This document shows positions 1-64,000 of a stretch of DNA of 64,000 nt, in pieces. This DNA is from Patescibacteria group bacterium (GTDB taxonomy: Bacteria > Patescibacteriota > UBA1384 > XYA2-FULL-43-10 > 1-14-0-10-43-13). The notes under the pieces were generated by a model. The model was not told where the DNA came from. It saw only the letters and a program-made list of their open reading frames with translations, and did no database searches. The DNA lies in the NCBI GenBank assembly GCA_041671645.1, contig JBAZBD010000001.1, forward strand, positions 21,561 to 85,560, written 5' to 3'. How positions within the stretch are numbered: the stretch's first letter is position 1; the number at the start of each line of letters is the position of its first letter. The position numbers were made by a program, and so were the translations under genes.

Positions 1-2
1 TA

Positions 3-932
3 GTGATCGGCGGACTCTGCCTTTTCGAGACGATCTCGAGCATCGATAACGCCATTATCAACGCTGAAGTTCTGACGACGATGGGCCAGCGGGCAAGAAA
101 ATGGTTTATGTCGTGGGGATTAATTTTCGCTGTATTTGGTGTACGCGGTCTCCTGCCCTGGATTATCGTCTGGGCAGTCAATCCATACCTTGGCCCAATC
201 GGAGCGCTGACCGCTACCTTTAGCTCTGACCCACAAATTAAATTAGCGATCGAACTATCTTCTCCGATGCTGTTAGCGGGAGGCGGTATTTTCTTGGTCT
301 TTCTATTCTTCCATTGGCTCTTTCTCGAGGAGAAAAACTTTGGCCTGCCAAGGGCAGAGCAGTTTTTCATGCAAAACGGCGTTTGGTTTTACGCTCTTAT
401 CTCCATAATCCTGACAGTCGTTGTGTCTATGACAGTCAAGGAAGATCCCATGCTAGCTCTTGGAGCGGTAGTTGGATCGACAGCCTTCTTCATCACTCAC
501 GGCTTCAAACAAAATGCTGAAAGAAGCGAAGCGAGTTTGATGTCCAGAAACAACGGCTTATCGGATATTTCCAAAATTCTATATCTTGAGATTATCGACG
601 CCACTTTCTCGGTCGACGGAGTACTCGGCGCCTTCGCCTTCACGCTAGCTGTTCCTCTGATCTTACTTGGTAATGGTGTTGGCGCATTGGTGGTCCGACA
701 GTTGACCTTGAACAATATCGACAAGATCAAGAAGTATATTTACCTCAAAAACGGAGCGATGTATTCTATCCTAATCCTCGGTGCAATCATGCTCTTTGAC
801 GGCCTTGGAGCTGAGATTCCACAATGGCTCTCTCCTGTCTCAACATTCGCAATTGTCGGGTACTTCTTCTATAGATCCAAAAAAGCAATTCCTGCCATGA
901 CGCCTCCTCCAGTCATGACTCAAGCCATATGA
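3..932 (+). CDS. DUF475/TerC-like integral membrane protein, 5' end truncated by window edge
   Basis: The frame is open to base 3 and the profile is multi-pass hydrophobic. Paired motifs SSIDNAIINAEVL and LEIIDATFSVDGVLGAFAFT match what I recall for DUF475/TerC-type proteins. The stop overlaps the next start (ATGA 929-932). Confidence 0.5.
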   Translation: MIGGLCLFETISSIDNAIINAEVLTTMGQRARKWFMSWGLIFAVFGVRGLLPWIIVWAVNPYLGPIGALTATFSSDPQIKLAIELSSPMLLAGGGIFLVFLFFHWLFLEEKNFGLPRAEQFFMQNGVWFYALISIILTVVVSMTVKEDPMLALGAVVGSTAFFITHGFKQNAERSEASLMSRNNGLSDISKILYLEIIDATFSVDGVLGAFAFTLAVPLILLGNGVGALVVRQLTLNNIDKIKKYIYLKNGAMYSILILGAIMLFDGLGAEIPQWLSPVSTFAIVGYFFYRSKKAIPAMTPPPVMTQAI

Positions 933-1792
933 ACTCTCCTATTTTGCTGGCTCTCCTGGCGCTAATATTACTCGGACTTTCGAGCGCTTTTGCCAAGAAA
1001 CCGACCGACAAAATTGGAGCGACAAAAGTGATGATCTTCCGTGGTCTGTTTAACGTAGTTATATTGGGCGTAATTCTGATTTTCAATTTTCCGTCCTCAT
1101 TTTCGTGGACAGATCTGCCAGTTGCGATACTAATTTCCGCCCTTGGGTATTTCCCCCTGCTCTTCTTCCTCAAGGCTCTCAAAGTCGGGAAAATGGGAAT
1201 TGTCAGCCCAGTTTCCTCTTCGTACGGGCTGATTACGGCATTATTGGCGGTCGTCTTTTATCATGAAAAATTAAATGGGCTTCAGCTCTTTGGCATTCTG
1301 GCCGTTGTGATAGGAATCATTCTAGTTTCAATCAACTTCCGTGATTTCAAGAATTCGCATCTCTTTGACCGACAAAGCGGTATCGGCCTAGCGCTATTGG
1401 CCGCGCTACTTTGGGGAATATATTTCTTTCTGATCAAGATACCGACCCAACATTTCGGGACATATTTCACCTCGTTCTTGGTCGAGGCAGTAATATTGAT
1501 TTCCGCCTTGGTCTCGCTAATATTTGCCAAAGAATTTGATCTCAAATTGCCTGATCGTATGACAGCTTCATACCTATTCCTAGTTTCGATCACCGTTTCA
1601 GTTGGGGTATTGTTCTTCTACCAAGCACTCAACACCGGCTCGGTCGCGATTGTATCGGCGATCGGCTCCTCGACTCCCTTGATCGTAACTCTATACGGTG
1701 CTATCTTCATGAAGGAACGACTCAAACTTCAACAATACTGTGGTATGGCAATAATATTAATTGGAATAATCGGATTGGCAGTTACAAAATGA
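929..1792 (+). CDS. EamA/DMT-family transporter
   Basis: 287 aa with about 10 hydrophobic helices in two similar halves, typical of the drug/metabolite transporter (EamA repeat) family. Translationally coupled on both sides by ATGA overlaps. Confidence 0.7.
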   Translation: MNSPILLALLALILLGLSSAFAKKPTDKIGATKVMIFRGLFNVVILGVILIFNFPSSFSWTDLPVAILISALGYFPLLFFLKALKVGKMGIVSPVSSSYGLITALLAVVFYHEKLNGLQLFGILAVVIGIILVSINFRDFKNSHLFDRQSGIGLALLAALLWGIYFFLIKIPTQHFGTYFTSFLVEAVILISALVSLIFAKEFDLKLPDRMTASYLFLVSITVSVGVLFFYQALNTGSVAIVSAIGSSTPLIVTLYGAIFMKERLKLQQYCGMAIILIGIIGLAVTK

Positions 1793-2406
1793 AAAATAAT
1801 ATTGAGAAAATTTTTGACTTCCTCAGGACTTCTGAAAGATTGAAATATACCAAAAGATGGAAGAATACTCCGAGTATGGTGAACAAAGAAACAAGCGCGG
1901 ATCATTCATGGCATTTGGCGCTGCTGCTTATCGTGTTGACCGAAGAAAATGATTTCAAATTGGACGTCCATAAGGCCCTGAAAATGGCTCTGACCCATGA
2001 CCTCGTCGAAGCAATCGCCGACGATACAGACGCCTCCTTGATCCATTTCGGTATCACCACCAAAAAGAAAAAGTACGAGGCTGAATTAAAGGCTATAGAA
2101 GAAATAAAAAAGATGCTACCAAGCAAATCAGGCAAAGCCATGTACGATCTCTGGATGGAGTACGAAATTTCTGAGACGGAAGAATCAAAATTTGTGAAGG
2201 CTCTCGATAAGATCGAGGGCATCAACCATATGCTTTGCGAAACAGACAAATGCTTTGATACACCAGATTTAATAGCCCCTTATCCGAGAGAATCAGTCGA
2301 GAAATATCCTGCTCTAAAATATGTTTACCAAGAGCTTCTCAAGCGTCTTAAGCCTGAATACAAAAAGCATAAATGGGAGTGGAAAGATTCTTACAATATC
2401 GAATAG
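1789..2406 (+). CDS. HD-domain phosphohydrolase, YfbR-like 5'-nucleotidase family
   Basis: H...HD...D metal signature (SADHSWHLALL, LTHDLVEAIADD, KALDKIEG). Size (205 aa) and motif order match COG1896/YfbR-type HD proteins. Confidence 0.7.
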   Translation: MKNNIEKIFDFLRTSERLKYTKRWKNTPSMVNKETSADHSWHLALLLIVLTEENDFKLDVHKALKMALTHDLVEAIADDTDASLIHFGITTKKKKYEAELKAIEEIKKMLPSKSGKAMYDLWMEYEISETEESKFVKALDKIEGINHMLCETDKCFDTPDLIAPYPRESVEKYPALKYVYQELLKRLKPEYKKHKWEWKDSYNIE

Positions 2407-3195
2407 ATGAAAAGAGAATTGAAGAAAATCTTAGATTTCTTGGTCGAGACGGAGAAGCTGAAACTCATCGAGCGGATTCCCGTCCTTTCCGACAAGATCC
2501 GTCGTGAGAATGATGCTGAACACTCTTGGCATCTGGCTTTGATGGTGATGGCCCTCAAGGATAAGTTGGGGCTCGATTTTGATCTCGAAAAAGCGCTCCA
2601 GATCGCCCTAGTCCACGATCTGCCAGAGATTTATACCGGTGATACCTGGCCGTCAGACGAAAAAGAGAAGAAGGAAAAATCAGAGAAAGAAAAATTATCA
2701 GCCAATAAAATCTTTGCTCTTTTGCCCGAAGAGGAGTGTGAAAAGTTCACACAACTTTGGCAAGAATACGAAGACGGAAAAACTATCGAAGCCAAAATCG
2801 TCAAAGCTCTCGACAAGATCTGCTATTCGATGCAATTTTCAATCTCCAACAATATTGTCTACTTCGACAAGGACTCAGGCCATACACGGCGCAAGGAATA
2901 CGCCGAACCGCATCTGCAATTTAATGAAACTTTGACAGAAATTTTTGATTATTTCTCCGAGAAAATCAATCAAGAACCTCAGCCAGCAATTAAACCTGGC
3001 AAATATAGGCATTTCAAAGGGAATCATTATCGGGTCATCAGCACGGGCAAACACTCAGAAACTGGTGAAGAGATGGTAGTCTACACTCCTCTATATCAAT
3101 CAGAGACCAAGATCTGGATTCGTCCCGCCTCTATGTTCTTTGAGGAAGTTGGATCGAACGGTCAAACCACCAAAAGATTTACTTTTTTGGGATAA
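2407..3195 (+). CDS. YfbR-like HD phosphohydrolase fused to a C-terminal DUF1653 domain
   Basis: Paralogue of the preceding gene (AEHSWHLALM, VHDLPEIYTGD, KALDKICY). The C-terminal ~65 aa (YRHFKGNHYRVISTGKHSETGEEMVVYTPLY..IWIRPASMFFE) match stand-alone DUF1653 proteins as I recall them. The ATG directly follows the upstream TAG. Confidence 0.7.
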   Translation: MKRELKKILDFLVETEKLKLIERIPVLSDKIRRENDAEHSWHLALMVMALKDKLGLDFDLEKALQIALVHDLPEIYTGDTWPSDEKEKKEKSEKEKLSANKIFALLPEEECEKFTQLWQEYEDGKTIEAKIVKALDKICYSMQFSISNNIVYFDKDSGHTRRKEYAEPHLQFNETLTEIFDYFSEKINQEPQPAIKPGKYRHFKGNHYRVISTGKHSETGEEMVVYTPLYQSETKIWIRPASMFFEEVGSNGQTTKRFTFLG

Positions 3196-3204
3196 ATTTT
3201 CTCC

Positions 3205-3247
3205 AAATAAAAACGCCTCGATGCAATATCGAGACGTTCGGTTTTTA
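3205..3247. terminator. Bidirectional intrinsic terminator between convergent HD2 gene and small ORF
   Basis: Hairpin aacgcctcgat/atcgagacgtt (3212-3222/3228-3238) with a 5-nt loop, an A-run upstream and a T-run downstream. The single C/A mismatch becomes a G-U pair on the minus-strand RNA. Confidence 0.7.
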
Positions 3248-3460
3248 GGGTCCAGAGATCTGGAATTGGCCTTCGTGATACAGGCCCGATCTATCATTCC
3301 ACCAAGCGACGATGACATTCGGAGCGTCACCAGGCCCCAGATAGACGACTTCCGGTTTATCCGGTCGATGGTCCGCCAAAGCAGGTCCGCTGAGCTGATC
3401 CACAAGATGCATGCTGGGCAACTCGCGAACCCTGTACGGTGGTTGTTGCGGTAACGCCAT
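3245..3460 (-). CDS. Small hypothetical protein (71 aa), no family recognised
   Basis: The ATG at 3460 is preceded by GGAGG 8 nt upstream (acGGAGGaaattaccATG). The TAA at 3245-3247 abuts the terminator hairpin. The longer 88-aa version (start 3511) would begin inside the ppsA terminator, so it is rejected. Confidence 0.5.
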   Translation of the reverse strand: MALPQQPPYRVRELPSMHLVDQLSGPALADHRPDKPEVVYLGPGDAPNVIVAWWNDRSGLYHEGQFQISGP

Positions 3461-3482
3461 GGTAATTTCCTCCGTTAGTATT

Positions 3483-3511
3483 TTCATAACACAAAAACTG
3501 GCTCGAGTCAA
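3483..3511 (-). promoter_or_regulatory. Candidate sigma70-type promoter of the 71-aa ORF (TTGACT-17-TATGAA)
   Basis: On the minus strand, TTGACT (3511-3506) lies in the loop of the ppsA terminator, followed by a 17-nt spacer and TATGAA (3488-3483). Pattern match only. Confidence 0.3.
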
Positions 3512-3530
3512 AGCTCTGAGCCAGTTTTTT
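3493..3530 (-). terminator. Intrinsic terminator downstream of ppsA
   Basis: Stem actggctc/gagccagt (3497-3504/3518-3525) with inner GAG/CTC pairs, flanked by A5 and T6 runs, 18 nt after the ppsA stop. Confidence 0.7.
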
Positions 3531-3547
3531 CGAGAGATTAGATTTTT

Positions 3548-5878
3548 CTAGCGATCTATGATGTTACCGAGTAATATTCTTTTTTCGACTGAAGCAATGA
3601 CTTTGCGGGTCTGGAAGACGACATCAGGAGTGACAGAGACGGAGGTCGTACCAGCGCGTACCATCATCTCGGTAATTTCAGGATAGACGCTTGGCGCTTG
3701 ACCGCAGATCGAGCAAGTAACAGAGTGCTTACGACAAGTCTTGATGATATATTCGAGCGAAAGCCTGACGGCTTCGTCGCGTTCATCGAAGATCTTGGCC
3801 AATGTCTGATTGTCACGATCAACCCCGAGAGTAAGCTGGGTCAAATCGTTGGATCCAATAGAGATGCCATCAATGCCGAGGGCAATGAATTTTTCGAGCA
3901 ATATGACGTTGGAGGGGATTTCGCACATCATCCAGATTTTGAAATCTGGCCCCTGCTTCAACCCACCCTTTTCAATTAATTTCATGCACTCTGCCATCTC
4001 GGTAGTGGTGCGGACGAAAGGAATCATAATCCAGAGATTCTTCAGATCAAATTCCTCGCGAACCTTCTTGATTGCCTCAAGTTCAAGTGCGAACATTTCC
4101 GGCTCAGCGATATATCGAGAAGCTCCACGATAACCGATCATCGGATTGTCTTCGACAGGTTCGTATTTCTCGCCGCCCTTGAGCCCGCGATATTCATTGG
4201 TTTTGAAGTCGGTAGCACGATATACCACCGGACGTGGCGCAAAAGCGCCAGCGATCGTCTTCAAGCCGTCTACAAGGGCTTGGACATAATCTTTGCCTCT
4301 CCCATCGGCTACCATTGCTTTGGGATGCTCGCCAATGTTGGCAATCATAAATTCTGCGCGGAGCAATCCAACGCCGTCGACTGGTAAGGCAGCCACCTTT
4401 TCGGCCATTTCTGGCTCTCCCAAATTGACATAAACTTTGGTCCCAGTGATCGGGACTTCTTCGACGAGCGCTGAGCCCTTGGCGGATGCATCCGCTGGGC
4501 CAGGGACAGGGGCTGAAGCGACTTTGACGTTTCCCTTGTAAACCAATCCCTTGGCGCCATCAACTGTGATCATCTGACCAGTTTTCAAAGTAGAAGTAGC
4601 TGTGCCAGTGCCAACTACACAAGGAATGCCAAGTTCGCGTGAAACGATGGCGGCGTGACAAGTTCTGCCACCGGTATCGGTCACAATGCCCTTGGCTTTT
4701 TTCATAGCTGGGACAAAATCTGGGGTTGTCATTTCAGTCACCAGTATGTCGCCCTCCATCACTTTGTCTATTTCGGTTGGTTTGTGGATTATCTTGACTG
4801 GGCCAGAAGCTGATCCCATAGAGGCGGCCGCACCATGAAGAATGACCTCTAGTTTGTCGGCAGTTTGGGGTTGGGAGTCGGCAGTTTTTTCTCCTGACTC
4901 CTGACTTTTGACGCCTGACTTTCCTAGTGTCGTGATTGGACGAGATTGAACAAAATAGACCGTGTCATTCTCTATCGCCCATTCTGTATCCTGAGGCTTG
5001 CCGTAATGTTTCTCGATTGCCATGCCAATCTTGGCTAACTCTAGGATTTGGTCATCGGTAATCTTCTGTTTTGATTGAAAATCCTTGGCGACCGAAACAT
5101 GTTTGTCCCCGCCATCCTTCTTGTGAACAATCTTCCAAGTCTGAGTATTGACCTCCTTGGCCGAAATCTTGAATTCCTTCTTGTCGACGATATAACGGTC
5201 AGGTGTGACCGAGCCAGAAACGATCGCCTCGCCAAGCCCATAACCCGCTTCGACGATCAAGTGGTCCATGTCTTCGTCAACTGGATCGACAGTGAAGAGA
5301 ATACCTGATTTCTCTGACTGAATCATGTTTTGGACAACAGCACAAAGGCCGACCTTCATATGGTCGAATTTGTTAATCAGACGATAATAAATAGCACGAG
5401 CCTCGAAAAGAGAGGCGAAGCACTCGAGAACTGCTTTGGCGACTTGGTCTTTGCTCTGCATATTGAGAAAGGTAGCTTGCTGTCCAGCAAATGAAGCCTC
5501 TGGCAAATCTTCGGCCGTGGCGCTAGAGCGAACAGCGACCGCGAAGCCACCAAGTTTGGTGTATGAGTCTTTGATCTCTGTCTCAAGATCCTTGGGTAGT
5601 GGAGTCTTCAGCATCAACTTCTTGATCTCCTTGGACACAACATTTAGCTTCTTGTTGTCCTCGGGATTGAGACCCTTCAAATACCCGGTAATTTTATTTT
5701 TAATTCCTGTCTTTTCCAGGTAATAAAAATAGGCTTGGGCTGTGACGCAAAAGCCTTGTGGAACGGGAATCCCCGCTCGAGTCATCTCGCCAAGATTGGC
5801 GCCCTTGCCACCTACCTGTGGAATAAAGCTCTTGTCGATCTCTTTAAACCAAAGAATATTTGCCGATTTCTTGGCCAT
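3548..5878 (-). CDS. ppsA: Phosphoenolpyruvate synthase (pyruvate, water dikinase)
   Basis: 776 aa. N-terminal ATP-grasp (IPQVGGKGANLGEM), phospho-His domain (GGRTCHAAIVSRELGIPCVVG) and C-terminal PEP-utilising TIM barrel (GIDGISIGSNDLTQL). Confidence 0.9.
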   Translation of the reverse strand: MAKKSANILWFKEIDKSFIPQVGGKGANLGEMTRAGIPVPQGFCVTAQAYFYYLEKTGIKNKITGYLKGLNPEDNKKLNVVSKEIKKLMLKTPLPKDLETEIKDSYTKLGGFAVAVRSSATAEDLPEASFAGQQATFLNMQSKDQVAKAVLECFASLFEARAIYYRLINKFDHMKVGLCAVVQNMIQSEKSGILFTVDPVDEDMDHLIVEAGYGLGEAIVSGSVTPDRYIVDKKEFKISAKEVNTQTWKIVHKKDGGDKHVSVAKDFQSKQKITDDQILELAKIGMAIEKHYGKPQDTEWAIENDTVYFVQSRPITTLGKSGVKSQESGEKTADSQPQTADKLEVILHGAAASMGSASGPVKIIHKPTEIDKVMEGDILVTEMTTPDFVPAMKKAKGIVTDTGGRTCHAAIVSRELGIPCVVGTGTATSTLKTGQMITVDGAKGLVYKGNVKVASAPVPGPADASAKGSALVEEVPITGTKVYVNLGEPEMAEKVAALPVDGVGLLRAEFMIANIGEHPKAMVADGRGKDYVQALVDGLKTIAGAFAPRPVVYRATDFKTNEYRGLKGGEKYEPVEDNPMIGYRGASRYIAEPEMFALELEAIKKVREEFDLKNLWIMIPFVRTTTEMAECMKLIEKGGLKQGPDFKIWMMCEIPSNVILLEKFIALGIDGISIGSNDLTQLTLGVDRDNQTLAKIFDERDEAVRLSLEYIIKTCRKHSVTCSICGQAPSVYPEITEMMVRAGTTSVSVTPDVVFQTRKVIASVEKRILLGNIIDR

Positions 5879-5899
5879 AACCCCTCCGTTTTCTATAAT

Positions 5900-6343
5900 T
5901 TAAAATTTTGTTTTTTCTAATACACTTTTGATCGTGCCGTAGTCAAATCCTCGAGCCATCATAAAGCGGATTAATTTTTCTTTGGCGTTTTCTTTGGATC
6001 CGTTCTTCTTGATCCACCGTTCAACTAATTCGCCAGCTCTTTCGCTCTCGTCCTCCTCTGACACTTCAGCTAGACCTGCTTTGATCAAAGCATCATCTAT
6101 CTTGAGGCACTGCAATCGAAATTTGATTCGAGTCGTTCCGCGCCCCATATTTTGCTGGCTTCTGATATAGCTGGAGACAAATCTCTCGTCATCAAGCAAT
6201 TTCGTCTCTTTCAACTTTGCGATGACCGCTTCTGTCTCATCCGCAAAAAACCCCTTCAATTTCATCTTTTGTCTGACTTCACCCTCACTCCGGTCACGGA
6301 TTTTTATCAAGTTCAGGGCGTAATTTAGCGGCGAATATTTCAT
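5900..6343 (-). CDS. recX: RecX regulatory protein
   Basis: 147 aa helical-repeat protein immediately downstream of recA. N-terminal AL..LK.R.RSE.E... pattern typical of RecX. Confidence 0.75.
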   Translation of the reverse strand: MKYSPLNYALNLIKIRDRSEGEVRQKMKLKGFFADETEAVIAKLKETKLLDDERFVSSYIRSQQNMGRGTTRIKFRLQCLKIDDALIKAGLAEVSEEDESERAGELVERWIKKNGSKENAKEKLIRFMMARGFDYGTIKSVLEKTKF

Positions 6344-6354
6344 ATCCTCTAACT

Positions 6355-6375
6355 CCTCTCCTTTTCAAGGAGAGG
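6355..6375 (-). promoter_or_regulatory. GC-rich intercistronic hairpin between recA and recX
   Basis: cctctcc-ttttcaa-ggagagg forms a 7-bp stem 12 nt upstream of the recX ATG, with no U-run after it. An attenuating hairpin between recA and recX is known in E. coli; its function here is inferred. Confidence 0.35.
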
Positions 6376-6398
6376 TTGGGTGAGGTTAATGTTGAATT

Positions 6399-7457
6399 TT
6401 AATTTTGCTTGTCGGACTCGACTTTGTCGGCGGCTACTTTTTCTAGAATTTTGGCTTTGATTTCTTCAGTGATCTTGGGATTTTGTTTCAGAAATGCGCG
6501 ACCGCCCTCTTTGCCCTGGCCTAGTTTCTCGCCATTGTATGAAAGCCATGATCCGGCTTTGTCGACAATGCCTTTGTTGACTCCCAAATCCAAAACTTCA
6601 CCTTCATAATCAATTCCAGTGCCGAACATAATATCGAATTCGGCCATTTTGAAAGGCGGAGCAACTTTGTTTTTCACTACCTTGACTGTGACGTTGTTGC
6701 CGACGTTATCATCTCCCTGCTTCAAGGTCGCTTTGCGGCGGATGTCGAGACGGACTGAGGCATAAAACTTGAGCGCGTTACCACCGGTCGTCGTCTCAGG
6801 ATTTCCGAACATGACACCGATCTTCATACGAATCTGGTTGATAAAGATAAGAATGGTTTTGGATTTGCTAACAGCGCCAGTCAACTTGCGAAGTGCTTGT
6901 GACATTAATCTGGCCTGGACACCCATCATAGAGTCGCCCATCTCACCTTCAATTTCAGCACGTGGGACAAGAGCTGCTACTGAGTCAACTACGATAACGT
7001 CAAGCGCGTTTGAGCGTACCAGAGTTTCGCAAATTTCCAAAGCCTGCTCGCCATTGTCTGGCTGGGAAATTAGAAGATCGTCGAGATTGACACCGATTCT
7101 CTTGGCATATTCAGGGTCAAAAGCGTGTTCAGCATCAATAAAAGCACAGTATCCGCCAGTTTTCTGAGACTGGGCGATGGTGTGGATCGCAAGTGTTGTC
7201 TTACCGGATGACTCTGGACCGTAGATTTCGACAACTCGTCCGCGTGGCAAACCGCCAACGCCAAGAGCCAGGTCAAGCGATAGGGAGCCAGTCGAAATGG
7301 CGTCAACCTTGTATGAACCAGTGTCAGACATGGTCATGATTGCACCCTTGCCGAACTGCTTCTCAATTGTCAGAAGTGCAGATTTGAGCGCTTCATTCTT
7401 TCCCAACTCCATATTTGATATTTGTTTTTCTTCTTTTGTTGCTTCCTTCTTGGCCAT
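6399..7457 (-). CDS. recA: Recombinase RecA
   Basis: Unmistakable RecA sequence ([36 protein letters not shown]-type, [38 protein letters not shown]). Confidence 0.97.
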
Positions 7458-7489
7458 GGCAGTCCTTCCAGTCTTAATTTCTCTAAATA

Positions 7490-8197
7490 TTATTGATTTG
7501 TGTTCAAATTGATAAGCGCCGTTTTGGGTTTGTATTCGATTGTCAAAACTTCGCTTGTTTGCTTCTTGGCCTTATTGACCGCCTCGACTTTGATCACATT
7601 GACACCTTTGTGGAGTTTAACATCGCTGATGAAGTGGCCGTCATTGGTAATCGGAATAACCTCCTGATTTATCCGAAGAACCGCGTCGATATCAGCGACG
7701 CCGGCGATTTCGATGCTGTCGTCTTCAAAAATCTGGTTGTTGCCAGGAGAAGTGATCTTCAAATCTGGTGTACCGGCAAAACCGCGAACCTGGTAGCTGA
7801 TATAACCAAAAAATGCAGCAATCAAAACAACCGCAGCGACATAGCCTAGCAGTTTCGGGGTAATCAAAATCGGCACATCTTTGATTGTTCTTTTGTATGA
7901 TAAATTATGAACTGACTCTTTTTTGTACAGTTTCTTCTCTCGGTCGAAAAGACCGAGTGCTTCGCTCACATTTAGACCAATAAATTTGGAGTAGGCCATC
8001 ACAAAACCGCGGACATGGACAGACGAAGGAAGGTCACCCCAATCGTCCTTCTCCAGCGAAACGAGATATTTTGCCTTAACTTTTGAGCCGGTTTCGGCTT
8101 CCTCGATCGAGATATTCTTTGATTCGCGACCACACTTAAGCATCTCCCCCAGGGTCAAATCAGTCGCCACTTTTCTTTTTGAAAAACCTTTTACCAT
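7490..8197 (-). CDS. RodZ-like HTH-domain membrane protein
   Basis: N-terminal HTH ([29 protein letters not shown]), one TM ([20 protein letters not shown]) and a beta-rich C-terminal domain. The ATG at 8197 sits 4 nt after the ftsK stop; the ORF-track start at 8242 would overlap ftsK by 41 nt. Confidence 0.55.
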
Positions 8198-8201
8198 TGT
8201 G

Positions 8202-10544
8202 TTAAATCTTTTCGTCCTCTGGATAATCTTTGGAACTGTCATAAGTGCTACGGTATTCCGGTGTAAATCCGGTCGAAACCTGGCTCATCCCGCCTCCAGA
8301 CATTTCGTCGACCAAAACATCACGAGGCTTGGCGCCGTCTGGCGGTCCGATCACTCCGTTCTCCTCTAGTATATCGAGTAATCGTGCTGCTCTGGCATAG
8401 CCTACCTTAAGCCGACGCTGGAGTAAAGATGCGCTTGCCTTGCCAGCCGCTACGACAGTGTCGACAGCATCATTGTATAGGTCATCCTCGCTTGCTCCAT
8501 TGACTGAATTGCCGGATGATCCGTTGCGGCTAGCCCCAAAATTTGTGACTAGCTCATTGTACTGTGGCTCTGCTTGATCCTTTAGGAATTTTGTTACTTC
8601 CTCAATCTCTGGGTCAGAAACATAACAACCCTGGATACGTCGAGGCTTCTGGCCAGCGGCCATGTAGAGCATATCTCCGAATCCAAGTAATTTCTCAGAG
8701 CCAGAGACGTCCAAGATTGTGCGAGAGTCAACTTGGGAAGCGGTAGCAAAAGCAATTCTCGATGGGACATTGGCCTTGATCAAACCTGTCAAAACGTCAA
8801 CTGAAGGGCGCTGGGTCGCGATAATCAAATGCATCCCAGTCGCTCGAGCCATTTGGGCCAAACGAACGATCGAGCCTTCAACTTCTTTGGCAGAGGTTGC
8901 CATCAGATCGGCCAACTCATCGATAATAATTACAATGTAAGGCAATTTGCCCTCTGGCCCCGGATCAGAGTTGTAGGCGATAATATTGCGTTTGCCCAAT
9001 TCAGAAAACATCTTGTAGCGTCTTTCCATCTCCCAGACAGCCCATTTTAGCGCAGAAACCGTCTTGTCCACCTCAGTGACTACAGGAGTTAGAAGGTGCG
9101 GGATACTATTGTATCCAGTCAATTCAACACGCTTCGGGTCAACCAGAAGGATTTTTAGCTCCGCCGGAGAATTGTTGTAAAGCAGAGTCACGATGATAGT
9201 GTTGATACAAACTGATTTGCCCGAACCTGTCGCACCAGCGATCAGGATATGGGGCATTTTCTCGAGATCTATCGCTACCGGCTCCCCGGCTACGTCACGA
9301 CCAAGAGCTAGAGCAAGTTTGCTCTTCACGGCCGAGAATTGAGGTGCGTTCAAGATTTCACGCAGTGTAACTTTGGCAGAAACCTTATTTGGGATTTCGA
9401 TACCGACGGCGTTCTTGCCAGGGATTGGCGCTTCGATACGGATACTCTTGGCAGATAGCGCCAGAGCCAAATCATTCTGTCGAGCCACAATTTGATTTAA
9501 TTTGACGCCCTCTTTTGGCTTGATCGTATATTGAGTCACAGTCGGGCCTACATTGGCATCGCCCAAAGTAATATCCATGCTGAAGGTCTTGAGACAATTT
9601 TGGATCGCCTCGGCGTTTTTGTAAATATTGCCCGGATTCGCAACCTCGTCTAATTCTTTCAAGATTTTAATATCTGGGTATTTCCAAGCTACGCCAGGTT
9701 TGGCTGGGGTCTTAGGCGTGCGGTCTTCGGCAATTTCGAGAACTTGAGCGCGATTGACTTCCTCAAATTTGGGTGGTTTGCGGAAACCAAATCTTCTTCT
9801 AACGGCCTCAAAGACAGAAACTTTGGCGCTTGGCTGAGCCGCCTGGGCGCCGCTGTTGTTGATGTTGAGCTTGGGCCCAGTCTTGGCCTCTTCGCCCTCC
9901 TCCGACCGCTTGACGCCAAAAAGCTCCAGGATGGAAAACCCGAAGATCATAATAAGCGAGATCGCAATGAAAGCGACTGTGAGTAAAAATGTCGGGAAAA
10001 GACCGATCGCTCCCCTGAGAGGTCCAGAAATCAAATTACCAATTTCTCCGCCATAACCGCCCCTGGCGGCTACTTCCTTGGAGATATCGACGGGGATGAA
10101 TAGATGGAGGAAGGTCGGTAATGACAATAGAAGAAGGAAAATTCCGAAGAATTCAGCAACTCTGTAGCCGATTTTGCCCTTTTTGTCCTTCGGAGGGACC
10201 ATCAAACGATATGCGACGAATATAAATGAGATATCGAAGACAACTCCGCCGAATTTTCCAAACAGCCTGTAAATCACATTGGACAAGCCTTCGCCGATCG
10301 AGCCGGCTCGGCCGAAGAATCCAAGGAGGATGGTGACGCCAAGAATTAGCATTAGGATCGAAAAGATAAGCCGCCAAATTTCTTTGGGCAAGCCGAGAGA
10401 CCAATCGAAAACAAAATTGCCCCATTCGTCTTCCCTCTGATACCAGCGTCTGGTTGGTTTGTTTTTTGGATGAATTCTTTTTCTGCCCAATTTTCCCTCT
10501 TTGTGCACTCTATTATTTTTGAAAACTTTCCAGCATAACAACAA
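8202..10544 (-). CDS. ftsK: DNA translocase FtsK/SpoIIIE
   Basis: N-terminal TM segments, a Walker A motif (LIAGATGSGKSVCIN), the motor-domain motif IIDELADLM and a C-terminal gamma winged-helix (ASASLLQRRLKVGYARAARLLDILE). The exact start is uncertain. Confidence 0.9.
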   Translation of the reverse strand: MLLCWKVFKNNRVHKEGKLGRKRIHPKNKPTRRWYQREDEWGNFVFDWSLGLPKEIWRLIFSILMLILGVTILLGFFGRAGSIGEGLSNVIYRLFGKFGGVVFDISFIFVAYRLMVPPKDKKGKIGYRVAEFFGIFLLLLSLPTFLHLFIPVDISKEVAARGGYGGEIGNLISGPLRGAIGLFPTFLLTVAFIAISLIMIFGFSILELFGVKRSEEGEEAKTGPKLNINNSGAQAAQPSAKVSVFEAVRRRFGFRKPPKFEEVNRAQVLEIAEDRTPKTPAKPGVAWKYPDIKILKELDEVANPGNIYKNAEAIQNCLKTFSMDITLGDANVGPTVTQYTIKPKEGVKLNQIVARQNDLALALSAKSIRIEAPIPGKNAVGIEIPNKVSAKVTLREILNAPQFSAVKSKLALALGRDVAGEPVAIDLEKMPHILIAGATGSGKSVCINTIIVTLLYNNSPAELKILLVDPKRVELTGYNSIPHLLTPVVTEVDKTVSALKWAVWEMERRYKMFSELGKRNIIAYNSDPGPEGKLPYIVIIIDELADLMATSAKEVEGSIVRLAQMARATGMHLIIATQRPSVDVLTGLIKANVPSRIAFATASQVDSRTILDVSGSEKLLGFGDMLYMAAGQKPRRIQGCYVSDPEIEEVTKFLKDQAEPQYNELVTNFGASRNGSSGNSVNGASEDDLYNDAVDTVVAAGKASASLLQRRLKVGYARAARLLDILEENGVIGPPDGAKPRDVLVDEMSGGGMSQVSTGFTPEYRSTYDSSKDYPEDEKI

Positions 10545-10602
10545 ATTGGAATACCGAGTGCATTCTCCTTTAATTATAGATCAAAGCAAATCTCAGCGCA
10601 AC

Positions 10603-10634
10603 AAAAAGGAACTGTATTCCTACAGTTCCTTTTT
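10603..10634 (-). terminator. Intrinsic terminator downstream of RNase J gene
   Basis: ggaactgta-ttcc-tacagttcc forms a perfect 9-bp stem flanked by A5/T5 runs, 22 nt after the rnj stop. Confidence 0.7.
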
Positions 10635-10655
10635 GTATTGTTACCAAGATTCTAT

Positions 10656-12617
10656 TTAGACCTCGATAATGACTGGGATGATCATTGGCTTTCGCTCTGT
10701 CTCTTTGAAGAGATAATCGCCGAGTTCGTCACGAAGCTTTTGTTTGGCCACAGTATAGTCAGGTTTGCCCTTACCAGGCGCAGTATATTTGACGAAAATT
10801 CGCTTGACCTCTGCTCTGGCCTTGTGGACCAAGTCTTCGCTCTCACGCATGTAGATGAAGCCTCGAGAAATAATATCTGGTGAGGTCAGGATCTGACCTG
10901 TCTGGTGATTAACTGTGACGATGATGACGAAGATACCATCTTCTGCCATCGCTTTTCGATCACGAAGCACGATGTTTCCAACGTCGCCGACGCCCAAACC
11001 GTCAACCATGACGTAGGATGCAGGAACTCTCTTGTTGGTGACTTCGCCCTTGCCATTTGAGAATTCGATCACTTGACCGTCATCTCCGACTAGACAGTGA
11101 GCTTCGTCGACGATGCCCATCTCCCTAGCAATCTGGCAGTGAAGCATAAGTTTGTGACGCTCTCCGTGGAAAGGAATCAGATATTTTGGTTTGATCAAGG
11201 CGAGCATTAGTTTCAAATCCTCCTGATTGGCGTGGCCAGAGGTGTGAACATCCATCAATCTCTGATAAATGACCTGGGCACCAGTACGGAACAAACTGTC
11301 CATCAGGCTAGAAACTGCTCGCTCGTTGCCAGGAATTGGAGAAGAAGAAAGGATAACAAGGTCGCCCTTCTTCATTTTCACATTTCGATCTTCGCCATTG
11401 GCGATACGAGTCAGAGCGGCATTATCTTCACCCTGTGAGCCGGTGCAGACAACGACAACACGATCGTCGGCATATTTGCCAAGATCTTTGACATCAATCA
11501 TGGTGTCTTTTGGCAAAAATAAAGCTTCAAGCGAAAGTGCGATCTCAACAGTTTTGACCATGCTTCGTCCGACAAAACAAACCTTGCGGTTCAATTTCTT
11601 CGAGACATTTAGGACTTGCTGGATACGACCGATCAGAGTTGAGAATGTTGAGACAATAATTCTATTATCACATCTCTCCATAATCGACATCAGAGAATCT
11701 TCGAGAACTTTCTCGGAGATGGAAACGCCTGGTTTCTCAATATTTGTTGATTCTGAAAGCATTACAAGTGGCTTTCGAGCGCCAATCATGGCGAGTCCCG
11801 AAAAATCAGCCGGTTTACCATCAGCTGGAGTATGATCAAATTTGAAGTCTCCAGTCACAACGATGACGCCCTCAGGACTGGTAATACAAAATCCCATTGC
11901 CTGAGGGATAGAGTGGTTGACCTTGAAAGTTTCAATTTTGAAACAGCCAAGCTGGAGAGTGTCTTCTCCGATTTTCATCGAGGACATTTTGACTTTGTTG
12001 TCTAGACCAAATTCCTCAAGTTTGCTCTTGATAATTCCGAGAGTCAAAGGAGCTGAATAAATGGTCGGTGAGCCAAGTTTCTCATAAACGTAAGGAATGG
12101 CGCCAATATGGTCCAGGTGGCCATGAGTGATCAGCAGTCCTCGGATCTTCGACTTGTTTTGCTCCAAATAAGAAACATCAGGGATGACATAGTCAACGCC
12201 TGGCATAGTCTCGTCTGGGAACATGAAACCCATGTCGATAATAATAATATCGTTTTTGTACTCGATCACGGTGGTATTTTTGCCACCGGTTTCTTCAACA
12301 CCGCCGAGTGGGATGATCTTCAATTTTGGTTCGTAAAAAAACTTCGATTTGTAATTGTCATCGATCTGCTGAGCAGTGAAGCGGGGTTCGCCCTGAGCAG
12401 GCTCCTTGCGAGCAGTATCTTCCTTCTTCGGCTCAACCTTTTGAGCTGTGTATCTTGGCTCTGGGTTGTTGCCCTTTGGAGCCAAATTGATAGAGCGTCG
12501 AAATTCGTGTCTAGGCGAGTGCGCCTCCACGATATCGTGCTTTAGGGCCGCGTCCAACGGACTTGTTTTGATTGGTTTAGAGTTCATTGGATTCTGTGTT
12601 TTAATTTGTTCATTCAT
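10656..12617 (-). CDS. rnj: Ribonuclease J (metallo-beta-lactamase/beta-CASP) with ~95-aa low-complexity N-terminal extension
   Basis: LKIIPLGGVEETGKN start of the core, the HxHxDH motif (ITHGHLDHIG), beta-CASP region motifs and a C-terminal domain. The start could lie further downstream. Confidence 0.85.
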   Translation of the reverse strand: MNEQIKTQNPMNSKPIKTSPLDAALKHDIVEAHSPRHEFRRSINLAPKGNNPEPRYTAQKVEPKKEDTARKEPAQGEPRFTAQQIDDNYKSKFFYEPKLKIIPLGGVEETGGKNTTVIEYKNDIIIIDMGFMFPDETMPGVDYVIPDVSYLEQNKSKIRGLLITHGHLDHIGAIPYVYEKLGSPTIYSAPLTLGIIKSKLEEFGLDNKVKMSSMKIGEDTLQLGCFKIETFKVNHSIPQAMGFCITSPEGVIVVTGDFKFDHTPADGKPADFSGLAMIGARKPLVMLSESTNIEKPGVSISEKVLEDSLMSIMERCDNRIIVSTFSTLIGRIQQVLNVSKKLNRKVCFVGRSMVKTVEIALSLEALFLPKDTMIDVKDLGKYADDRVVVVCTGSQGEDNAALTRIANGEDRNVKMKKGDLVILSSSPIPGNERAVSSLMDSLFRTGAQVIYQRLMDVHTSGHANQEDLKLMLALIKPKYLIPFHGERHKLMLHCQIAREMGIVDEAHCLVGDDGQVIEFSNGKGEVTNKRVPASYVMVDGLGVGDVGNIVLRDRKAMAEDGIFVIIVTVNHQTGQILTSPDIISRGFIYMRESEDLVHKARAEVKRIFVKYTAPGKGKPDYTVAKQKLRDELGDYLFKETERKPMIIPVIIEV

Positions 12618-12711
12618 AATGTTAAATCTTTATTTCTTAATTCTTACTTCTTAATTTTTATTCAATTTTTAATTAATAATTAATAATTCATTAGAAACTA
12701 GTAATTAAAAA
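12618..12711 (-). repeat. AT-only intergenic cassette, copy A (related to 28872-28978)
   Basis: On the minus strand it reads TTTTTAATTACTAG..TTTCTAAT..ATTAATTAAAAATT..GAATTAAGAAAT and contains the inverted repeat AATTTTTAATT/AATTAAAAATT. It shares ordered blocks with the 28.9-kb cassette in the same orientation relative to transcription. Confidence 0.5.
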
Positions 12712-13335
12712 TTAAATGAGGGTCTCTTGTTTCGATTGGTCCTTTTCTTCTTTTTTAAATTCTTCAATTTTGTTTAATATTGCGGGGATCTTTTGAAAAT
12801 CTGAGATCAGAGTGCTGCGGAGTCCTCCGTTGTGCAGAGCGGCGGCAGGATGGTAGAGGGGCAGATAGACAATACCGTTGGGCCGCTTGAGCGCTTTGCC
12901 ATGGATTTTGGAAATACCAGGCATTCCAGGCAAAAGCGTGGTAGCGGCGTGGCGGCCGAGCGCAACGATCAGTCTGGGCTTGATTAATTCAATCTGTTTT
13001 TCTAGATATGGGCGGCAAACTGATTTTTCATCATCTTCGGGGTCGCGGTTTTCAGGCGGACGGCATTTTACCGAGTTGGTGATAAATATTTTGTCGCGGT
13101 CGAGCTCAATGCTTGCAAGCATCTCGTCCAAGAATTTTCCGGCGGCGCCACAGAAAGGGATTCCCTCTTTGTCTTCATTGGCGCCAGGTGCCTCACCGAT
13201 AAACATTACGCGTGAACTATAATCTCCCGAACCAGGAACCGCTTTGGTCCTCGTCTCAGAAAGTCGGCATTTAGTGCAAACCGAAACCTGGTCACAAATG
13301 GCGTCGAGTGCTTCTTTTCGTTCTGTTTCAATCAT
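12712..13335 (-). CDS. Uracil-DNA glycosylase, family 4 (Fe-S type)
   Basis: CTKCRL..., MFIGEAPGANEDKEGIPFCGAAGKFL, NSVKCRPP and LYHPAAAL motifs. ATG at 13335 preferred over the TTG at 13362. Confidence 0.8.
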   Translation of the reverse strand: MIETERKEALDAICDQVSVCTKCRLSETRTKAVPGSGDYSSRVMFIGEAPGANEDKEGIPFCGAAGKFLDEMLASIELDRDKIFITNSVKCRPPENRDPEDDEKSVCRPYLEKQIELIKPRLIVALGRHAATTLLPGMPGISKIHGKALKRPNGIVYLPLYHPAAALHNGGLRSTLISDFQKIPAILNKIEEFKKEEKDQSKQETLI

Positions 13336-13429
13336 TAAGCAAAAAATATAGAAAAATATCAAATAAGTTCAAAAAACGAAATGGCTTGAGTGCGTTTGTT
13401 TATGTTGTTATAAGATTAACACAACTTTT

Positions 13430-15979
13430 TTATTTTGTCAACCGAGCCGCCCGTTTGTCATGCACGGCGCGAATGATTTCTGCACCGAGGAACGAAATAA
13501 TGACAAGAGTTAAGAGGATAGTAATATCACGAGAGTTAAGAGCGACAATTCCGAAAACATGTCGGAGCGAAGGTAGGAATATCACAACTTGCAGAAGACC
13601 AACAACCAAAACTGAGAGCCATAAATATGGATTCCGGAAGAATGCGGCAGGGCTCTGCCAAATTCTTTTCTTCGATCGAATTGATACGACAAAAGCCAAA
13701 TTCATAAAGACCAGATAGGTAAATAATACTGTGCGAGCGTGAATTGGAGAGAAATTTTCGATAGCGTAGAGATACAAGCCAAGGCCGATTGTGAAGGACA
13801 ACACAGCCAATGAGAGGCCATAAGTCATAGAGATTTTGAGCGCGTTCTTCTTGGAGGAGCGCGGGGGCTGGCTCAGGACTTCTTTCTCTGGTTTTTCAAA
13901 ACAAAGCGCCAGCGCTGGCAAAGAATCGGTAATCAGATTGATCCAAAGAATCTGGATCGTTGTAATGGGCAGCGGCAGATTGAAACCGAAACCGACGCCA
14001 ACCAGAAAAAGCTCGACTAAATTGCCCGAGACGAGAAACACTACAATATTTTTGATATTGTCATAAATCGTCCGACCGTACTCTACCGCTGACAAAATTG
14101 TGGCATACTTGTCATCCAGAAGGACAATATCGGCCGAATCCTTGGCGATATCCGTCCCCTTTTGTCCCATGGCAATGCCAACGTCAGCTTTCTTGAGAGC
14201 TGGAGCGTCATTGATGCCATCCCCTGTCATCGCGACACAATATCCCTGACGCTGGAAAAGTTCTACAATTCTAATCTTGTCTGCCGGCGCGATCCGAGCA
14301 AATATTTTGACCTTTTTGATAATCTCTAGGAGTTCCCGATCGCTCTTTTTCTCCAGCATTTCGCCGATTATGATCTCATCGTCTTCAATCGAGATACCAA
14401 CTTTTTCGGCGATAAACCGAGCTGTTTCTGGGTGATCTCCCGTCAAAATGACTGGACGTATTCCCGCCTTTATCGCAAGCGCGATTGCTTCCTTGACTCC
14501 CTCCGACGGTTCGTCGGCCAGAGCGAAGAAGCCCTTGAAGGTCATGCCAGCCAAAGCGCTACTTTTTAGAGAACTCAAATGCTTGTCGGCTAGCGCGATT
14601 ACCTTGTACCCAAAGGCGGAAAGCTTGTGAGCCTCTTCTAATATCTTTTCTTTCTCACTTTGCTTGAGAACACAAAATTCAACAATTTTTTCGGTAGTGC
14701 CCTTGGCAATCAGCGACTTTTTACCCGCGGAGTTGACGATAACTCCCATGTATTTCTTTTCAGAATCAAATGGAATCTCGAAAATTCTTTCGTAATTTTT
14801 GGCAAAATATCGATCCAGGTGACTATGAGTTTTGGCCAGATTAGCTATCGCCACCTCGACAGAATCACCTAGAAAATCGGAATTCCCCTCCAAATTTAAG
14901 TTTGAACAAGCCAGCCCATGGACAATAAAATGACCGGCTTCGCTCTCTCTGATTCGATCAATGTTTTTCTTGGTGCTGATTTGTTCAAATTTTCCTCGAT
15001 CATAAAGACAAATCTCGCCAACTTCGAGATCGTTGTTGGTTAGTGTACCAGTCTTGTCGGTCGCAATAATGCTTACACTTCCTAGTGTCTCTACGGCTGA
15101 CATTTTCTTTACCAACGCCTTTTTCTTCGCCATTCTAGAAACACCAATCGCTAGAGCCAAAGTAATGGCGGTTGGCAAACTCTCCGGTACGACAGCCACC
15201 AGGAGGGCAATCGTAAAGGTGAGCAACTCTAGGACTTCGATCTGGCGAAATAATCCGAGCGCGAAGATGACCACACAAGCGGCTACTGCGAGCAGAGTCA
15301 GTTTCTTGGCCAGATAGATTATTTGCTTTTCCAGAGGAGTCTTTTCTTTCTCTTCGAGGGTCAGACTAGCGATTTTACCAAATTCTGTCTCCGCACCCGT
15401 AGCAACCACGATTCCCCGAGAGTGGCCAGAAACAATAATATCGCCGTTGAAAAGCATATTGATCTGGTCAGGCAGAGCCTTCTTTTTCGAAAGTGTCTTG
15501 GCGTTTTTGCTGACCGGCAGAGATTCGCCAGTCAGAGCCGACTCATTGACCTCTAGAGACTGCGCTTCAATAATTCGTAGGTCTGCAGGGACTTTCCCGC
15601 CTGCTTCGATCAGAACGATGTCACCACGTACAAGTAATGCGCTCTCGATCTCGATCACCTTTCCGCCGCGTAAAACTCTTGCCCGTGAGGTAAAATTACT
15701 CTTGAGATCCTGGAGCGTTCTCTCTGCCTTGTATTCCTGAAAAAAGCCAAAAATGACGTTAAGCAAAACTATCGCCAACAATATCAGTGATTGCGCCACT
15801 CCGTCGACAAAGTATGAAATCGTAGCCGCACCTAGGATAAGCAAGATGAATAAATTCTTAAATTGATTCAGAAGGATACGCCAAATCCCTCCCGTACTGG
15901 TCTCGACGAGAGAATTTGGGCCGTCTTGTTGGAGACGAAGACTGGCTTTGGCTTGTGAAAGGCCTGTTTCCGGATCCAC
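13430..15979 (-). CDS. P-type cation-transporting ATPase (type II, Ca2+/cation-pump-like)
   Basis: DKTGTLT phosphorylation site, TGES actuator motif, MTGDGINDAPALKKADVGIAMG and 10 TM-like segments. The annotated GTG start is probably not the true N-terminus (see finding at 15977-16048). Confidence 0.9.
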   Translation of the reverse strand: MDPETGLSQAKASLRLQQDGPNSLVETSTGGIWRILLNQFKNLFILLILGAATISYFVDGVAQSLILLAIVLLNVIFGFFQEYKAERTLQDLKSNFTSRARVLRGGKVIEIESALLVRGDIVLIEAGGKVPADLRIIEAQSLEVNESALTGESLPVSKNAKTLSKKKALPDQINMLFNGDIIVSGHSRGIVVATGAETEFGKIASLTLEEKEKTPLEKQIIYLAKKLTLLAVAACVVIFALGLFRQIEVLELLTFTIALLVAVVPESLPTAITLALAIGVSRMAKKKALVKKMSAVETLGSVSIIATDKTGTLTNNDLEVGEICLYDRGKFEQISTKKNIDRIRESEAGHFIVHGLACSNLNLEGNSDFLGDSVEVAIANLAKTHSHLDRYFAKNYERIFEIPFDSEKKYMGVIVNSAGKKSLIAKGTTEKIVEFCVLKQSEKEKILEEAHKLSAFGYKVIALADKHLSSLKSSALAGMTFKGFFALADEPSEGVKEAIALAIKAGIRPVILTGDHPETARFIAEKVGISIEDDEIIIGEMLEKKSDRELLEIIKKVKIFARIAPADKIRIVELFQRQGYCVAMTGDGINDAPALKKADVGIAMGQKGTDIAKDSADIVLLDDKYATILSAVEYGRTIYDNIKNIVVFLVSGNLVELFLVGVGFGFNLPLPITTIQILWINLITDSLPALALCFEKPEKEVLSQPPRSSKKNALKISMTYGLSLAVLSFTIGLGLYLYAIENFSPIHARTVLFTYLVFMNLAFVVSIRSKKRIWQSPAAFFRNPYLWLSVLVVGLLQVVIFLPSLRHVFGIVALNSRDITILLTLVIISFLGAEIIRAVHDKRAARLTK

Positions 15980-16125
15980 CCCAAAATGCTCTAGGACTTT
16001 TGGGATATCCCATTCATAATAATTATTCTTTTGCGTAACCCCTCCTTATTTAGTCGGGAGCAGGGAGTTCGGAGTCGGGAGATAAAATTGTGGTCTCCTC
16101 CTAACTACTAACTCCTAACTATCAA

Positions 16126-17997
16126 CTAGCTCTGTTTTGGGCAGCTCCCGCCCATATCCACTGCAGTTTCGTCACCGTCCTGGACTCCGTTTGAGCAATT
16201 TGCCGGGACAGCTGTGCCCGTGCCGACGAGCCAGCGCTCCTGCCAGGGTACGTAGACTGACTTGAAAGTCCTGGTTTGCAAATCAGTACCGTCGGCGGCT
16301 GTGACTTTATAATTAAAGCTGGCGGTCGCGCCCTGATGCGATTTCTCAATTCGTTTGGTCTCCCCTGCCGCCATGGTCGGAGTTTCGACATAGACCGGCG
16401 GATCTGGGTTGGTGTAGTCATAAACCGTCGGAGTCGAGACCTCGATTTTCCGACTGTCTTTCGTGCCATAGAAGTCGAAGATGATCTTGGTGCCCTCAAT
16501 CCTTGATTGAATCAAAACCGAGTTAGCGTAATTGTTGACGAACTTGAAATCTGGAGCCGGGTCATAGATCGTGGCGTCCATCCCGACGGGAGGCTCATAA
16601 TACGAAACTCGGTATTTGTGATTTTGGCGATCGGTAATCTTCATGCCCGAATTGAGAGCAGCTCGGAATAAAGTCGAGGACACTTGGCAAAGCCCGCCAC
16701 CAAATTCTGGAGTTGTCGAATTATCCTTGATCACCAGCTCCTCAAGGTAGCCAGTCGAGGCGTCGATAGCGCCCAGGTGAGCCAGAGTCGAAAATTCCTC
16801 TCCTGGTTTGAGCAAAACTCCGTTCAGGGCGGCCGCGCCTACGGTCAAATTGTGCACACGGTTCACCGGAGAGCCTTTGAAATTGGTCATAGCAGTACCG
16901 ATCTGCTCGTTGATACCGAGACTGGCGATATCAGTATCTGCTACGTCCGGCTTCTTCTCGGTGATGACAAGAGCGATGGTTTTGGTATCAGTAGCGGCCA
17001 TATTGGTAGAGACACGGGCCAGAATTAGGCTCTTGATACTCTCTGTCACGCTATCTTGATTGAGCGAACGCCCATTTTTTGAAGGAGTGAAGACGGTCAC
17101 TTTGCCATTTTCGACAATAAGTTTGGAGCTAACTGGTTCGTTGTCTATGCCTTTGGCCAGCGCTTCGCTAAATTTTCTAATACGAGTATCGTTGGTGCTA
17201 AGCTTCATATTGGCATCATCGCTGACGAACCCAAAGAATCCGGCCAGTGTATCTTTGTCTATTTTGATCTCCTGGTCTGATCCAGTTAAAGTGATTTCTC
17301 CGCCGTCAATTATCTGATTTGCCTTGGCCAGAGCGGCATTTGCGTTTTCGATCGTAATCGTCGGCTTGTAATTTTCTCTCTCGAAAGCGATATCCAGGCA
17401 TCGGATCGCCTGGAAACAAGACTGGAAGGCCTCATTCATCTTTAGCTGGTTGAGCCTTTTGCCCTCCTGGCGTTTGTCGACAAGCGTGAATCTATCGCCG
17501 TTGTATTCCAGAGTGTAATCTTTGGCATTTTCGTCAATTTCCTTGGCGATGCTGGCAATCTTTTCGGCCAGTTGAGTCGCATTGTAGGTGTAGACGGCCG
17601 GATGGACAGAATCTTTGTAGACAGTCTCCAATTGCGCCCAAGCCGCCTTGGCGACCCTCTCGTCACGACCAACCTGCCAAAGGCTATTTACTGTTGCATC
17701 CAGATCATACTGGAGCCCAATATCGCTCGGATTGATAGAGTACTCCGCGCCAGTCTCCATGTAAATCAATTTGATCGGATTTTTGAGGACATCTCCAGCA
17801 TTTGATGATAATTCTTCTGAGGCGCTCTTCTTCTTCATCCCGCCCAGGTCGAGTTCGCCGATATGTTGCCGTGGAAAGATTTTTTTCGAGTAAAAGAGTG
17901 AATATCCAGCGAATAGAATCAATGACAACGCCAAAAGGCCCGCTACCGCTAGCAGTCCGATCCGCAGAATTTTCTTCGTTTTTGGCTTAATGTGCAT
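16126..17997 (-). CDS. VanW/YoaR-family secreted protein
   Basis: N-terminal TM anchor, repeated PG-binding-like region and a VanW core (GGGLCQVSSTLFRAALNSGMKITDRQNHKYRVSYY). Start is ATG 17997 or TTG 18003. Confidence 0.75.
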   Translation of the reverse strand: MHIKPKTKKILRIGLLAVAGLLALSLILFAGYSLFYSKKIFPRQHIGELDLGGMKKKSASEELSSNAGDVLKNPIKLIYMETGAEYSINPSDIGLQYDLDATVNSLWQVGRDERVAKAAWAQLETVYKDSVHPAVYTYNATQLAEKIASIAKEIDENAKDYTLEYNGDRFTLVDKRQEGKRLNQLKMNEAFQSCFQAIRCLDIAFERENYKPTITIENANAALAKANQIIDGGEITLTGSDQEIKIDKDTLAGFFGFVSDDANMKLSTNDTRIRKFSEALAKGIDNEPVSSKLIVENGKVTVFTPSKNGRSLNQDSVTESIKSLILARVSTNMAATDTKTIALVITEKKPDVADTDIASLGINEQIGTAMTNFKGSPVNRVHNLTVGAAALNGVLLKPGEEFSTLAHLGAIDASTGYLEELVIKDNSTTPEFGGGLCQVSSTLFRAALNSGMKITDRQNHKYRVSYYEPPVGMDATIYDPAPDFKFVNNYANSVLIQSRIEGTKIIFDFYGTKDSRKIEVSTPTVYDYTNPDPPVYVETPTMAAGETKRIEKSHQGATASFNYKVTAADGTDLQTRTFKSVYVPWQERWLVGTGTAVPANCSNGVQDGDETAVDMGGSCPKQS

Positions 17998-18066
17998 CGC
18001 CAATATTAATCATTTATCTGTATATTCACATCTTAACAACTGAGGGGAAATATTGGAAGGCCATAC

Positions 18067-18103
18067 GAAAAATGGAGCAACTGATTTTCACCAGTCGCCC
18101 CAT
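18067..18103 (-). terminator. Strand-specific intrinsic terminator ending the hppA operon
   Basis: The minus-strand RNA AUGGGGCGACUG-GUGAAAAU-CAGUUGCUCCAU forms 12 pairs, including two G-U pairs valid only on this strand, followed by U5. It lies 17 nt after the DUF3006 gene stop. Confidence 0.7.
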
Positions 18104-18119
18104 TTATATTTGAATCAAC

Positions 18120-18377
18120 TTATTCTTTGATATCGAGTATCTCGTTCAAAATATCTTTGGCCTGTTTTTCCTTCTCGATTTGTTTGACTTCGTTGTCAGA
18201 AATCGTCAGCACCACTATCTTGCCTTCGACGATCTCTTTTGATAATAACTTCTTGGGCAGGATTAACTCTTCGTCATTTTCATCAAGAAGGACTGCCTTG
18301 TCGCCCTCGAATCTGTCTAGAGAATATTCGTGTTCAGTTGTGTTTTTTTCTTTTCTTATCATATTAAACACAAACAT
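18120..18377 (-). CDS. DUF3006-like small protein
   Basis: 85 aa. The pattern YSLDRFEGDKAVLLDENDEELILPKKLL matches the DUF3006 pattern (IDRIEGD.AVL...) as I recall it. The start overlaps the upstream stop (TAATG). Confidence 0.55.
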   Translation of the reverse strand: MFVFNMIRKEKNTTEHEYSLDRFEGDKAVLLDENDEELILPKKLLSKEIVEGKIVVLTISDNEVKQIEKEKQAKDILNEILDIKE

Positions 18378-18880
18378 TATTTTTCAAAAACACCATTTTT
18401 AGTAATTTCCTTGCCAACGGCCTGATAAGTCATTGAGTATGGAATGTCATAGCGATCAATCAATCCGAGAGCAATATCAACCAATGTTTTCTCGGAATCA
18501 CTTAACGCTGTATATCGATCGCTTAGTTTACATTTTTCAACAGCGCTGAGACCAGGGGCATCTTCTTTATGTGCTGATGAGCCGAACGAAGTAATAAATC
18601 GGAGTGAGTTTTCGGCTCTTAACTCGCCGAAGAGCCCTGCCGCGATAGAAGCAGCCACTTGCGCGTCTGTCCGATCCGAAGTTGGATTATCGCTATTTTC
18701 TCTAATCGTCTTGAAAAGAAGATTCTGGCCTCCATCATAATTTTCTGGGATCTCTTGCGAAGGCGCATCGGCGTCAGGCAGGACCACGGAACCACTGATT
18801 TTCGGGTCCTTCATGCCTGCATGAAGATCGTCTCCATCTCCAATGTCTACTCCAGGAACATCTGTTTCTGAGTCAACCAT
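18377..18880 (-). CDS. Hypothetical acidic protein (167 aa), no family recognised
   Basis: GGAGG lies 4 nt upstream of the ATG (cGGAGGctctATG), 17 nt after the hppA stop. No signal peptide or TM segment. The N-terminal third is D/E/P-rich. Confidence 0.5.
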   Translation of the reverse strand: MVDSETDVPGVDIGDGDDLHAGMKDPKISGSVVLPDADAPSQEIPENYDGGQNLLFKTIRENSDNPTSDRTDAQVAASIAAGLFGELRAENSLRFITSFGSSAHKEDAPGLSAVEKCKLSDRYTALSDSEKTLVDIALGLIDRYDIPYSMTYQAVGKEITKNGVFEK

Positions 18881-18897
18881 AGAGCCTCCGATTTTAG

Positions 18898-21012
18898 CTA
18901 TTTAGCCTTTTTAGCGGTCATCCTTGGGGCGAAGATCATCCAGGCGGCAACGCCGAGGACGAGAGCACCGACAATGATGATTTTGACCATGTTGGTCAAT
19001 TCATATTTGACCAGAGTGCCGGCGATAAGCATAGCGATAATATTTACGACTTTGATCACAGGGTTGATGGCCGGGCCAGCAGTATCCTTGTATGGATCGC
19101 CAACGGTATCGCCAGTGACAGCAGCAGCGTGTGCAATTGAACCTTTGCCACCAAAGTTTCCGTCTTCAATGTATTTCTTCGAGTTGTCCCAAGCGCCACC
19201 GCCAGAAGTCATCGAGATAGCGATGAAGAGTCCTGTGATGATGGTACCGATCAGGAATCCGCCAAGAGCGACAGGACCCAAAAGGAAACCAACCAAAATA
19301 GGTGCGGCTACCGTAATTACGGCTGGCAAAATCATCTCGCGAATAGCGGCTTTGGTCACAATATCGACTGCGCGACCGTAATCAGGTTTGGCTTTGCCCT
19401 CCATGATCCCCTTGATCTCGCGGAATTGTCTTCGAACTTCTTCGACGACAGCGCCAGCAGCCTTACCGACCGCCTGCATGGCGAGAGAGCCGAAGTAATA
19501 TGGAAGTAATCCACCAATAATCAAGCCAACCAGAACATACGGATCTTTGAGGTCGAAGGCGATGACTTTGCCACCAGCAGACAATTTCTCAGTATAATCA
19601 GCGAATAGTACCATAGCGGCCAATCCGGCAGAAGCGATAGCATAACCTTTGGTCACGGCTTTGGTCGTGTTGCCGACAGAGTCAAGCTCGTCAGTGTGGA
19701 CACGAACATCTGATGGCAATTCGGCCATTTCAGCAATTCCACCAGCGTTGTCTACGACTGGGCCAAAAGCGTCGATAGCAACGATAATACCGGCCATCGA
19801 GAGCATGGACATGGCAGCGATTGCGATACCGTAGATACCAGCAAGAGAGTAAGCGCCTAGAATTGCGGCAGCGATCACGAGGACTGGAGCGGCAGTAGAA
19901 CGCATTGAGACAGCCAGACCGGTGATAATATTGGTACCATGACCGGTGACTGAGCTCTCAGCAATTGACTGGACTGGGTTGAAAGATTTGGAAGTGAAAT
20001 ACTCAGTGATCAAACACATTGCGGCAGTGACGCCGAGACCGATCAGAGAAGTGTAATAAATGCTCATGACCGAATATTGACCGTTGTCTTTCATCATCCA
20101 GGCGGTGATGAAGTAGAATGCAACTGCGGCCAAGAGGCCAGCGACAGCTAGACCGATATAGAGAGTGCCCATGACATTCTTGGATTTCTTTGGCAATCTG
20201 ACAAACCAGCTACCGACGATCGAAGTTACGATCGAAGCGGCGCCAAGCATGAGCGGATATAGAATAGCGTTACCGAAACTAGCGAAGAAAAGGTGGCCAA
20301 GCAACATTGCGGCAACTGCAGTGACAGAATAGGTTTCAAATAAGTCAGCTGCCATACCAGCACAGTCGCCGACGTTATCACCAACATTGTCAGCGATCAC
20401 AGCAGGATTGCGTGGATCATCTTCTGGAATTCCAGCTTCGACTTTGCCGACCAAATCAGCTCCCACGTCAGCAGCCTTGGTGAAGATACCGCCGCCGAGA
20501 CGAGCGAAGATTGAGATCAATGATCCACCAAATCCGAGGCCGATCAGAGCTTCGAGATCATGGAAAATTGCGTAAAATCCAGCAACAGCCAAGAGACCAA
20601 GGCCGACGACGAGCAAACCAGTCACAGTGCCGGACTTGAAAGCAACGTCCATACCAGCGGCCAGGCCCTTGCGTGAAGCTTCAGCTGTGCGGACATTGCC
20701 GCGAACTGAAACATTCATGCCGATATAGCCAGCCAGTGCTGAGAAGACTGCGCCGACCATAAAGCCGAGAGCGATTTTCCAGCCGAGTGCGTAGAGCAAA
20801 ATTACAAATAAGACAGCGGCGACCATGCCGACAGTTGAGTATTGGCGATTCAAGAAGGCCATAGCACCAGTCTCGATCGCCTTGGCGATGTCGACCATCT
20901 TCTTGTTGCCTGGGTCTTTCTTGTTGACCGATAAGGCCAAGAAAAGACCGTAAATAATTGAGATGCCTGCAGCGCAGAGCGCGATCGTGAACGCAATTGT
21001 CTCCATACTCAT
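18898..21012 (-). CDS. hppA: Membrane-bound proton/sodium-translocating pyrophosphatase
   Basis: Classic M-PPase motifs ([56 protein letters not shown]; [13 protein letters not shown]; [14 protein letters not shown]). The start is placed at MSMETIAF (21012, GGGAG upstream) rather than the ORF-track 21075. Confidence 0.93.
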
Positions 21013-21053
21013 AAGACTCCCACAGTTAGTTTTATATAAGGTTATTCCTGTGT

Positions 21054-21082
21054 AATTTAACACAAGGGGGTCCAAAGTTCAA
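21054..21082 (-). promoter_or_regulatory. Candidate hppA promoter (TTGAAC-17-TAAATT)
   Basis: Minus-strand TTGAAC (21082-21077), a 17-nt spacer and TAAATT (21059-21054), about 40 nt upstream of the ATG. Pattern match only. Confidence 0.3.
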
Positions 21083-21203
21083 TAACTGACGCCCCGAGAA
21101 GGAAATGGCGCCCTTAACGGCGTGAATAAAAGCGTTTCCTATCGCCTGAGCCCCATAAGACAGTCAGACCCCGATAATCGACCTCAAAGCTCTGATAAGG
21201 CTG

Positions 21204-21217
21204 AATTGAGCTCAATT
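21204..21217. promoter_or_regulatory. Perfect 14-bp palindrome AATTGAGCTCAATT, candidate operator
   Basis: Exact palindrome 15 nt upstream of the -35 box of the lipoprotein promoter, in the divergent hppA/lipoprotein control region. Confidence 0.3.
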
Positions 21218-21232
21218 TACTCTCCATACCAT

Positions 21233-21261
21233 TGACAAAGTAGCAGTATATGTGCTATAAT
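21233..21261 (+). promoter_or_regulatory. Consensus sigma70 promoter (TTGACA-17-TATAAT) for lipoprotein gene
   Basis: TTGACA at 21233-21238, an exact 17-nt spacer and TATAAT at 21256-21261, about 95 nt upstream of the ATG at 21356. Confidence 0.6.
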
Positions 21262-21355
21262 AACTAGTTACGCTGGTAAATCTTACATGCCGGCTGACTG
21301 CAAATTGACAACGAGGCAACGTGCCTCAATATATTCTGAAAAGGAGGACGCGAAC

Positions 21356-22498
21356 ATGCGTTCAATCGTTCTGGCCACTCTGGCCCTTTTTGCCGCTCTG
21401 CTAATGAGTGGCTGTAATGGAAATTCTTCCATATCGACCCCAATCAAAAATAACCTCAGCATCACTGTTGAGCGTTACGACGGTGCTGCGTGGCAGACCG
21501 TCGAAGTTGGAGAGAGTGTTTTTGAGAGCGACGAGCTCTCATTTGACGTATTAGCCCCCGCAATCAAACGCGGTGGGGTGGATATTGTCTGGTCAGTTAA
21601 GAAGGCTGGTTTCGAAATCACCGGAAACGGTGGAAAATCGTGGAAGTTGATGGCCGGTGATTACATCATCTCGGCTCAACTTGCCATCTCCGGTAGCCCT
21701 GTATTGCTTCGAGAGTTGACCGTTAAAGCTGGCTCCAGACCAATCCCGCCAGCGCCACTTGCTTGGAATCCAGTCTTACGAGGCTACACCCCGTATAGTT
21801 CCGCAAACAGCGTCTCAACACAGGCAAGTAGCTACACGCTACAACGTAGCGGTGACAAATTCTTGGCCAAAGTCGGCCAAAAATTGACAGTTGAGATTGA
21901 TCGAACGGATCACCGCGGTGGACCTGGCGACGGTACAGTAGACCCCACCGCACCTCTATATAAAGAGGTAAAGGTGGTCGTCGTCAACAACATCGGCGCG
22001 GAAGTCCCCACAACCTATGAAGACTACTACTGGGGCTATAACGGCCTCCTCCCCGTCTTTACAGTAAAGGAGAGTGGCGACTTCACAGCAAAAGTTAGCA
22101 TTGTCCTTAGCGACAATACGCAAAAGGATTTTAGTCTCCAATTACGTGTCGAAGACGTGGTTGTAGACCAGCCGATGACCGTCGCCATCAAATGGCATTA
22201 CTATGACGGCACGCTTAAAACGCTTACCCTAACCAATAACACATTGTATGTGCTGCCTGGCAATCGCTACGATATTAAAGCGTCGAAACCAGGCTGGGAA
22301 GGTGCTCAGCAAGAAATCGTGATCTTTAATGAGATCACCCAGGTCTCCCCGCCGTTGATGGTAGGGAACGACTTTATTGAAGGACTTATGTCCGGAACAG
22401 GCGAAGGCACCGTTCGGGTGACCTTAAGCAAGGATGGACAATCAGTCCACACCGACTTCCACGTGGAAGTCATAGAGGGGCTAGGAATGGTCCGATAA
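21356..22498 (+). CDS. Hypothetical lipoprotein (beta-rich, Ig-like repeats likely)
   Basis: AAGGAGG RBS 7 nt before the ATG at 21356. Signal peptide with a lipobox-like LLMSGC. No recognised catalytic motif. The ORF-track start at 21287 lies upstream of the RBS. Confidence 0.65.
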   Translation: MRSIVLATLALFAALLMSGCNGNSSISTPIKNNLSITVERYDGAAWQTVEVGESVFESDELSFDVLAPAIKRGGVDIVWSVKKAGFEITGNGGKSWKLMAGDYIISAQLAISGSPVLLRELTVKAGSRPIPPAPLAWNPVLRGYTPYSSANSVSTQASSYTLQRSGDKFLAKVGQKLTVEIDRTDHRGGPGDGTVDPTAPLYKEVKVVVVNNIGAEVPTTYEDYYWGYNGLLPVFTVKESGDFTAKVSIVLSDNTQKDFSLQLRVEDVVVDQPMTVAIKWHYYDGTLKTLTLTNNTLYVLPGNRYDIKASKPGWEGAQQEIVIFNEITQVSPPLMVGNDFIEGLMSGTGEGTVRVTLSKDGQSVHTDFHVEVIEGLGMVR

Positions 22499-22570
22499 TA
22501 TTTTTTAGAAACTCCCTCTGGGGAGCTTAGGACAGCCCATCTGGGCTTGTCCAATGTACTTTAAACCGTT

Positions 22571-22596
22571 GCGCCCCGATAATTTTATCGGGGCGC
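22571..22596. terminator. Bidirectional GC-rich hairpin terminator
   Basis: gcgccccgata-attt-tatcggggcgc forms a perfect 11-bp stem between the convergent lipoprotein (+) and GT4 (-) genes. Confidence 0.7.
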
Positions 22597-22620
22597 TTCT
22601 GCGTTTTAAGAGGACTTTAT

Positions 22621-23820
22621 TTATTTTAGAGCACTTTTATAGACGTCGAGAGTTTTCTCTGCCGTGTCGGACCAATTGTATTTGGCCGCTTGTTTCAGGC
22701 CTTTGGTTGAGAGCTCTCCCCTGAGCTTCTCGCCGGTGGAGACTCGTGCCATCGCCTTGGCCATATCTTCGATATCGTATGGATCGAAATACAGTGGAGC
22801 ATCGCCTAGAATTTCTGGCATACAGGAAACGTTGGATGAGAGTACTGGCGTGCCGCAAGCCATAGCTTGGAGCGGAGGGAGGCCGAAACCTTCATAGAGC
22901 GAAGGAATGATATAAGCCATCGCGCCAGCGAAACCAATCACCTGCTCCTCGGACTTCTCTGGCAAGAAACCAGTAGTAATAATGGAATTTGGAATTTGGA
23001 ATTTGGAATTTAGGTATTCTCGGACTCTTTTAATTTCTTCCATTACCTCTGGCTCTGCAGGATCGGGTTTGCCCATTAGGACTAGTTGAACAAAATTACT
23101 AGATTCCCGGGTCATGGCTTCGCCTGCCCGAGAATGACAATCAACGACAAACTTCTCATAGGCCTGGATTAGGCGTACGAGATTTTTGTGTTTTTTCCAC
23201 ATTCCGGCATAGAGAAAATAATCGCCGGTGATGCCAAATTTCTCCTTAAAATCTTTGACCTTCGAGGTCTGACCTTTGACCGATTCGTTATATTTCAAAT
23301 CGAAACCGAGATGAGTGACCGCTATCTTCTCTGGTTTGACGCTGAATCTTTTGACAATGTCCTGTTTGGTTGTTTCTGAGACAGAAATTATCTTGGCTGA
23401 GTCTCGAGCCGCTGATTGCATTACCTTCTTGAAGGCGAATTGCTTGATCGGATTAGCTTGGAAGAATTCGGTGAATTGGGTCAAGTCATGGATCGTGACG
23501 ACATAATTGCCCCGATACATGACCGGGTGATTGAACTGGGTAAAGTGCACGAGATCATACTTTTTATGATTCAGAAAAGTTAGGAGTTTGGTCTGCTCCG
23601 CCATGGAATAATGGGGGACGTCCAGAATCTTGGTTTGAAAGTTAGATGATTTTCCGAATGTTGGGTAGGCCTTCAATTTCTCTAGGCCCTGCGGACGGAT
23701 TAATAGTGTATACTCATTTTCCTTATCCAATTCCAAGACTCGGCTCAAAATCTCAAGGGTGTAGATAGTAAGTGAAGAGCCTATACCAATAAATCTGCCG
23801 TCAATTAGAATTTTTTTCAT
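22621..23820 (-). CDS. Glycosyltransferase family 4 (GT-B, GT1-type domain)
   Basis: C-terminal EX7E region (PSLYEGFGLPPLQAMACGTPVLSSNVSCMPEILGDA). The start overlaps the upstream Wzy_C gene by 20 nt. Contains the 7-nt tandem repeat at 22984-23011. Confidence 0.8.
   Translation of the reverse strand: MKKILIDGRFIGIGSSLTIYTLEILSRVLELDKENEYTLLIRPQGLEKLKAYPTFGKSSNFQTKILDVPHYSMAEQTKLLTFLNHKKYDLVHFTQFNHPVMYRGNYVVTIHDLTQFTEFFQANPIKQFAFKKVMQSAARDSAKIISVSETTKQDIVKRFSVKPEKIAVTHLGFDLKYNESVKGQTSKVKDFKEKFGITGDYFLYAGMWKKHKNLVRLIQAYEKFVVDCHSRAGEAMTRESSNFVQLVLMGKPDPAEPEVMEEIKRVREYLNSKFQIPNSIITTGFLPEKSEEQVIGFAGAMAYIIPSLYEGFGLPPLQAMACGTPVLSSNVSCMPEILGDAPLYFDPYDIEDMAKAMARVSTGEKLRGELSTKGLKQAAKYNWSDTAEKTLDVYKSALK
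22984..23011. repeat. Tandem heptanucleotide repeat (GGAATTT)x4 inside GT4 coding sequence
   Basis: Four perfect head-to-tail copies (22984-90, 22991-97, 22998-23004, 23005-11), encoding ..LNSKFQIPNSI.. on the minus strand. The unit length is not a multiple of 3. Confidence 0.9.
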
Positions 23821-25048
23821 CTGTTTCCTTTTTTACATTGGCCAAAGCGACTCCGATCAGGATAAACAAAGAGTAGCTCAAAGCTGGATTATCTGCAAAA
23901 GTATGAAGAAATATGGCGGTGATCGACACGGCCAACAGTGAGAAGAAAAGTCCCAGCTCTTTGGCACGAATAAGGGCAGTAGAGACGAGGTAAGAGATAT
24001 AGAGCCAAAGAGCCAAGCCGATGGCACCAATCTCAAGCAAAAGTTGGATATACCAAGATTCGGAAATTATACCTCCGTATTTGATGGCAATTGGCCCAGC
24101 TGTGCCAAGTCCATTGCCAAAGATCAAAATCGCCGGCTCTGCTAGCCTGTGCGTCACTTCATCAATTGAACTCTGGAGAGCGAAATTGTGGCCGGCCTGT
24201 GATTGGCCATGAGTCATGAATTGCGAGACCGTGGCGTTCGGCCAGAACCAGAGAGCCACAGCCAACGCCACGACAGCGAGACCGATAATTGAAATTATTT
24301 TCTTGACCCTCAAATTTGACTTGATGAAGATGAAGACAAAGAGTGAAACTATCAGCCCTATCAGCGCCGCTCGAGAAAAGGAGAGGAAGACGCCTAGGAA
24401 TAATACGATCGCCAACGAGATCGATAATTTCTTGGCACTGCCCTTGAAAATATTGTTGATGCAGATGAAGAAAGCCGGCAAAAGGTATGAGCCGAGCTGG
24501 ATCGCGCCAAGCAAGAAGGAGGCGCTCCGCTGCAAATCCATGTCGAAGCTGACTAGGAATGAGCCATATCCGTTCTCGACCCCGGGGATGATTATTCGCC
24601 AATAGTCAGCAGGGAGAAACCTCTCCAGTATCGCCCAAATCGCCACGGCCAGAGCGGTGCCAAGATAAACCTTGGTCATTTTTTTGATGTCAATAAGATC
24701 GCCCAGATTGGATAGTCCAAAGAGTAAAACGAGTGGCATGAGGGTAAATCGGAATCCCTCAATCCCCTGGCCCCAGCTTGGTGAGAAGAAAAAGATAGAG
24801 AAAGCGCCAAGGATAAGAATCGCCAGAATCGGCAATTGCCTATACAAATTAGCTTTTGCCTTGGGGAGGATCGAAAAGCGGACAAGCGCGATAAGAGCAA
24901 TTATCAAAATGATTGGCTCATAGAAATGAAGTGCCCAGAAGGAGACCCCGGAATCAATATTAATTGAGTCAAAATAAAAAGAGAGTAACTGCTGGAAGGG
25001 CAAGAGGATGATTAGAAAAGCAAGAAAAATATTAAGAGCTTTTTTCAT
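23801..25048 (-). CDS. O-antigen ligase/polymerase-like membrane protein (Wzy_C family), paralogue 1
   Basis: About 12 TM segments, an SRAALIGL loop motif and the distal WYIQLLLEIGAIG motif. Start set at MKKALNIFL (25048), overlapping the upstream stop by 17 nt. Confidence 0.7.
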   Translation of the reverse strand: MKKALNIFLAFLIILLPFQQLLSFYFDSINIDSGVSFWALHFYEPIILIIALIALVRFSILPKAKANLYRQLPILAILILGAFSIFFFSPSWGQGIEGFRFTLMPLVLLFGLSNLGDLIDIKKMTKVYLGTALAVAIWAILERFLPADYWRIIIPGVENGYGSFLVSFDMDLQRSASFLLGAIQLGSYLLPAFFICINNIFKGSAKKLSISLAIVLFLGVFLSFSRAALIGLIVSLFVFIFIKSNLRVKKIISIIGLAVVALAVALWFWPNATVSQFMTHGQSQAGHNFALQSSIDEVTHRLAEPAILIFGNGLGTAGPIAIKYGGIISESWYIQLLLEIGAIGLALWLYISYLVSTALIRAKELGLFFSLLAVSITAIFLHTFADNPALSYSLFILIGVALANVKKETDEKNSN

Positions 25049-26264
25049 TGTTTTGGCTTCCCTTCCCAAGCAAAAATGCTGAGGCGAAAACGAGCCAGAA
25101 GATGACCGAGAGATCGTTCTTGAAATAGGTCGTGTCAAATAAGCCATGGATCAGGATCGCGGACATAGCGGCGGCCACAAAATATTTGGTATTGCCGACC
25201 GATGCCCTCCAGGTATTTACGAAGAAGCTGATGATGAGGCCGAAAAGTGCAATGATGCCAACTAATCCCAAATTGAGCCAGAAAGCGAGGAAGAGATTGT
25301 GCGGGTGAATTGCGTATGGGAGGCCAAACTGTGTGAAGCTGGGATTGTTGAGGGCCACGACCGCCACCTTGTCCTGGAAGTCCCCCATGCCAATGCCAAA
25401 CAAATAATCTGAATTGATCAGTTGAAAACTGTAGCGATAAATTTCGGTACGCACAGTCTGAGTTGTCAGCAAACTGTCCGCAATTTGTGTCAGGAAGAAA
25501 ATTGCTATTGCAGATATGACGCCAAGGGCCGTCCACTTCAGAAACTTTCCTCTAATGAAGCTAAACGAGACAACCACAAGGCCAGAGAACAAAGCAATCA
25601 GCCCTCCGCTGGATTTACTCAAGACAAGCGCAGTTATTGCGATGAGGATTGAAACTATTTGAACGAAAAGAAGAAAATTGAATTTTCTCCAATTGACAGA
25701 GACAGCGGCGAGAAGCAGGACAGGAACGATGAACATCGTCAGATAATTTGGCGATTCGAAAGGACCAAAGAATCTTTGCTCACTAATATATTGGGCGAAA
25801 GAAGAATCGGTGCTTTGATAAAGCATCGGCGCAATCAGCCCTAGTCTTTGCAAGATAGCCCAGAGAGAAATCAGGAAGAGTGGGACGAAGAGAAGACGCA
25901 ATGATTTGATGAAGCCTTCACGGTCCTGGCCGAAGAGATTGATGATAGAGAGATAAAACATTATAGGGATTACAATCCAGCCCTTGGCGATTCCGAGAGA
26001 GACAGTGCTTGTTCCGTTGGCGATTAAGCTCAAGACAGCGGCAAAAACTACCAGATAAGCCCAGGGAGAGCCCCAGTTCCAGCTCTTCTTCTGTGATAAT
26101 TTCAAAATCAAAACCAAGAAGAAGAAAATGAGAATCAAAAGTTCAAGCGGATTGGTCCTGATCGAGCCGATCAAGGTAAAGCGAAAAATATAGGCCGGCA
26201 AAAAAATTAGTACAAGAGAATAGGCAGCAAAGGAAAACGACCTCAAATTTAATTTATTTTTCAT
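25032..26264 (-). CDS. O-antigen ligase/polymerase-like membrane protein (Wzy_C family), paralogue 2
   Basis: Polytopic protein with SKSSGGLIAL and IHPHNLFLAFWLNLGLVG motifs typical of Wzy_C proteins. 11-nt overlap with the upstream gene. Confidence 0.7.
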   Translation of the reverse strand: MKNKLNLRSFSFAAYSLVLIFLPAYIFRFTLIGSIRTNPLELLILIFFFLVLILKLSQKKSWNWGSPWAYLVVFAAVLSLIANGTSTVSLGIAKGWIVIPIMFYLSIINLFGQDREGFIKSLRLLFVPLFLISLWAILQRLGLIAPMLYQSTDSSFAQYISEQRFFGPFESPNYLTMFIVPVLLLAAVSVNWRKFNFLLFVQIVSILIAITALVLSKSSGGLIALFSGLVVVSFSFIRGKFLKWTALGVISAIAIFFLTQIADSLLTTQTVRTEIYRYSFQLINSDYLFGIGMGDFQDKVAVVALNNPSFTQFGLPYAIHPHNLFLAFWLNLGLVGIIALFGLIISFFVNTWRASVGNTKYFVAAAMSAILIHGLFDTTYFKNDLSVIFWLVFASAFLLGKGSQNNEKSS

Positions 26265-27576
26265 TTTGTTTGAATTGATATGAATTTAGCCAAGCCAAGA
26301 AGACCCAAAACGAAATTACATACAAAGTAGAGAAGAAATTATATTGGATCAGGACCGCCAGCATGCCGAGAGAGAGCGCAATCACCGTAGATTTTTGAGC
26401 GAGCGGAAGTGATCGGGTCGCCTTCCGAATTTCGATCGCCAAGAAGACCAAGAAAAGAAGGAAGAGAGTGAGTCCGACAGCACCGTTCTCAGCTAACAAT
26501 TCCAAATATTCGTTGTTAACTATCAGATACTGGCCGTTTGCAAGCTGTGCAGCCGGAGTGTAAAGATAGCCGAAGCTGGCTGGACCGGCGCCAAAAATTG
26601 GCTTTTTCTTAAATGAATCTATGGCCGAGCCATAAAATCCAAGCCGTTCGAAAGTCGAGTAGTCCGACCTCTGGCTCGGGACAACGTTGGTCGTCTGCTG
26701 TAAAAAACTTGAAGTTAGCTGAACTTTTTGGCCGTCCTTTGGTGGGTTCTTGATGTCTCTAACCATTTGATTGAGCCAAATCAGACCAAAACAGATGCCG
26801 AGAGATAAGATGAATGCGACAATGCCGCCGCCGATCTTGGCAAAACGATTGGCGATAGTCTTATTACAGATTATATAAATCAGGAAGATCAGTAGAGCCA
26901 CGCCCATGCCCAAGAAAGCGCCTCGTGACATTGTGAGCAGAAAGTTCACCAAGAATAGTACGATCAGCCAAAAAGTTGAATTGAAAAACTTAGCTCCAAA
27001 GATATATTTTCTCAGAGATATAAGGATCGGGATGATTAGAAAGTTTGCAAAATATAACGGCTCCAAAGCGACAGATTGAATTCGGGCAAAGCCAAAAACT
27101 TCCTTGGTATAGCGTTGTAGCAAGCCAGTAAATGTTGTCGGGGCGTCAAAAGTGTCTCCCAGGAATTGTACAAGACCGAAAATAGAAATGAAAATAGCAG
27201 CGGCAATTAGGAATTTTTCAATTTTCTCAAAGCTAATCTTGGCGATAACGCGAGAAAAGGAGAAATAAATCAAAAACATAAACAGCCAGAGCAAGGTGAA
27301 AATTAGTCCGCGTTTGGTCGGTGCAAGCATGAAAGAGATCAAGTCTGAGATGAATAATCCGACCAGGATAACCTCAGACCCTCTGAATTTGACAAATTTA
27401 TCCTTGCGAAAGAGGAGGCCAAAAAGCCAGCAGGAAAGGAAAGCGATAGCCAAGAGATAGCTGATCTTGACCGTGAACCCTCCAACGTCGAAAGTCGGGA
27501 TTCGTTCGAAAGGCAGGAAAAAAAAGATGGCTAGGACGAGGCCTGATAGGATGTTTGGTAGAGTAACTTTCTTCAT
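26254..27576 (-). CDS. O-antigen ligase/polymerase-like membrane protein (Wzy_C family), paralogue 3
   Basis: Polytopic protein with MSRGAFLGMG and NNEYLELLAENGAVG motifs. It has a larger extracytoplasmic loop (residues ~270-340) than the other two paralogues. Confidence 0.7.
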   Translation of the reverse strand: MKKVTLPNILSGLVLAIFFFLPFERIPTFDVGGFTVKISYLLAIAFLSCWLFGLLFRKDKFVKFRGSEVILVGLFISDLISFMLAPTKRGLIFTLLWLFMFLIYFSFSRVIAKISFEKIEKFLIAAAIFISIFGLVQFLGDTFDAPTTFTGLLQRYTKEVFGFARIQSVALEPLYFANFLIIPILISLRKYIFGAKFFNSTFWLIVLFLVNFLLTMSRGAFLGMGVALLIFLIYIICNKTIANRFAKIGGGIVAFILSLGICFGLIWLNQMVRDIKNPPKDGQKVQLTSSFLQQTTNVVPSQRSDYSTFERLGFYGSAIDSFKKKPIFGAGPASFGYLYTPAAQLANGQYLIVNNEYLELLAENGAVGLTLFLLFLVFLAIEIRKATRSLPLAQKSTVIALSLGMLAVLIQYNFFSTLYVISFWVFLAWLNSYQFKQNEK

Positions 27577-27692
27577 AGATTTATTATACCTTATTATTTA
27601 TATTTTTTTTGGTGGGGTAATTGCCTCATAAAAAGCAAATGCCCCCAGGCAAGGGCTTAAAAGTTGTATGAAGCTATGATAAAATTAGTTTG

Positions 27693-28871
27693 ATGATATT
27701 GTCAAATTGGGACAGAAAATTTGTGTCTGCTATTCTCTGCGTATCCGTGTTTTCTCTGACGCTCGCGGCAATGCAAAAAGTTCATGCTGAAATCAACAGC
27801 ACTGATTTTGTAAATAATAAATCCTACAACAATCTGATCTCCAACAGGGACTTTATCGATATCGGATCGATGACCCAGGACGAAATTCAAGCCTTCCTCA
27901 ATACTAAGGCCTCTTATCTAAAAGAATTTTCTGAGGGTGGCAAGAGCGCTGCACAAATTATTTATGAGGCGGCTCGAGGCAAGAAAAATACTGCCGCCAG
28001 AGATGGCGAGGATTACAGCACTTATCTAGGTGAAACATATAAGAATGTCACGGTCAACGAAAGCACCGGCACCGTGAGCCCCAAAGTACTGCTTGTGATG
28101 CTGCAAAAGGAACAAAGCTTGATCACTCGAACTGAACGCAACGATGACGCCCTAACGATCGCCATGGGCTACGGCTGCCCCGATTCGAGCAGTTGCTCCA
28201 GTCATTATTTCGGCTTTACTTTCCAAGTCGAATGGGCGGCTTGGCAATTGCGTTACAATTATGGACGCTCACAAGGTAAAGGAACCGATTTTCAGGTCGG
28301 CCAGACGATGACCGGGGTAGACGGACAATACGATGTCACATTTATGAACGAAGCCACAGCTTCGCTCTATCGCTATACTCCGCATGTTTTCGATAGCGCC
28401 TATAATTTTATGAACTTGTATGATAGTTGGTTCACTACCCACGCCGATAGTGAAAGTGACGACACGGCCAACTTCACCCTCAAAACTTATACTAACGCCC
28501 AAAAAGTTTCTGGCGGGAAAAGAAGCGACACTATCGCTTATCTGAACAACAGCCCCCTAAGCGACGGTGGGCTCGGATCTAGAAGTTGGAATATTAATTT
28601 TACCGATCTGGCTTACGGGACCAATAATTACACCTTAGAATACAAGGACGCGGGCGGTACTCTGGTCGATACAAAATCGATAGTGATCGAGATTCACAAA
28701 CCTGGCGATATCGACGGCAATAACGCCGTCGACGTCCAGGACCTTTCGATTTTCGCCGCCTACTGGTCGCAGATCAATCCAGAGGAGCCACTGGCCAATT
28801 TGACCGGTGAAGTCGGCCATGCCATTAACGTTCAGGATCTTTCAATCTTGGCGGGGTATTGGGGAAAGTAG
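27693..28871 (+). CDS. Secreted protein with C-terminal dockerin-like module
   Basis: N-terminal signal/anchor (FVSAILCVSVFSLTLAAMQKVHA), a conserved unknown central domain (LLVMLQKEQSLI..AMGYGCPD) and a C-terminal duplicated segment, GDIDGNNAVDVQDLSIFAAYW ... INVQDLSILAGYW. Confidence 0.6.
   Translation: MILSNWDRKFVSAILCVSVFSLTLAAMQKVHAEINSTDFVNNKSYNNLISNRDFIDIGSMTQDEIQAFLNTKASYLKEFSEGGKSAAQIIYEAARGKKNTAARDGEDYSTYLGETYKNVTVNESTGTVSPKVLLVMLQKEQSLITRTERNDDALTIAMGYGCPDSSSCSSHYFGFTFQVEWAAWQLRYNYGRSQGKGTDFQVGQTMTGVDGQYDVTFMNEATASLYRYTPHVFDSAYNFMNLYDSWFTTHADSESDDTANFTLKTYTNAQKVSGGKRSDTIAYLNNSPLSDGGLGSRSWNINFTDLAYGTNNYTLEYKDAGGTLVDTKSIVIEIHKPGDIDGNNAVDVQDLSIFAAYWSQINPEEPLANLTGEVGHAINVQDLSILAGYWGK
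28704..28868 (+). other. Dockerin-like module (two ~22-aa repeats, first with canonical Ca-binding loop)
   Basis: DIDGNNAVDVQD fits the D-x-D-x-N-x-x-x-D-x-x-D EF-hand-like loop of type I dockerins and is followed by an LSIFAAYW helix. The second repeat keeps the helix (VQDLSILAGYW) but has a degenerate loop. Confidence 0.55.
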
Positions 28872-28978
28872 TTACAATTTTTAATTACTAATTTTTAATT
28901 TCTAATCAAATCTTAATCATTAAAAATTTTAAATTGATTAAAACTTAGGAAATACGAATTAAGAATTAAAAGGATAAT
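28872..28978 (+). repeat. AT-only intergenic cassette, copy B (related to 12618-12711)
   Basis: It reads AATTTTTAATTACTA..TTTCTAAT..ATCATTAAAAATT..GAATTAAGAATTAAAAGG with the inverted repeat AATTTTTAAT/ATTAAAAATT. It has the same block order as copy A read on the minus strand. Confidence 0.5.
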
Positions 28979-30232
28979 ATGAAGAAAAATTTGTTAGTAT
29001 GCGTATCGGCGTTCTTGTCAGTTTTATTTTTGCCCACGCTTGCCATGGCGGCTGGTATTTCTGTCTCGTCTGGCAGTCTGAAATACCCAGGAGATGAAGC
29101 TACTGGCACCGTTACGGCTAGCGGCACTACTTTTAATGCCTTTTCGGGGACGATCGGGTCCGGCGGCGTGATCAAAATAGTGAGCTGTTCTCCTGGAGAT
29201 GCCCTCTGGGTAAACAAGCCAAACGGAGCTGGCAGTTTTGCCGGAGCTTTGACTGAGCCAGTTTCCTCATTTCGGATCGCTTCCTGCAAATTGAGAGCTA
29301 GTACGACAGGCAGTGGAACATTCTCTGTCTCTGGAGTATCTCTGGCCGACAAAGGACCTATCGTCGGGACTGATGGCGACAGCACATCCTTCAGCATCGT
29401 TCGCCGTCCGACGCCCCCAGGTGCTATCTCCATCTCTTCGGCGACTCACGCTGACCAAAATACGTCCTACGAAGCGAACACCGTCATCTTGTCCTGGGAT
29501 CGGCCAAGCAATATTACCGGTTTCTCCTATCTTCTCGATCAGACCGCTGACACTATTCCTGGCGCGAAGGTGACCTCCAATGAGATGACCGTCACTTATG
29601 CGGATCAAGCAATCGGGACATATTATTTCCATATCCGAGGACAGAACAATGATGGCTTTGGCGACACTTCGCATTTCAAAATTATGATCAAGGAGCCAGA
29701 TCCAAAGATTAAGGAAGAAATTGCCAAACCCTCCGATATTTCAATCTCAAAAACAAGCGACTTCAAAAATATTATAGCTGACGGCACCGCATCAGGTATC
29801 AAGATCTCAGGCCTGACACTGCCAGAGTATATGGCTAACATCAAATTGGAACCATCGCCAAAGATACCTGAGGGCAAATTGATGTCGGCCAAGGCTGACG
29901 CCAATGGCAGATTTGAATTCCTGATCGACTTTCCGATACCAGCAGGGTCGTATATTTTGACAGTTCAGGGTCAAAACAACAAAACTTTAACCCCAGTCTC
30001 CGATCCGATTCGCTTCGAGCTCTCTCAAAAAGAGGGTGGATCAATCCAAATTGTTACGGCAAGCGATGAAAATGTCCCCATTATTCCACCCAAGAAATGG
30101 CATGAAAAAGTAAATTGGTTGGCGGTTTCTATCGCAATAGCTTCGCTTTGGTTGATTTCCGCAGCCATAATTGTTACTTTGGCAGTAAGGAAAAAGATAA
30201 ATTTGAAGAAATTCACTAAATTGATTGGTTAG
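28979..30232 (+). CDS. Cell-surface protein: signal peptide, cohesin-like domain, conserved THxDQ/YxLD domain, Ig-like region, C-terminal TM anchor
   Basis: Signal peptide MKKNLLVCVSAFLSVLFLPTLAMA. Residues 25-141 have the cohesin-like pattern (SSGS..FNAF..LWV..P..F.G..TGSGTFSVSGVSLADKG), followed by ISSATHADQ...GFSYLLDQTADTIP...YYFHIRG. The C-terminal TM is WLAVSIAIASLWLISAAIIVTLAV. Confidence 0.55.
   Translation: MKKNLLVCVSAFLSVLFLPTLAMAAGISVSSGSLKYPGDEATGTVTASGTTFNAFSGTIGSGGVIKIVSCSPGDALWVNKPNGAGSFAGALTEPVSSFRIASCKLRASTTGSGTFSVSGVSLADKGPIVGTDGDSTSFSIVRRPTPPGAISISSATHADQNTSYEANTVILSWDRPSNITGFSYLLDQTADTIPGAKVTSNEMTVTYADQAIGTYYFHIRGQNNDGFGDTSHFKIMIKEPDPKIKEEIAKPSDISISKTSDFKNIIADGTASGIKISGLTLPEYMANIKLEPSPKIPEGKLMSAKADANGRFEFLIDFPIPAGSYILTVQGQNNKTLTPVSDPIRFELSQKEGGSIQIVTASDENVPIIPPKKWHEKVNWLAVSIAIASLWLISAAIIVTLAVRKKINLKKFTKLIG
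29051..29401 (+). other. Cohesin-like beta-sandwich module
   Basis: The pattern resembles the cohesin-domain surface proteins annotated in many uncultivated small-genome bacteria. This is recognised from memory and not HMM-verified. Confidence 0.45.
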
Positions 30233-31660
30233 ATGAAAGAAAAACGAGCCATTTTTATCAGTACCGCTTCGCAAATAATTGTGCGATTTTTCACCTTGGC
30301 CTTTACTCTTATCGCGGTCAAACTGATCACAAACTATCTGGGAACCAAAGGAACCGGTGATTATAACACTATTAATACCTTCCTGGGCTTCTTCATTGTC
30401 ATTGCTGACCTCGGTCTATTCTCTGTAGCCGTAAGGGAAATCGCCAAAAATCCAGAAAAAGAGAGAAAAATTCTTTCGAATGTCCTGGCGATTAGAATTA
30501 TTACCGCGATCTTGGCTGTTATCTTTGCGGTGATAATAATGTTTTCTACAAAGTTCAGCCCAGAAGTAAAATTTGGCACTTTGGTCGGAAGCGGTTTTAT
30601 TTTCTTCAATCTGCTCTCGAGCGTTTACGATGTCGTTTTGCAGTACAAATTGCAGATGCAGTTCTCTGCGCTAGCTGAGTTTATAACTCGAATTATTACT
30701 CTGATCGCCCTGTATATCGTAATCAAAAGTCATGGGAATTTTTACTTGATCATGGCGACACTTACCTTTTCGGCGATACTAATATATTTCTTCAAAAAGA
30801 TTTTTTCTGATCGTCTGGCTAAATTCAGACCGGAATTCGACCAGAAAATATCAAAATGGATCTTCGATCTCGCTTGGCCTCTGGGAATCGTCTTCGTCAT
30901 GAATAATCTGTTTTTCAAGATCGACACTCTGATGGTAGCCTGGATCAAAGGATCGGTTGCTGTCGGGATTTATTCAACAGCTTACAAAGTGATCGAGGTG
31001 ATAGTTTTCATGGGCGGTTATTTTGCTAGTAGTTTGAAGCCTGTCATCTCCCGAGAGATAGATCGCGACAAAGAAGGCGTAGCCCGCATAATTCAAAAAT
31101 CGGTAAATATTATGCTGATTCTTTCCCTGCCGGTCACTATCATCTCAGTCGCCTTTTCCAGAGAGATAATCCTCTTTATTAGTAGCCCAGATTTTGCAAT
31201 TGGCGCGAAGGCCCTAATTGTCTTGTCCTTCACTCTACCATTTATTTATCTTGACACCTTGCTTGGTGAAGTGCTCCTGGCCAGCAACGCTCGGAAGTTA
31301 CTTGTCAAAATAGCTGTTTTTATCTTGGCTTTCAACTTTTTGACGAATCTTTACTTCATTCCGAAATACTCATACATGGGCGCCGCCTTTACGACCCTAA
31401 TGTCAGAAATAGTCTTGTTTGGCGTAAATTATTACTATACTAAGAAAATATTGCCCTATTCATTCGACAAAAAAATGATCGCAAAGATATTCGCGATTTC
31501 CTTGATCTCTTATTTTTTCGCCGTAGCGGTGAAACAGGCCACTTCTTGGCACTTCCTGATTATTATGGCTCTGACACTAGTTCTCTACATTCTTTTGCTT
31601 AATGCATGGAAGATACTCACTCTCGCAAGCTTGAAAGAACTGCGTAAAAGCGACCAATAG
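30233..31660 (+). CDS. Polysaccharide flippase (Wzx/MOP superfamily)
   Basis: 475 aa with about 14 TM segments and an N-terminal pattern typical of polysaccharide-biosynthesis (Wzx) proteins. The ATG directly follows the TAG of the cohesin-like gene. Confidence 0.75.
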   Translation: MKEKRAIFISTASQIIVRFFTLAFTLIAVKLITNYLGTKGTGDYNTINTFLGFFIVIADLGLFSVAVREIAKNPEKERKILSNVLAIRIITAILAVIFAVIIMFSTKFSPEVKFGTLVGSGFIFFNLLSSVYDVVLQYKLQMQFSALAEFITRIITLIALYIVIKSHGNFYLIMATLTFSAILIYFFKKIFSDRLAKFRPEFDQKISKWIFDLAWPLGIVFVMNNLFFKIDTLMVAWIKGSVAVGIYSTAYKVIEVIVFMGGYFASSLKPVISREIDRDKEGVARIIQKSVNIMLILSLPVTIISVAFSREIILFISSPDFAIGAKALIVLSFTLPFIYLDTLLGEVLLASNARKLLVKIAVFILAFNFLTNLYFIPKYSYMGAAFTTLMSEIVLFGVNYYYTKKILPYSFDKKMIAKIFAISLISYFFAVAVKQATSWHFLIIMALTLVLYILLLNAWKILTLASLKELRKSDQ

Positions 31661-31662
31661 CG

Positions 31663-32535
31663 CTATTTAGCTTTGATTAAATCAAAGTCCTTTTTGGCTT
31701 GAGCAAAGGCCCAAAAAGGAGTTTTGAGCGCTTTTGCTTTTCCCTTGCCATAGAAGAACATGCAGGCTAGTATCGGCCTTAGTTTGCGCCAGAAGAAACA
31801 CAGAAGATAGATATGTGAAAAGTTCTTCAGGAAGAAATAGTACTCGTTGTGGAAAAAGTCAAAGTACCAATCAATCCGTGATTTTTGGCGGCCACCACCA
31901 CTTTTGTGGGCCAGATGGATAATTTCGGCCTCTGGATCAAAAATTATTTTGTAGCCAGCGGCCACGACTCTCAAGACAAAATCGCTCTCTTCTCTCATGG
32001 CGTTGCCAATATAATTCTCGTCATAATAGCCAGCTTTGGCGATTATCTCTCGGTAAATAGAGAAGTTCCCTCCGGCGACCGTGTTCACTTCTTCTCGATC
32101 ACGGCTGGTCCAGTTGACGATAATATTGCCAGTCTTGGTGATATGGTTGGCCTTGCCGGAAGTGAAAACCCCCTTTTCATGAGGTAGGACGACTCGTCCA
32201 GTCACTGCAGAAATGCTCTTGTCCTCATAATTCTTGAGGTGCTTGGCTAGAAATCCTTCGACCGGGATGATGTCGTCATCGAGGAATAATACTAATTCCC
32301 CTGTCGCCTTCCGAGCAGCGAAATTCCTGGCGGCTGGCGCGTTTGGCACATCCAAATGAAAATATTTGATAATCGGAATTTTGGCCACAAAATCGAGGAA
32401 AGGTTTGTCGACATCTTCAGACTGATCGATAATCAAAATTTCCTCAATCAAAGATTTTTCTCGAAGCAAAAGATCGATTGTATCTTTGAGCACACCGTAT
32501 CGATTGAGAGTTGGGATGATAATTGAAAATTTCAT
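31663..32535 (-). CDS. Glycosyltransferase family 2
   Basis: MKFSIIIPTLNR start, a DQSED motif and the LFLDDDIIP DxD motif; 290 aa. Confidence 0.8.
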   Translation of the reverse strand: MKFSIIIPTLNRYGVLKDTIDLLLREKSLIEEILIIDQSEDVDKPFLDFVAKIPIIKYFHLDVPNAPAARNFAARKATGELVLFLDDDIIPVEGFLAKHLKNYEDKSISAVTGRVVLPHEKGVFTSGKANHITKTGNIIVNWTSRDREEVNTVAGGNFSIYREIIAKAGYYDENYIGNAMREESDFVLRVVAAGYKIIFDPEAEIIHLAHKSGGGRQKSRIDWYFDFFHNEYYFFLKNFSHIYLLCFFWRKLRPILACMFFYGKGKAKALKTPFWAFAQAKKDFDLIKAK

Positions 32536-32543
32536 ATTTAGTC

Positions 32544-33545
32544 TTAATTAATTCCTGAAACTTCGTCGAGCATCCAACTTGATTGTCGCCTTGAGGCCCA
32601 GCCAGAATAGCGACGTTTGCATTTGATAATGAGTGAAGCCAACGATGGGGACAGAGCCAGGATTGATCTCATCAATTCTCGGCTTCTGCTTGAGATGTAT
32701 TTTTCTGATTCCTGATAGTTTGACTTGGCCTTCTCGTAATCCTTCGCTTCTAGGTAATAATTGCCGAGTCGAATCAGGTAAGTCCCGATTTGGCTCTGGA
32801 CGAAAGTTTTATCAACAGGATCGAGCTCCCATGTACCATCTATTTTTTTGTAGCAATAGACCAGATCGATCAGCATTTTGTCTACTCTGTGAGAGAGGCT
32901 GGTACGATGGAATCTCCAACGAAAGAGCGGCTCCGAGATAAAGGTAAGTTGTCCCTCTCGAGCTAGACGAAGCCAAAGCTCATAATCATCAGCGAGCTTC
33001 ATCTTTTCGTCGAAACCGCCGAGTTTCTTCAAAACTGACGCTCTAACCACCGCGCCAGTCGTCGTCAAGATAAAATTCTGCTTGATTAAAGCCTTCAAAA
33101 TACTCTTTTGGCTTGGCACAGACTCAATCTCGGGCCATCGGGCGGCAAGATCAATCTTTTTGACATCATCGAAAATGAAACCATTGGCGAAATTGGCAAC
33201 TGCGTCAGAGTTTTTCTCGAGAGAATCGACTTGTTTGGCCAGCTTGGTCGAAAGCCAAAGATCGTCATGGTCAGAGAAGGCAATATACTTGCCACGAGAA
33301 TTTTTGATTCCGGTATTTTTGGTCCCAGCCGGCGCACCAGCGTTCTTATCGTGTTCTATGAGACGCAGTTTGTCGCCATAACTCTTGATTATCTCAACTG
33401 AATTGTCGGTCGAGCAATCGTCAACTAGAATCAATTCAAAATCTTTGAACGTTTGGCCAAGGACTGAGTCTATTGTTTGTCGCAGATTTTTGGCGCCGTT
33501 GTAAACCGGAATGATGATCGAAACCAGCGGACTTTTATCGCCCAT
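32544..33545 (-). CDS. Glycosyltransferase family 2 with TPR-like C-terminal tail
   Basis: VSIIIPVYNGAKNLRQTIDSVLGQTFKDFELILVDDCSTDNS and FSDHDD motifs. The C-terminal region YLIRLGNYYLEAKDYEKAKSNY is TPR-like. Confidence 0.8.
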   Translation of the reverse strand: MGDKSPLVSIIIPVYNGAKNLRQTIDSVLGQTFKDFELILVDDCSTDNSVEIIKSYGDKLRLIEHDKNAGAPAGTKNTGIKNSRGKYIAFSDHDDLWLSTKLAKQVDSLEKNSDAVANFANGFIFDDVKKIDLAARWPEIESVPSQKSILKALIKQNFILTTTGAVVRASVLKKLGGFDEKMKLADDYELWLRLAREGQLTFISEPLFRWRFHRTSLSHRVDKMLIDLVYCYKKIDGTWELDPVDKTFVQSQIGTYLIRLGNYYLEAKDYEKAKSNYQESEKYISSRSRELMRSILALSPSLASLIIKCKRRYSGWASRRQSSWMLDEVSGIN

Positions 33546-33586
33546 AGTATTCCTGAAAATTTAATAGTTTGATATATTAAAATTAC

Positions 33587-34684
33587 ATGATAATCGGCGT
33601 TGATACAAGAGAATTGGGCGAGAGGAAGACTGGCAAGGGCTGGTATGTTTACCATGTCCTGAAAAGGATGCTGGAAAGAGATCACGAAAATACCTATCTT
33701 TTGTATTCTAACAAAGAAATCGATTTTCCTCACTTCAAAAATGCCAAACTGGTCAAAGTCGAGAGCGGAGGGATTGGTTGGCATTTCAAGGTAAACAGTC
33801 GATTGGGAAAGGATGGGGTCGATCTATATTGGGCTCCGACTAGCCCAATCGTACCAGCAATCGCCAAGATCCCGACCGTTCATACCATCCATGATCTTTC
33901 AAACTTGATCTTCCCCCAAACACACACCTGGAAAGGAATCTTGGTCGACAAAATTTTCACTTATTGGGCAGTCAAGAGGACGAAAAAAGTCATAACTATT
34001 TCAGAGGCGACCCAAAAAGATATCTTGAGTTTCTATCCTTTCGCAAAGGGAAAAATTGAGATTACGCCGCTCGGCTTCGACCAAGCTTTCAAACCCATGA
34101 CTGATAGCGAAATCGCACCAATTCTGGCGGAAGACAAACTCAAACCTGGCTATATTCTCTTCGTCGGGACACTCGAGCCCAGGAAAAATATTGAGACGAT
34201 ACTAGGCGCATTTGCCAAGTTAGACCCCAAAACGCAAGAAGCTCATCCGCTCATAATTTGCGGCAAGAAGGGTTGGCTTTATGAGAATATATTTGCCAAA
34301 GTCGATCAGCTGAATCTCAAAGACAAGGTCAAATTCCTGGAGCACAAGGGGCTCAGAGAGCTACCAGCGCTTTATAATGGGGCTTCGGTCTTCGTCTTCC
34401 CGTCTCTATATGAAGGGTTTGGTTTGCCACCGCTCGAAGCAATGGCCTGCGGCAAGGCAGTCATCGTAAGCAATGTTAGCTCTCTGCCAGAGGTAGTCGG
34501 AGACGCTGGCATTTTGATAGAGCCAAAAGACGCCGATAATCTGGCACAAAATATTACAAAAATACTAAGCGACAACAACTATCGCCAAGATCTAGAGCAA
34601 AGAGGATTGAGAAGAGCGAAAGAGTTCTCCTGGGAAAAAACTGCCGATCAGACCAGAGACATACTGTCGAATATATTGAAATAA
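33587..34684 (+). CDS. Glycosyltransferase family 4
   Basis: PSLYEGFGLPPLEAMACGKAVIVSNVSSLPEVVGDAG (EX7E region); 365 aa. Divergent from the GT2 genes. Confidence 0.85.
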   Translation: MIIGVDTRELGERKTGKGWYVYHVLKRMLERDHENTYLLYSNKEIDFPHFKNAKLVKVESGGIGWHFKVNSRLGKDGVDLYWAPTSPIVPAIAKIPTVHTIHDLSNLIFPQTHTWKGILVDKIFTYWAVKRTKKVITISEATQKDILSFYPFAKGKIEITPLGFDQAFKPMTDSEIAPILAEDKLKPGYILFVGTLEPRKNIETILGAFAKLDPKTQEAHPLIICGKKGWLYENIFAKVDQLNLKDKVKFLEHKGLRELPALYNGASVFVFPSLYEGFGLPPLEAMACGKAVIVSNVSSLPEVVGDAGILIEPKDADNLAQNITKILSDNNYRQDLEQRGLRRAKEFSWEKTADQTRDILSNILK

Positions 34685-34685
34685 A

Positions 34686-35147
34686 CTATTTGTTCTGCCA
34701 GTCGTTGTGGAAATAAAATGATGGAATCTTCTCACGAGATTCCTCTTTTTTTGGCTTGTTTTTTTCGAGCGATATCCAAATTAGAAAATTGAATAATCCG
34801 ACGGGCAGAACGATCAGAATCGCAAAATAGAGATAGTTCACAATTAACTTCGTCGAGAGATAGATATCATCACTAGTCAGCCAAAGATAGGGCGCAGGAA
34901 TCTTCTTGAAGAAGAGTAGGAGTGCCATCGTCGTAATGATCAGTAAATTAACGATGTAACGTAATTTGACCTGGGAAAGAAACAGCAGGACGCCAGACAA
35001 TAGCGCTGCAAAACGAAAACGTCCGCCCCATTCTGGATGGTAGAAGGCTAACGTGAACATGATGATTATCAAAAGAGCAAATACCGATCTGATCGGAGAC
35101 TCGCTACTTTCGTTTTTTTCTTGTGGGGGCTGCTGGGGGTGGGTCAT
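34686..35147 (-). CDS. Small polytopic membrane protein, unknown function
   Basis: 153 aa with 4 predicted TM segments. The start overlaps the upstream gene by 44 nt, and an alternative internal start cannot be excluded. Confidence 0.4.
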   Translation of the reverse strand: MTHPQQPPQEKNESSESPIRSVFALLIIIMFTLAFYHPEWGGRFRFAALLSGVLLFLSQVKLRYIVNLLIITTMALLLFFKKIPAPYLWLTSDDIYLSTKLIVNYLYFAILIVLPVGLFNFLIWISLEKNKPKKEESREKIPSFYFHNDWQNK

Positions 35148-36597
35148 TTTTCTTCAGAATTAATACTTTATCATTATAAACTATAGAGTAATTCTTGAAA
35201 TCTGTGGGCGACGAGGTAGCCTCGGGCGGAAAGTAGATATAGTCATATTTGACTTCGTTGCCTTTCGCTAGATAGTCATCTAGGGCTGGCTTTTCAAAGA
35301 GCATATTATCATACACTAGATTGTAGCGATCACCTACCGCCTTGATCCATATGCCATAGCGCCAATAAGCCGCAATCGTTTTATCTTCGGGAATGTTGTC
35401 CCTTACCCAGGTGATGGCCTTTTGGTCCGATCCAGTCATAATTGCCTGGGCTCCCGGGTCATTCTTCTGCCAATTCAATAATACTGTGTTGGCGCTGTAG
35501 CTAGGAGCGATCGCAAGAAATGCGAGTATCGCGATTAATGTACAACGAGCAACCGCTGGCAAAATCACCGTTTTGGCTAGCGAATAGATCCCGACCGCCG
35601 CGAATACGGCCAGACCCATTTCGAAATACGGGTAGAAGCGAAATGAGAGGAAATATATCCCGAAAACATAGTTTAGCGACATGAAAAGCCCTGCGATTAC
35701 AAGGGCAAATCCAACCTTCACTTCATGCTTGACCCAGTTTTTCAACGAAGCGATAAGTCCAATTATAGCCAAGAATGGGACAAGGATGCGTTGTGGTTGG
35801 TCAGAAGTAAGGATCAGCCAAAACGGGCGCTGACCGTATCCCTTCGGATCGCCCGAGACGAAAAGTAAAAACTTTTCAATCAAGTCATTTTTGAAGAAAT
35901 AAGTAAGCAGTCCGGCCAAGGCATATATTGCCAATAAAATCAAAAGAAATTTCCTGCTCTCTTTGTTCTCTGACTCGACGAATGTAAGAACACAAATAGT
36001 TATGAAAAATAATACATATATGATAAACGAAAGCGGATGGGAAAAAATTAAAATTATTGAAAAAATAATTGTAAAGACGATATTCTTTTTTACAAAGAAA
36101 TAGAGCAGGAGTGCAAACGCAAACCAGCCCCACGTCTCTCCGAGAAGGCCCATCCTGATACCGTCGTTGGTCCAGCGACTTGTCACGAAGATCAGGGCTG
36201 ACAAGAAACCGACGATCCAACTCTTCGAGATTGATTTGGCGAGGAGCGCAACCCCGAGGCCGGCAAGAAAAAAGTAGAAGGAAATAGTTACAGTGAAGAG
36301 CCGAGGCAATTCTACCCCGTGGAACACAATGGAAAGCCATTTGAAAATTATCAGCGGGATCGGGTAGAACATCCCACATATATCGCTGAAGCTCATGGTC
36401 TTGATTCGAGTAATATGAGTCGCTGGATCATCGCCTATCGGAAAAGCAGTGACACGCGCGTATTGGAATGCAAAGTAATAGAGCAGATAAACAAAAAATG
36501 CCCCGACCAAACTTCTCCAAAGAAGGGGGTATTTTTTGAAAAAATTAGAGACTTTTACAATAGCCATTTCCTGATAATCATACCAGAAAATGGCCAT
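35104..36597 (-). CDS. Polytopic membrane protein, GT-C-like glycosyltransferase candidate
   Basis: 497 aa with more than 10 TM segments, an acidic first-loop motif (PIGDDPATH) and a soluble C-terminal domain. This architecture resembles GT-C enzymes; there is no direct sequence match I can name. Confidence 0.4.
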   Translation of the reverse strand: MAIFWYDYQEMAIVKVSNFFKKYPLLWRSLVGAFFVYLLYYFAFQYARVTAFPIGDDPATHITRIKTMSFSDICGMFYPIPLIIFKWLSIVFHGVELPRLFTVTISFYFFLAGLGVALLAKSISKSWIVGFLSALIFVTSRWTNDGIRMGLLGETWGWFAFALLLYFFVKKNIVFTIIFSIILIFSHPLSFIIYVLFFITICVLTFVESENKESRKFLLILLAIYALAGLLTYFFKNDLIEKFLLFVSGDPKGYGQRPFWLILTSDQPQRILVPFLAIIGLIASLKNWVKHEVKVGFALVIAGLFMSLNYVFGIYFLSFRFYPYFEMGLAVFAAVGIYSLAKTVILPAVARCTLIAILAFLAIAPSYSANTVLLNWQKNDPGAQAIMTGSDQKAITWVRDNIPEDKTIAAYWRYGIWIKAVGDRYNLVYDNMLFEKPALDDYLAKGNEVKYDYIYFPPEATSSPTDFKNYSIVYNDKVLILKKNDPPPAAPTRKKRK

Positions 36598-36628
36598 CCA
36601 GCGGAAGTGGACGAGACGAAATCAAAGC

Positions 36629-38806
<2,178 letters not shown>

Positions 38807-38807
<1 letters not shown>

Positions 38808-39970
38808 TATTTGATCTTCTTAGCTTTTTCCCATGGCAGATCTAGATCTGGACGGCCAAAATGGCCGTAGGCGGCGCATTGTCGATAGAGTGGTCGACGA
38901 AGTTTCAACTCTTTGATGATCATACCTGGACGAAGATCAAAGTTCTTGGCGATTTTTTCAGCGATTGCTTCATCAGAGATCTTACCCGTGCCCGAAGTGT
39001 TGACGTAAACAGACAATGGCTCTGGCTTGCCGATAGCGTAGGCGAGCTGGATTTCGCATTTGGAAGCAAGCCCAGAAGCTACAACGCTCTTGGCGACCCA
39101 ACGAGCGGCATAAGCGCCAGATCGGTCAACCTTCGACGGATCTTTGCCCGAGAAAGCGCCTCCGCCATGACGAGCATATCCACCATAAGTATCAACAATA
39201 ATTTTTCGGCCAGTCAGACCTGTGTCGCCCTCAGGGCCACCGATCACAAATTTACCTGTCGTATTAACATAAATCTTGGTCGCTTTGTCAATTTCAAAAC
39301 CATATTCCCTGAGCACTGGAGCGATCACTTTCTCGGTGATTTCTTTTCTCAAAGTCTTCTGGTCTTTGTCTTCTGCGTGTTGAGCGGCGATTAAGACCGT
39401 GTGAATTCGGGCTGGTTTGTCATTTTCATATTCAACAGTGACCTGAGATTTGCCATCAGGATAGAGACCTTTGACAATATTCTTCTTGCGAACTTCAGCT
39501 AGACGCTGGCAAAGTCTGTGCGCTAGCGTGATCGGAAGTGGCATCAGCTCTGGTGTTTCGTCGCATGCAAAGCCAAACATTAAGCCCTGATCCCCTGCAC
39601 CAAGATGCTCCAAGTCTTCCTTCACAATTTTGCCGCCAGCGGTTTGTTCGAAGCTATCAACACCCTGGGCGATGTCCGAAGACTGTTCTTTGATCGCGGT
39701 CATGACACCGGAGGATGAGTGGTGGAAGCCACAACCGTCATAGCCGATCTCTTTGATTACGTTTCGCGCAATCTTGGCCATATCAACGTATGCGTTGGTC
39801 GTAACTTCACCTGCTACCACGGCAACACCATTGGTCAACAACGTCTCTACCGCGACTCTGGATTTTTCGTCCTTCTCAAGCAACGCGTCTAGAACTGCGT
39901 CGGAAATCTGATCCGCCATTTTGTCAGGATGACCCTCCGTCACTGACTCGGAGGTAAATAAATAACTCAT
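38807..39970 (-). CDS. metK: S-adenosylmethionine synthetase
   Basis: [33 protein letters not shown] and [19 protein letters not shown] motifs. Start at MSYLFTSE (39970); the longer ORF-track N-terminus runs into the leader. Confidence 0.95.
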
Positions 39971-40040
39971 ACTAAGCTCCAATCCGCCAAAGGGCGGAGA
40001 ATTAAGAATATTGAATATAGAATCAAGGTTCGAACCCATA

Positions 40041-40065
40041 ATTCCAAATTCGAGATTCCAAATTC
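40041..40065. repeat. Direct repeat ATTCCAAATTC-GAG-ATTCCAAATTC in metK leader
   Basis: Two perfect 11-mers (40041-51 and 40055-65). Their reverse complement GAATTTGGAAT is also contained in the (GGAATTT)4 repeat at 22984-23011. Confidence 0.8.
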
Positions 40066-40092
40066 AAAAAAGGCTTGCCACCGGCAAGACTT
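40066..40092 (-). terminator. Riboswitch expression-platform terminator
   Basis: Minus-strand RNA GUCUUGCC-GGU-GGCAAGCC followed by U6. The CUUGCC arm can alternatively pair with GGCAAG at the 3' end of the aptamer, giving an antiterminator. Confidence 0.7.
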
Positions 40093-40097
40093 TACAT

Positions 40098-40193
40098 TTT
40101 TATCTTGCCCGAAGGCTTGGATTTAGCACTTTACCTTGCGGCAAGCTGCTGGATGGTCGACGGGCCAATTCCCTACCATCACTCTTGATAATT
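40098..40193 (-). promoter_or_regulatory. SAM-I (S-box) riboswitch aptamer
   Basis: The minus strand reads UUAUCAAGAGUGAUGGUAGGGAAUUGGCCCGUCGACCAUCCAGCAGCUUGCCGCAAGGUAAAGUGCUAAAUCCAAGCCUUCGGGCAAGAUAA. It matches the S-box core blocks (UUAUCAAGAG, AGGGA, GGCCC, GA..CC, CAGCA, GUGCUAA.UCC, AGAUAA) and the P1 pairing UUAUC/GAUAA. Confidence 0.85.
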
Positions 40194-40209
40194 ATTTGAT
40201 TGTAAATCC

Positions 40210-40238
40210 ACAATACCAATGCTTTGGTCGGCTGTCAA
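40210..40238 (-). promoter_or_regulatory. Candidate promoter of riboswitch-metK operon (TTGACA-17-TATTGT)
   Basis: Minus-strand TTGACA (40238-40233), a 17-nt spacer and TATTGT (40215-40210), about 20 nt upstream of the aptamer. Confidence 0.45.
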
Positions 40239-40306
40239 ATTCGTACATTGTAGATCGTGATTATATTTGTTATGTTAGTGATATATTTATTCAGGAAGAG
40301 AATGAA

Positions 40307-40996
40307 ATGAAACTCGTTATCGTCATCCCCGCTTATAATGAAGAAGCGGCCATTGAACATGTTTTGAAATCATTGCCCAAGAAGATCGAGGGTATCGATG
40401 ATATTATTTCCTTAGTGGTCGACGATGGCTCTACCGACAAGACAGCCGAGAAAGCATCCCAGCACGCGGGCAGACTCGTCCAGCATGCTATCAATTTGGG
40501 TGTAGGAGCAGCCACAATCACAGGGTTGGAAGCTGCCAAAAAACTTGGTGCAGATATTGTCGTCACTATGGACGCAGACGGCCAGCACAATCCAAAAGAT
40601 ATTCGTAGAGTCATCCTGCCGATTTTGGAAAAAAATGTGGACGTGGTGGTCGGGACCAGAATGTATAACGCGGAAGGCATGCCGAAGTTCAAAATCTTTG
40701 GTAATCATATGATGAATGTGATGACCTTGATAGTGTTTCGTAAATGGTCTTCTGACTCTCAATCAGGCATGAAAGCATTTAACAGGAAAGCACTTAGAAA
40801 GATTTGCCTGCATTCGATGGGATACGAAATTTGTTCTGAGATTGTCGGCGAGATTAAGCGCAACAGGTTGAAGCACCTTGAAGTGCCGATCGAAGTCCTC
40901 TATTCAAGCTACTCCAAACAAAAAGGCCAGAGTTGGATGAACGGAGTTAATATTTTAACAAAAATACTAACCATTAAAATCGCAGGGAGAAAATAA
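40307..40996 (+). CDS. Polyprenyl-phosphate glycosyltransferase (GT2, GtrB/DPM1-like)
   Basis: MKLVIVIPAYNEEAAI, VVDDGSTDKT, TMDADGQH and SDSQSGMKAF motifs. Start at 40307 (AGGAAGAG upstream); the ORF-track extension from 40136 overlaps the riboswitch and promoter on the other strand. Confidence 0.8.
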   Translation: MKLVIVIPAYNEEAAIEHVLKSLPKKIEGIDDIISLVVDDGSTDKTAEKASQHAGRLVQHAINLGVGAATITGLEAAKKLGADIVVTMDADGQHNPKDIRRVILPILEKNVDVVVGTRMYNAEGMPKFKIFGNHMMNVMTLIVFRKWSSDSQSGMKAFNRKALRKICLHSMGYEICSEIVGEIKRNRLKHLEVPIEVLYSSYSKQKGQSWMNGVNILTKILTIKIAGRK

Positions 40997-41343
40997 TGGT
41001 CATCATCGCCAAAATACTTTCCATGGTGATAGGGATAGTAGTCATCACCAAAACATTCCATGATTTTCGGAAGAAAAAAGAGAACCTCATAATGTCCCTC
41101 TTCTGGATATTTACCTGGCTGGCAGTGATGGTTCTGGCTATCTTCCCGCCGATCATCGACGAGATAAACCGTGCGATTGGCGGAAACGACTCCGGACTCA
41201 ACACTTTCTTCGGGGCTGCCTTCGTCTTCTTGTTCTTCGTAACATACAGAATATATATCAAGGCCCACCGTCTCGAGAGACAAATACACAGGATGGTGAT
41301 GAAGATCGGTCTCAAAGATTTTGAGAAACAGGAAGAAGAATGA
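40996..41343 (+). CDS. DUF2304-like small membrane protein
   Basis: 115 aa with 3 TM segments and a C-terminal amphipathic helix (RLERQIHRMVMKIG). The position directly after a GtrB-like GT2 (overlapping its TAATG stop) is typical for DUF2304. Confidence 0.55.
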   Translation: MVIIAKILSMVIGIVVITKTFHDFRKKKENLIMSLFWIFTWLAVMVLAIFPPIIDEINRAIGGNDSGLNTFFGAAFVFLFFVTYRIYIKAHRLERQIHRMVMKIGLKDFEKQEEE

Positions 41344-42353
41344 TTTCGGTAATTATCGTCGGCTATAATAGCAAGAAACATCTTCGAGACTGCCTGGAAA
41401 GTCTGTTCGCCTCCAAATACAAGAAATTTGAGGTGATCTTCGTCGATAACAACTCGCAGGATGGATCGATAAATTATATCGAAAAAGAATATCCTCGTGT
41501 TAAGTTAATTCAGGGCAAGAAGAACTTAGGATTTGCAGGCGGAAATAATCTAGGCATTGATACGGCAGTCAAGAACAAGTCTGAATATGTTTTCCTGCTG
41601 AACCCCGACACGATAATCGATCCTGATTGCCTTGGACAACTTGTTGAAAAAGCCGATAGAAATACTATCCTTCAGCCTTTAATCCTCCTTCACGATGGCA
41701 AGCGTAAGACCGATTTGGTCAATTCGGCGGGAAATGTCCTGAACTTCCTTGGCTTTAGCTATTGTGGCGATTACAAAAAAAACAAATCGGAGATTGCCTC
41801 TGATAAAGATATTTCGGTCGCCAGCGGCGCCGCCATGCTTATCCCTGCTGAGATAATCAGAAAAATCGGCATGTTTGACGAGAGTTTCTTCATGTACCAC
41901 GAAGACGTAGATCTGAGCTGGCGAGCTAGAATTGCTGGTTATAATATTCGATTGATCAAAGACGCCATCGTTTGGCACAAATACTCATTTAGCAAAAACA
42001 AAAATAAGTTCTTCTATGCCGAAAGAAATCGGCTGATATTTTTATTCAAGAATTCTCAAACGAAGACTCTGTTGTTGATCCTGCCTCTGCTGCTCTTGAA
42101 CGAGATTTTTCTCTTATTGTATGCAACAATCGACGGATGGTTTATAGCCAAAATACAAAGCTCTGTTTCTTTTGTTCAAGGATTATCAAGTGTGCTGAGA
42201 GCCAGAAAAAAAATGAAGCGGGCCAAAACAGATAAGGACCTAAAGAAACATCTCAGCTCTAAGTTGAGTTTTTCCGAACTAGATTCCCCTGCTCTCCGTT
42301 GCTATAATATTTTGGTTGATAGCTACTGGAAAATAATTCTAAAATTCGTTTAA
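41340..42353 (+). CDS. Glycosyltransferase family 2 (rhamnosyltransferase-like)
   Basis: MISVIIVGYNSKKHLRDCLESL, VDNNSQDGS, LNPDT and GAAMLI..FDE.FFMYHEDVDLSWR motifs; ATGA overlap with DUF2304. Confidence 0.8.
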   Translation: MISVIIVGYNSKKHLRDCLESLFASKYKKFEVIFVDNNSQDGSINYIEKEYPRVKLIQGKKNLGFAGGNNLGIDTAVKNKSEYVFLLNPDTIIDPDCLGQLVEKADRNTILQPLILLHDGKRKTDLVNSAGNVLNFLGFSYCGDYKKNKSEIASDKDISVASGAAMLIPAEIIRKIGMFDESFFMYHEDVDLSWRARIAGYNIRLIKDAIVWHKYSFSKNKNKFFYAERNRLIFLFKNSQTKTLLLILPLLLLNEIFLLLYATIDGWFIAKIQSSVSFVQGLSSVLRARKKMKRAKTDKDLKKHLSSKLSFSELDSPALRCYNILVDSYWKIILKFV

Positions 42354-42355
42354 AT

Positions 42356-44410
42356 ATGGCAAGAAGAATAAAAAGTAAAACCTGGCTCCAGGCTAATGTT
42401 TGGAAGGGAGTCCCTCAATTCGGTCTCTTTTTTGTAGCCACCTATTGTTTGTCATGGCTGCTAAATTTTTCTTTTGGCATGACTTTGTTCGGTAGTGTAT
42501 TATTATTTTACTTTCCTGGGAAACTTCTGATAGATCTAGCGCCTTGGATCAATTTTAGCTTTGGGAGATTCGGCAACATCTCGTTAAGTATCCTGTATTC
42601 ATTTTTTATTTCCACGATTATTGGATTTTTAACTCAGTCATCATTCGAGTTCAATACGATATGGCAGATTTGGTTGATTATTATTATAAATACTTTCCTA
42701 TCGATTCTTGTTTTGCTCTTTAACCGATGGAAATTATGGAAAAAAATTATTTCTGGTGAGCTAGAACATCAAAAAAAATATACTGTGGACTGGCGTGATT
42801 ACGCGACAATCATCGCATTTGCAAGTGTAATTTTGATTACAGTGGTTGCAAACCCACTGGCGCAGGACGCTGACGGCTATTTGACACAGCTTACGCGATC
42901 AATCGCCCAGAATATCAACTTGGAGCCACGGAGGCAATTCTATATCTCGTTCCTAGGTGTTTGTGCAAAATTTTTGCGAATTGATGTACTTTTTCTGTAT
43001 AGGAATGTATTCATTGCCTTATTCCTCGGCCTATCTCTCATTTTTTATGATTATTTGAGAAAAAATATACATCCTAGATTTACTGCCATTTTGTTATACA
43101 TGTCTCTTCTGGCGCCTTCCGTGATACTCACAGAAATGAATATTATCAGACCACAAGTTGGGATGATGGTTCTGACGATTCCAGTCTTGATTCTCACCGC
43201 TGCTTCAGTCAAGACTAATAATGCCCTAGCGTCAATTGTGGCCTTCACGATTTCCGTTTTCTCAATGAAGTTTCATGAATTAGGTATCTGCCTTGTGATG
43301 ATTTCCTCATTAGCGCTTGTGATAAATTTGTCACAACTAATTTTTGTCGATAAAAAAATTCCATTTAAATACGTCATTTTAGCAATTCTTATCATTCTGC
43401 CGTATATCGAGCTCTTCCATTTAGGGCAAATCTTCGCTGGTGCTACCTTTATGATTAAATATGCGCTACATTTTTTTGATTCCGTTCATTGGAGGTGGTG
43501 GTTTATAAATAACTACCAAACGATGGACGGAGCAGAGTTGGGTTGGACTGGCATTTATGCATTATTTTATTATTTGTATAATGGGATACTGTCGCTTTTG
43601 TTAGCCGTTTATCTCTCGGTTTTTCTGCTGAAAAAAAGAATCAAAGTCAGGCCTTACATTGTATTGCCACTTGTCTATATTCTTCTTTTTTTCTTGGTCG
43701 CAGAAGTTTTGCCGAGGTTGGGCCTGTTCTTTCTGCCCAATCGAGCTTGGGTCCATTTGTCGATCGGAGTTGTTATCATGACAGCCATGCTCATCGAACG
43801 TTGTCAACAACTAGGAGAAAAGAATAAGCTTTTGAACATTGCTCTTATGATATTTATTATTATGGGTTCAGCCGCAAGCTTATATGTTTCCATAAATAAC
43901 GTCTCCATTGTTTATAAGGAAGAATTGGCAGTCGCAAGATATATCAAAAATCATACACCAGCGAATTCAATAATTTTTTCTACCCAGGGCAATGCCACCT
44001 TAATTGACCTTTACAGTAACAGATACTACCATCAGCTCATCTTTGACCATAGGGTCGATAGACTCGAATTTGATAACATATTGGATAAAAATTTACGTAA
44101 TCTTGCTAGTAATACCCCTATCGTTATCCAGCCAGAGCTCAAACAACAGATAACTACCTTAGAAGATGATACCGTTGTAAGTACGAGAACGGTCTTATTA
44201 AAAAATCGAATAATTGAGAACCCTAAAATCCAGTACGATGACAAAACTGCGGTCTATTTCCTGTATTCATATAAGAAATTAAGTGGTTTAAATGCCAAAA
44301 GATCGTATCAACAAAATTCTGATGATATATTAAATCGCGAGATATATTCCGCCTTGGGATACCCTATCGTCTATGCAGATAACGGCGGGATACTGATTAA
44401 AATCAGATAG
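42356..44410 (+). CDS. Large polytopic membrane protein with soluble C-terminal domain, GT-C-like/polymerase candidate
   Basis: 684 aa with about 14 TM segments, an acidic loop (ANPLAQDADGY) and a ~180-aa C-terminal non-membrane domain. Very AT-rich. No family named with confidence. Confidence 0.4.
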   Translation: MARRIKSKTWLQANVWKGVPQFGLFFVATYCLSWLLNFSFGMTLFGSVLLFYFPGKLLIDLAPWINFSFGRFGNISLSILYSFFISTIIGFLTQSSFEFNTIWQIWLIIIINTFLSILVLLFNRWKLWKKIISGELEHQKKYTVDWRDYATIIAFASVILITVVANPLAQDADGYLTQLTRSIAQNINLEPRRQFYISFLGVCAKFLRIDVLFLYRNVFIALFLGLSLIFYDYLRKNIHPRFTAILLYMSLLAPSVILTEMNIIRPQVGMMVLTIPVLILTAASVKTNNALASIVAFTISVFSMKFHELGICLVMISSLALVINLSQLIFVDKKIPFKYVILAILIILPYIELFHLGQIFAGATFMIKYALHFFDSVHWRWWFINNYQTMDGAELGWTGIYALFYYLYNGILSLLLAVYLSVFLLKKRIKVRPYIVLPLVYILLFFLVAEVLPRLGLFFLPNRAWVHLSIGVVIMTAMLIERCQQLGEKNKLLNIALMIFIIMGSAASLYVSINNVSIVYKEELAVARYIKNHTPANSIIFSTQGNATLIDLYSNRYYHQLIFDHRVDRLEFDNILDKNLRNLASNTPIVIQPELKQQITTLEDDTVVSTRTVLLKNRIIENPKIQYDDKTAVYFLYSYKKLSGLNAKRSYQQNSDDILNREIYSALGYPIVYADNGGILIKIR

Positions 44411-44417
44411 GAACCAA

Positions 44418-45464
44418 CTAGTTGAGATGTTTTAGTAATTTGATCAACTTCTCAAATGATTTTGACCATGAATAGCTCCCCGCTGTCTCCAGGCCATTAT
44501 CGATTAACTTTTTACAAAGTTTAGAATCAGCCAAAATTTTCTTAATAGCGGAGGTTGTTTCTTCCGGTCTATTTACCGCGGTGACAATGCAATTTTCCTT
44601 ATTCTTCGCATATTCTCTGGCTCCGACAGTGTCAGTCAAAACCACAGGGGCACCTGACGCCATCGCCTCAAGTGCTGGTAAACCGAAGCTTTCTCCTAGG
44701 CTAGTATTCACGTAGATCAGTGCCCTACTATAGATCTCTGCAAGCTGTTCCCTATCTTTGTATTTTATAAATTCTATTCCGTTCACAATTCTGTCTTCAA
44801 CTGTCGGGGATACTACCTTCGCTTTAATCTCGGGGGAATCTCTTTTGATAATTCTATAAGCTTCCTTAAAAATATGGAAGCCCTTCGGTCTTTGCGGTCG
44901 GCCAACGAAGAGAAGATAATTATCCCTTTTAAGGGAACTCTGATGGAATTCAGGATCAATGCCGTTCTTTACCACCACTGATTTGACCTTGGAAACGCTT
45001 CTCAGGGCTTTTTCTGAGCTATCCGAGACACATACTGCAAGAGCAATGTTTTCAGTGATTTTTTTGTTCCCAAGCATCCGTTTGATAAAAGGGCCGGCCC
45101 AAACCATCTCAAAGAAATCTTGAAAAAGAAAAACAATTTTTGCTTCGAGTTTTTTTTGCTTTTTGGCTTTGATGATTGCCGGTAGCAAAGGAGTATAGAT
45201 CGGAATTAGAAAATCGCACTCTGAAATTAACCCAATTATTTGTTTGAAATAAATTTTCTGGAGAAGAAAGAAATCAACATACCTGATCGGAAAAGATTTA
45301 TATTGTTTGAGCGTAATTCTCCTGTCGATATCAAAAAGAGTTTGGCGGTCAGCAGAGATAATTGTAACCTCGTGGCCACTCTCGGCCAGGAAGTTTGCAT
45401 ACCTGAGCATGACCAAATTACCACCATGCATCTCTAAATTGGGGGTCAGGAAGGTAATTTTCAT
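44418..45464 (-). CDS. Glycosyltransferase family 4
   Basis: NTSLGESFGLPALEAMASGAPVVLTDTVGAREY (EX7E region). Start at MKITFLTPN (45464), which forms ATGA with the upstream stop. Confidence 0.8.
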   Translation of the reverse strand: MKITFLTPNLEMHGGNLVMLRYANFLAESGHEVTIISADRQTLFDIDRRITLKQYKSFPIRYVDFFLLQKIYFKQIIGLISECDFLIPIYTPLLPAIIKAKKQKKLEAKIVFLFQDFFEMVWAGPFIKRMLGNKKITENIALAVCVSDSSEKALRSVSKVKSVVVKNGIDPEFHQSSLKRDNYLLFVGRPQRPKGFHIFKEAYRIIKRDSPEIKAKVVSPTVEDRIVNGIEFIKYKDREQLAEIYSRALIYVNTSLGESFGLPALEAMASGAPVVLTDTVGAREYAKNKENCIVTAVNRPEETTSAIKKILADSKLCKKLIDNGLETAGSYSWSKSFEKLIKLLKHLN

Positions 45465-46429
45465 TTCAGTTTGTCCGTCATCTTTTTTCTCATCGACATC
45501 AGCAGCTTTATCCACGGTCCGTTAAAGACAACAAACGCAAAGATTGAAGTGAACAAATAGGGCACAAAAGCAACAAGCCAATAGTTATTCTCTCGGTAAT
45601 AACTCCAAAGAATTTTATTCATTTCCTCTCGAGACAAGCAATCCTTGATACCCGACTCATCCTCCACAAACTTACGCTGTTCCCTGCTGATCACATGGGT
45701 GGGTCCGGTTGAGAATAAGTCTCTTGTCCTCTTGCCATACTCAAGTTTGTCGATAACGGTAAATTTTCCGACATTAACATCACGCATTCCCTTATTTACT
45801 AAGACTGGTGATTTTCCAGTCAAGAAGAACGGAACCCCGAGATCCACAGCGTTAAGAAGATAGGTACCAACATCGTTGGAGGTGGCATACTTATGACTCG
45901 AAAGTATCCTATAAAAATTTCTGACAAAATCTTGGCTATTCGAAATCCTCGGCCCAGCCGATGTAACGCTAAAGCCTTCATTCCGATAAATATCAGCGCT
46001 CTTGTCAATAAAATCCAACCAGAAGAGGCAGATGGTGACCGGCTGGAATTCAGCCGGAAGAGTTTTAAGCTCCTTACAATATTCCTTGATATTAAAGTCG
46101 CTTTTTAGGAAATAAGTTGAATGACTCGGGAAAACAACTGTCCCCTTTGCGTCAGATTTTATGGTAATTTTGTGGGCATTTTTGTAATGGATGTATGGAG
46201 ACCCCATTACATACGCCGGAATTTTGCTTTTCTTGCGCCAAGCCAAGACCATCCGTTTATTGAAAAGAAAAACACAGGGTTTATCAGTGCTAAGGTCGCT
46301 CACTGCCGGCTCCAAGAGAATGCTCCACCCGTGGTCGATATGACAGGGTAACGGCAGAAACCGTGGAAAGCGAGCGTAGTCTTTCAAAACTTGGTTAAAA
46401 CCGTAATTTCTGCCCTCTGTATATTGCAT
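45461..46429 (-). CDS. Hypothetical protein (322 aa) with C-terminal TM anchor, no family recognised
   Basis: Soluble ~280-aa domain (HIDHGWS, FPSHSTYF) followed by a hydrophobic tail (WLVAFVPYLFTSIFAFVVF). Embedded in the nonulosonate operon. Confidence 0.45.
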   Translation of the reverse strand: MQYTEGRNYGFNQVLKDYARFPRFLPLPCHIDHGWSILLEPAVSDLSTDKPCVFLFNKRMVLAWRKKSKIPAYVMGSPYIHYKNAHKITIKSDAKGTVVFPSHSTYFLKSDFNIKEYCKELKTLPAEFQPVTICLFWLDFIDKSADIYRNEGFSVTSAGPRISNSQDFVRNFYRILSSHKYATSNDVGTYLLNAVDLGVPFFLTGKSPVLVNKGMRDVNVGKFTVIDKLEYGKRTRDLFSTGPTHVISREQRKFVEDESGIKDCLSREEMNKILWSYYRENNYWLVAFVPYLFTSIFAFVVFNGPWIKLLMSMRKKMTDKLK

Positions 46430-46483
46430 AGGTGTCCTAGCGTTAAAAACAACTGTTTAGTAAAACCCATTCCGGCCTAAAGC

Positions 46484-47437
46484 CTAGACCGACGGTTTGA
46501 AGGTCGTAACAAAATATGGTTTAAGTTCCGGATTAAAGCTGAGCTTAAAGTCTCCTCTGTTTGGAGAATTTGCCCCGACAAAATCGACCTCGCTGAGCTT
46601 TTTATCCATTGCATCACGTACAGCATCAGCCAACAATAATGTGCCTGCGTTTAGATTGCGATAATCCGGATGATTTGCCCCGAATAAGTAGAAACCGGAT
46701 CGGTCATCAAAGATAAATAGATTGGCGGCAACCGGCACGCCGTCGACTTTGACACAGGTGAGTCTGCCATAGTGATTATCGAGGGCGCTCTTTGTGATAC
46801 TTCTCAAAAGAAGCGACTCTTTTTCATCACGCTCGATACCTTGGCGCTTAAAGGTTTTATCATGCAGGTCATCCAAAACCATTTCATCGTCAATTTCCTC
46901 GATCTTCAAATTCTCAAAAGCTTTCTTGATCTCCTGCCTTCTTACTTTTCGAATCGTGCCCAGATACTCATCAAAGCTTTCATGCTTCCGGAGATCCAAG
47001 ACGGCTGAATATCTCAACACCAGATTGTATACTCCCTTCTCCGGCTCATGATAATTGAACCATTGAAACGGCCGCATATCAACAAGGCGCCAAGAATGAC
47101 ACAGACACAATTGCCCATAGTGTTCAGTGCACTCAGCGATTAAGAATTCAGTAACCTTAAATTCCAGCGACTGTCGGCGATGTGGCTCCAAAGCTGAATT
47201 ATCAGCAAGCGACAAGCCCTGATACTCGGTGAAGGGAAATACGCCGGAGATAGGACCATCATCGCCAAATAGCACAACCAGACCGGCAACGATCTTATTG
47301 TCCTCGGCACAAGTAACAAGCTCGTATTTTGTATTTAAAGAATTTAAAAACTTTGTCGACACAAATACGCTTCTTTGTGGCGAACTATGGACAAATTCAT
47401 CCCAAAGCTCGGCACTCTCTCCGAATTTTATCTCCAT
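46484..47437 (-). CDS. FemAB/CelD-like GNAT-fold acyltransferase
   Basis: 317 aa. The C-terminal half (NLFIFDDRSGFYLFGANHPDYRNLNAGTLLLADAVRDAMDKKLSEVDFVGANSPNRGDFKLSF) resembles BioF2-like/FemAB-like acetyltransferase domains. Confidence 0.5.
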   Translation of the reverse strand: MEIKFGESAELWDEFVHSSPQRSVFVSTKFLNSLNTKYELVTCAEDNKIVAGLVVLFGDDGPISGVFPFTEYQGLSLADNSALEPHRRQSLEFKVTEFLIAECTEHYGQLCLCHSWRLVDMRPFQWFNYHEPEKGVYNLVLRYSAVLDLRKHESFDEYLGTIRKVRRQEIKKAFENLKIEEIDDEMVLDDLHDKTFKRQGIERDEKESLLLRSITKSALDNHYGRLTCVKVDGVPVAANLFIFDDRSGFYLFGANHPDYRNLNAGTLLLADAVRDAMDKKLSEVDFVGANSPNRGDFKLSFNPELKPYFVTTFKPSV

Positions 47438-47449
47438 ACTATACTCTCG

Positions 47450-48757
47450 CTAATTAGTTAACTGGCCTCTATTCTCCCAGACTTTTTTGAATGCGTTCGC
47501 CACATCATCCAGATCATCCCTCGTCATCGGCGGTCGCATTAATTCATGAGTTACCAGTAATTCGTAATGCATTTTTTCAGTGACCGGACAGATGCCTTTT
47601 TGATAAGAAACGTCATCATTATAAAAAGCACACTTCCATGGGCAGCCTTTGTCGCCATACGCTATTTTTTGCTGAAAAATCGGCTGGAGGTAGAGTGGCT
47701 TCACATAGCCTGTCCCTATTTTCACCCCCTCAGTTTCCCTCAGTTCTATGGGAGCCAGCTCTGCCTTGACGGCTTCAATAAATTTTTCTCTAGTGACTCC
47801 GGCTTTTGCCTCATCAAATTTAATCGCGTGCAGGTAAAAAACATGTTCGCTCTCCGGCCTGACCTTCGCAACCTCAAGACAGGGGATCTGATTTAGTTTA
47901 TCATTGAGATAATTAACGTTGTCAATTCGATCTTTTATCAGCCCAGCTAACTTTCTAAGTTGTACTTGAGCAATCGCTGCCTCAATCTCAGTCATCCGGA
48001 GATTGAAGCCGACCATATTTACTAAATCGCCGACACCTTTATTCTCAACAACGGCTTCAGCGTGGTTCCTTATTAGCCTGATCTTTTCGGCAAGGTCGTC
48101 ATCATCGGTCACGACGATACCGCCCTCACCAGTATGAATATGTTTATGGTAGTTCAGCGAGTAAACACCGATATCTCCGAGAGTACCGGCCCATCTCCCT
48201 TTATATTTAGCTCCTGGAGCCTGGGCACAATCCTCGATAACCAGCAGATGATGTTTCTTTGCGATTGCATTGATCTTATCAGCGTCATACGGTTGGCCGA
48301 ATATGTCGACTACAATAATTGCCTTTGTTTGTTTAGTAATTTTTGCCTCAATCGATTCGGGAGACAGACAAAAGTAGTCCTCCTCAATATCGGCAAAGAC
48401 TGGAATAGAATTAAAAATCAGAGGAGCAGTTGCAGAAGCTGACATCGTATAAGGCGAAACGATAACTTCGTCCCCTGGTCCGGCGCCAACGGCGCCAACG
48501 GCACAATAGAGTCCGGAGGTAGCAGAGTTAACTGAAATTGCATGTTTTACGTTAAAATATTTTGCCCATTTTTCCTCTAGCGCACGTACTTCTGGCCCGC
48601 CATAAAAATCCTCATGCCATGCTCCTAGAAATTTGGATAACACGCCGGACTCAATAACTTTTTTAGTTATCTCAGTCTCTTCTTGCCCCAGAACTCTATA
48701 TGCAGGAAAACTTTTGGCTCTGGTCTTCTCGCCACCGTTAATCGCTAATTTTGGCAT
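47450..48757 (-). CDS. DegT/DnrJ/EryC1/StrS-family PLP aminotransferase (second copy)
   Basis: AISVNSATSGL, VIEDCAQAPGAKYKGR and the SLNYHKHIHTGEGG catalytic Lys region. At 435 aa it is longer than the PseC-type enzyme. Confidence 0.85.
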   Translation of the reverse strand: MPKLAINGGEKTRAKSFPAYRVLGQEETEITKKVIESGVLSKFLGAWHEDFYGGPEVRALEEKWAKYFNVKHAISVNSATSGLYCAVGAVGAGPGDEVIVSPYTMSASATAPLIFNSIPVFADIEEDYFCLSPESIEAKITKQTKAIIVVDIFGQPYDADKINAIAKKHHLLVIEDCAQAPGAKYKGRWAGTLGDIGVYSLNYHKHIHTGEGGIVVTDDDDLAEKIRLIRNHAEAVVENKGVGDLVNMVGFNLRMTEIEAAIAQVQLRKLAGLIKDRIDNVNYLNDKLNQIPCLEVAKVRPESEHVFYLHAIKFDEAKAGVTREKFIEAVKAELAPIELRETEGVKIGTGYVKPLYLQPIFQQKIAYGDKGCPWKCAFYNDDVSYQKGICPVTEKMHYELLVTHELMRPPMTRDDLDDVANAFKKVWENRGQLTN

Positions 48758-49878
48758 AAACTCTGCTCCATATAATCAATTACTCTTTTCACCGGATCTT
48801 TTATTAATTTGAATTCAGCCATCTTCTCTCTTCCGCCGTTTATAGCCGATTTGATCCGGAAATTCAGGGTTCCTTGGTCTAAAATACTTCTCATTAGCCC
48901 AATCCGGTCCAGAACGAAGGGATTGTCCCCTTTGAGCCCGATCTGGATGCTGATCGTCGGTTTACCTAAAATATAAGATTCCAACAGGAACATCGAAGAC
49001 ATCCCACACACAAGATCTGATATTTTTATTAAATCTTGGGAGCAAGAATCCCGATCCAAATATACTTTTATATTATCGCTCTTCAGCTTATTGATCAACC
49101 CATCATAATAGCTTTCGTCCTCTTTGGGGTGAAGTTTTATTATCAGAGAAATTTTAAAGTTTTTCTTAACGTCCTCTATATCAGACAACGCTTCGTGCAA
49201 GCTACAAAATGTCGTGATTTCGTCATAACCAAAGTGTTCCCTAGCATCGCCATATATTTTTCTGATCGGCTCTGAAGCGTAGGTCACAACATAATTGGAG
49301 TGAGAAAGACGATATTTCTTTCTGATCTTTTCCAAAGCATGAGTATCAAATTCTCTATTCTTTAAATACTCGAAGTACGGCTGTCCAGAGACTAAAATCC
49401 GATCTACGGGCAATCCGGCCAAAATCGCCTCACTTTTAGCCAGCTCATCCATCACCAATATCTTTGATGGCAGATACTCATGCTGAGGGTTCTTCTTATA
49501 TTTATCGACATTAGAAACGCCCCATTTTGAAAAACGGATTCCGTAATTTACCCACTGATCCAGAATCGCAAATGAGGGAATGTCCATAATCATGGCCGAT
49601 GACCAAAGATATTTTTCCGTCATATCATCGGCGCTCGTACCGGTAATGATAAAATCTGGTTTTTGGATGAGAAGAAACCCCTTGATCTCTTTTGGACTTA
49701 TTTCTTTGATCTCTTCGGCGATCGGCAAAGCGTGGATTCCGTTTTGGTTAAAACGAGTCATCGCGACATCCTTGCCGAATACTACAACCTTATATCCCCT
49801 CTGTTTCAATGGTTCAAAAAGAGGAATAACCGTGTTAGCTCCGCCGGGATCTCTGGCAAACAGAAGAATTTTCTTCAC
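48745..49878 (-). CDS. GT-B-fold protein: PseG-like UDP-sugar hydrolase or nonulosonate transferase candidate
   Basis: GTG start 2 nt after the upstream stop. N-terminal KILLFARDPGGANTV (Rossmann-like). The C-terminal half has KLHPKE and, 44 residues later, GMSSMFLLESYILGKP, a generic GT-B nucleotide-binding pattern. Confidence 0.4.
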   Translation of the reverse strand: MKKILLFARDPGGANTVIPLFEPLKQRGYKVVVFGKDVAMTRFNQNGIHALPIAEEIKEISPKEIKGFLLIQKPDFIITGTSADDMTEKYLWSSAMIMDIPSFAILDQWVNYGIRFSKWGVSNVDKYKKNPQHEYLPSKILVMDELAKSEAILAGLPVDRILVSGQPYFEYLKNREFDTHALEKIRKKYRLSHSNYVVTYASEPIRKIYGDAREHFGYDEITTFCSLHEALSDIEDVKKNFKISLIIKLHPKEDESYYDGLINKLKSDNIKVYLDRDSCSQDLIKISDLVCGMSSMFLLESYILGKPTISIQIGLKGDNPFVLDRIGLMRSILDQGTLNFRIKSAINGGREKMAEFKLIKDPVKRVIDYMEQSLCQN

Positions 49879-49880
49879 CC

Positions 49881-50834
49881 TTACGATCCCTTCATATTAA
49901 TAGCCGTTTCTAGATCAGCAATGGCCTCTTTGGCTGAGCACAGAAGCGTTTCTTTTTTTGTTAAATGTGAGAATATGTTATCGGCGGCAAAGTATATAGA
50001 CCTATTTAGCGAAGTCTTGAGGTTGTTCTCCTTCACTAGGTATTTATAACCTTCGAACTCATCGCTCTTCTCTACCCGCCAAATCTCAACATCATTTCCT
50101 GAATTGCGTATCTGAATTCTACCGCTAGCAAAAAGGAGTTCCAGTTCGAAGATTGTATAGTTTTTCGAGCCTATCGCCAAGAATGCAACATTGCCTGAGT
50201 TTATCTTCAGAATACCACTCACCGATGGATCGTCAGTAGAAAAATCATTCTCTCTCGCAAAAGGTTCAAACGCACCGGCTTCCCCCAAAAACATCCGAAG
50301 AAGATCGACCATATGCGAGCCATTATGCATAACGCCCTTACCATAGTAAGCCGTACCACAGATAAAGTTACCATATTCGCCTGCCTTAACAGCCTCGGCC
50401 AAATTTATTAGTTCCGGGACAAACCGCCTAGAATAGTTGACCTGCAAGGCGATACTGCGCTCCTCACAGATTTTTACAATCTCCACGGCCTCTAGTAACG
50501 TTTTGGTAATTGGCTTCTCAGCAAAGATAGCCTTGATCGACTTGGTCATCAATGATTTTAGAATCTCCGCATGGAAATCGTCTGGCACGCAAACGCTGAC
50601 AACATCAATGGATTCTGATGAAAATGCTTCGTCAATATCCTTAAAACTACGACATCCCCACGCCTTGGCTGCTTTCGTGCCCCTCTCAGTGTCATTATCG
50701 ACAAAACCAACCAGCTTAAAACCAGGATGTTCGGTATAAGCGTGAGCGTGTGTGATGATGTTTTTGCTGTTGGGAGTATCAAAATACGCTCCAATTTTCC
50801 CAGCTCCAACAATTAAAGCTTTAAGTTTGTCCAT
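49881..50834 (-). CDS. Gfo/Idh/MocA-family NAD(P)-dependent oxidoreductase
   Basis: LKALIVGAGKIG Rossmann start and the EKP motif (IFAEKPITKT); 317 aa. It overlaps the pseF stop by 14 nt. Confidence 0.8.
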   Translation of the reverse strand: MDKLKALIVGAGKIGAYFDTPNSKNIITHAHAYTEHPGFKLVGFVDNDTERGTKAAKAWGCRSFKDIDEAFSSESIDVVSVCVPDDFHAEILKSLMTKSIKAIFAEKPITKTLLEAVEIVKICEERSIALQVNYSRRFVPELINLAEAVKAGEYGNFICGTAYYGKGVMHNGSHMVDLLRMFLGEAGAFEPFARENDFSTDDPSVSGILKINSGNVAFLAIGSKNYTIFELELLFASGRIQIRNSGNDVEIWRVEKSDEFEGYKYLVKENNLKTSLNRSIYFAADNIFSHLTKKETLLCSAKEAIADLETAINMKGS

Positions 50835-51528
50835 TATTTTCCAAAATTTTGTACTTCATCTCGGCGATCTTCCAGTCCTCCAGGGTGTCGATATCCTGAA
50901 CCTCTGATTCAGGTATCTCTACGGGGACAGCATCATCAAGAAATGATTTCTTCTGAGCCAAAAATTTTTCTGTATTATACCAGTAAAACTGGCCACTATC
51001 GTGGTAGGACGATTCCAGATCCTGCGAGTGTTTATGCATATTCTCTGGCCAAATCATTTTTAAGCGGTCCTTTTCAATTTGGAAAGCTCGCTGGATCGGA
51101 AAGCTATATTTTACGACTGCCACAACCTGATCAGCGTGATTTTCCCTTAATTTCTGAAAGCCTAATTTCAATCTTTCAGCATTTATAAACGGTGCGGTCG
51201 ACAAAATCACGCAGAAATTGTCAAAAGATTTGCCCTCCTTCTCATATCTCTTGATCACTTCCTCAAAAACATCAATGAGGTTGGCCTTGCTGTCAGAGTT
51301 CTCCCGACTTCGTAAAAAAGGAACCTTGGCGCCTGATCTTCGTGAAATCTCTGCAATCTCTTCGTCATCTGTCGAGACCATTACCTCGTCAAAACAGCCA
51401 CACTTTACGGCAGCATCGATAGAATATTTAAGAATTGGCTGACCAAGAAAATTTTTGACATTTTTTCTCGGAACTCTCTTGCTACCACCACGGGCGGGGA
51501 TAATGGCTAATGTTTTGCTCTCCATCAT
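50821..51528 (-). CDS. pseF: Acylneuraminate/pseudaminate cytidylyltransferase
   Basis: LAIIPARGGSKRVPRKNVKNFLGQPILKYSIDAA. Start at the MM codons 51528/51525 with GAGG 5 nt upstream; the ORF-track start at 51567 overlaps pseI. Confidence 0.8.
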   Translation of the reverse strand: MMESKTLAIIPARGGSKRVPRKNVKNFLGQPILKYSIDAAVKCGCFDEVMVSTDDEEIAEISRRSGAKVPFLRSRENSDSKANLIDVFEEVIKRYEKEGKSFDNFCVILSTAPFINAERLKLGFQKLRENHADQVVAVVKYSFPIQRAFQIEKDRLKMIWPENMHKHSQDLESSYHDSGQFYWYNTEKFLAQKKSFLDDAVPVEIPESEVQDIDTLEDWKIAEMKYKILENNGQT

Positions 51529-51551
51529 ATAAACCTCGGTCATGATTAATT

Positions 51552-52595
51552 CTAAATGTGCATCCAATTAAGTGGCGTACCCTTTTCTAGGTGTTTTTTG
51601 GCTCTTTTACCCAATATTGCATTGAGATGTTTCGGCGGTAACCCAAAGCCTGGCCTAACCGATCGTATGTTGTCAGTAGTAAATAATTCACCTCGTTCAA
51701 TATTCTCTGCTACAAAAAGTGACCGACAGAAATCTCGGCTCTTGCTTGCCTTTTCGGTCAATTCATAATTCACCTTGCCAAGAGATTCTTCTACTTCTCG
51801 AATAGAACTAACCATTTTGCGAAAATCTTCTGGTTCCATAGAGAAAGATGCATCTGGCCCACCAATTTTTTTATCCAATATGAAATGCTTCTCAATTATC
51901 TTTGCGCCAAGAGCACAGCTAGCGATCGGAATCGCTGAACCAATGGTGTGGTCAGATAAGCCAGCAATCGCTTTCAGCCTCCGACCGATGTCTGGGATCG
52001 TTGCTAAATTTATCTCCCTCAGAGGTGCAGGATATGACGAAGTGCATTTAAGTACTGCAATTTGGTTATTACCCATTCTTCGACAAGCGGCAATAGCATC
52101 CTCTATATCTGATAACTCCGCGACACCTGTCGCTAGTATCATCGGCTTGCCTTTCGACGCGGTATATTCGATCAACGGAATATCTGTAATTTCAAAAGAA
52201 GCAATTTTGTAAGCAGGCACATCCATTTTTTCTAGAAAATCGACAGCCGTATTGTCAAAGGGAGTCGAGAAACACTCCATGCCAAGATCATTGGCGATTT
52301 TCTTGAGCTTCGGCTGCCACTCCCATGGCATAGAGGCCTCTTCGTACAATTTATGAAGATTTTTACCATCCCAGATTGTGCCCTGCTTGATCTTGAAGTA
52401 ATCATTGTCGCAATTTAGTGTAATAGTATCCGCAGTGTAAGTTTGCAACTTTACGGCATCTGCACCTGAATCTCTCATCGCCCTAACAGTGTCCGCTGCT
52501 ATCTCGAATTTGTTTCCATGGTTGGCCGATAATTCGGCGACAATGAATGCCGGAGCTCCATCACCAATCGTTTTATTCCCAATCTTCAATCTCAT
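51552..52595 (-). CDS. pseI: NeuB-family nonulosonate synthase (pseudaminic acid synthase-like)
   Basis: FIVAELSANHGNKFEIAADTVRAMRDSGADAVKLQTY, the LKCTSSYPAP motif and a C-terminal SAF-like domain. ATGA overlap with pseH. Confidence 0.85.
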   Translation of the reverse strand: MRLKIGNKTIGDGAPAFIVAELSANHGNKFEIAADTVRAMRDSGADAVKLQTYTADTITLNCDNDYFKIKQGTIWDGKNLHKLYEEASMPWEWQPKLKKIANDLGMECFSTPFDNTAVDFLEKMDVPAYKIASFEITDIPLIEYTASKGKPMILATGVAELSDIEDAIAACRRMGNNQIAVLKCTSSYPAPLREINLATIPDIGRRLKAIAGLSDHTIGSAIPIASCALGAKIIEKHFILDKKIGGPDASFSMEPEDFRKMVSSIREVEESLGKVNYELTEKASKSRDFCRSLFVAENIERGELFTTDNIRSVRPGFGLPPKHLNAILGKRAKKHLEKGTPLNWMHI

Positions 52596-53092
52596 CGGGA
52601 TCTCTTTCTTAAATCACATTTACAGCGTAAGAATTTCTCTCCGCTTATAACACTTTCTTTCTCGAAAACGAAACCGGCATATTCAGAGTTTCTGACAGCT
52701 GCTAGATTGTTTGGTTTTATGTCACCAGTAGCAAAGCTTATTTCGGGCCGATATTTTTTTAAGTAGTCCATGCCTCTGATAAGAAGAATTTTGCCAAGAC
52801 CATATCCCCTAAACCTTTTGTGAAGACTAACACCGGTCAAGGCCTCGTCCCCTTTGAGATCAAATCTTACTTGACCAGCAAAAAGGCCCTTAGTTTCAGC
52901 GATCAGAAAAATATAATTCTTATCGCAAATTTTTCTGGCGAACCACGCCTTATGGTTCTTAAAATCTAATTTTTCTTGATTTACGGAATTTTTTCTTACC
53001 AAGGGATCATTAAAAAGATAGAAGATCTTTTTGCAATCTTTCTCGGTAGCCAACCGAAGTGTTACGTTGTCTCTAATTTCGTTTTTATCCAT
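52592..53092 (-). CDS. pseH: GNAT N-acyltransferase, PseH-like
   Basis: VTLRLATEKDCKKIFYLFNDPLVRKNS...HKAWF plus the GNAT core RFRGYGLGKILL. Start at MDKNEI (53092), 7 nt after the upstream stop. Confidence 0.65.
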   Translation of the reverse strand: MDKNEIRDNVTLRLATEKDCKKIFYLFNDPLVRKNSVNQEKLDFKNHKAWFARKICDKNYIFLIAETKGLFAGQVRFDLKGDEALTGVSLHKRFRGYGLGKILLIRGMDYLKKYRPEISFATGDIKPNNLAAVRNSEYAGFVFEKESVISGEKFLRCKCDLRKRSR

Positions 53093-53099
53093 TGCCACC

Positions 53100-53936
53100 T
53101 TAAATAATATAAGAATACGGCGCAAACTCCGCATGGTCTTTGCTAATATATCCTATAATGCCTCTTAATTCAGCGTTTGTAAATTCAATCTCATCCTCAA
53201 GATGATCTAATTTGATTGGAAAAGCTTGGATTGTTGCTCCTCGGGGAAAGGATTTGTGCTTATTTGCCATACGCAAAACCCGAGGAAAATGCGGCGAGTG
53301 AGTCACAACGCCGATTATGTCTCCGATATTGAATTCAATGTTCGGAAATTTTAAATCGGTCACCTGATCAATGGTACAAGTGATAGTTCCGTCGGGTATA
53401 CAGAGCTTCTCCTCCGGGAAATTTAGCTTGCCTATTCTGACAGCACTCCTTAAAGCTTCTATTTGTATTTTAACCCCGTTGTAGATTAGATAAGGCCCAA
53501 ATTCTCTGATAATATTTTCGACCTGTTCTTCAGTCAAACTTTTTTGGTCTTCTTCTGAGAGTCCTGAGACAGCAAGACTAATTTCCCGAATAATTTTTAT
53601 GGCGTGGTCAATTCTTTTTTTATCGGAATTGTGCGCCCAAGTTTTATCCTTATAGATAGCATCGCCTGTCAAATCAGTGATCGACTCCTGATAAGTCCCA
53701 GCCCCAGAGATCGCCCAAATCGCTTTGTATGTTTTTGGTTTTTCGTGGTCAAACTGTATCGGTTTTGAAGCTGCTTGATCCAAACTCTCAATTTCAAGAA
53801 CAACTGTTTTTATGAGATGATCGAGCCGATCCTCGTGACCACGCCAATACTCTCCATGCTCTTCAGTCGCATAGTCGAGGAGGGCCGGACTATCAATCCC
53901 TTTAGTTAATTTTGATATAGTTTTTTTCTCATTCAT
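53100..53936 (-). CDS. DUF218 (YdcF/ElyC/SanA-like) domain protein
   Basis: The block order AIWAISGAG ... RIDHAIKII ... LIYNGVKIQIEALR ... IGVVTHSPHFPRVLRM parallels the DUF218 pattern (vvLGgG..Rl..a..sGg..Ea..VTs.yH.pRa). GGAG lies 8 nt before the ATG at 53936. Confidence 0.5.
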   Translation of the reverse strand: MNEKKTISKLTKGIDSPALLDYATEEHGEYWRGHEDRLDHLIKTVVLEIESLDQAASKPIQFDHEKPKTYKAIWAISGAGTYQESITDLTGDAIYKDKTWAHNSDKKRIDHAIKIIREISLAVSGLSEEDQKSLTEEQVENIIREFGPYLIYNGVKIQIEALRSAVRIGKLNFPEEKLCIPDGTITCTIDQVTDLKFPNIEFNIGDIIGVVTHSPHFPRVLRMANKHKSFPRGATIQAFPIKLDHLEDEIEFTNAELRGIIGYISKDHAEFAPYSYII

Positions 53937-53977
53937 ATGATCGACTCCGCAATCTTTCCATACAAGAGGCATCGACG

Positions 53978-54712
53978 CTATAGCCAACCGCCGTTGATAC
54001 CGATACATTCTCCGGTAATATAGCTGCTGTCGTCAGAAGCCAAAAAAATGGCTAGTTTCGCAATTTCTTGCGGTTTGGCTAATCTGCCAAGAGCAATTTT
54101 TGGCAAAACTTTTGTTTTCATTATTTCATCTGGGACTCCGGCCACCATATCAGTTTCTGTAAAACCGGGGCAAATGGCGTTGACTGTGATACCGTATCGT
54201 GCCGTTTCCTTGGCCAGAGACTTGGTCAGGCCGATCAAGCCGGCCTTGGCGGCGCTATAGTTTGTTTGGCCGAAGTTACCGATCTGAGCTATAATGGAGG
54301 AAATATTGATGATTCGCCCTCCGCCATTTTCAACCATTTTAGGTAAAAATTGTTTGATGATGAAAAAGGGGCCGTAAAGATCAGTTTTAATCACGGCGTC
54401 CCAATCCTCGAGAGACAACTTCAATAGCGTTCTATCTCTAGCAATACCAGCATTATTTACCACAACATCCACCTGGCCAAATTGATCCAGAATTTTCGCG
54501 CAAGCTTTTTCTACTTCTTCGTAGTTAGCTACATCAAAGTAGAATATGGAGCTCTTGGGAGAAATTTCTTTGACCTCAGCGACGGTCTGCTTGGAAGCGT
54601 CGTTTTCTTTGGTTCCCGTCATCGCTATTGTATAACCATTTTTCGCGAACTCCAGGGCCATACTTTTGCCAATTCCTCTGGTCGATCCAGTGATAACAGC
54701 AATCTTATTCAT
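53978..54712 (-). CDS. SDR reductase, PhaB-type acetoacetyl-CoA reductase / FabG-like
   Basis: ITGSTRGIGK, NNAGIARD and ISSIIAQIGNFGQTNYSAAKAGLIGLTKSLAKE. The FGQTNYS.AKAG block is closer to the PhaB sequences I recall than to E. coli FabG (GQANYAAAKAG). 8-nt overlap with the thiolase gene. Confidence 0.85.
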   Translation of the reverse strand: MNKIAVITGSTRGIGKSMALEFAKNGYTIAMTGTKENDASKQTVAEVKEISPKSSIFYFDVANYEEVEKACAKILDQFGQVDVVVNNAGIARDRTLLKLSLEDWDAVIKTDLYGPFFIIKQFLPKMVENGGGRIINISSIIAQIGNFGQTNYSAAKAGLIGLTKSLAKETARYGITVNAICPGFTETDMVAGVPDEIMKTKVLPKIALGRLAKPQEIAKLAIFLASDDSSYITGECIGINGGWL

Positions 54713-55889
54713 AGTTTTCTATCAGCATCGCAATGCCCTGACCACCACCAATACAAAGCGAGGCTACCCCATATTTTAATTTTCTTCTTTTGAGTTCATG
54801 GATGAGACTGACCAAGATACGAGCGCCACTTGCGCCAATTGGGTGGCCGAGGGCGATAGCTCCACCGTTTACATTAACAATTTTTTCATCTATACCAAGT
54901 AGTTTCAAGGCAGCAACACTTTGGCTGGCAAAAGCCTCGTTTAGTTCCCAAAGATCGATATCTTCAATCTTGAAATTTGCCTTCTTGAGGCAAGCAACTA
55001 CTGCATAATAAACACCCATACCCATGATCTTGGGATCCAGACCAACAGAAGCATAACTCATAATCCTAGCCATGGGCTTGATTTTCTCATTTTGAACAAA
55101 TTTTTCAGAGGCAACGAAGATAACCGCAGCTCTATCATTTAAGGATGAGGAGTTGCCTGCTGTCACGGTGCCGTCTTTGTCGAATATGGGCTTCAACTTA
55201 GCAAGCGCCTCAAACGTTGTGTCGGCACGGGGTTGCTCGTCAATTTTGAACTCCGCCATTTCTTTCTTCTGCTTCACCAGAACAGGAACAATCTCATCTG
55301 ACAGACGGTTCTCCATCATGGCCGCAAGGGCTTTCTCATGACTTCTGAACGCAAATCGATCCTGGTCTTCCCTAGAAACTTTGTATTTCTTGGCAACATT
55401 TTCAGCTGTTACCCCCATATGTTCGCCGATCAAGGAACAAAATAATCCATCAGTAATCATACTATCTTTGATCGTCTGATCTCCAAGTTTTACTCCGAAC
55501 CGATGATCATCAATTAAATATGGGCTACGGCTCATGTTTTCCATCCCACCAGCGACAATCAAGTCTGCTTCTCTGAGCTCGATCGCCTGGCTGGCCAAGG
55601 TAATGCTTTTTAACCCTGATCCACAAACCTTGTTTACTGTGTAGGCCGGAACTGATTCAGGAATTCCTGCCTTGACGCTAGCAATTCTGGCCGGATTCTG
55701 CCCCAATCCAGCAGACAAAACATTGCCAAGAATAACTTCTCCGACTTTCTTTTCAATCCCTGGATTCTCGGCAATCAAATTTTTGATAACAGCCGCAGCA
55801 AGCTCTGGTGCTGAGCTACCCTGAAGACTACCACCGAATTTTCCAACGGCTGTTCTTTTGGCTGAGACGATATACACATTTTCTTTCAT
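54705..55889 (-). CDS. Acetyl-CoA C-acetyltransferase (thiolase II)
   Basis: [12 protein letters not shown] (active-site Cys), [18 protein letters not shown] and [15 protein letters not shown]; 394 aa; GAGGAA RBS. Confidence 0.92.
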
Positions 55890-55910
55890 AACATATTCCT
55901 CGGCTCCTAG

Positions 55911-57062
55911 TCAGCTGACCAGTATTTTTATTTTTTGGATAACAAAGTTTACTTCAACATCGGTCATTTTTGGATACAATGGTAAGCTCAAACACTGCTC
56001 GTAATACGCTTCTGCAACAGGATAATCCCCAACCTTATACCCGTATGTGTCTTGATAATAAGGCTGCAAGTGAGCAGGAATATAATGAACCTGCGAGCCA
56101 ACATTGTTTTTCCTTAATTCTTCCATCACCTCTTTGCGCGTCTTACCAATTTTAGCAAAATCAATTTTTAATACGTAAAGATGAAATGCAGAGCCGACGC
56201 CTGGCTTTTCATAAGGGGTAACGACATTTGGAAGTTTAGCGAACGCTTTATTGTATTTATCAACGATTTCCCGACGGCGTGCAGCAAATTTGTCAAGTTT
56301 CCTAAGCTGACTCAAACCAAGCGCAGCTTGTATGTCAGTAATACGATAATTGAAGCCAAGATCTTGCATTTCATAGTACCAAGGACCGGGATTTTGGCTT
56401 AATATTGCTGGATCTTTGGTGATACCATGAGATCGAAGCAGGAGCAACTGTTTGTATATTTTTTCATCATTTGTAGTGATAGCCCCGCCCTCTCCAGTAG
56501 TAATCGTCTTAACCGGATGGAACGAGAAGGTCGTCAGATCGGAATATTTGTTTGACCCAACCTTACTGCCATCAGCAAACGAAGATCCGATAGAGTGAGC
56601 GGCGTCCTCAATTACATAAATGCCTTTACTCTTCGCAAAATCGTATATTTCCTCCAAGTCGGCGACCTGGCCAGCAAAATCGACGGCCACAATTACCTTG
56701 GTTTTGTCGGTCACTCTCTTCTTGATTTCCACTAGGTCAATATTGCAGGTGTCCTCCCTGATATCCGCGAAAGCAGGGGTTAGCCCGCAATAAGCAAGGC
56801 AGTTGGCTGAAGCAACAAATGTATTGGGTGTGGTGATCCCCTCACCGTTCCCTAAATTTAATGCTAAAACGGCCAAATGGAGGGCGGCCGTGCCGTTGGA
56901 GACGGCGACACAATGTTTTGCGCCAGTATATTTGCAAATTGCCTGCTCAAACTCCTCTATTTTTGGACCTTGTGTCAAGAAGTCGCTTTTGAGCGTTTGG
57001 ACAACTTCAGCGATATCGTCGTCATCAAGCCACTGCTTGCCATATGCAATAAAACTATTCAT
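55911..57062 (-). CDS. pseC: UDP-4-amino-4,6-dideoxy-N-acetyl-beta-L-altrosamine transaminase-like (DegT family)
   Basis: The N-terminus IAYGKQWLDDDDIAEV is typical of PseC. It also has HCVAVSNGTAALHLA and FSFHPVKTITTGEGG (catalytic Lys). The ATG at 57062 lies one base after the pseB TAA. Confidence 0.85.
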   Translation of the reverse strand: MNSFIAYGKQWLDDDDIAEVVQTLKSDFLTQGPKIEEFEQAICKYTGAKHCVAVSNGTAALHLAVLALNLGNGEGITTPNTFVASANCLAYCGLTPAFADIREDTCNIDLVEIKKRVTDKTKVIVAVDFAGQVADLEEIYDFAKSKGIYVIEDAAHSIGSSFADGSKVGSNKYSDLTTFSFHPVKTITTGEGGAITTNDEKIYKQLLLLRSHGITKDPAILSQNPGPWYYEMQDLGFNYRITDIQAALGLSQLRKLDKFAARRREIVDKYNKAFAKLPNVVTPYEKPGVGSAFHLYVLKIDFAKIGKTRKEVMEELRKNNVGSQVHYIPAHLQPYYQDTYGYKVGDYPVAEAYYEQCLSLPLYPKMTDVEVNFVIQKIKILVS

Positions 57063-57063
57063 T

Positions 57064-58062
57064 TTAATACACAATCTCTATTGATTTCAAAAATTCTGTA
57101 ATGCCTTTTTGATCCAACCACTCATCGTTTAAATCTGAGGAATAGCGGAATCCCTCCATCACTTTCTTGCTCCCTGGTTTGCAATGAATTTTTGGGTTCC
57201 ACCAATCAAAATCTGGATAGATAATGTAGTGATCGCCGTAGTCATGGGTTAATCTGGAGTCTTCCTCAGTGATCATGACTTCATGAAGTTTCTCCCCTTC
57301 CCTGATGCCAATTTCTTTAAGCTTGACCTCTTTGTGCATCGCTTTGGCCAAATCAGTAATTTTGACAGACGGGATCTTGGACACATAAATCTCGCCGCCT
57401 TTGGCTTCTTTGATCGCCTTAAATACAAGATCGACGCCTTGATTGAGAGTTATTAAAAATCGGGTCATACGGAAATCAGTGATCGGAATTATTCTTTGGC
57501 CAGAATCTAACAACTGTTTGAAGAAAGGTATGACTGAGCCGCGGCTACCGGCAACGTTGCCATATCGGACTACAGAAAAAACTGGGCCCTTGCCCCCAGA
57601 GTAAGCGTTGGCGGAAACAAACAATCTATCAGAGACTAACTTGGTGGCCCCATAAAGGTTGACTGGATTGACAGCTTTATCGGTAGAAAGAGCAACTACT
57701 TTCTCGACCCCGCAGTCCAAAGCCGCATCGATTACATTCTCTGCGCCGTGAATATTGGTTTTGATGGCCTCCATCGGGTTGTATTCGGCTATCGGCACAT
57801 GCTTCATAGCGGCCGCATGGATCACAATATCTACTCCATTGAGGGCCCTCTTCAGACGATCTTTGTCACGGACATCTCCGATAAAGTAACGCAGCTGACT
57901 GTCATATTCGGCGAACTGTCGGCGCATCATGTATTGCTTATACTCGTCACGAGAATAAATGATGATCTTTTTTGGTTTATATTCAGACAAAATCCGCTTA
58001 GTAAATTGCTTACCAAATGAGCCGGTCCCACCCGTGATTAGAATTGTTTTATTATTTAGCAT
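57064..58062 (-). CDS. pseB: UDP-N-acetylglucosamine 4,6-dehydratase (inverting), PseB/FlaA1-like
   Basis: Near-collinear with H. pylori FlaA1 as I recall it: NKTILITGGTGSFGK, FIGDVRD, HAAAMKHVPIAEYNP, STDKAVNPVNLYGATK, VRYGNVAGSRGSVIPFF, GIREGEKLHE. Confidence 0.92.
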   Translation of the reverse strand: MLNNKTILITGGTGSFGKQFTKRILSEYKPKKIIIYSRDEYKQYMMRRQFAEYDSQLRYFIGDVRDKDRLKRALNGVDIVIHAAAMKHVPIAEYNPMEAIKTNIHGAENVIDAALDCGVEKVVALSTDKAVNPVNLYGATKLVSDRLFVSANAYSGGKGPVFSVVRYGNVAGSRGSVIPFFKQLLDSGQRIIPITDFRMTRFLITLNQGVDLVFKAIKEAKGGEIYVSKIPSVKITDLAKAMHKEVKLKEIGIREGEKLHEVMITEEDSRLTHDYGDHYIIYPDFDWWNPKIHCKPGSKKVMEGFRYSSDLNDEWLDQKGITEFLKSIEIVY

Positions 58063-58110
58063 ATCCGTACCTCTTAATAATCAAGTAGAAAAATTTGTAA
58101 TTGTCTCGAC

Positions 58111-59403
58111 TCACTCGCTCATTACTTTCTTTATATAGAAACGCTGAATCGCTATCGTGATACAATAGTTTGCTATCAGAGTCCCAATCACTAAAGACAC
58201 GGAGAAGAAGCTAAACCTCACAGCCACTATATAGAGGCAAATCGCTAAGAAATTTACTCCATATGTAGTTAACAGACATTTCCTATAATATTGTTCCGAA
58301 AAATCAAGAATGATTGTAGCATATATCGATTGGAACAGAAAGACAACTGAGAGCACGGAGAAGCCAATAACATAAAATAAACTGACCGGGTATTGCCGCC
58401 CAAATATTGATAACATTATTAGAGTCAAGCAAGATGCAAGAACAAACAGCGGCAGGAACCCAATACAAAAGATTTTATCAATTTTTTTAATAAATGCTTT
58501 GTCTTTTACCCGAACTGTAGCAGGGAAAAATACGTTGTTAAACAATTGCCCAGCTTGTGCGATCAAGGTAAAAGAAGAAAAATAATAGGCACTGTATATG
58601 CCAAACGCTGTGAATCCAAGATATTTCGCAATTATTATTTTGTCAGCGGATAAGAAAATCGTGCCAAGCAGCGCGCTTATGAGAAACCATTTCCCCTCCC
58701 TCAAAACAGCCAATGAATCAGTAAAGTTACTTTTGCCAAAATATCTTTTAAGATAGGATAGATAATAAATCGATATTGCTATAGCCCCAGCGACTAGAAC
58801 TGAAACGAATCCCGCAAATGTGTGATCTTTTAGGACAAAAAACACCGCGATAAATAGAACGGCAACGATAATCACCTCGAATATCTTAGCCTTAGCCTGA
58901 ACTTTGAACTCCTCCAGCCCTCTAATGGACGAATCAAATAAAGTTTTAGCTGAGAAAACAATTGTGTAGCATATGAGCATCAGAAAAAAGGATTTTCCTC
59001 CAGACATTATCCGGCTCACAAAAGGATAAACTATTGGCGAGAGGACCACCAACCCGACTAGCACCAGAAAAACAATGTTGCTTATTGATGAGATAACCCG
59101 TTTTCTAGCTTTAACGGAAGGGTCTCTCGCGATGCTTCTGATAAGTACTGTATCCAGACCCAAAAAAATGAAAATAATTAAATACTGATTTGCAACCAGC
59201 ATGAGATTGTATTTTCCATACTCGATCGGTCCCATGAAGCGCCCAGCCAGGGTGGTAATCAGCATGAGAATTGGTAAGGCTCCGATGCCAGACAAAAAGG
59301 ACCACGATAGGCGAGTTAAGAATGACCGCATCTCATCCCCCATCTCATGACCGAAGACCTTGAGGTGGACTTTTTCGACAAATTGTACTAATCTTTTTTT
59401 CAT
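58111..59403 (-). CDS. Wzx-like polysaccharide flippase (MOP superfamily)
   Basis: 430 aa with about 12 TM segments and an N-terminal pattern (GALPILMLITTLAGRFMGPIEYGKY) typical of Wzx proteins. First gene of the minus-strand operon. Confidence 0.65.
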   Translation of the reverse strand: MKKRLVQFVEKVHLKVFGHEMGDEMRSFLTRLSWSFLSGIGALPILMLITTLAGRFMGPIEYGKYNLMLVANQYLIIFIFLGLDTVLIRSIARDPSVKARKRVISSISNIVFLVLVGLVVLSPIVYPFVSRIMSGGKSFFLMLICYTIVFSAKTLFDSSIRGLEEFKVQAKAKIFEVIIVAVLFIAVFFVLKDHTFAGFVSVLVAGAIAISIYYLSYLKRYFGKSNFTDSLAVLREGKWFLISALLGTIFLSADKIIIAKYLGFTAFGIYSAYYFSSFTLIAQAGQLFNNVFFPATVRVKDKAFIKKIDKIFCIGFLPLFVLASCLTLIMLSIFGRQYPVSLFYVIGFSVLSVVFLFQSIYATIILDFSEQYYRKCLLTTYGVNFLAICLYIVAVRFSFFSVSLVIGTLIANYCITIAIQRFYIKKVMSE

Positions 59404-59431
59404 AATTCTTGTCCGATCATATCAGGAATGA

Positions 59432-59460
59432 TTGCTCTTATAAACCCTTGATGATAATAT
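59432..59460 (+). promoter_or_regulatory. Candidate rfb operon promoter (TTGCTC-17-TAATAT)
   Basis: TTGCTC at 59432-37, a 17-nt spacer and TAATAT at 59455-60, 28 nt before the rfbA ATG, which has an AAGGAG RBS. Pattern match only. Confidence 0.35.
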
Positions 59461-59488
59461 TTGAGTCAGATAAATAAAAGGAGTCCAT

Positions 59489-60379
59489 ATGAAAGGTATA
59501 ATTTTAGCAGGTGGGAGTGGGACGAGACTTTATCCGTTGACCATGGCGATGAGCAAGCAGATGTTGCCGATCTATGACAAGCCGATGATCTTCTACCCAC
59601 TATCAATCCTGATGTTGGCTGGGATCAAGGATGTTTTGATAATTTCAACACCGCACGATCTGCCAAATTTCAAGAAATTGTTGGGGGACGGATCGGATTA
59701 CGGAATCAAATTGAGCTACGAAGAGCAGCCTTCTCCCGACGGCCTGGCTCAGGCTTTCATCATCGGTGAGAAGTTTATTGGTAGCGACGACGTCGCGATG
59801 GTCCTGGGAGACAATATTTTCTTTGGCAACGGGCTGACCGAGATGTTGAGAGACGCCGCCAGCAACAAAAGCGGAGCGACTGTCTTTGGCTATTATGTCA
59901 ATGACCCGGAGCGATTCGGCGTTGTCGAGTTCGACGAGAACAATAGAGCGATCTCGCTGGTCGAGAAACCAACCGAGCCCAAGTCCAACTACGCCGTGAC
60001 CGGCCTCTATTTCTATGACAACCGCGTCGTCGAATTCGCCAAGAATTTGAAACCGAGTGATCGAGGCGAGTTGGAAATCACCGATTTGAACAAGGTATAT
60101 TTGGAAAAGGGTGATCTCAACGTCAAATTGCTCGGCCGAGGATTTGCCTGGCTCGACACTGGAACGGTGGATTCGATGTCGCAAGCCAGCGAATTTATCC
60201 GCATTGTTGAAGAGCGCCAGAATATCAAAGTTGCCGCACTCGAAGAAATTGCCTTCAACCAGGGTTGGATTTCGAAGGATCAATTGCTCGTATCAGCAAA
60301 TAGGTATGGTAAGTCTCCATATGGCCAATATTTAAAGAAGGTGGCTGAGGGCAAAATTAAAATCCTGGAGTCGCTATGA
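59489..60379 (+). CDS. rfbA: Glucose-1-phosphate thymidylyltransferase
   Basis: [36 protein letters not shown]..., LGDNIF, the ERFGVVEFD motif and EITD. Confidence 0.95.
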
Positions 60380-60939
60380 ACGTGACCGAAACAGATATTC
60401 CCGGAGTCCTAATCCTCGAGCCCAAGGCTTTTGGTGACGATCGTGGCTGGTTTATGGAGACTTACAGTAAATCTAAGTTTGAGGAGGCCGGGATCAAGGG
60501 TGAATTTGTTCAGGACAACCATAGTTTTAGTGCACAAAAAGGCACTCTTCGCGGAATTCATTTCCAGAAGAATCCGATGGCACAAGCCAAAATAGTCCGC
60601 TGTACCAGAGGAGCCGTCCTAGACGTTGCGGTTGATCTGAGGAAAGACTCGCCCACATTCAAGCAATGGGTTTCTGTCGAGCTCACGGCCGAAAACAAGA
60701 AAATGTTTTACATTCCCAGAGGCTTTGGCCATGGTTTCCTCACACTCGAAGAGAATACAGAATTTCAGTACAAGGTAGATAATTACTATTCGCCAGAAAA
60801 TGATAGGAGCATCCGTTTCGACGACCCAGAAATCTCTATCGACTGGCAAGTGGCAGAGCCGATCGTGTCAGAAAAGGATCGACAAGCTCCTCTGCTCAAA
60901 GATAGCGACGTTGATTTTGCATATCAGGAAAATCAATAA
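60376..60939 (+). CDS. rfbC: dTDP-4-dehydrorhamnose 3,5-epimerase
   Basis: [50 protein letters not shown] and PRGFGHGF; ATGA overlap with rfbA. Confidence 0.93.
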
Positions 60940-61478
60940 TGGCTGGCTGGAAAAAAGTTGATAGCAAAACCGCCTTTGAGTGTCCTTATTACTCGATTTC
61001 TGAGGATAATGTGATCCGTCCAGACGGCGCACCAGGCAAATACTTCCATGTCGTGACCAAAGGCTCGGTTTCTATCATCGCAGAAGACACGGACGAGAAG
61101 ATTTATATGGTCAGCCAGCATCGCTACACGGCAGACAATGAATTGTCCACTGAAGTAGTAGCTGGCGGTATCGAGAAAAATGAAGATCCTTTGTCAGCAG
61201 CCAAGCGAGAGCTTGTGGAGGAAGCTGGAATCGCTGCTAAAGAGTGGATATATTTGGGGAACTTTCGGCCATTCAATGGTATTTCCTCCGAGATTGATTA
61301 CGTCTACTTGGCCCGAGATTTGACCCAAGGGCTTAGTAATCCTGATTCGACTGAAGATATTACGCTATCGAAAAAAAGTCTGGCCGAGGTAAAAGAATTG
61401 ATATTGAAAAATGAGATCACTGATGGCCAAGCCATCGCCGCATTGATGAAATATATTATATATAAGGAGAATGTATGA
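60939..61478 (+). CDS. NUDIX hydrolase (nucleotide-sugar/ADP-ribose pyrophosphatase-like)
   Basis: The Nudix box GGIEKNEDPLSAAKRELVEEAGI fits GX5EX7REUXEEXGU. Translationally coupled between rfbC and rfbB. Confidence 0.75.
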   Translation: MAGWKKVDSKTAFECPYYSISEDNVIRPDGAPGKYFHVVTKGSVSIIAEDTDEKIYMVSQHRYTADNELSTEVVAGGIEKNEDPLSAAKRELVEEAGIAAKEWIYLGNFRPFNGISSEIDYVYLARDLTQGLSNPDSTEDITLSKKSLAEVKELILKNEITDGQAIAALMKYIIYKENV

Positions 61479-62500
61479 AAATTTTGGTAACTGGGGGCGC
61501 TGGATTTATTGGTTCAAACTTTATTCTCTACATGATGAGCAAGTATCCCGACTACGAAATAGTTAACTTGGATAATCTGACCTACGCAGGAAATCTAGAA
61601 ACTCTTGCCAGTGTCGAGAACAATCCAAATTATACTTTTGTCCATGGTGACATTTGCGATCGCGAAACGGTCGTCAAGGCGATGGCTGGCTGTGATATTG
61701 TCGTCCATTTCGCCGCAGAATCCCATGTCGATCGTTCGATCACTGGGCCAGCGATTTTCGTCAAGACAAATGTTGTCGGGACTCAAGTCTTGCTCGATGT
61801 TGCCAAGGACAACAATATCAAGCGATTCCATCACGTCTCGACCGATGAAGTCTTCGGTGCCCTCGACTTGGACAAGCCAGAAGAGAGATTTTCCGAATCA
61901 ACTCCATATTGTCCGCACTCCCCATATTCTGCTTCCAAGGCCGGTAGCGACCACCTAGTTCGTGCTTATCATGATACTTATGGACTTGATGTGACTATCT
62001 CCAACTGCACCAACAATTATGGCCCGTATCAATTTCCAGAGAAGGTTATTCCCCTCTTCATCACCAACGCCCTTCAAGACAAGGCCCTCCCGATCTATGG
62101 CAAAGGCCTGGCTATCAGAGATTATATCTATGTCACCGACCACTGCGCTGGCATCGATCTGATCGTTCACAATGGAAAAGCCGGCGAGACCTACTGCCTC
62201 GGCGGTCATGCTGAGAAAAATGGCCTGGAAGTAGCTGACACAATATTGAGAACAGTCGGCAAGCCAGAGACACTCAAGACTCACGTCGAGGATCGCAAGG
62301 GTCATGATATGAGATATGCCATTGACGACACCAAAATCCGCAACGAGCTTGGCTACAAGCCTTCCGTAACTTTTGACGAGGGCATCCAGAAAACTATTGA
62401 TTGGTATAAGGAAAACAAAACTTGGTGGGAACGGATCATCTCCAAGGAATATCTCGACACCAATAGAGAGCAATTAAACAATTCAAAGGTTGGGGAATAA
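61475..62500 (+). CDS. rfbB: dTDP-glucose 4,6-dehydratase
   Basis: MKILVTGGAGFIGSNF, HFAAESHVDRS, STDEVFG and YSASKAGSDHLVRAY. Confidence 0.95.
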   Translation: MKILVTGGAGFIGSNFILYMMSKYPDYEIVNLDNLTYAGNLETLASVENNPNYTFVHGDICDRETVVKAMAGCDIVVHFAAESHVDRSITGPAIFVKTNVVGTQVLLDVAKDNNIKRFHHVSTDEVFGALDLDKPEERFSESTPYCPHSPYSASKAGSDHLVRAYHDTYGLDVTISNCTNNYGPYQFPEKVIPLFITNALQDKALPIYGKGLAIRDYIYVTDHCAGIDLIVHNGKAGETYCLGGHAEKNGLEVADTILRTVGKPETLKTHVEDRKGHDMRYAIDDTKIRNELGYKPSVTFDEGIQKTIDWYKENKTWWERIISKEYLDTNREQLNNSKVGE

Positions 62501-63354
62501 TGAAAATATTAGTCACTGGCGCCAAAGGACAACTTGGCAAGAAAATCATCGATTTACTAAGCGATAAATACGAATTGGTATTGACCGACTCGGCAGAAAT
62601 GGATATCACAGACAAGGCGAAAGTCCTCGAAGTTGTTGGCGCGGAAAAGCCAGATTTCATCTTGCACGCCGCCGCTTACACTCAGGTAGACAAGGCCGAG
62701 GAAACGGAAGAGATTTGCCGCAAAGTGAATTCACTGGGCTCGGAAAATATTGCAAAAGCAGGTAAAGAATTTGGCTCGACCGTGATTTACATCTCGACTG
62801 ATTATGTCTTTGACGGCAAGAAAGATTCGCCTTATACCGAAGAAGACGCAACCAATCCTCTCTCAGTATATGGGAAGACGAAACTCGAGGGCGAAGAAGC
62901 CGTTAAAAATAATTGTGATAAATACTATATTATCCGCTCCGCTTGGATCTTTGGCGAATTGCCAGAGGGCCATCCAGGAACCAATTTCGTCGAGACGATG
63001 CTCAGACTTGCCAAAGATCGAGATGAATTAAGCATCGTCAGCGATCAGATCGGCTCGCCTACTTACACTGGCGATTTGGTCGAGGCAATTGAGAAAATAA
63101 TCGAAATCAAACCCGCCTACGGCGTTTATCTCTTTTCTGGCGCTGGTGCCGCTTCATGGTACGACTTCGCAGTTGAGATTTTCAAGCAAACCAATACCAA
63201 AATTGAGGTCAAGCCGATCACAAGCGACCAATATCCCCAAAAAGCGACGAGACCAGCCTATTCATACATGGATAAAACTAAAGTCGAGACAGCACTCTCT
63301 TCCAAAGTTCGGCCATGGCAAGAAATGTTGGCTGACTATCTCAAAAGAAGATAA
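62500..63354 (+). CDS. rfbD: dTDP-4-dehydrorhamnose reductase
   Basis: MKILVTGAKGQLG, HAAAYTQVDKAE, STDYVFDG, YGKTKLEGE and GSPTYTGDL. Confidence 0.9.
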   Translation: MKILVTGAKGQLGKKIIDLLSDKYELVLTDSAEMDITDKAKVLEVVGAEKPDFILHAAAYTQVDKAEETEEICRKVNSLGSENIAKAGKEFGSTVIYISTDYVFDGKKDSPYTEEDATNPLSVYGKTKLEGEEAVKNNCDKYYIIRSAWIFGELPEGHPGTNFVETMLRLAKDRDELSIVSDQIGSPTYTGDLVEAIEKIIEIKPAYGVYLFSGAGAASWYDFAVEIFKQTNTKIEVKPITSDQYPQKATRPAYSYMDKTKVETALSSKVRPWQEMLADYLKRR

Positions 63355-63364
63355 TTGTTTACAC

Positions 63365-63398
63365 TAAAAAAGAGGCCCATCGTGAGCCTCTTTTTTTA
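63365..63398. terminator. Bidirectional intrinsic terminator between rfbD (+) and gtrA-like (-)
   Basis: The agaggc/gcctct stem (63371-76/63386-91) is flanked by A6 and T7 runs. Confidence 0.65.
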
Positions 63399-63407
63399 TA
63401 GATATTC

Positions 63408-63848
63408 CTATCTCTTGTATGTCCAGAGCTTGTTGATGAAGAAATTCCAGATGATCGCTGAGCCAGAGGCGAAGACAAGTGGCATGATATCGTGTTTACC
63501 CATCAGGACAGGATTGTAGGAGCCAAGAGTCGCTCTGAATACTAGCCAATTGATGCCCCAGCCGATCAGGCTGACAACAAAGAATTTGACCAGGATCATG
63601 CTTTTGGCGTTAGCTTCGCCCGATTGAGCAATTTTTTGATATTCCTTCTTGAAGGTCCAAATCGTGTTGAAAAGGTATGAATTGGCGACCGCGACCAGGA
63701 ATGAAATCGCCTTGGCGATGCTCTTGTCCCCCTCTAGCACCGAAGCCGTCAAAAGATAGTAGACAACCCAGTCGACACCGGTGTTGACGACGCCAACTAC
63801 ACCAAACTTTATAAATTGAACGAGATTCTCATTTTTCGATTTATTCAT
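63408..63848 (-). CDS. GtrA-family membrane protein
   Basis: 146 aa with 4 TM segments. N-terminal FIKFGVVGVVNTGVDWVVYYLL and C-terminal NFFINKLWTYK are typical of GtrA-like proteins. Confidence 0.75.
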   Translation of the reverse strand: MNKSKNENLVQFIKFGVVGVVNTGVDWVVYYLLTASVLEGDKSIAKAISFLVAVANSYLFNTIWTFKKEYQKIAQSGEANAKSMILVKFFVVSLIGWGINWLVFRATLGSYNPVLMGKHDIMPLVFASGSAIIWNFFINKLWTYKR

Positions 63849-63901
63849 TTTTCGATTCTCATTAATTTTCTGCTCTTTCCAATTATACTCGAATTACGGA
63901 A

Positions 63902-63931
63902 TTGTGAAAATAAATATTAAAATGCTAGAAT
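63902..63931 (+). promoter_or_regulatory. Candidate promoter (TTGTGA-18-TAGAAT)
   Basis: TTGTGA at 63902-07, an 18-nt spacer and TAGAAT at 63926-31, upstream of the partial ORF at 63974. Pattern match only. Confidence 0.3.
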
Positions 63932-63973
63932 GGAATAAATAGAAAGATTGTAAAATAATTCACTGGAGGTGCC

Positions 63974-64000
63974 ATGCTTGAAGTAGACATTGAGAAAATT
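63974..64000 (+). CDS. 5' end of an unidentified CDS running off the window
   Basis: ATG at 63974 with GGAGG 4 nt upstream. Only 9 codons (MLEVDIEKI) are visible. Confidence 0.3.

Follow-up and report, generated by a model that had tools for sequence, protein, structure and literature searches.

Pseudaminic acid (Pse), a surface sugar, belongs to the sialic-acid class. In its canonical route, typified by Helicobacter pylori and Campylobacter jejuni, UDP-GlcNAc is converted to the CMP-activated sugar by PseB, PseC, PseH, PseG, PseI and PseF acting in that order. Extra amino groups arise in other systems: WbpB/WbpE/WbpD/WbpI of Pseudomonas aeruginosa make UDP-2,3-diacetamido sugars, and KdnB/KdnA of Shewanella make 8-amino-Kdo. 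The psaABCGHF genes of Acinetobacter baumannii and the Shigella boydii type 7 psb genes direct synthesis of 5-N-acetyl-7-N-[(R)-3-hydroxybutanoyl]pseudaminic acid, N7-(3-hydroxybutanoyl)-Pse being a known natural sugar, and in Acinetobacter the acyltransferase and hydrolase genes are exchanged as a pair upon a change of acyl group (PMC9676051, PMC3628348). The hydrolase step of these modules is, by the papers' description, that of the PsaD/Psb4 counterpart (PMC9676051, PMC3628348), and psaABCGHF is a six-gene set in which a thiolase and reductase are not listed (PMC9676051). The O-antigen of Flexibacter (Tenacibaculum) maritimus contains 5-acetamido-7-(3-hydroxybutyramido)-8-amino-3,5,7,8,9-pentadeoxy-manno-nonulosonic acid (PMC3210612).

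Here we analyse a window of 64 kb (64,000 nucleotides, part of an 868-kb contig) from the genome of an uncultivated Patescibacteria bacterium, with an operon that is part of a surface-glycan island of about 40 kb. In the ORF list, 15 consecutive minus-strand ORFs run from 59403 down to 44418, uninterrupted by any plus-strand gene of similar length, which bears out the 15-gene single-strand run from wzx to GT4 reported in an earlier note on this DNA. We consider it rather probable that the operon makes CMP-activated Pse with non-acetyl N-acyl groups, that its assembly system includes a Wzx-type flippase, and that a protein of the DUF218 fold substitutes for PseG. Its genes are:

58111..59403, minus strand: Wzx-type oligosaccharide flippase, 430 aa, operon gene 1 (Polysacc_synt, 80.5 bits; Polysacc_synt_3)
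57064..58062, minus strand: PseB, inverting UDP-GlcNAc 4,6-dehydratase, 332 aa (TIGR03589, 537.6 bits, cut-off 407.75)
55911..57062, minus strand: PseC, UDP-4-amino-4,6-dideoxy-beta-L-AltNAc transaminase, 383 aa from the ATG at 57062 (TIGR03588, 500.2 bits, cut-off 423.5)
54705..55889, minus strand: biosynthetic thiolase (acetyl-CoA C-acetyltransferase), 394 aa (TIGR01930, 477 bits, cut-off 240.6; Thiolase_N, Thiolase_C)
53978..54712, minus strand: FabG/PhaB-type 3-oxoacyl reductase, 244 aa (adh_short_C2, 222 bits; NF009466, FabG subfamily, 245 bits, cut-off 222)
53100..53936, minus strand: DUF218-fold protein, 278 aa, putative PseG substitute (UDP-sugar hydrolase), adjoining the GNAT gene
52592..53092, minus strand: GNAT N-acyltransferase, 166 aa (Acetyltransf_3, 32.8 bits)
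51552..52595, minus strand: PseI, pseudaminic acid synthase, 347 aa (TIGR03586, 486.5 bits, cut-off 340.25)
50821..51528, minus strand: PseF, CMP-pseudaminic acid synthetase, 235 aa (TIGR03584, 292.8 bits, cut-off 205.7)
49881..50834, minus strand: Gfo/Idh/MocA NAD-dependent sugar dehydrogenase, 317 aa, trio gene 1 (PF01408, 83.3 bits)
48745..49878, minus strand: GT-B protein, distant kin of UDP-GlcNAc 2-epimerases, 377 aa, trio gene 2
47450..48757, minus strand: second DegT-family PLP aminotransferase, 435 aa, trio gene 3 (PF01041, 301.5 bits)
46484..47437, minus strand: FemAB-like/Acetyltransf_6 acyl- or aminoacyl-transferase, 317 aa (PF13480, 62.3 bits; PF02388, 37.9 bits)
45461..46429, minus strand: orf322, unannotated family with a hydrophobic C-terminal segment (91 homologues)
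44418..45464, minus strand: GT4 glycosyltransferase, final gene, 348 aa with the ATG at 45464 as start (Glyco_transf_4 and Glycos_transf_1 on an identical Logan contig)

Gene calls on the Logan contig, together with motifs of Shine-Dalgarno type and the lengths of homologues, indicate that the real starts differ from the longest-ORF starts for PseC (57062), the DUF218-like gene (53936), GNAT (53092), PseF (51528) and GT4 (45464). For the reductase, the Logan call places the start at 54661 (227 aa), with loss of the glycine-rich nucleotide-binding motif; the start at 54712 (244 aa) agrees with a 245-aa homologue in locus L002.

Identities of the core enzymes were assigned by NCBIfam equivalog HMM cut-offs, with scores on the Pse models compared to those on the Leg and Neu models. 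PseB, PseC, PseI and PseF exceed their equivalog cut-offs, and Leg/Neu scores are far lower: PseB reaches only 80 bits on the LegB model, PseC 227 on the LegC family (cut-off 420) and PseI 296 on the NeuB model (cut-off 399.65). The Pse branch is thus fixed by four equivalog passes, settling the Pse-versus-Leg comparison that the earlier note had proposed. That note recognised five Pse genes by motif; these four stand, and its 'PseH-like GNAT' does not pass as PseH by HMM (TIGR03585, 16.9 bits, cut-off 93.1).

No organism other than this one was found to have the full 15-gene combination, which is present in the window's MAG and the identical Logan contig, and no published description of it was found in the literature searched. 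Its sub-modules are widespread, so the operon is less a singular case than a mosaic put together from recurring modules. The earlier note had held that the interleaved genes are not passengers, and their recurrence agrees: the thiolase/reductase/DUF218-like/GNAT order and the Gfo/GT-B/DegT trio are seen across loci, as are the FemAB-like gene (L024, L026) and orf322 (four other loci).

The trio is a widespread uncharacterised module linked to nonulosonic-acid genes. It lies near NeuB in nine of nine independent loci, two of them flagellar glycosylation islands of Clostridium, and in all nine it is downstream of a CMP-sugar synthetase (CTP_transf_3) gene, directly or with one to two genes between. 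An N-acyltransferase follows it in five loci, the FemAB-like family doing so in L024 and L026. In the two Clostridium islands a PseC-type gene is not found near the trio, and the DegT protein there may serve a core function, not an extra one. It is possible, though we judge it clearly the less probable course, that trio and FemAB-like protein leave the nonulosonic acid untouched and instead make a nucleotide-activated 2,3-diamino sugar of their own (the 'companion diamino sugar' of the earlier note), along the lines of WbpB/WbpE/WbpD/WbpI, by UDP-GlcNAc 3-dehydrogenation, transamination, N-acylation and 2-epimerisation. The best NCBIfam model for the Gfo protein, which contains an EKP motif, is an archaeal UDP-GlcNAc 3-dehydrogenase; model scores are all far under cut-off (73.7 bits against 450 for this one). 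Likewise, the position of the WecB catalytic E117 is Asn in the GT-B protein; this lack of an E117 equivalent, together with no more than weak partial matches to sialyltransferase-like models, also counts against our own reading of the trio. The 435-aa DegT protein, under the PseC, LegC and ArnB cut-offs, is closer to Fic25 (8gyh, 207 bits, the best solved relative), followed by perosamine synthase, BtrR and KdnA (5k8b), than to WbpE (129 bits). Finally, in the nine loci the module was seen only in the company of NeuB, with a CMP-sugar synthetase gene upstream, which one would not expect if it served a UDP-sugar pathway of its own.

None of the 15 operon proteins matches PseG or Glyco_tran_28_C, and a jackhmmer PseG profile finds nothing in the 64-kb window. 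In the PseG position is a protein with the nucleotide-binding YdcF/DUF218 fold, scoring 18.4 bits against Pfam DUF218 (cut-off 27.6), with a long N-terminal helical extension and no predicted membrane anchor. Its T188-I-D-Q, H216-x-x-R219 and E256 align with T125, H149 and E182 of SanA, which are essential in vivo (PMC12176290). Among the fetched Pse loci, this gene and canonical PseG never share a locus in the 21 distinct informative cases, 13 having the DUF218-like gene without PseG, several of them on short contigs, and eight the reverse (L004, L005/6, L017-L020 and L023, with L027 added from Pfam Glyco_tran_28_C annotation). Likewise, all Pse loci without the DUF218-like gene give a PseG match with the jackhmmer profile, and none of the loci with that gene does. 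DUF218-like/GNAT fusions (P0123, P0125, P0130, P0132, P0187) parallel the canonical PseG/GNAT fusion in Parabacteroides. The operon's GNAT has motifs near-identical to those of the GNAT domain in P0123, P0125 and P0130, and co-varies with the DUF218-like gene as canonical PseH does with PseG. On account of the exclusive distribution, the GNAT fusion and the conserved putative catalytic residues, the DUF218-fold protein appears to replace PseG as UDP-sugar hydrolase, and GNAT would be the functional counterpart of PseH, possibly with 3-hydroxybutyryl specificity. In L011, L013, L015 and L016 the pair is present although thiolase and reductase are not, and hence it is not intrinsically 3-hydroxybutyryl-specific. 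The identity of the PseG replacement, a question not raised in the earlier note, is the most informative point here.

That the DUF218-like protein instead has some other accessory role in Pse synthesis, with UDP removed by the 2-epimerase-like GT-B protein in the role of a NeuC-type hydrolase or by a PseG encoded elsewhere, we regard as unlikely. No DUF218 family member has a known biochemical activity (PMC12176290), and the window covers 64 kb of the 868-kb contig, leaving room for PseG elsewhere in the genome. Against this, the 377-aa GT-B family occurs beside canonical PseG in L004, L005, L023 and L027 and is absent from four complete 20-kb Pse loci (L010, L013, L015, L022) in which the DUF218-like gene is present and PseG is not; the exclusivity and the mirrored fusions argue in the same direction.

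The layout is consistent with common transcription from a divergent upstream region, at the other end of which the operon meets a convergent gene, with stops 7 nt apart:

59404..59488, no strand assigned: divergent wzx/rmlA intergenic region, 85 bp, probable operon promoter region
46472..46492, minus strand: weak terminator-like hairpin in the 54-nt FemAB-like/orf322 gap (9 pairs, 4 of them G-C; tail AATGGGTTTT, poor in T)

By consensus match only, a promoter-like site lies on the minus strand at 59444-59416 (TTTATA, 17-nt spacer, TATGAT, upstream TG). Each junction string quoted earlier was located: TAA-A-ATG for PseB/PseC (57066-57060), ATGA overlaps for GNAT/PseI (52595-52592) and orf322/GT4 (45464-45461), the latter found again in L021, and TAA-GG-GTG for Gfo/GT-B (49883-49876). 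The range given for them also holds, from a 14-nt overlap (PseF/Gfo, 50821-50834) to the 54-nt gap. The claim that there is no internal hairpin terminator needs one exception, the weak intergenic hairpin (46492-46472), all other predicted hairpins falling within coding sequence (23 in total, against 13.9 +/- 3.8 in shuffles). All 15 genes would be transcribed as a single unit, in which the hairpin ahead of orf322 may act as an attenuator. The transcript may be split there, and it is conceivable though unlikely that there are two or more units, one for biosynthesis (wzx to FemAB-like) and one for assembly (orf322, GT4): this gap is the largest and holds the sole intergenic terminator-like hairpin, and orf322 is preceded by an AGGA Shine-Dalgarno-like motif. 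The hairpin is nevertheless weak in both its G-C content and its T tract, the gap has no promoter-like match, and orf322 homologues in L021 and L022 lie within 10 nt of the preceding same-strand gene (a 4-nt gap in L021, an overlap with NeuB in L022).

As to orf322 itself, no Pfam, NCBIfam or PDB sequence match was found, even with a 38-sequence profile. Its family is associated with nonulosonic-acid loci, homologues lying directly after NeuB or beside a glycosyltransferase in L018, L021, L022 and L023, and it is a candidate transferase or assembly factor for nonulosonic acid. GT4 has many GT4-type NCBIfam matches, all below cut-off, and wzx has a homologue at the equivalent position in L002 and L016.

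The thiolase translation contains motifs that include CIGGG, and the reductase, whose gene overlaps the thiolase stop by 8 nt, falls a little short of two equivalog cut-offs, that for FabG and that for acetoacetyl-CoA reductase (272 against 302 on TIGR01829 for the latter). The two genes lie between PseC and the DUF218-like gene also in L002, L003 and L007, this placement being kept across three lineages at only 47-65% identity, and the order thiolase, reductase, DUF218-like, GNAT between PseC and PseI is repeated in other lineages. In L009 and L010 an unrelated thiolase-like and SDR pair occupies the equivalent position, which suggests repeated selection for 3-hydroxyacyl supply. The most likely role of thiolase and reductase is to provide 3-hydroxybutyryl-CoA as the donor for N-acylation, so that the sugar would be of the Pse5Ac7Hb type. 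That they are general-metabolism genes present by chance, the sugar being ordinary Pse5Ac7Ac, is improbable: both families are generic, the reductase is under the acetoacetyl-CoA reductase cut-off and Acinetobacter Pse5Ac7RHb is made without such dedicated genes, but the overlap and short gaps between PseC and the DUF218-like/GNAT genes, the conserved placement and the unrelated pair in two more loci all speak against chance.

Taken together, these data support the earlier proposal of a Pse-type nonulosonic-acid operon for synthesis and CMP-activation with non-standard N-acylation and/or an extra amino group, which it probably also installs. In the pathway we propose, PseB and PseC, identified by HMM, would convert UDP-GlcNAc to UDP-4-amino-4,6-dideoxy-beta-L-AltNAc, as thiolase and reductase turn two acetyl-CoA into (R)-3-hydroxybutyryl-CoA. 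GNAT would then acylate the 4-amino group (later N7) with 3-hydroxybutyryl, or acetyl, and the DUF218-fold protein would take off UDP in place of the absent PseG. PseI, likewise identified by HMM, would join the product with PEP, and PseF would yield the CMP-sugar. More uncertainly, trio and FemAB-like protein may act after the synthase or the CMP-activation step, a hydroxyl being oxidised and transaminated and the new amine N-acylated. The glycan would be built on a lipid carrier by orf322 and GT4 and flipped by Wzx. The operon thus presents the known Pse pathway in altered form, with extra modules that likely decorate the sugar and an enzymology that is testable.

Compared with the canonical pathway, the overall logic from UDP-GlcNAc to CMP-sugar is retained, with four equivalog-level enzymes and a GNAT in the PseH position; in contrast, here a DUF218-fold protein stands in for the GT-B PseG, GNAT fails the PseH model and eight more genes are interleaved. 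Like the Wbp and Kdn routes, the trio pairs a dehydrogenase with a DegT aminotransferase, to which an acyltransferase and a protein of epimerase fold may be added, for an extra amino group; it differs in that it reaches no equivalog cut-off and is tied to CMP-sugar synthetase and NeuB. KdnB, moreover, belongs to a dehydrogenase family different from that of the trio. Thiolase and reductase represent the same two enzyme classes in the same order as PhaA/PhaB of polyhydroxybutyrate synthesis, with (R)-3-hydroxybutyryl-CoA as the expected product, but their scores do not reach the equivalog cut-offs of PhaA and PhaB (350 against 740; 196 against 436), and no PHA synthase match was found among the scanned window ORFs. 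In contrast to E. coli SanA, ElyC and YdcF (PMC12176290; PDB 3ca8), the DUF218-like protein is under the Pfam cut-off, has the helical extension and no predicted anchor, and is embedded in nucleotide-sugar biosynthesis. With the psa/psb modules the operon likely shares the product class, and also the exchange of acyltransferase and UDP-hydrolase as a pair with the N7 acyl group; it differs in carrying its own thiolase and reductase and in a hydrolase candidate of presumably different fold. Its gene content could in principle be compatible with a sugar of the F. maritimus type, with the aminated position here hypothetical; as a chemical precedent, that sugar has a Pse-like skeleton that bears both an N-linked 3-hydroxybutyryl group and a third amino group in amide linkage.

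The earlier note had described an unbroken run of minus-strand genes, and the ORF listing of the window bears this out. Fifteen consecutive minus-strand ORFs (59403-44418) encode, in order, the flippase Wzx, PseB, PseC, a thiolase, a FabG/PhaB-type reductase, a 278-aa DUF218-like protein, a 166-aa GNAT protein, PseI, PseF, a Gfo/Idh/MocA protein, a 377-aa GT-B protein, a 435-aa second DegT protein, a FemAB-like protein, the unannotated-family protein orf322 and a GT4 glycosyltransferase. All the junctions quoted for them are found in the sequence (TAA-A-ATG at 57066-57060, ATGA at 52595-52592 and 45464-45461, TAA-GG-GTG at 49883-49876), as are the two extremes, a 14-nt overlap between PseF and Gfo and a 54-nt gap between the FemAB-like gene and orf322. 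The statement that no internal hairpin terminator is present was slightly overstated, as that gap holds one weak terminator-like hairpin (46492-46472). The true starts differ from those of the longest ORFs for PseC (57062), DUF218-like (53936), GNAT (53092), PseF (51528) and GT4 (45464), with starts chosen from the gene calls for a Logan contig of identical sequence, from Shine-Dalgarno-like motifs and from the lengths of homologues. The reductase, in turn, must start at 54712 because a shorter gene call loses its glycine-rich motif. We regard transcription of the operon as a single unit as quite likely.

Pseudaminic acid is a sialic-acid-like sugar that pathogens carry on flagella, capsules and O-antigens, and its six-enzyme pathway is regarded as settled and serves as a drug target. 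The Pse and Leg family models that the earlier note had proposed for fixing the stereochemical branch were run from NCBIfam on the operon proteins. PseB (TIGR03589, 537.6 bits against a cut-off of 407.75), PseC (TIGR03588, 500.2 against 423.5), PseI (TIGR03586, 486.5 against 340.25) and PseF (TIGR03584, 292.8 against 205.7) all score above threshold, whereas the values on the LegB (80 against 475), LegC (227 and 181 against 420) and NeuB (296 against 399.65) models fall below theirs. As four Pse equivalogs are recovered while the Leg and Neu models fail, the branch is that of pseudaminic acid, and the identity of this core is close to certain. The locus thus has four of the six defining enzymes, and PseH and PseG are not recovered by their models. 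In particular, the GNAT gene (52592-53092), previously read as PseH-like, reaches only 16.9 bits on TIGR03585 (cut-off 93.1), and its product clusters separately from canonical PseH upon labelling of the loci with jackhmmer. Analogues occupy the PseH and PseG positions, and as a whole the locus functions as a pathway to pseudaminic acid.

No match to canonical PseG (GT-B, Glyco_tran_28_C type) was obtained among the 15 operon proteins. A jackhmmer profile seeded with the annotated PseG of Bacillus mycoides, Parabacteroides and a Desulfuromonadales contig likewise detects nothing in the 64-kb window, the part of the 868-kb contig that was analysed, and detects PseG in seven other loci. These belong to a set of comparison loci (L002-L027) fetched via the DUF218-like protein, the Gfo/GT-B/DegT trio, orf322 and PseI, in which all ORFs were labelled with jackhmmer profiles. 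Thirteen distinct loci (the window, L002/L003, L007-L016 and L022) have the DUF218-like gene and lack PseG. The opposite pattern occurs in L004, L005/6, L017, L018, L019, L020 and L023, with L027 added by Pfam annotation. The window-type GNAT co-travels with the DUF218-like gene; for canonical PseH, the partner is PseG. Furthermore, five relatives of the DUF218-like protein carry at their C-terminus a fused GNAT closely resembling that of the window, mirroring a canonical PseG/GNAT fusion in Parabacteroides. A similar coupling is seen in Acinetobacter, where a hydrolase/acyltransferase pair is swapped as a unit with the change of acyl group, PsaD/E versus PsaG/H (PMC9676051, PMC3628348).

The DUF218-like protein (53100..53936, minus strand) scores 18.4 bits on the DUF218 model PF02698, below the gathering score of 27.6, and the family member P0140 scores 22.8 bits. 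It nevertheless has the YdcF-type fold with the conserved Thr/His/Glu positions, which in this family are part of T188-I-D-Q, H216-x-x-R219 and E256. The motifs around T188, H216 and E256 align locally to T125, H149 and E182 of SanA in short, statistically weak alignments, and the family profile gives no significant hhalign match when compared with SanA or YdcF as single sequences. All three SanA residues are needed for function in vivo (PMC12176290). Taken together, the exclusive distribution, the GNAT fusions, the synteny and co-variation with the acyltransferase, the exchange of the Acinetobacter pair and the conserved residues argue that the DUF218-like protein may well be a non-orthologous replacement for PseG, a putative UDP-sugar hydrolase. 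The E. coli DUF218 members SanA and ElyC govern cell-envelope precursor flux, and we know of no biochemical activity for any DUF218 protein. If the prediction is true, the DUF218-like protein would be the first of its superfamily with a defined enzymatic activity, and hydrolysis of UDP-sugars, or of similar pyrophosphate-linked sugars, would offer a concrete hypothesis for the superfamily as a whole. As a separate observation, the Pse cluster of L010 (5843-6559 and 7625-9958) encodes two proteins of DUF218 type: besides its divergent DUF218-like gene, it contains a true DUF218 gene (54.6 bits with Pfam) that lies between pseB and pseC. An aldo/keto reductase and a class-III aminotransferase are encoded there as well.

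The genes between PseC and the DUF218-like gene bear on the acyl group. The thiolase scores 477 bits on TIGR01930 (acetyl-CoA C-acetyltransferase, cut-off 240.6), with catalytic Cys/His/Cys motifs seen in its translation, and 350 on the PhaA equivalog, below the cut-off of 740. The reductase, whose gene overlaps the thiolase stop by 8 nt, lies slightly under the cut-offs of both TIGR01829 (acetoacetyl-CoA reductase, 272 against 302) and FabG TIGR01830 (282 against 298) and above that of the FabG subfamily model NF009466 (245 against 222). This pair occupies the same position in L002/L003 (65% identity) and L007 (47%). An unrelated thiolase-like (Thiolase_C_1) and SDR pair adjoins the DUF218-like gene in L009 and L010, and the DUF218-like/GNAT pair occurs without thiolase and reductase genes in L011, L013, L015 and L016. 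As the simplest reading, we infer that thiolase and reductase are dedicated to supplying (R)-3-hydroxybutyryl-CoA, which would be used to N-acylate the 4-amino intermediate and would give a sugar of the Pse5Ac7Hb type; 3-hydroxybutyryl N-acylation is on balance the probable outcome. Shigella boydii type 7 and Acinetobacter are known to make such a sugar (PMC9676051, PMC3628348).

Several relatives carry other accessory genes. In L013 (3074-6547) and L015 (8864-9967), genes for NHL-repeat beta-propeller proteins separate pseC from the DUF218-like gene. The Pse cluster of L013 further encodes a pyruvate:ferredoxin-oxidoreductase-like TPP enzyme of two subunits, possibly another acyl-CoA supply. 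A set encoding a protein of about 372-411 aa, a GATase and a HisF-like protein, absent from the window, adjoins Pse genes with Pfam support in L021 (4728-7361), L023 (12980-15603) and L026 (128-2932) and, by ORF size only, in L009 (7254-9887), L013 (7347-9940) and L015 (11382-13988). By analogy to PseA with HisH and HisF, this set probably functions in acetamidino formation.

The trio formed by Gfo, the 377-aa 2-epimerase-like GT-B protein and the second DegT protein keeps its order in all nine independent loci, downstream of a CTP_transf_3 gene and near NeuB; two of the nine are islands for flagellar glycosylation in Clostridium, which also contain flagellin and Maf genes. Homologues of the 377-aa protein number 538, typically at 45-50% identity, in Patescibacteria, Clostridium and Desulfuromonadales, and a tblastn search against plasmids yields no match. 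Five loci have an acyltransferase gene behind the trio (a FemAB-like one in both the window and L024, a GNAT in L021 and L023, both types in L026), the FemAB-like protein of the window exceeding the gathering scores of both PF13480 (62.3 bits against 22) and PF02388 (37.9 against 24).

We propose that the trio would first oxidize and then transaminate the nonulosonate after the synthase step, followed by N-acylation. Hexose C3 becomes ring position C6 of a nonulosonic acid; therefore, an extra amino group on the nonulosonate can be added only after the synthase step, and amination at this stage fits the conserved place of the trio after the cytidylyltransferase gene. Action on the nonulosonate is a tentative assignment, favoured only slightly over the synthesis of a separate WbpB/E/D/I-like diamino sugar, which we consider rather unlikely. 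Against enzymes of known type, the 377-aa protein is collinear with WecB in hhalign, though weakly and with Asn at the position of the catalytic E117, and its match to the sialyltransferase-like GT-B model PF07388 (23.5 bits, gathering score 23.3) spans 62 residues, about a fifth of the model. Its match to NF046086 is partial (60.6 bits against 200), falling short of a full-length BFO_1060-family match. Gfo scores 73.7 bits on NF040723, the model for UDP-GlcNAc(A) 3-dehydrogenases (cut-off 450), and only 23 bits against the WlbA structure 3q2k. The DegT protein is closest to Fic25, followed by perosamine synthase, BtrR and KdnA, with WbpE lower; the Fic25 substrate is a carrier-bound linear keto compound (PMC11726168). 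A partial legionaminic pathway in the second half of the operon was rejected, as the LegB, LegC and NeuC-type models are not matched and only one synthase and one cytidylyltransferase are present. The 377-aa protein was likewise rejected as the missing PseG, since canonical PseG is found alongside it and several DUF218-like loci lack it.

The flagellar islands of Clostridium sp. DL-VIII (L004) and Clostridium sp. CMCC3677 (L027) combine the trio with two different CTP_transf_3 genes. Both have PseB-like, PseG and PseI genes and no PseC-type aminotransferase within 9-10 kb, and the DegT protein of the trio may serve there as the pathway aminotransferase. In the Desulfuromonadales-type loci L005/L006 (3862-9035) and L024 (7043-13728), genes for B12-binding and SPASM radical-SAM proteins are interspersed with pseF and the trio, which suggests C-methylation or a similar change of the same sugar.

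The last genes of the operon concern transfer and assembly. orf322 (45461..46429, minus strand) has 91 homologues, chiefly in Patescibacteria and unclassified bacteria, and a C-terminal hydrophobic segment. It gave no Pfam or PDB match, even with a 38-sequence profile, and no relation to the 377-aa family was seen; sequence searches of the PDB with the three proteins of unassigned function returned nothing useful. Homologues lie directly behind NeuB or adjoin a glycosyltransferase in L018 (Aureibacter), L021, L022 and L023, making orf322, by genomic context, a candidate transferase for the nonulosonic acid. GT4 and Wzx would complete lipid-linked assembly.

The operon, on an 868-kb contig of a Patescibacteria MAG, is surrounded by a large glycan island (about 22-63 kb of the window), which includes a second flippase, an rml operon, a GT2/DUF2304/GT2/684-aa membrane-protein block and the following genes:
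22621-23820 and 33587-34684, GT4 genes
25032-27576, two tandem Wzy_C (O-antigen ligase/polymerase-like) proteins
30233-31660, second flippase, MurJ/Wzx-type
32544-33545, GT2 gene

Several large ORFs there have no Pfam match (23801-25147, 27690-28871, 28979-30232, 35104-36597). The GT2/DUF2304/GT2/membrane-protein block (40136-44410, plus strand) is convergent to the operon and includes a polytopic protein of 656-684 aa that lacks any Pfam match. This protein and the adjoining GT2 recur near orf322 homologues in the Patescibacteria-type loci L021 (11995-15064) and L022 (12957-16972), the latter having the entire block, which looks like GtrA/GtrB/GT-C-style extracytoplasmic glycosylation from a polyprenyl-phosphate sugar. 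Upstream of metK (S-adenosylmethionine synthetase; 38807-40039, minus strand) is a SAM-I riboswitch (RF00162; 40097-40194, minus strand; 49.9 bits, gathering score 44.4); the divergent GT2 gene, taken at its longest ORF (TTG at 40136), would overlap this element and therefore probably has a later start. Divergent from the wzx operon is the rmlA-rmlC-NUDIX-rmlB-rmlD operon (59489-63354, plus strand), in which a NUDIX hydrolase gene (60939-61478) sits among the dTDP-rhamnose genes and overlaps or abuts its neighbours.

The searched literature holds no description of this arrangement, of Pse in Patescibacteria or of DUF218 in nucleotide-sugar synthesis, and searches on triamino nonulosonic acids and on oxidoreductase/aminotransferase genes of Clostridium glycosylation islands found nothing relevant. 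The core is ordinary; what is new is the inferred enzyme substitution and the uncharacterised, widespread trio, both of which are testable. The former indicates that a DUF218-superfamily protein has replaced the PseG step in a set of mostly uncultivated bacteria, and the latter is a strongly conserved module of three genes that counts over 500 homologues, lacking an assigned function and lying beside nonulosonic-acid genes in the loci examined. Small-genome Patescibacteria are presumed to be minimal in metabolism; here, such an organism devotes 15 genes, its own thiolase and reductase included, to one decorated surface sugar, an outlay that bears on how episymbionts present themselves to their hosts.

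Considered jointly, these predictions would make the product a triamino nonulosonic acid with a Pse skeleton, an N7-(3-hydroxybutyryl) group and, at C8 or C4, a third amino group bearing an acyl or aminoacyl substituent, which the trio puts on after the synthase, with a DUF218 UDP-sugar hydrolase in the pathway, a combination distinctly unlikely to hold in every part. Flexibacter maritimus provides a natural precedent in its 7-(3-hydroxybutyramido)-8-amino nonulosonic acid (PMC3210612). If the joint reading is true, the trio would represent the missing route by which sugars like the Tenacibaculum maritimum 8-amino nonulosonic acid are made, and a widespread one that extends to flagellin glycosylation in Clostridium.

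What the first reader, a model, noticed from the sequence alone, without database searches (positions are those of the whole stretch)
53978..55889. Thiolase + PhaB-type acetoacetyl-CoA reductase embedded between pseC and pseH: a private (R)-3-hydroxybutyryl-CoA supply for N-acylating the nonulosonate?
Seen: a full-length thiolase II (active-site NKVCGSG, GHP, CIGGGQG) overlaps by 8 nt with a 244-aa SDR. The SDR's substrate-region block IGNFGQTNYSAAKAGLIGLT resembles PhaB (..GQFGQTNYSTAKAGL..) more than E. coli FabG, as I recall both. Both genes sit directly after pseB-pseC and before DUF218-pseH-pseI-pseF. No PHA synthase, enoyl-CoA hydratase or ACP/FAS gene is present in the window. Established: PhaA + PhaB convert 2 acetyl-CoA to (R)-3-hydroxybutyryl-CoA. 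N-(3-hydroxybutanoyl) derivatives of pseudaminic, legionaminic and other di-amino sugars have been found chemically in several bacterial O-antigens and capsules. Inference: the PseC product, or the second amino group, is acylated with 3-hydroxybutyrate rather than acetate by the PseH-like GNAT or the FemAB-like enzyme. The operon would encode donor synthesis itself, which is notable if the host otherwise has minimal lipid or acyl-CoA metabolism.
Basis: partly seen in the sequence, partly recalled or inferred. Interest (0 to 1): 0.75.

Follow-up and report, generated by a model that had tools for sequence, protein, structure and literature searches.

The report
Built-in hydroxybutyryl supply for surface sugar
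A tiny-genome (CPR/Patescibacteria) bacterium carries, inside its operon for the surface sugar pseudaminic acid, a coupled pair of enzymes that most likely makes 3-hydroxybutyryl-CoA so the sugar can carry hydroxybutyrate instead of acetate, and the same pair recurs beside sugar acyltransferases in related uncultured bacteria.

Summary
A 394-aa thiolase (54705-55889, -) overlaps by 8 nt a 244-aa FabG-like ketoreductase (53978-54712, -). Both sit in a tightly packed 15-gene operon with PseB, PseC, PseI and PseF, all of which pass their NCBIfam equivalog cutoffs. The host is a Patescibacteria MAG.

Eight of nine looked-up thiolase relatives (59-73% identity), plus two loci from an independent DNA-pattern scan, have the same thiolase-reductase pair. 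In 7 of the 9 sequence-checked pairs (window included) the two genes overlap by 4 or 8 nt. The pairs lie in amino-sugar or nonulosonate loci, usually next to an N-acyltransferase: a GNAT, or a hexapeptide-repeat enzyme that in one locus passes the LpxD (R-3-hydroxyacyl N-acyltransferase) cutoff. Of 80 ordinary thiolase loci, only one has a downstream reductase and none has pse genes.

Corrections:
- The reductase is not a PhaB member. It is below both the PhaB and FabG cutoffs and slightly nearer FabG, and it lacks FabG's ACP-docking arginines.
- The "pseH" GNAT is non-canonical.

Donor use and acceptor remain untested.

The parts
54705..55889 (-). Thiolase II (acetyl-CoA C-acetyltransferase), 394 aa; inferred to condense 2 acetyl-CoA to acetoacetyl-CoA
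   Evidence: Pfam Thiolase_N/C. TIGR01930 477 bits, above cutoff. Catalytic C88/N317/H348/C379 present. PDB best hits are acetyl-CoA acetyltransferases. It belongs to an 87-tip clade in an NJ tree that is separate from Bacillota and Comamonas thiolases.
53978..54712 (-). FabG-like classical SDR ketoreductase, 244 aa, start overlaps the thiolase stop by 8 nt; inferred NADPH-dependent acetoacetyl-CoA to (R)-3-hydroxybutyryl-CoA reductase
   Evidence: adh_short/KR domains. TIGR01830 282 bits (<297.75) and TIGR01829 272 bits (<302.1); passes the FabG subfamily model NF009466. Ser/Tyr/Lys and R in GxxRGIG conserved; ACP-docking R129 and R172 replaced by G and Y. The overlap with the thiolase is conserved in 7 of the 9 sequence-checked cassettes, window included (L096 has a 23-nt gap).
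53100..53936 (-). Protein X, 278 aa (start at Met25 of the 302-aa ORF): divergent DUF218/YdcF-fold protein; candidate non-orthologous PseG (UDP-sugar hydrolase) or obligate partner of the GNAT
52592..53092 (-). GNAT acyltransferase, 166 aa, in the PseH position; inferred to transfer 3-hydroxybutyryl (rather than acetyl) to the 4-amino group of the PseC product, which becomes N7 of Pse
   Evidence: Pfam Acetyltransf_3/1. PseH TIGR03585 only 17.2 bits vs cutoff 93.1. Best PDB sequence hits are phosphinothricin-acetyltransferase-like GNATs, not PseH. Orthologs of 60-72% identity are found only beside thiolase-SDR so far (L002, L087).
57064..58062 (-). PseB, UDP-GlcNAc 4,6-dehydratase (inverting)
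   Evidence: TIGR03589 537.6 bits vs cutoff 407.75.
55911..57062 (-). PseC, UDP-4-amino-4,6-dideoxy-N-acetyl-beta-L-altrosamine transaminase
   Evidence: TIGR03588 500.2 bits vs cutoff 423.5. Start as called on the Logan contig.
51552..52595 (-). PseI, pseudaminic acid synthase
   Evidence: TIGR03586 486.5 bits vs cutoff 340.25.
50821..51528 (-). PseF, pseudaminic acid cytidylyltransferase
   Evidence: TIGR03584 292.8 bits vs cutoff 205.7.
58111..59403 (-). Wzx-type flippase, first gene of the operon
   Evidence: Pfam Polysacc_synt. Conserved at the head of the syntenic loci L002 and L087.
48745..49878 (-). 377-aa GT-B-like protein, probably the nonulosonate glycosyltransferase (not PseG)
   Evidence: NCBIfam BFO_1060 family glycosyltransferase E 1.4e-16, below cutoff. 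Pfam polysialyltransferase PF07388 23.5 bits, just above GA 23.3. 49% identical ortholog in L002.
46484..50834 (-). Downstream block: Gfo/Idh/MocA oxidoreductase (49881-50834), the 377-aa GT, a second DegT aminotransferase (47450-48757) and a FemAB/Acetyltransf_6 acyltransferase (46484-47437). It suggests a second oxidation-amination-acylation step and gives an alternative acceptor for the acyl donor.
   Evidence: Pfam; NCBIfam. The block is conserved in L002, except that the FemAB-like gene is replaced there by an Acetyltransf_3 GNAT.

Best explanation
The thiolase and the FabG-like ketoreductase form a two-gene donor-supply module inside a pseudaminic-acid operon.

Proposed mechanism:
1. The thiolase condenses two acetyl-CoA to acetoacetyl-CoA. 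(Activity inferred from family and intact active site.)
2. The translationally coupled NADPH-type reductase converts it to (R)-3-hydroxybutyryl-CoA. (Inferred from family chemistry and context.)
3. The neighbouring non-canonical GNAT uses this CoA ester instead of acetyl-CoA to acylate the 4-amino group made by PseB/PseC. (Inferred from adjacency and co-conservation.)
4. Protein X, a DUF218/YdcF-fold protein fused to a GNAT in some relatives, probably performs the PseG-type UDP release. (Speculative.)
5. PseI and PseF yield CMP-Pse5Ac7(3-hydroxybutyryl). The 377-aa GT-B protein then probably transfers it to a surface glycan that the operon's Wzx exports. (The GT role rests only on a sub-cutoff family match and its position.)

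The module exists because CPR bacteria generally lack the fatty-acid or PHB metabolism that supplies 3-hydroxybutyryl thioesters in other bacteria that make this sugar. The same thiolase-reductase unit has been combined with different acyltransferases in other CPR amino-sugar loci.
For: Shown here:
- Intact thiolase II active site and family membership.
- The SDR has the catalytic triad and an NADPH-type motif, and lacks both FabG ACP-docking arginines, as do eight relatives for R172.
- No ACP-like ORF in the window.
- The thiolase stop overlaps the SDR start by 8 or 4 nt in 7 of the 9 sequence-checked cassettes, window included (L096 has a 23-nt gap).
- The operon is packed, with gaps of -55 to +54 nt, and its GC content is homogeneous.
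- PseB, PseC, PseI and PseF are above equivalog cutoffs.
- Eight of nine looked-up thiolase relatives at 59-73% identity carry the same pair inside amino-sugar loci. The one at 58% is a lone thiolase in a housekeeping context.
- An independent junction-pattern scan of JGI metagenomes found seven more pairs. The two clearly informative ones are a DegT/GNAT glycan locus and a pair followed directly by a PseI/NeuB-family gene.
- Control: of 80 generic thiolase loci, one has an adjacent SDR and none has pse genes.
- Adjacent acyltransferases come from different superfamilies. L092's passes the LpxD equivalog cutoff (257 vs 242.5 bits), and L003's is best matched by LpxD. LpxD-type enzymes transfer (R)-3-hydroxyacyl groups to sugar amines.
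- The host is named Patescibacteria, and its contig is 868 kb.

From the literature:
- Pse5Ac7(3-hydroxybutanoyl) is a known sugar in A. baumannii K42/K93, E. coli O165 and S. fredii HH103 (PMC6586298, PMC7685785, PMC3788101).
- In Acinetobacter it needs replacement of both the PseG- and PseH-type genes (PMC6586298). This parallels the non-canonical X + GNAT pair here.
- CPR bacteria lack fatty-acid synthesis (PMC5220378).
Against: - There is no biochemical or structural-chemistry data for this organism.
- The reductase fails both the PhaB/acetoacetyl-CoA-reductase and the FabG equivalog cutoffs, so its substrate is inferred from context only.
- The GNAT's acyl specificity cannot be read from sequence.
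- X-family proteins with a neighbouring GNAT also occur without thiolase-SDR, so a non-canonical X + GNAT pair is not in itself a hydroxybutyryl signature.
- A second aminotransferase plus a FemAB-like acyltransferase in the same operon offers another acceptor.
- The rest of the 868-kb genome could not be inspected for FAS, PHA or mevalonate genes.
- One pattern-scan locus (L100) has the pair next to an ornithine/aspartate carbamoyltransferase rather than a clear sugar gene.
- LpxD enzymes normally use acyl-ACP, not acyl-CoA.
Confidence: 0.6

Rival explanations
1. The donor-supply reading is right, but the acceptor is different. In this version 3-hydroxybutyryl-CoA is used by the FemAB/Acetyltransf_6 enzyme on the amine introduced by the second DegT aminotransferase. 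Other possibilities are O-acylation or another sugar of the roughly 40-kb glycan island, with the GNAT simply acetylating N7.
For: The operon contains Gfo/Idh/MocA + DegT2 + a FemAB-like acyltransferase downstream. In L089-L091 the hexapeptide enzymes beside the pair resemble WbbJ/maltose O-acetyltransferases, so O-acylation is conceivable. X + GNAT also occur without the pair.
Against: The GNAT is the conserved neighbour of the pair in all three pse-type loci (60-72% identity). The FemAB-like gene is replaced by an unrelated GNAT in L002. Known natural Pse hydroxybutyryl derivatives carry the group on N7, the PseH position (PMC9676051, PMC3788101).
Confidence: 0.17
2. The pair serves general metabolism and is in the operon by chance or for co-regulation. 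The thiolase would be the acetoacetyl-CoA thiolase of a CPR mevalonate pathway, or the pair would be part of butyrate/3-hydroxybutyrate/PHB-derived carbon metabolism.
For: CPR genomes have been reported to carry mevalonate-pathway homologs, including acetoacetyl-CoA thiolase (PMC6107057). One Parcubacterium has beta-oxidation/butyrate genes and a PHB depolymerase (PMC5220378). A 58%-identical Patescibacteria thiolase stands alone in a housekeeping neighbourhood and falls inside the same NJ clade. The rest of this genome was not readable.
Against: The thiolase is translationally coupled to a ketoreductase, not to HMG-CoA synthase. No crotonase, acyl-CoA dehydrogenase/ETF, PHA synthase, HMGS or HMGR appeared among the 53 window ORFs scanned with Pfam. 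The pair lies in amino-sugar loci in 11 independent contexts, versus 0 of 80 for ordinary thiolases.
Confidence: 0.1
3. The chemistry differs from C4-CoA. The thiolase might condense acetyl-CoA with a longer or different acyl-CoA (BktB-like) to give a C5/C6 3-hydroxyacyl group. The FabG-like reductase might act on an ACP-bound or sugar-bound keto group. Or acetoacetyl might be transferred first and reduced on the sugar.
For: BktB models score highly though below cutoff (444 bits vs 565). The SDR's best curated model is FabG. LpxD-type neighbours normally use acyl-ACP.
Against: No ACP in the window. ACP-docking arginines are absent. Thiolase II products are CoA esters. The best solved relatives are acetoacetyl-CoA thiolases. 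Classical (not extended) SDRs are atypical for nucleotide-sugar keto reduction.
Confidence: 0.08

Closest known systems
Acinetobacter baumannii psaABCGHF module (Pse5Ac7RHb; K42, K93, KL120)
   Same: It is a Pse pathway whose N7 carries (R)-3-hydroxybutanoyl instead of acetyl. The change goes with replacement of both the PseG-type and PseH-type genes (PMC6586298, PMC9676051), just as both are non-canonical here.
   Different: The Acinetobacter module as listed in those papers has six psa genes and no donor-synthesis genes. Here a thiolase and a ketoreductase are embedded between pseC and the acyltransferase.
Sinorhizobium fredii rkp-3 region (poly-Pse5Ac7(3-hydroxybutyramido) K-antigen of HH103)
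   Same: It has PseB/C/F/I homologs at 46-56% identity and makes the same predicted sugar derivative (PMC3788101).
   Different: The S. fredii SMH12 locus has a PseH above the TIGR03585 cutoff and a recognisable PseG. It has no thiolase or SDR within +-12 kb. Rhizobia make PHB, so they have 3-hydroxybutyryl-CoA (general knowledge). SMH12's own K-antigen structure was not checked.
phaA-phaB of PHB operons (e.g. Cupriavidus necator)
   Same: It has the same two-step chemistry: thiolase II, then an NADPH-dependent (R)-specific SDR. The local GxFGQTNYS motif resembles PhaB.
   Different: There is no PHA synthase here. The SDR fails the PhaB/acetoacetyl-CoA reductase models (272 vs 302.1 bits; 196 vs 436 bits) and is 38% identical to C. 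necator PhaB. The genes overlap and sit in a glycan operon. The product is proposed as an acyl donor, not a polymer precursor.
Sugar 3-hydroxybutanoyltransferases FdhC/QdhC (E. coli O103, Salmonella O55, Hafnia, Acinetobacter)
   Same: They are dedicated N-acyltransferases in O-antigen loci that put (R)-3-hydroxybutanoyl on an amino sugar (PMC4869667).
   Different: They act on dTDP-Fuc3N/Qui3N rather than a Pse precursor. Those loci are described without donor-synthesis genes. Homology to the GNAT here was not tested.
LpxD (UDP-3-O-acyl-GlcN N-acyltransferase)
   Same: It transfers an (R)-3-hydroxyacyl group to a sugar amine. A protein passing the LpxD equivalog cutoff overlaps the SDR gene's 3' end in the related cassette L092.
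   Different: The window itself has a GNAT, not an LpxD-like enzyme. LpxD uses long-chain acyl-ACP for lipid A, which CPR bacteria are not known to make.
E. coli YdcF / DUF218 family (for protein X)
   Different: Identity is 16%, and the sequence is below Pfam's DUF218 cutoff. X has extra N-terminal helices. No catalytic function is established for DUF218 proteins.

Membership tests
Thiolase II / acetyl-CoA C-acetyltransferase | Thiolase_N + Thiolase_C domains and curated family score | tested here: met
   PF00108 307 bits, PF02803 167 bits. TIGR01930 477 bits vs cutoff 240.55.
Thiolase II / acetyl-CoA C-acetyltransferase | Catalytic Cys (nucleophile), Asn, His and Cys (acid/base) | tested here: met
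   C88 in NKVCGSG, N317 in NEAF, H348 in GHP, C379 in CIGGG (alignment to 4wyr).
Thiolase II / acetyl-CoA C-acetyltransferase | Specific equivalog (PhaA NF042967, BktB NF042999) | tested here: not met
   350 bits vs cutoff 740, and 418 bits vs cutoff 725. It is a thiolase II of no named equivalog.
PhaB / acetoacetyl-CoA reductase | Curated model score (TIGR01829 subfamily; NF042966 PhaB equivalog) | tested here: not met
   272 bits vs cutoff 302.1, and 196 bits vs cutoff 436. The seven other cassette SDRs scored reach 233-264 bits on TIGR01829.
PhaB / acetoacetyl-CoA reductase | Association with a PHA synthase | tested here: not met
   No PHA synthase domain among the window ORFs scanned. The whole genome was not testable.
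PhaB / acetoacetyl-CoA reductase | Reduces acetoacetyl-CoA to (R)-3-hydroxybutyryl-CoA with NADPH | not testable with these tools
   Inferred from coupling to a thiolase, the catalytic triad and the NADPH-type Arg. Best PDB single-domain hits are Burkholderia acetoacetyl-CoA reductases (220 and 214 bits) vs the best FabG at 212 bits.
FabG (3-oxoacyl-ACP reductase) | Equivalog score TIGR01830 | tested here: not met
   282 bits vs cutoff 297.75. The seven other cassette SDRs scored reach 269-287 bits. Only the looser subfamily model NF009466 is passed (245 vs 222 bits).
FabG (3-oxoacyl-ACP reductase) | ACP-docking arginines R129 and R172 (E. coli numbering; their role is recalled from the literature) | tested here: not met
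   G and Y in the window SDR. R172 is absent in 9/9 cassette SDRs, and R129 is present in 1/9. The reference sequence was verified against 1I01.
FabG (3-oxoacyl-ACP reductase) | Neighbouring FAS II genes / ACP | tested here: not met
   None in the window.
Pseudaminic acid biosynthesis operon (PseB, C, H, G, I, F) | PseB, PseC, PseI and PseF equivalogs | tested here: met
   537.6/407.75, 500.2/423.5, 486.5/340.25 and 292.8/205.7 bits (score/cutoff).
Pseudaminic acid biosynthesis operon (PseB, C, H, G, I, F) | PseH (TIGR03585) N-acetyltransferase | tested here: not met
   The GNAT scores 17.2 bits vs cutoff 93.1. It has no PseH among its PDB sequence hits. It occupies the PseH position only.
Pseudaminic acid biosynthesis operon (PseB, C, H, G, I, F) | PseG (TIGR03590) UDP-sugar hydrolase | tested here: not met
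   No operon protein hits TIGR03590. As a positive control, the S. fredii protein scores 97.5 bits. X is proposed as a functional substitute. This is untested.
DUF218 (PF02698) for protein X | Pfam gathering score | tested here: not met
   18.4 bits vs GA 27.6, E 0.002. None of five other family members tested hit DUF218.
DUF218 (PF02698) for protein X | YdcF-type fold | tested here: met
Mevalonate pathway (acetoacetyl-CoA thiolase role) | HMG-CoA synthase/reductase in the neighbourhood | tested here: not met
   None among the window ORFs scanned. The rest of the genome was not readable.

The most novel reading that the evidence does not exclude
CPR/Patescibacteria, which lack fatty-acid and PHB metabolism, may have evolved a portable 'acyl-donor cassette': an overlapping thiolase + FabG-like reductase that plugs in next to GNAT, LpxD-like or other hexapeptide acyltransferases. 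This would decorate diverse surface amino sugars, here pseudaminic acid, with (R)-3-hydroxybutyrate. It would be the first dedicated acyl-CoA supply module described for glycan N-acylation. It would also give the first concrete structural prediction for a CPR surface nonulosonate (Pse5Ac7Hb). In the same operon, a DUF218/YdcF-fold protein that is fused to a GNAT in some relatives may replace PseG, which would give the DUF218 superfamily its first enzymatic role.
Probability: 0.4. Interest if true: 0.75.

Novelty: new variant of a known kind. Interest (0 to 1): 0.6.

Why it matters
Nothing is known experimentally about the surface glycans of CPR bacteria, although these episymbionts live by attaching to hosts. 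If this reading is right, it has four consequences:
1. It predicts a specific, testable sugar (CMP-Pse5Ac7-(R)-3-hydroxybutanoyl) on a CPR cell surface.
2. It explains why genomes otherwise devoid of lipid or acyl-CoA metabolism keep a thiolase and a 'FabG'. Automated metabolic reconstructions would otherwise misread these as remnants of fatty-acid, PHB or mevalonate pathways.
3. It shows a modular way of diversifying glycan N-acyl groups, by carrying donor synthesis within the locus. Such modules were not found in the open-access literature searched.
4. It nominates an orphan DUF218-fold family as a partner or replacement in the PseG/PseH steps.

The module could also be useful for engineering hydroxybutyrylated nonulosonates.

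Tried and rejected
- The genome-contig scan with the thiolase was saturated by the generic VAGGMENM motif. It returned only housekeeping thiolases of 57% identity or less. These were useless for context but were reused as an 80-locus negative control.
- The metagenome scan with a GNAT alignment found no true relatives.
- The word-index search for X found only two proteins, and seven when run with a profile. The full HMMER search was needed.
- X as canonical PseG is rejected by sequence: no TIGR03590 hit and no PDB sequence hit.
- The 377-aa protein as PseG is rejected in favour of a BFO_1060-type or polysialyltransferase-like glycosyltransferase. It has no PDB sequence hit.
- X as part of the donor supply is rejected, because X is absent from hexapeptide-type cassettes and present without thiolase-SDR in L093 and L095.
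- PhaB-versus-FabG could not be resolved by HMMs, PDB scores or identity.
- Promoter and terminator scans were at or near chance and uninformative.
- Pattern-scan locus L102 (thiolase 44% identical, no SDR by tblastn, high-GC) is treated as unrelated. L098, L103 and L104 are too short to judge.
- The whole-genome check for FAS, PHA or mevalonate genes could not be done.
Full report
**Observation.** The two genes exist exactly where stated. The thiolase ORF is 54705-55889 (-, 394 aa) and the SDR ORF is 53978-54712 (-, 244 aa). The SDR start codon lies 8 nt inside the thiolase gene.

The thiolase has both thiolase domains and passes TIGR01930 (477 bits vs 240.55). It has C88, N317, H348 and C379 in the canonical motifs. 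Its closest solved relatives are acetyl-CoA acetyltransferases (447 bits).

The SDR is a classical short-chain reductase with Ser/Tyr/Lys and the NADPH-type Arg of TGSTRGIG. A gene caller's shorter 227-aa version on a public contig would delete that motif, so the 244-aa overlapping ORF is the credible one.

**Operon.** The pair sits in a 15-gene minus-strand operon with intergenic distances of -55 to +54 nt and uniform GC. The gene order is:
- wzx, PseB, PseC, thiolase, SDR;
- X, GNAT, PseI, PseF;
- Gfo/Idh/MocA oxidoreductase, a 377-aa GT-B-like protein, a second DegT aminotransferase, a FemAB/Acetyltransf_6 protein;
- a 322-aa unknown and a GT4 glycosyltransferase.

PseB, PseC, PseI and PseF all exceed their NCBIfam equivalog cutoffs. 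PseH and PseG do not appear. The GNAT scores 17 bits against PseH (cutoff 93.1), and no protein hits PseG.

Of the window's 60 ORFs of at least 150 aa, 53 were scanned with Pfam. They show housekeeping genes at 1-21 kb and a glycan island of about 40 kb from 22.6 kb onward. No FAS, PHA-synthase, beta-oxidation or mevalonate gene appeared, and no ACP-like ORF was found. The ORFs not scanned are 40136-40996, 41340-42353, four overlapping shadow ORFs, and the dTDP-rhamnose/NUDIX block at 59489-63354, which is known only from the precomputed Pfam table of L001.

**Host.** The thiolase and X are identical to proteins of a 'Patescibacteria group bacterium' MAG whose contig is 867,751 bp. Thiolase relatives that carry names are Microgenomates and Patescibacteria, plus one 'Pseudomonadota' MAG.

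**Comparative evidence for a functional unit.** I looked up the neighbourhoods of nine thiolase relatives.
- Eight of them (59-73% identity) have an SDR immediately downstream. The pair overlaps by 8 nt in L002 and L087, and by 4 nt in L003, L089, L091 and L092. L090 has a 3-nt gap and L096 a 23-nt gap.
- All eight lie in amino-sugar loci with DegT aminotransferases, dehydratases and glycosyltransferases.
- L002 and L087/L088 are syntenic pse operons: pseB, pseC, thiolase, SDR, X and GNAT, pseI.
- The others are different sugar pathways. There the gene directly beside the pair is a hexapeptide-repeat acyltransferase (L003, L089, L090, L091, L092), or a GNAT-like protein lies one gene away (L096).
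- The ninth relative (58%) is a lone thiolase near dnaA.

A junction-spanning DNA pattern hit the window and 7 of the other 9 cassette loci, and none of 80 generic thiolase loci. It found seven further pairs in JGI metagenomes.
- L101 is another DegT/GNAT/Epimerase_2/carbamoyltransferase glycan locus.
- In L099 the pair is followed directly by a PseI/NeuB-family gene.
- L100 is ambiguous (OTCase, GT2).
- L102 looks unrelated.
- L098, L103 and L104 are too short to judge.

As a control, only one of 80 thiolase loci from reference genomes (49-57% identity) has an SDR directly downstream: L053 from Comamonas, probably phaA-phaB. None has a pse gene.

The acyltransferases beside the pair belong to unrelated folds. 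L092's passes the LpxD equivalog cutoff (257 vs 242.5 bits), and L003's is best matched by LpxD. LpxD-type enzymes N-acylate sugar amines with (R)-3-hydroxyacyl groups. This is independent support for the nature of the donor.

**What the reductase is.** By curated models it is neither PhaB nor FabG.
- TIGR01830 (FabG): 282 bits vs cutoff 297.75.
- TIGR01829 (acetoacetyl-CoA reductase): 272 bits vs cutoff 302.1.
- PhaB equivalog: 196 bits vs cutoff 436.
- Only a loose FabG subfamily model is passed.

The seven other cassette SDRs scored behave the same way. PDB scores are equally split, with acetoacetyl-CoA reductases at 220 and 214 bits and FabG at 212 bits.

I checked my recalled reference sequences against PDB entries 1I01 and 4N5L/3VZP, and both matched exactly. 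Using them, the window SDR is 42.7% identical to E. coli FabG and 38.3% identical to C. necator PhaB. The two arginines reported to dock ACP on FabG are G and Y here. R172 is missing in all nine cassette SDRs.

So it works like a 3-ketoacyl-thioester reductase and probably does not use ACP. Its acetoacetyl-CoA substrate is inferred from its coupling to a thiolase II.

**Protein X and the GNAT.** X (278 aa from Met25) has no family hit above cutoff.
- A full HMMER search found only 162 clusters among 1.84 billion representatives.
- Five of these are X-GNAT fusions.
- An AlphaFold model from 20 family members is confident (pLDDT 94.5, pTM 0.91).
- X occurs in all three pse-type cassettes and in none of the hexapeptide-type ones.
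- Relatives of 38-42% identity lie next to a GNAT, an aminotransferase and a cytidylyltransferase without thiolase-SDR.

X therefore belongs with the GNAT/amino-sugar step, not with donor supply. Canonical PseG is absent, and the 377-aa protein looks like a BFO_1060-type or polysialyltransferase-like glycosyltransferase. X is thus the best candidate for the UDP-releasing step. This remains speculative.

**Comparison with known systems.** Pse5Ac7(3-hydroxybutanoyl) is an established natural sugar. In A. baumannii it is attributed to psaABCGHF, where PsaG/PsaH replace PsaD/PsaE (PMC9676051, PMC6586298). E. coli O165 and S. fredii HH103 also make it (PMC7685785, PMC3788101). Dedicated 3-hydroxybutanoyltransferases (FdhC, QdhC) are known for other amino sugars (PMC4869667).

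None of these descriptions includes donor-synthesis genes. The S. fredii SMH12 Pse locus has recognisable PseG and PseH and no thiolase or SDR within +-12 kb.

Full-text searches found no relevant paper for three term combinations:
- thiolase + hydroxybut + O-antigen gene cluster;
- thiolase or acetoacetyl-CoA reductase + pseudaminic acid;
- Patescibacteria + pseudaminic acid.

CPR genomes are reported to lack fatty-acid synthesis (PMC5220378). They may have a mevalonate pathway that begins with a thiolase (PMC6107057). That is the main rival reading, and I could not exclude it genome-wide.

**Verdict.** A dedicated (R)-3-hydroxybutyryl-CoA supply feeding an N-acyltransferase of this operon is the best explanation (about 0.6 for the full model with N7 acylation by the GNAT, and higher for donor supply as such). 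The 'PhaB-type', 'pseH' and 'DUF218' labels need the corrections given above. I rate it a new variant of a known kind, a Pse operon with a built-in acyl-donor module, which recurs as a portable cassette in CPR glycan loci.

Noticed in passing
window 53100-53936 (-); proteins P0135, P0136, P0141, P0143, P0190: Protein X belongs to a small orphan family (162 clusters among 1.84 billion representatives) with a YdcF/DUF218-like fold. In five members it is fused N-terminally to a GNAT domain. This is a Rosetta-stone link between X and the acyltransferase step, and it makes X a possible non-orthologous PseG.
   Followed up: yes
L092:11910-12842 (+); L003:9213-9992 (+): A protein passing the LpxD equivalog cutoff (257 vs 242.5 bits) overlaps the 3' end of the thiolase-coupled SDR in a CPR-type glycan locus, and a second locus has an LpxD-like enzyme directly upstream of the thiolase. 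Automated annotation would misread these LpxD-like enzymes as lipid A genes in organisms not known to make lipid A.
   Followed up: partly
window 46484-50834 (-); L002:11615-18217: Downstream of pseF lies a conserved block: Gfo/Idh/MocA oxidoreductase, a GT-B protein, a second DegT aminotransferase and an acyltransferase. The acyltransferase is FemAB/Acetyltransf_6 here and a GNAT in L002, where HisH/HisF-like genes follow. This suggests a further oxidation-amination-acylation, either of the nonulosonate or to make a second diamino sugar. Function unknown.
   Followed up: partly
window 22621-64000: About 40 kb of the 64-kb window is devoted to glycan synthesis, in a genome whose contig is only 868 kb. 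The content is two Wzy_C/O-antigen-ligase-family proteins (25032-27576), two Wzx-type flippases, at least six glycosyltransferases and a GtrA-like protein. The dTDP-rhamnose genes with a NUDIX gene inserted between rmlC and rmlB (59489-63354) were read only from the precomputed Pfam table of L001, not scanned here.
   Followed up: partly
window 36629-40039 (-); L092:18276-21182: A SAM-cycle trio (AdoHcy hydrolase, PfkB-family kinase, SAM synthetase) sits inside the glycan island. The same trio flanks the cassette locus L092. It may supply methyl groups for the many methyltransferases seen in related loci.
   Followed up: no
L001:11229-11912 (same DNA as window 53978-54661): The public gene call for the SDR starts 17 codons too late (227 aa). 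That removes the TGSTRGIG nucleotide-binding motif and hides the 8-nt overlap with the thiolase.
   Followed up: yes
L004:8718-11179, L005, L006: In other Patescibacteria, a 58%-identical thiolase stands without an SDR, directly after a 424-aa class I/II aminotransferase and a few kb from dnaA/dnaN. This conserved pair has an unknown role, perhaps a different use of acetoacetyl-CoA or an amino-ketone synthase-type reaction.
   Followed up: no
window 42356-44410 (+), 45461-46429 (-), 35104-36597 (-), 28979-30232 (+): Several large ORFs in the glycan island have no Pfam or NCBIfam hit. They include a 684-aa polytopic membrane protein convergent with the operon's last gene and a 322-aa protein inside the operon.
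   Followed up: no
L101:9651-11408 (-), L096:5424-6170 (+), L092:8433-9209 (+): Related cassette loci also carry carbamoyltransferase (NodU/CmcH-type) or formyltransferase genes and multiple methyltransferases. This points to heavily N/O-decorated amino sugars in these uncultured bacteria.
   Followed up: no
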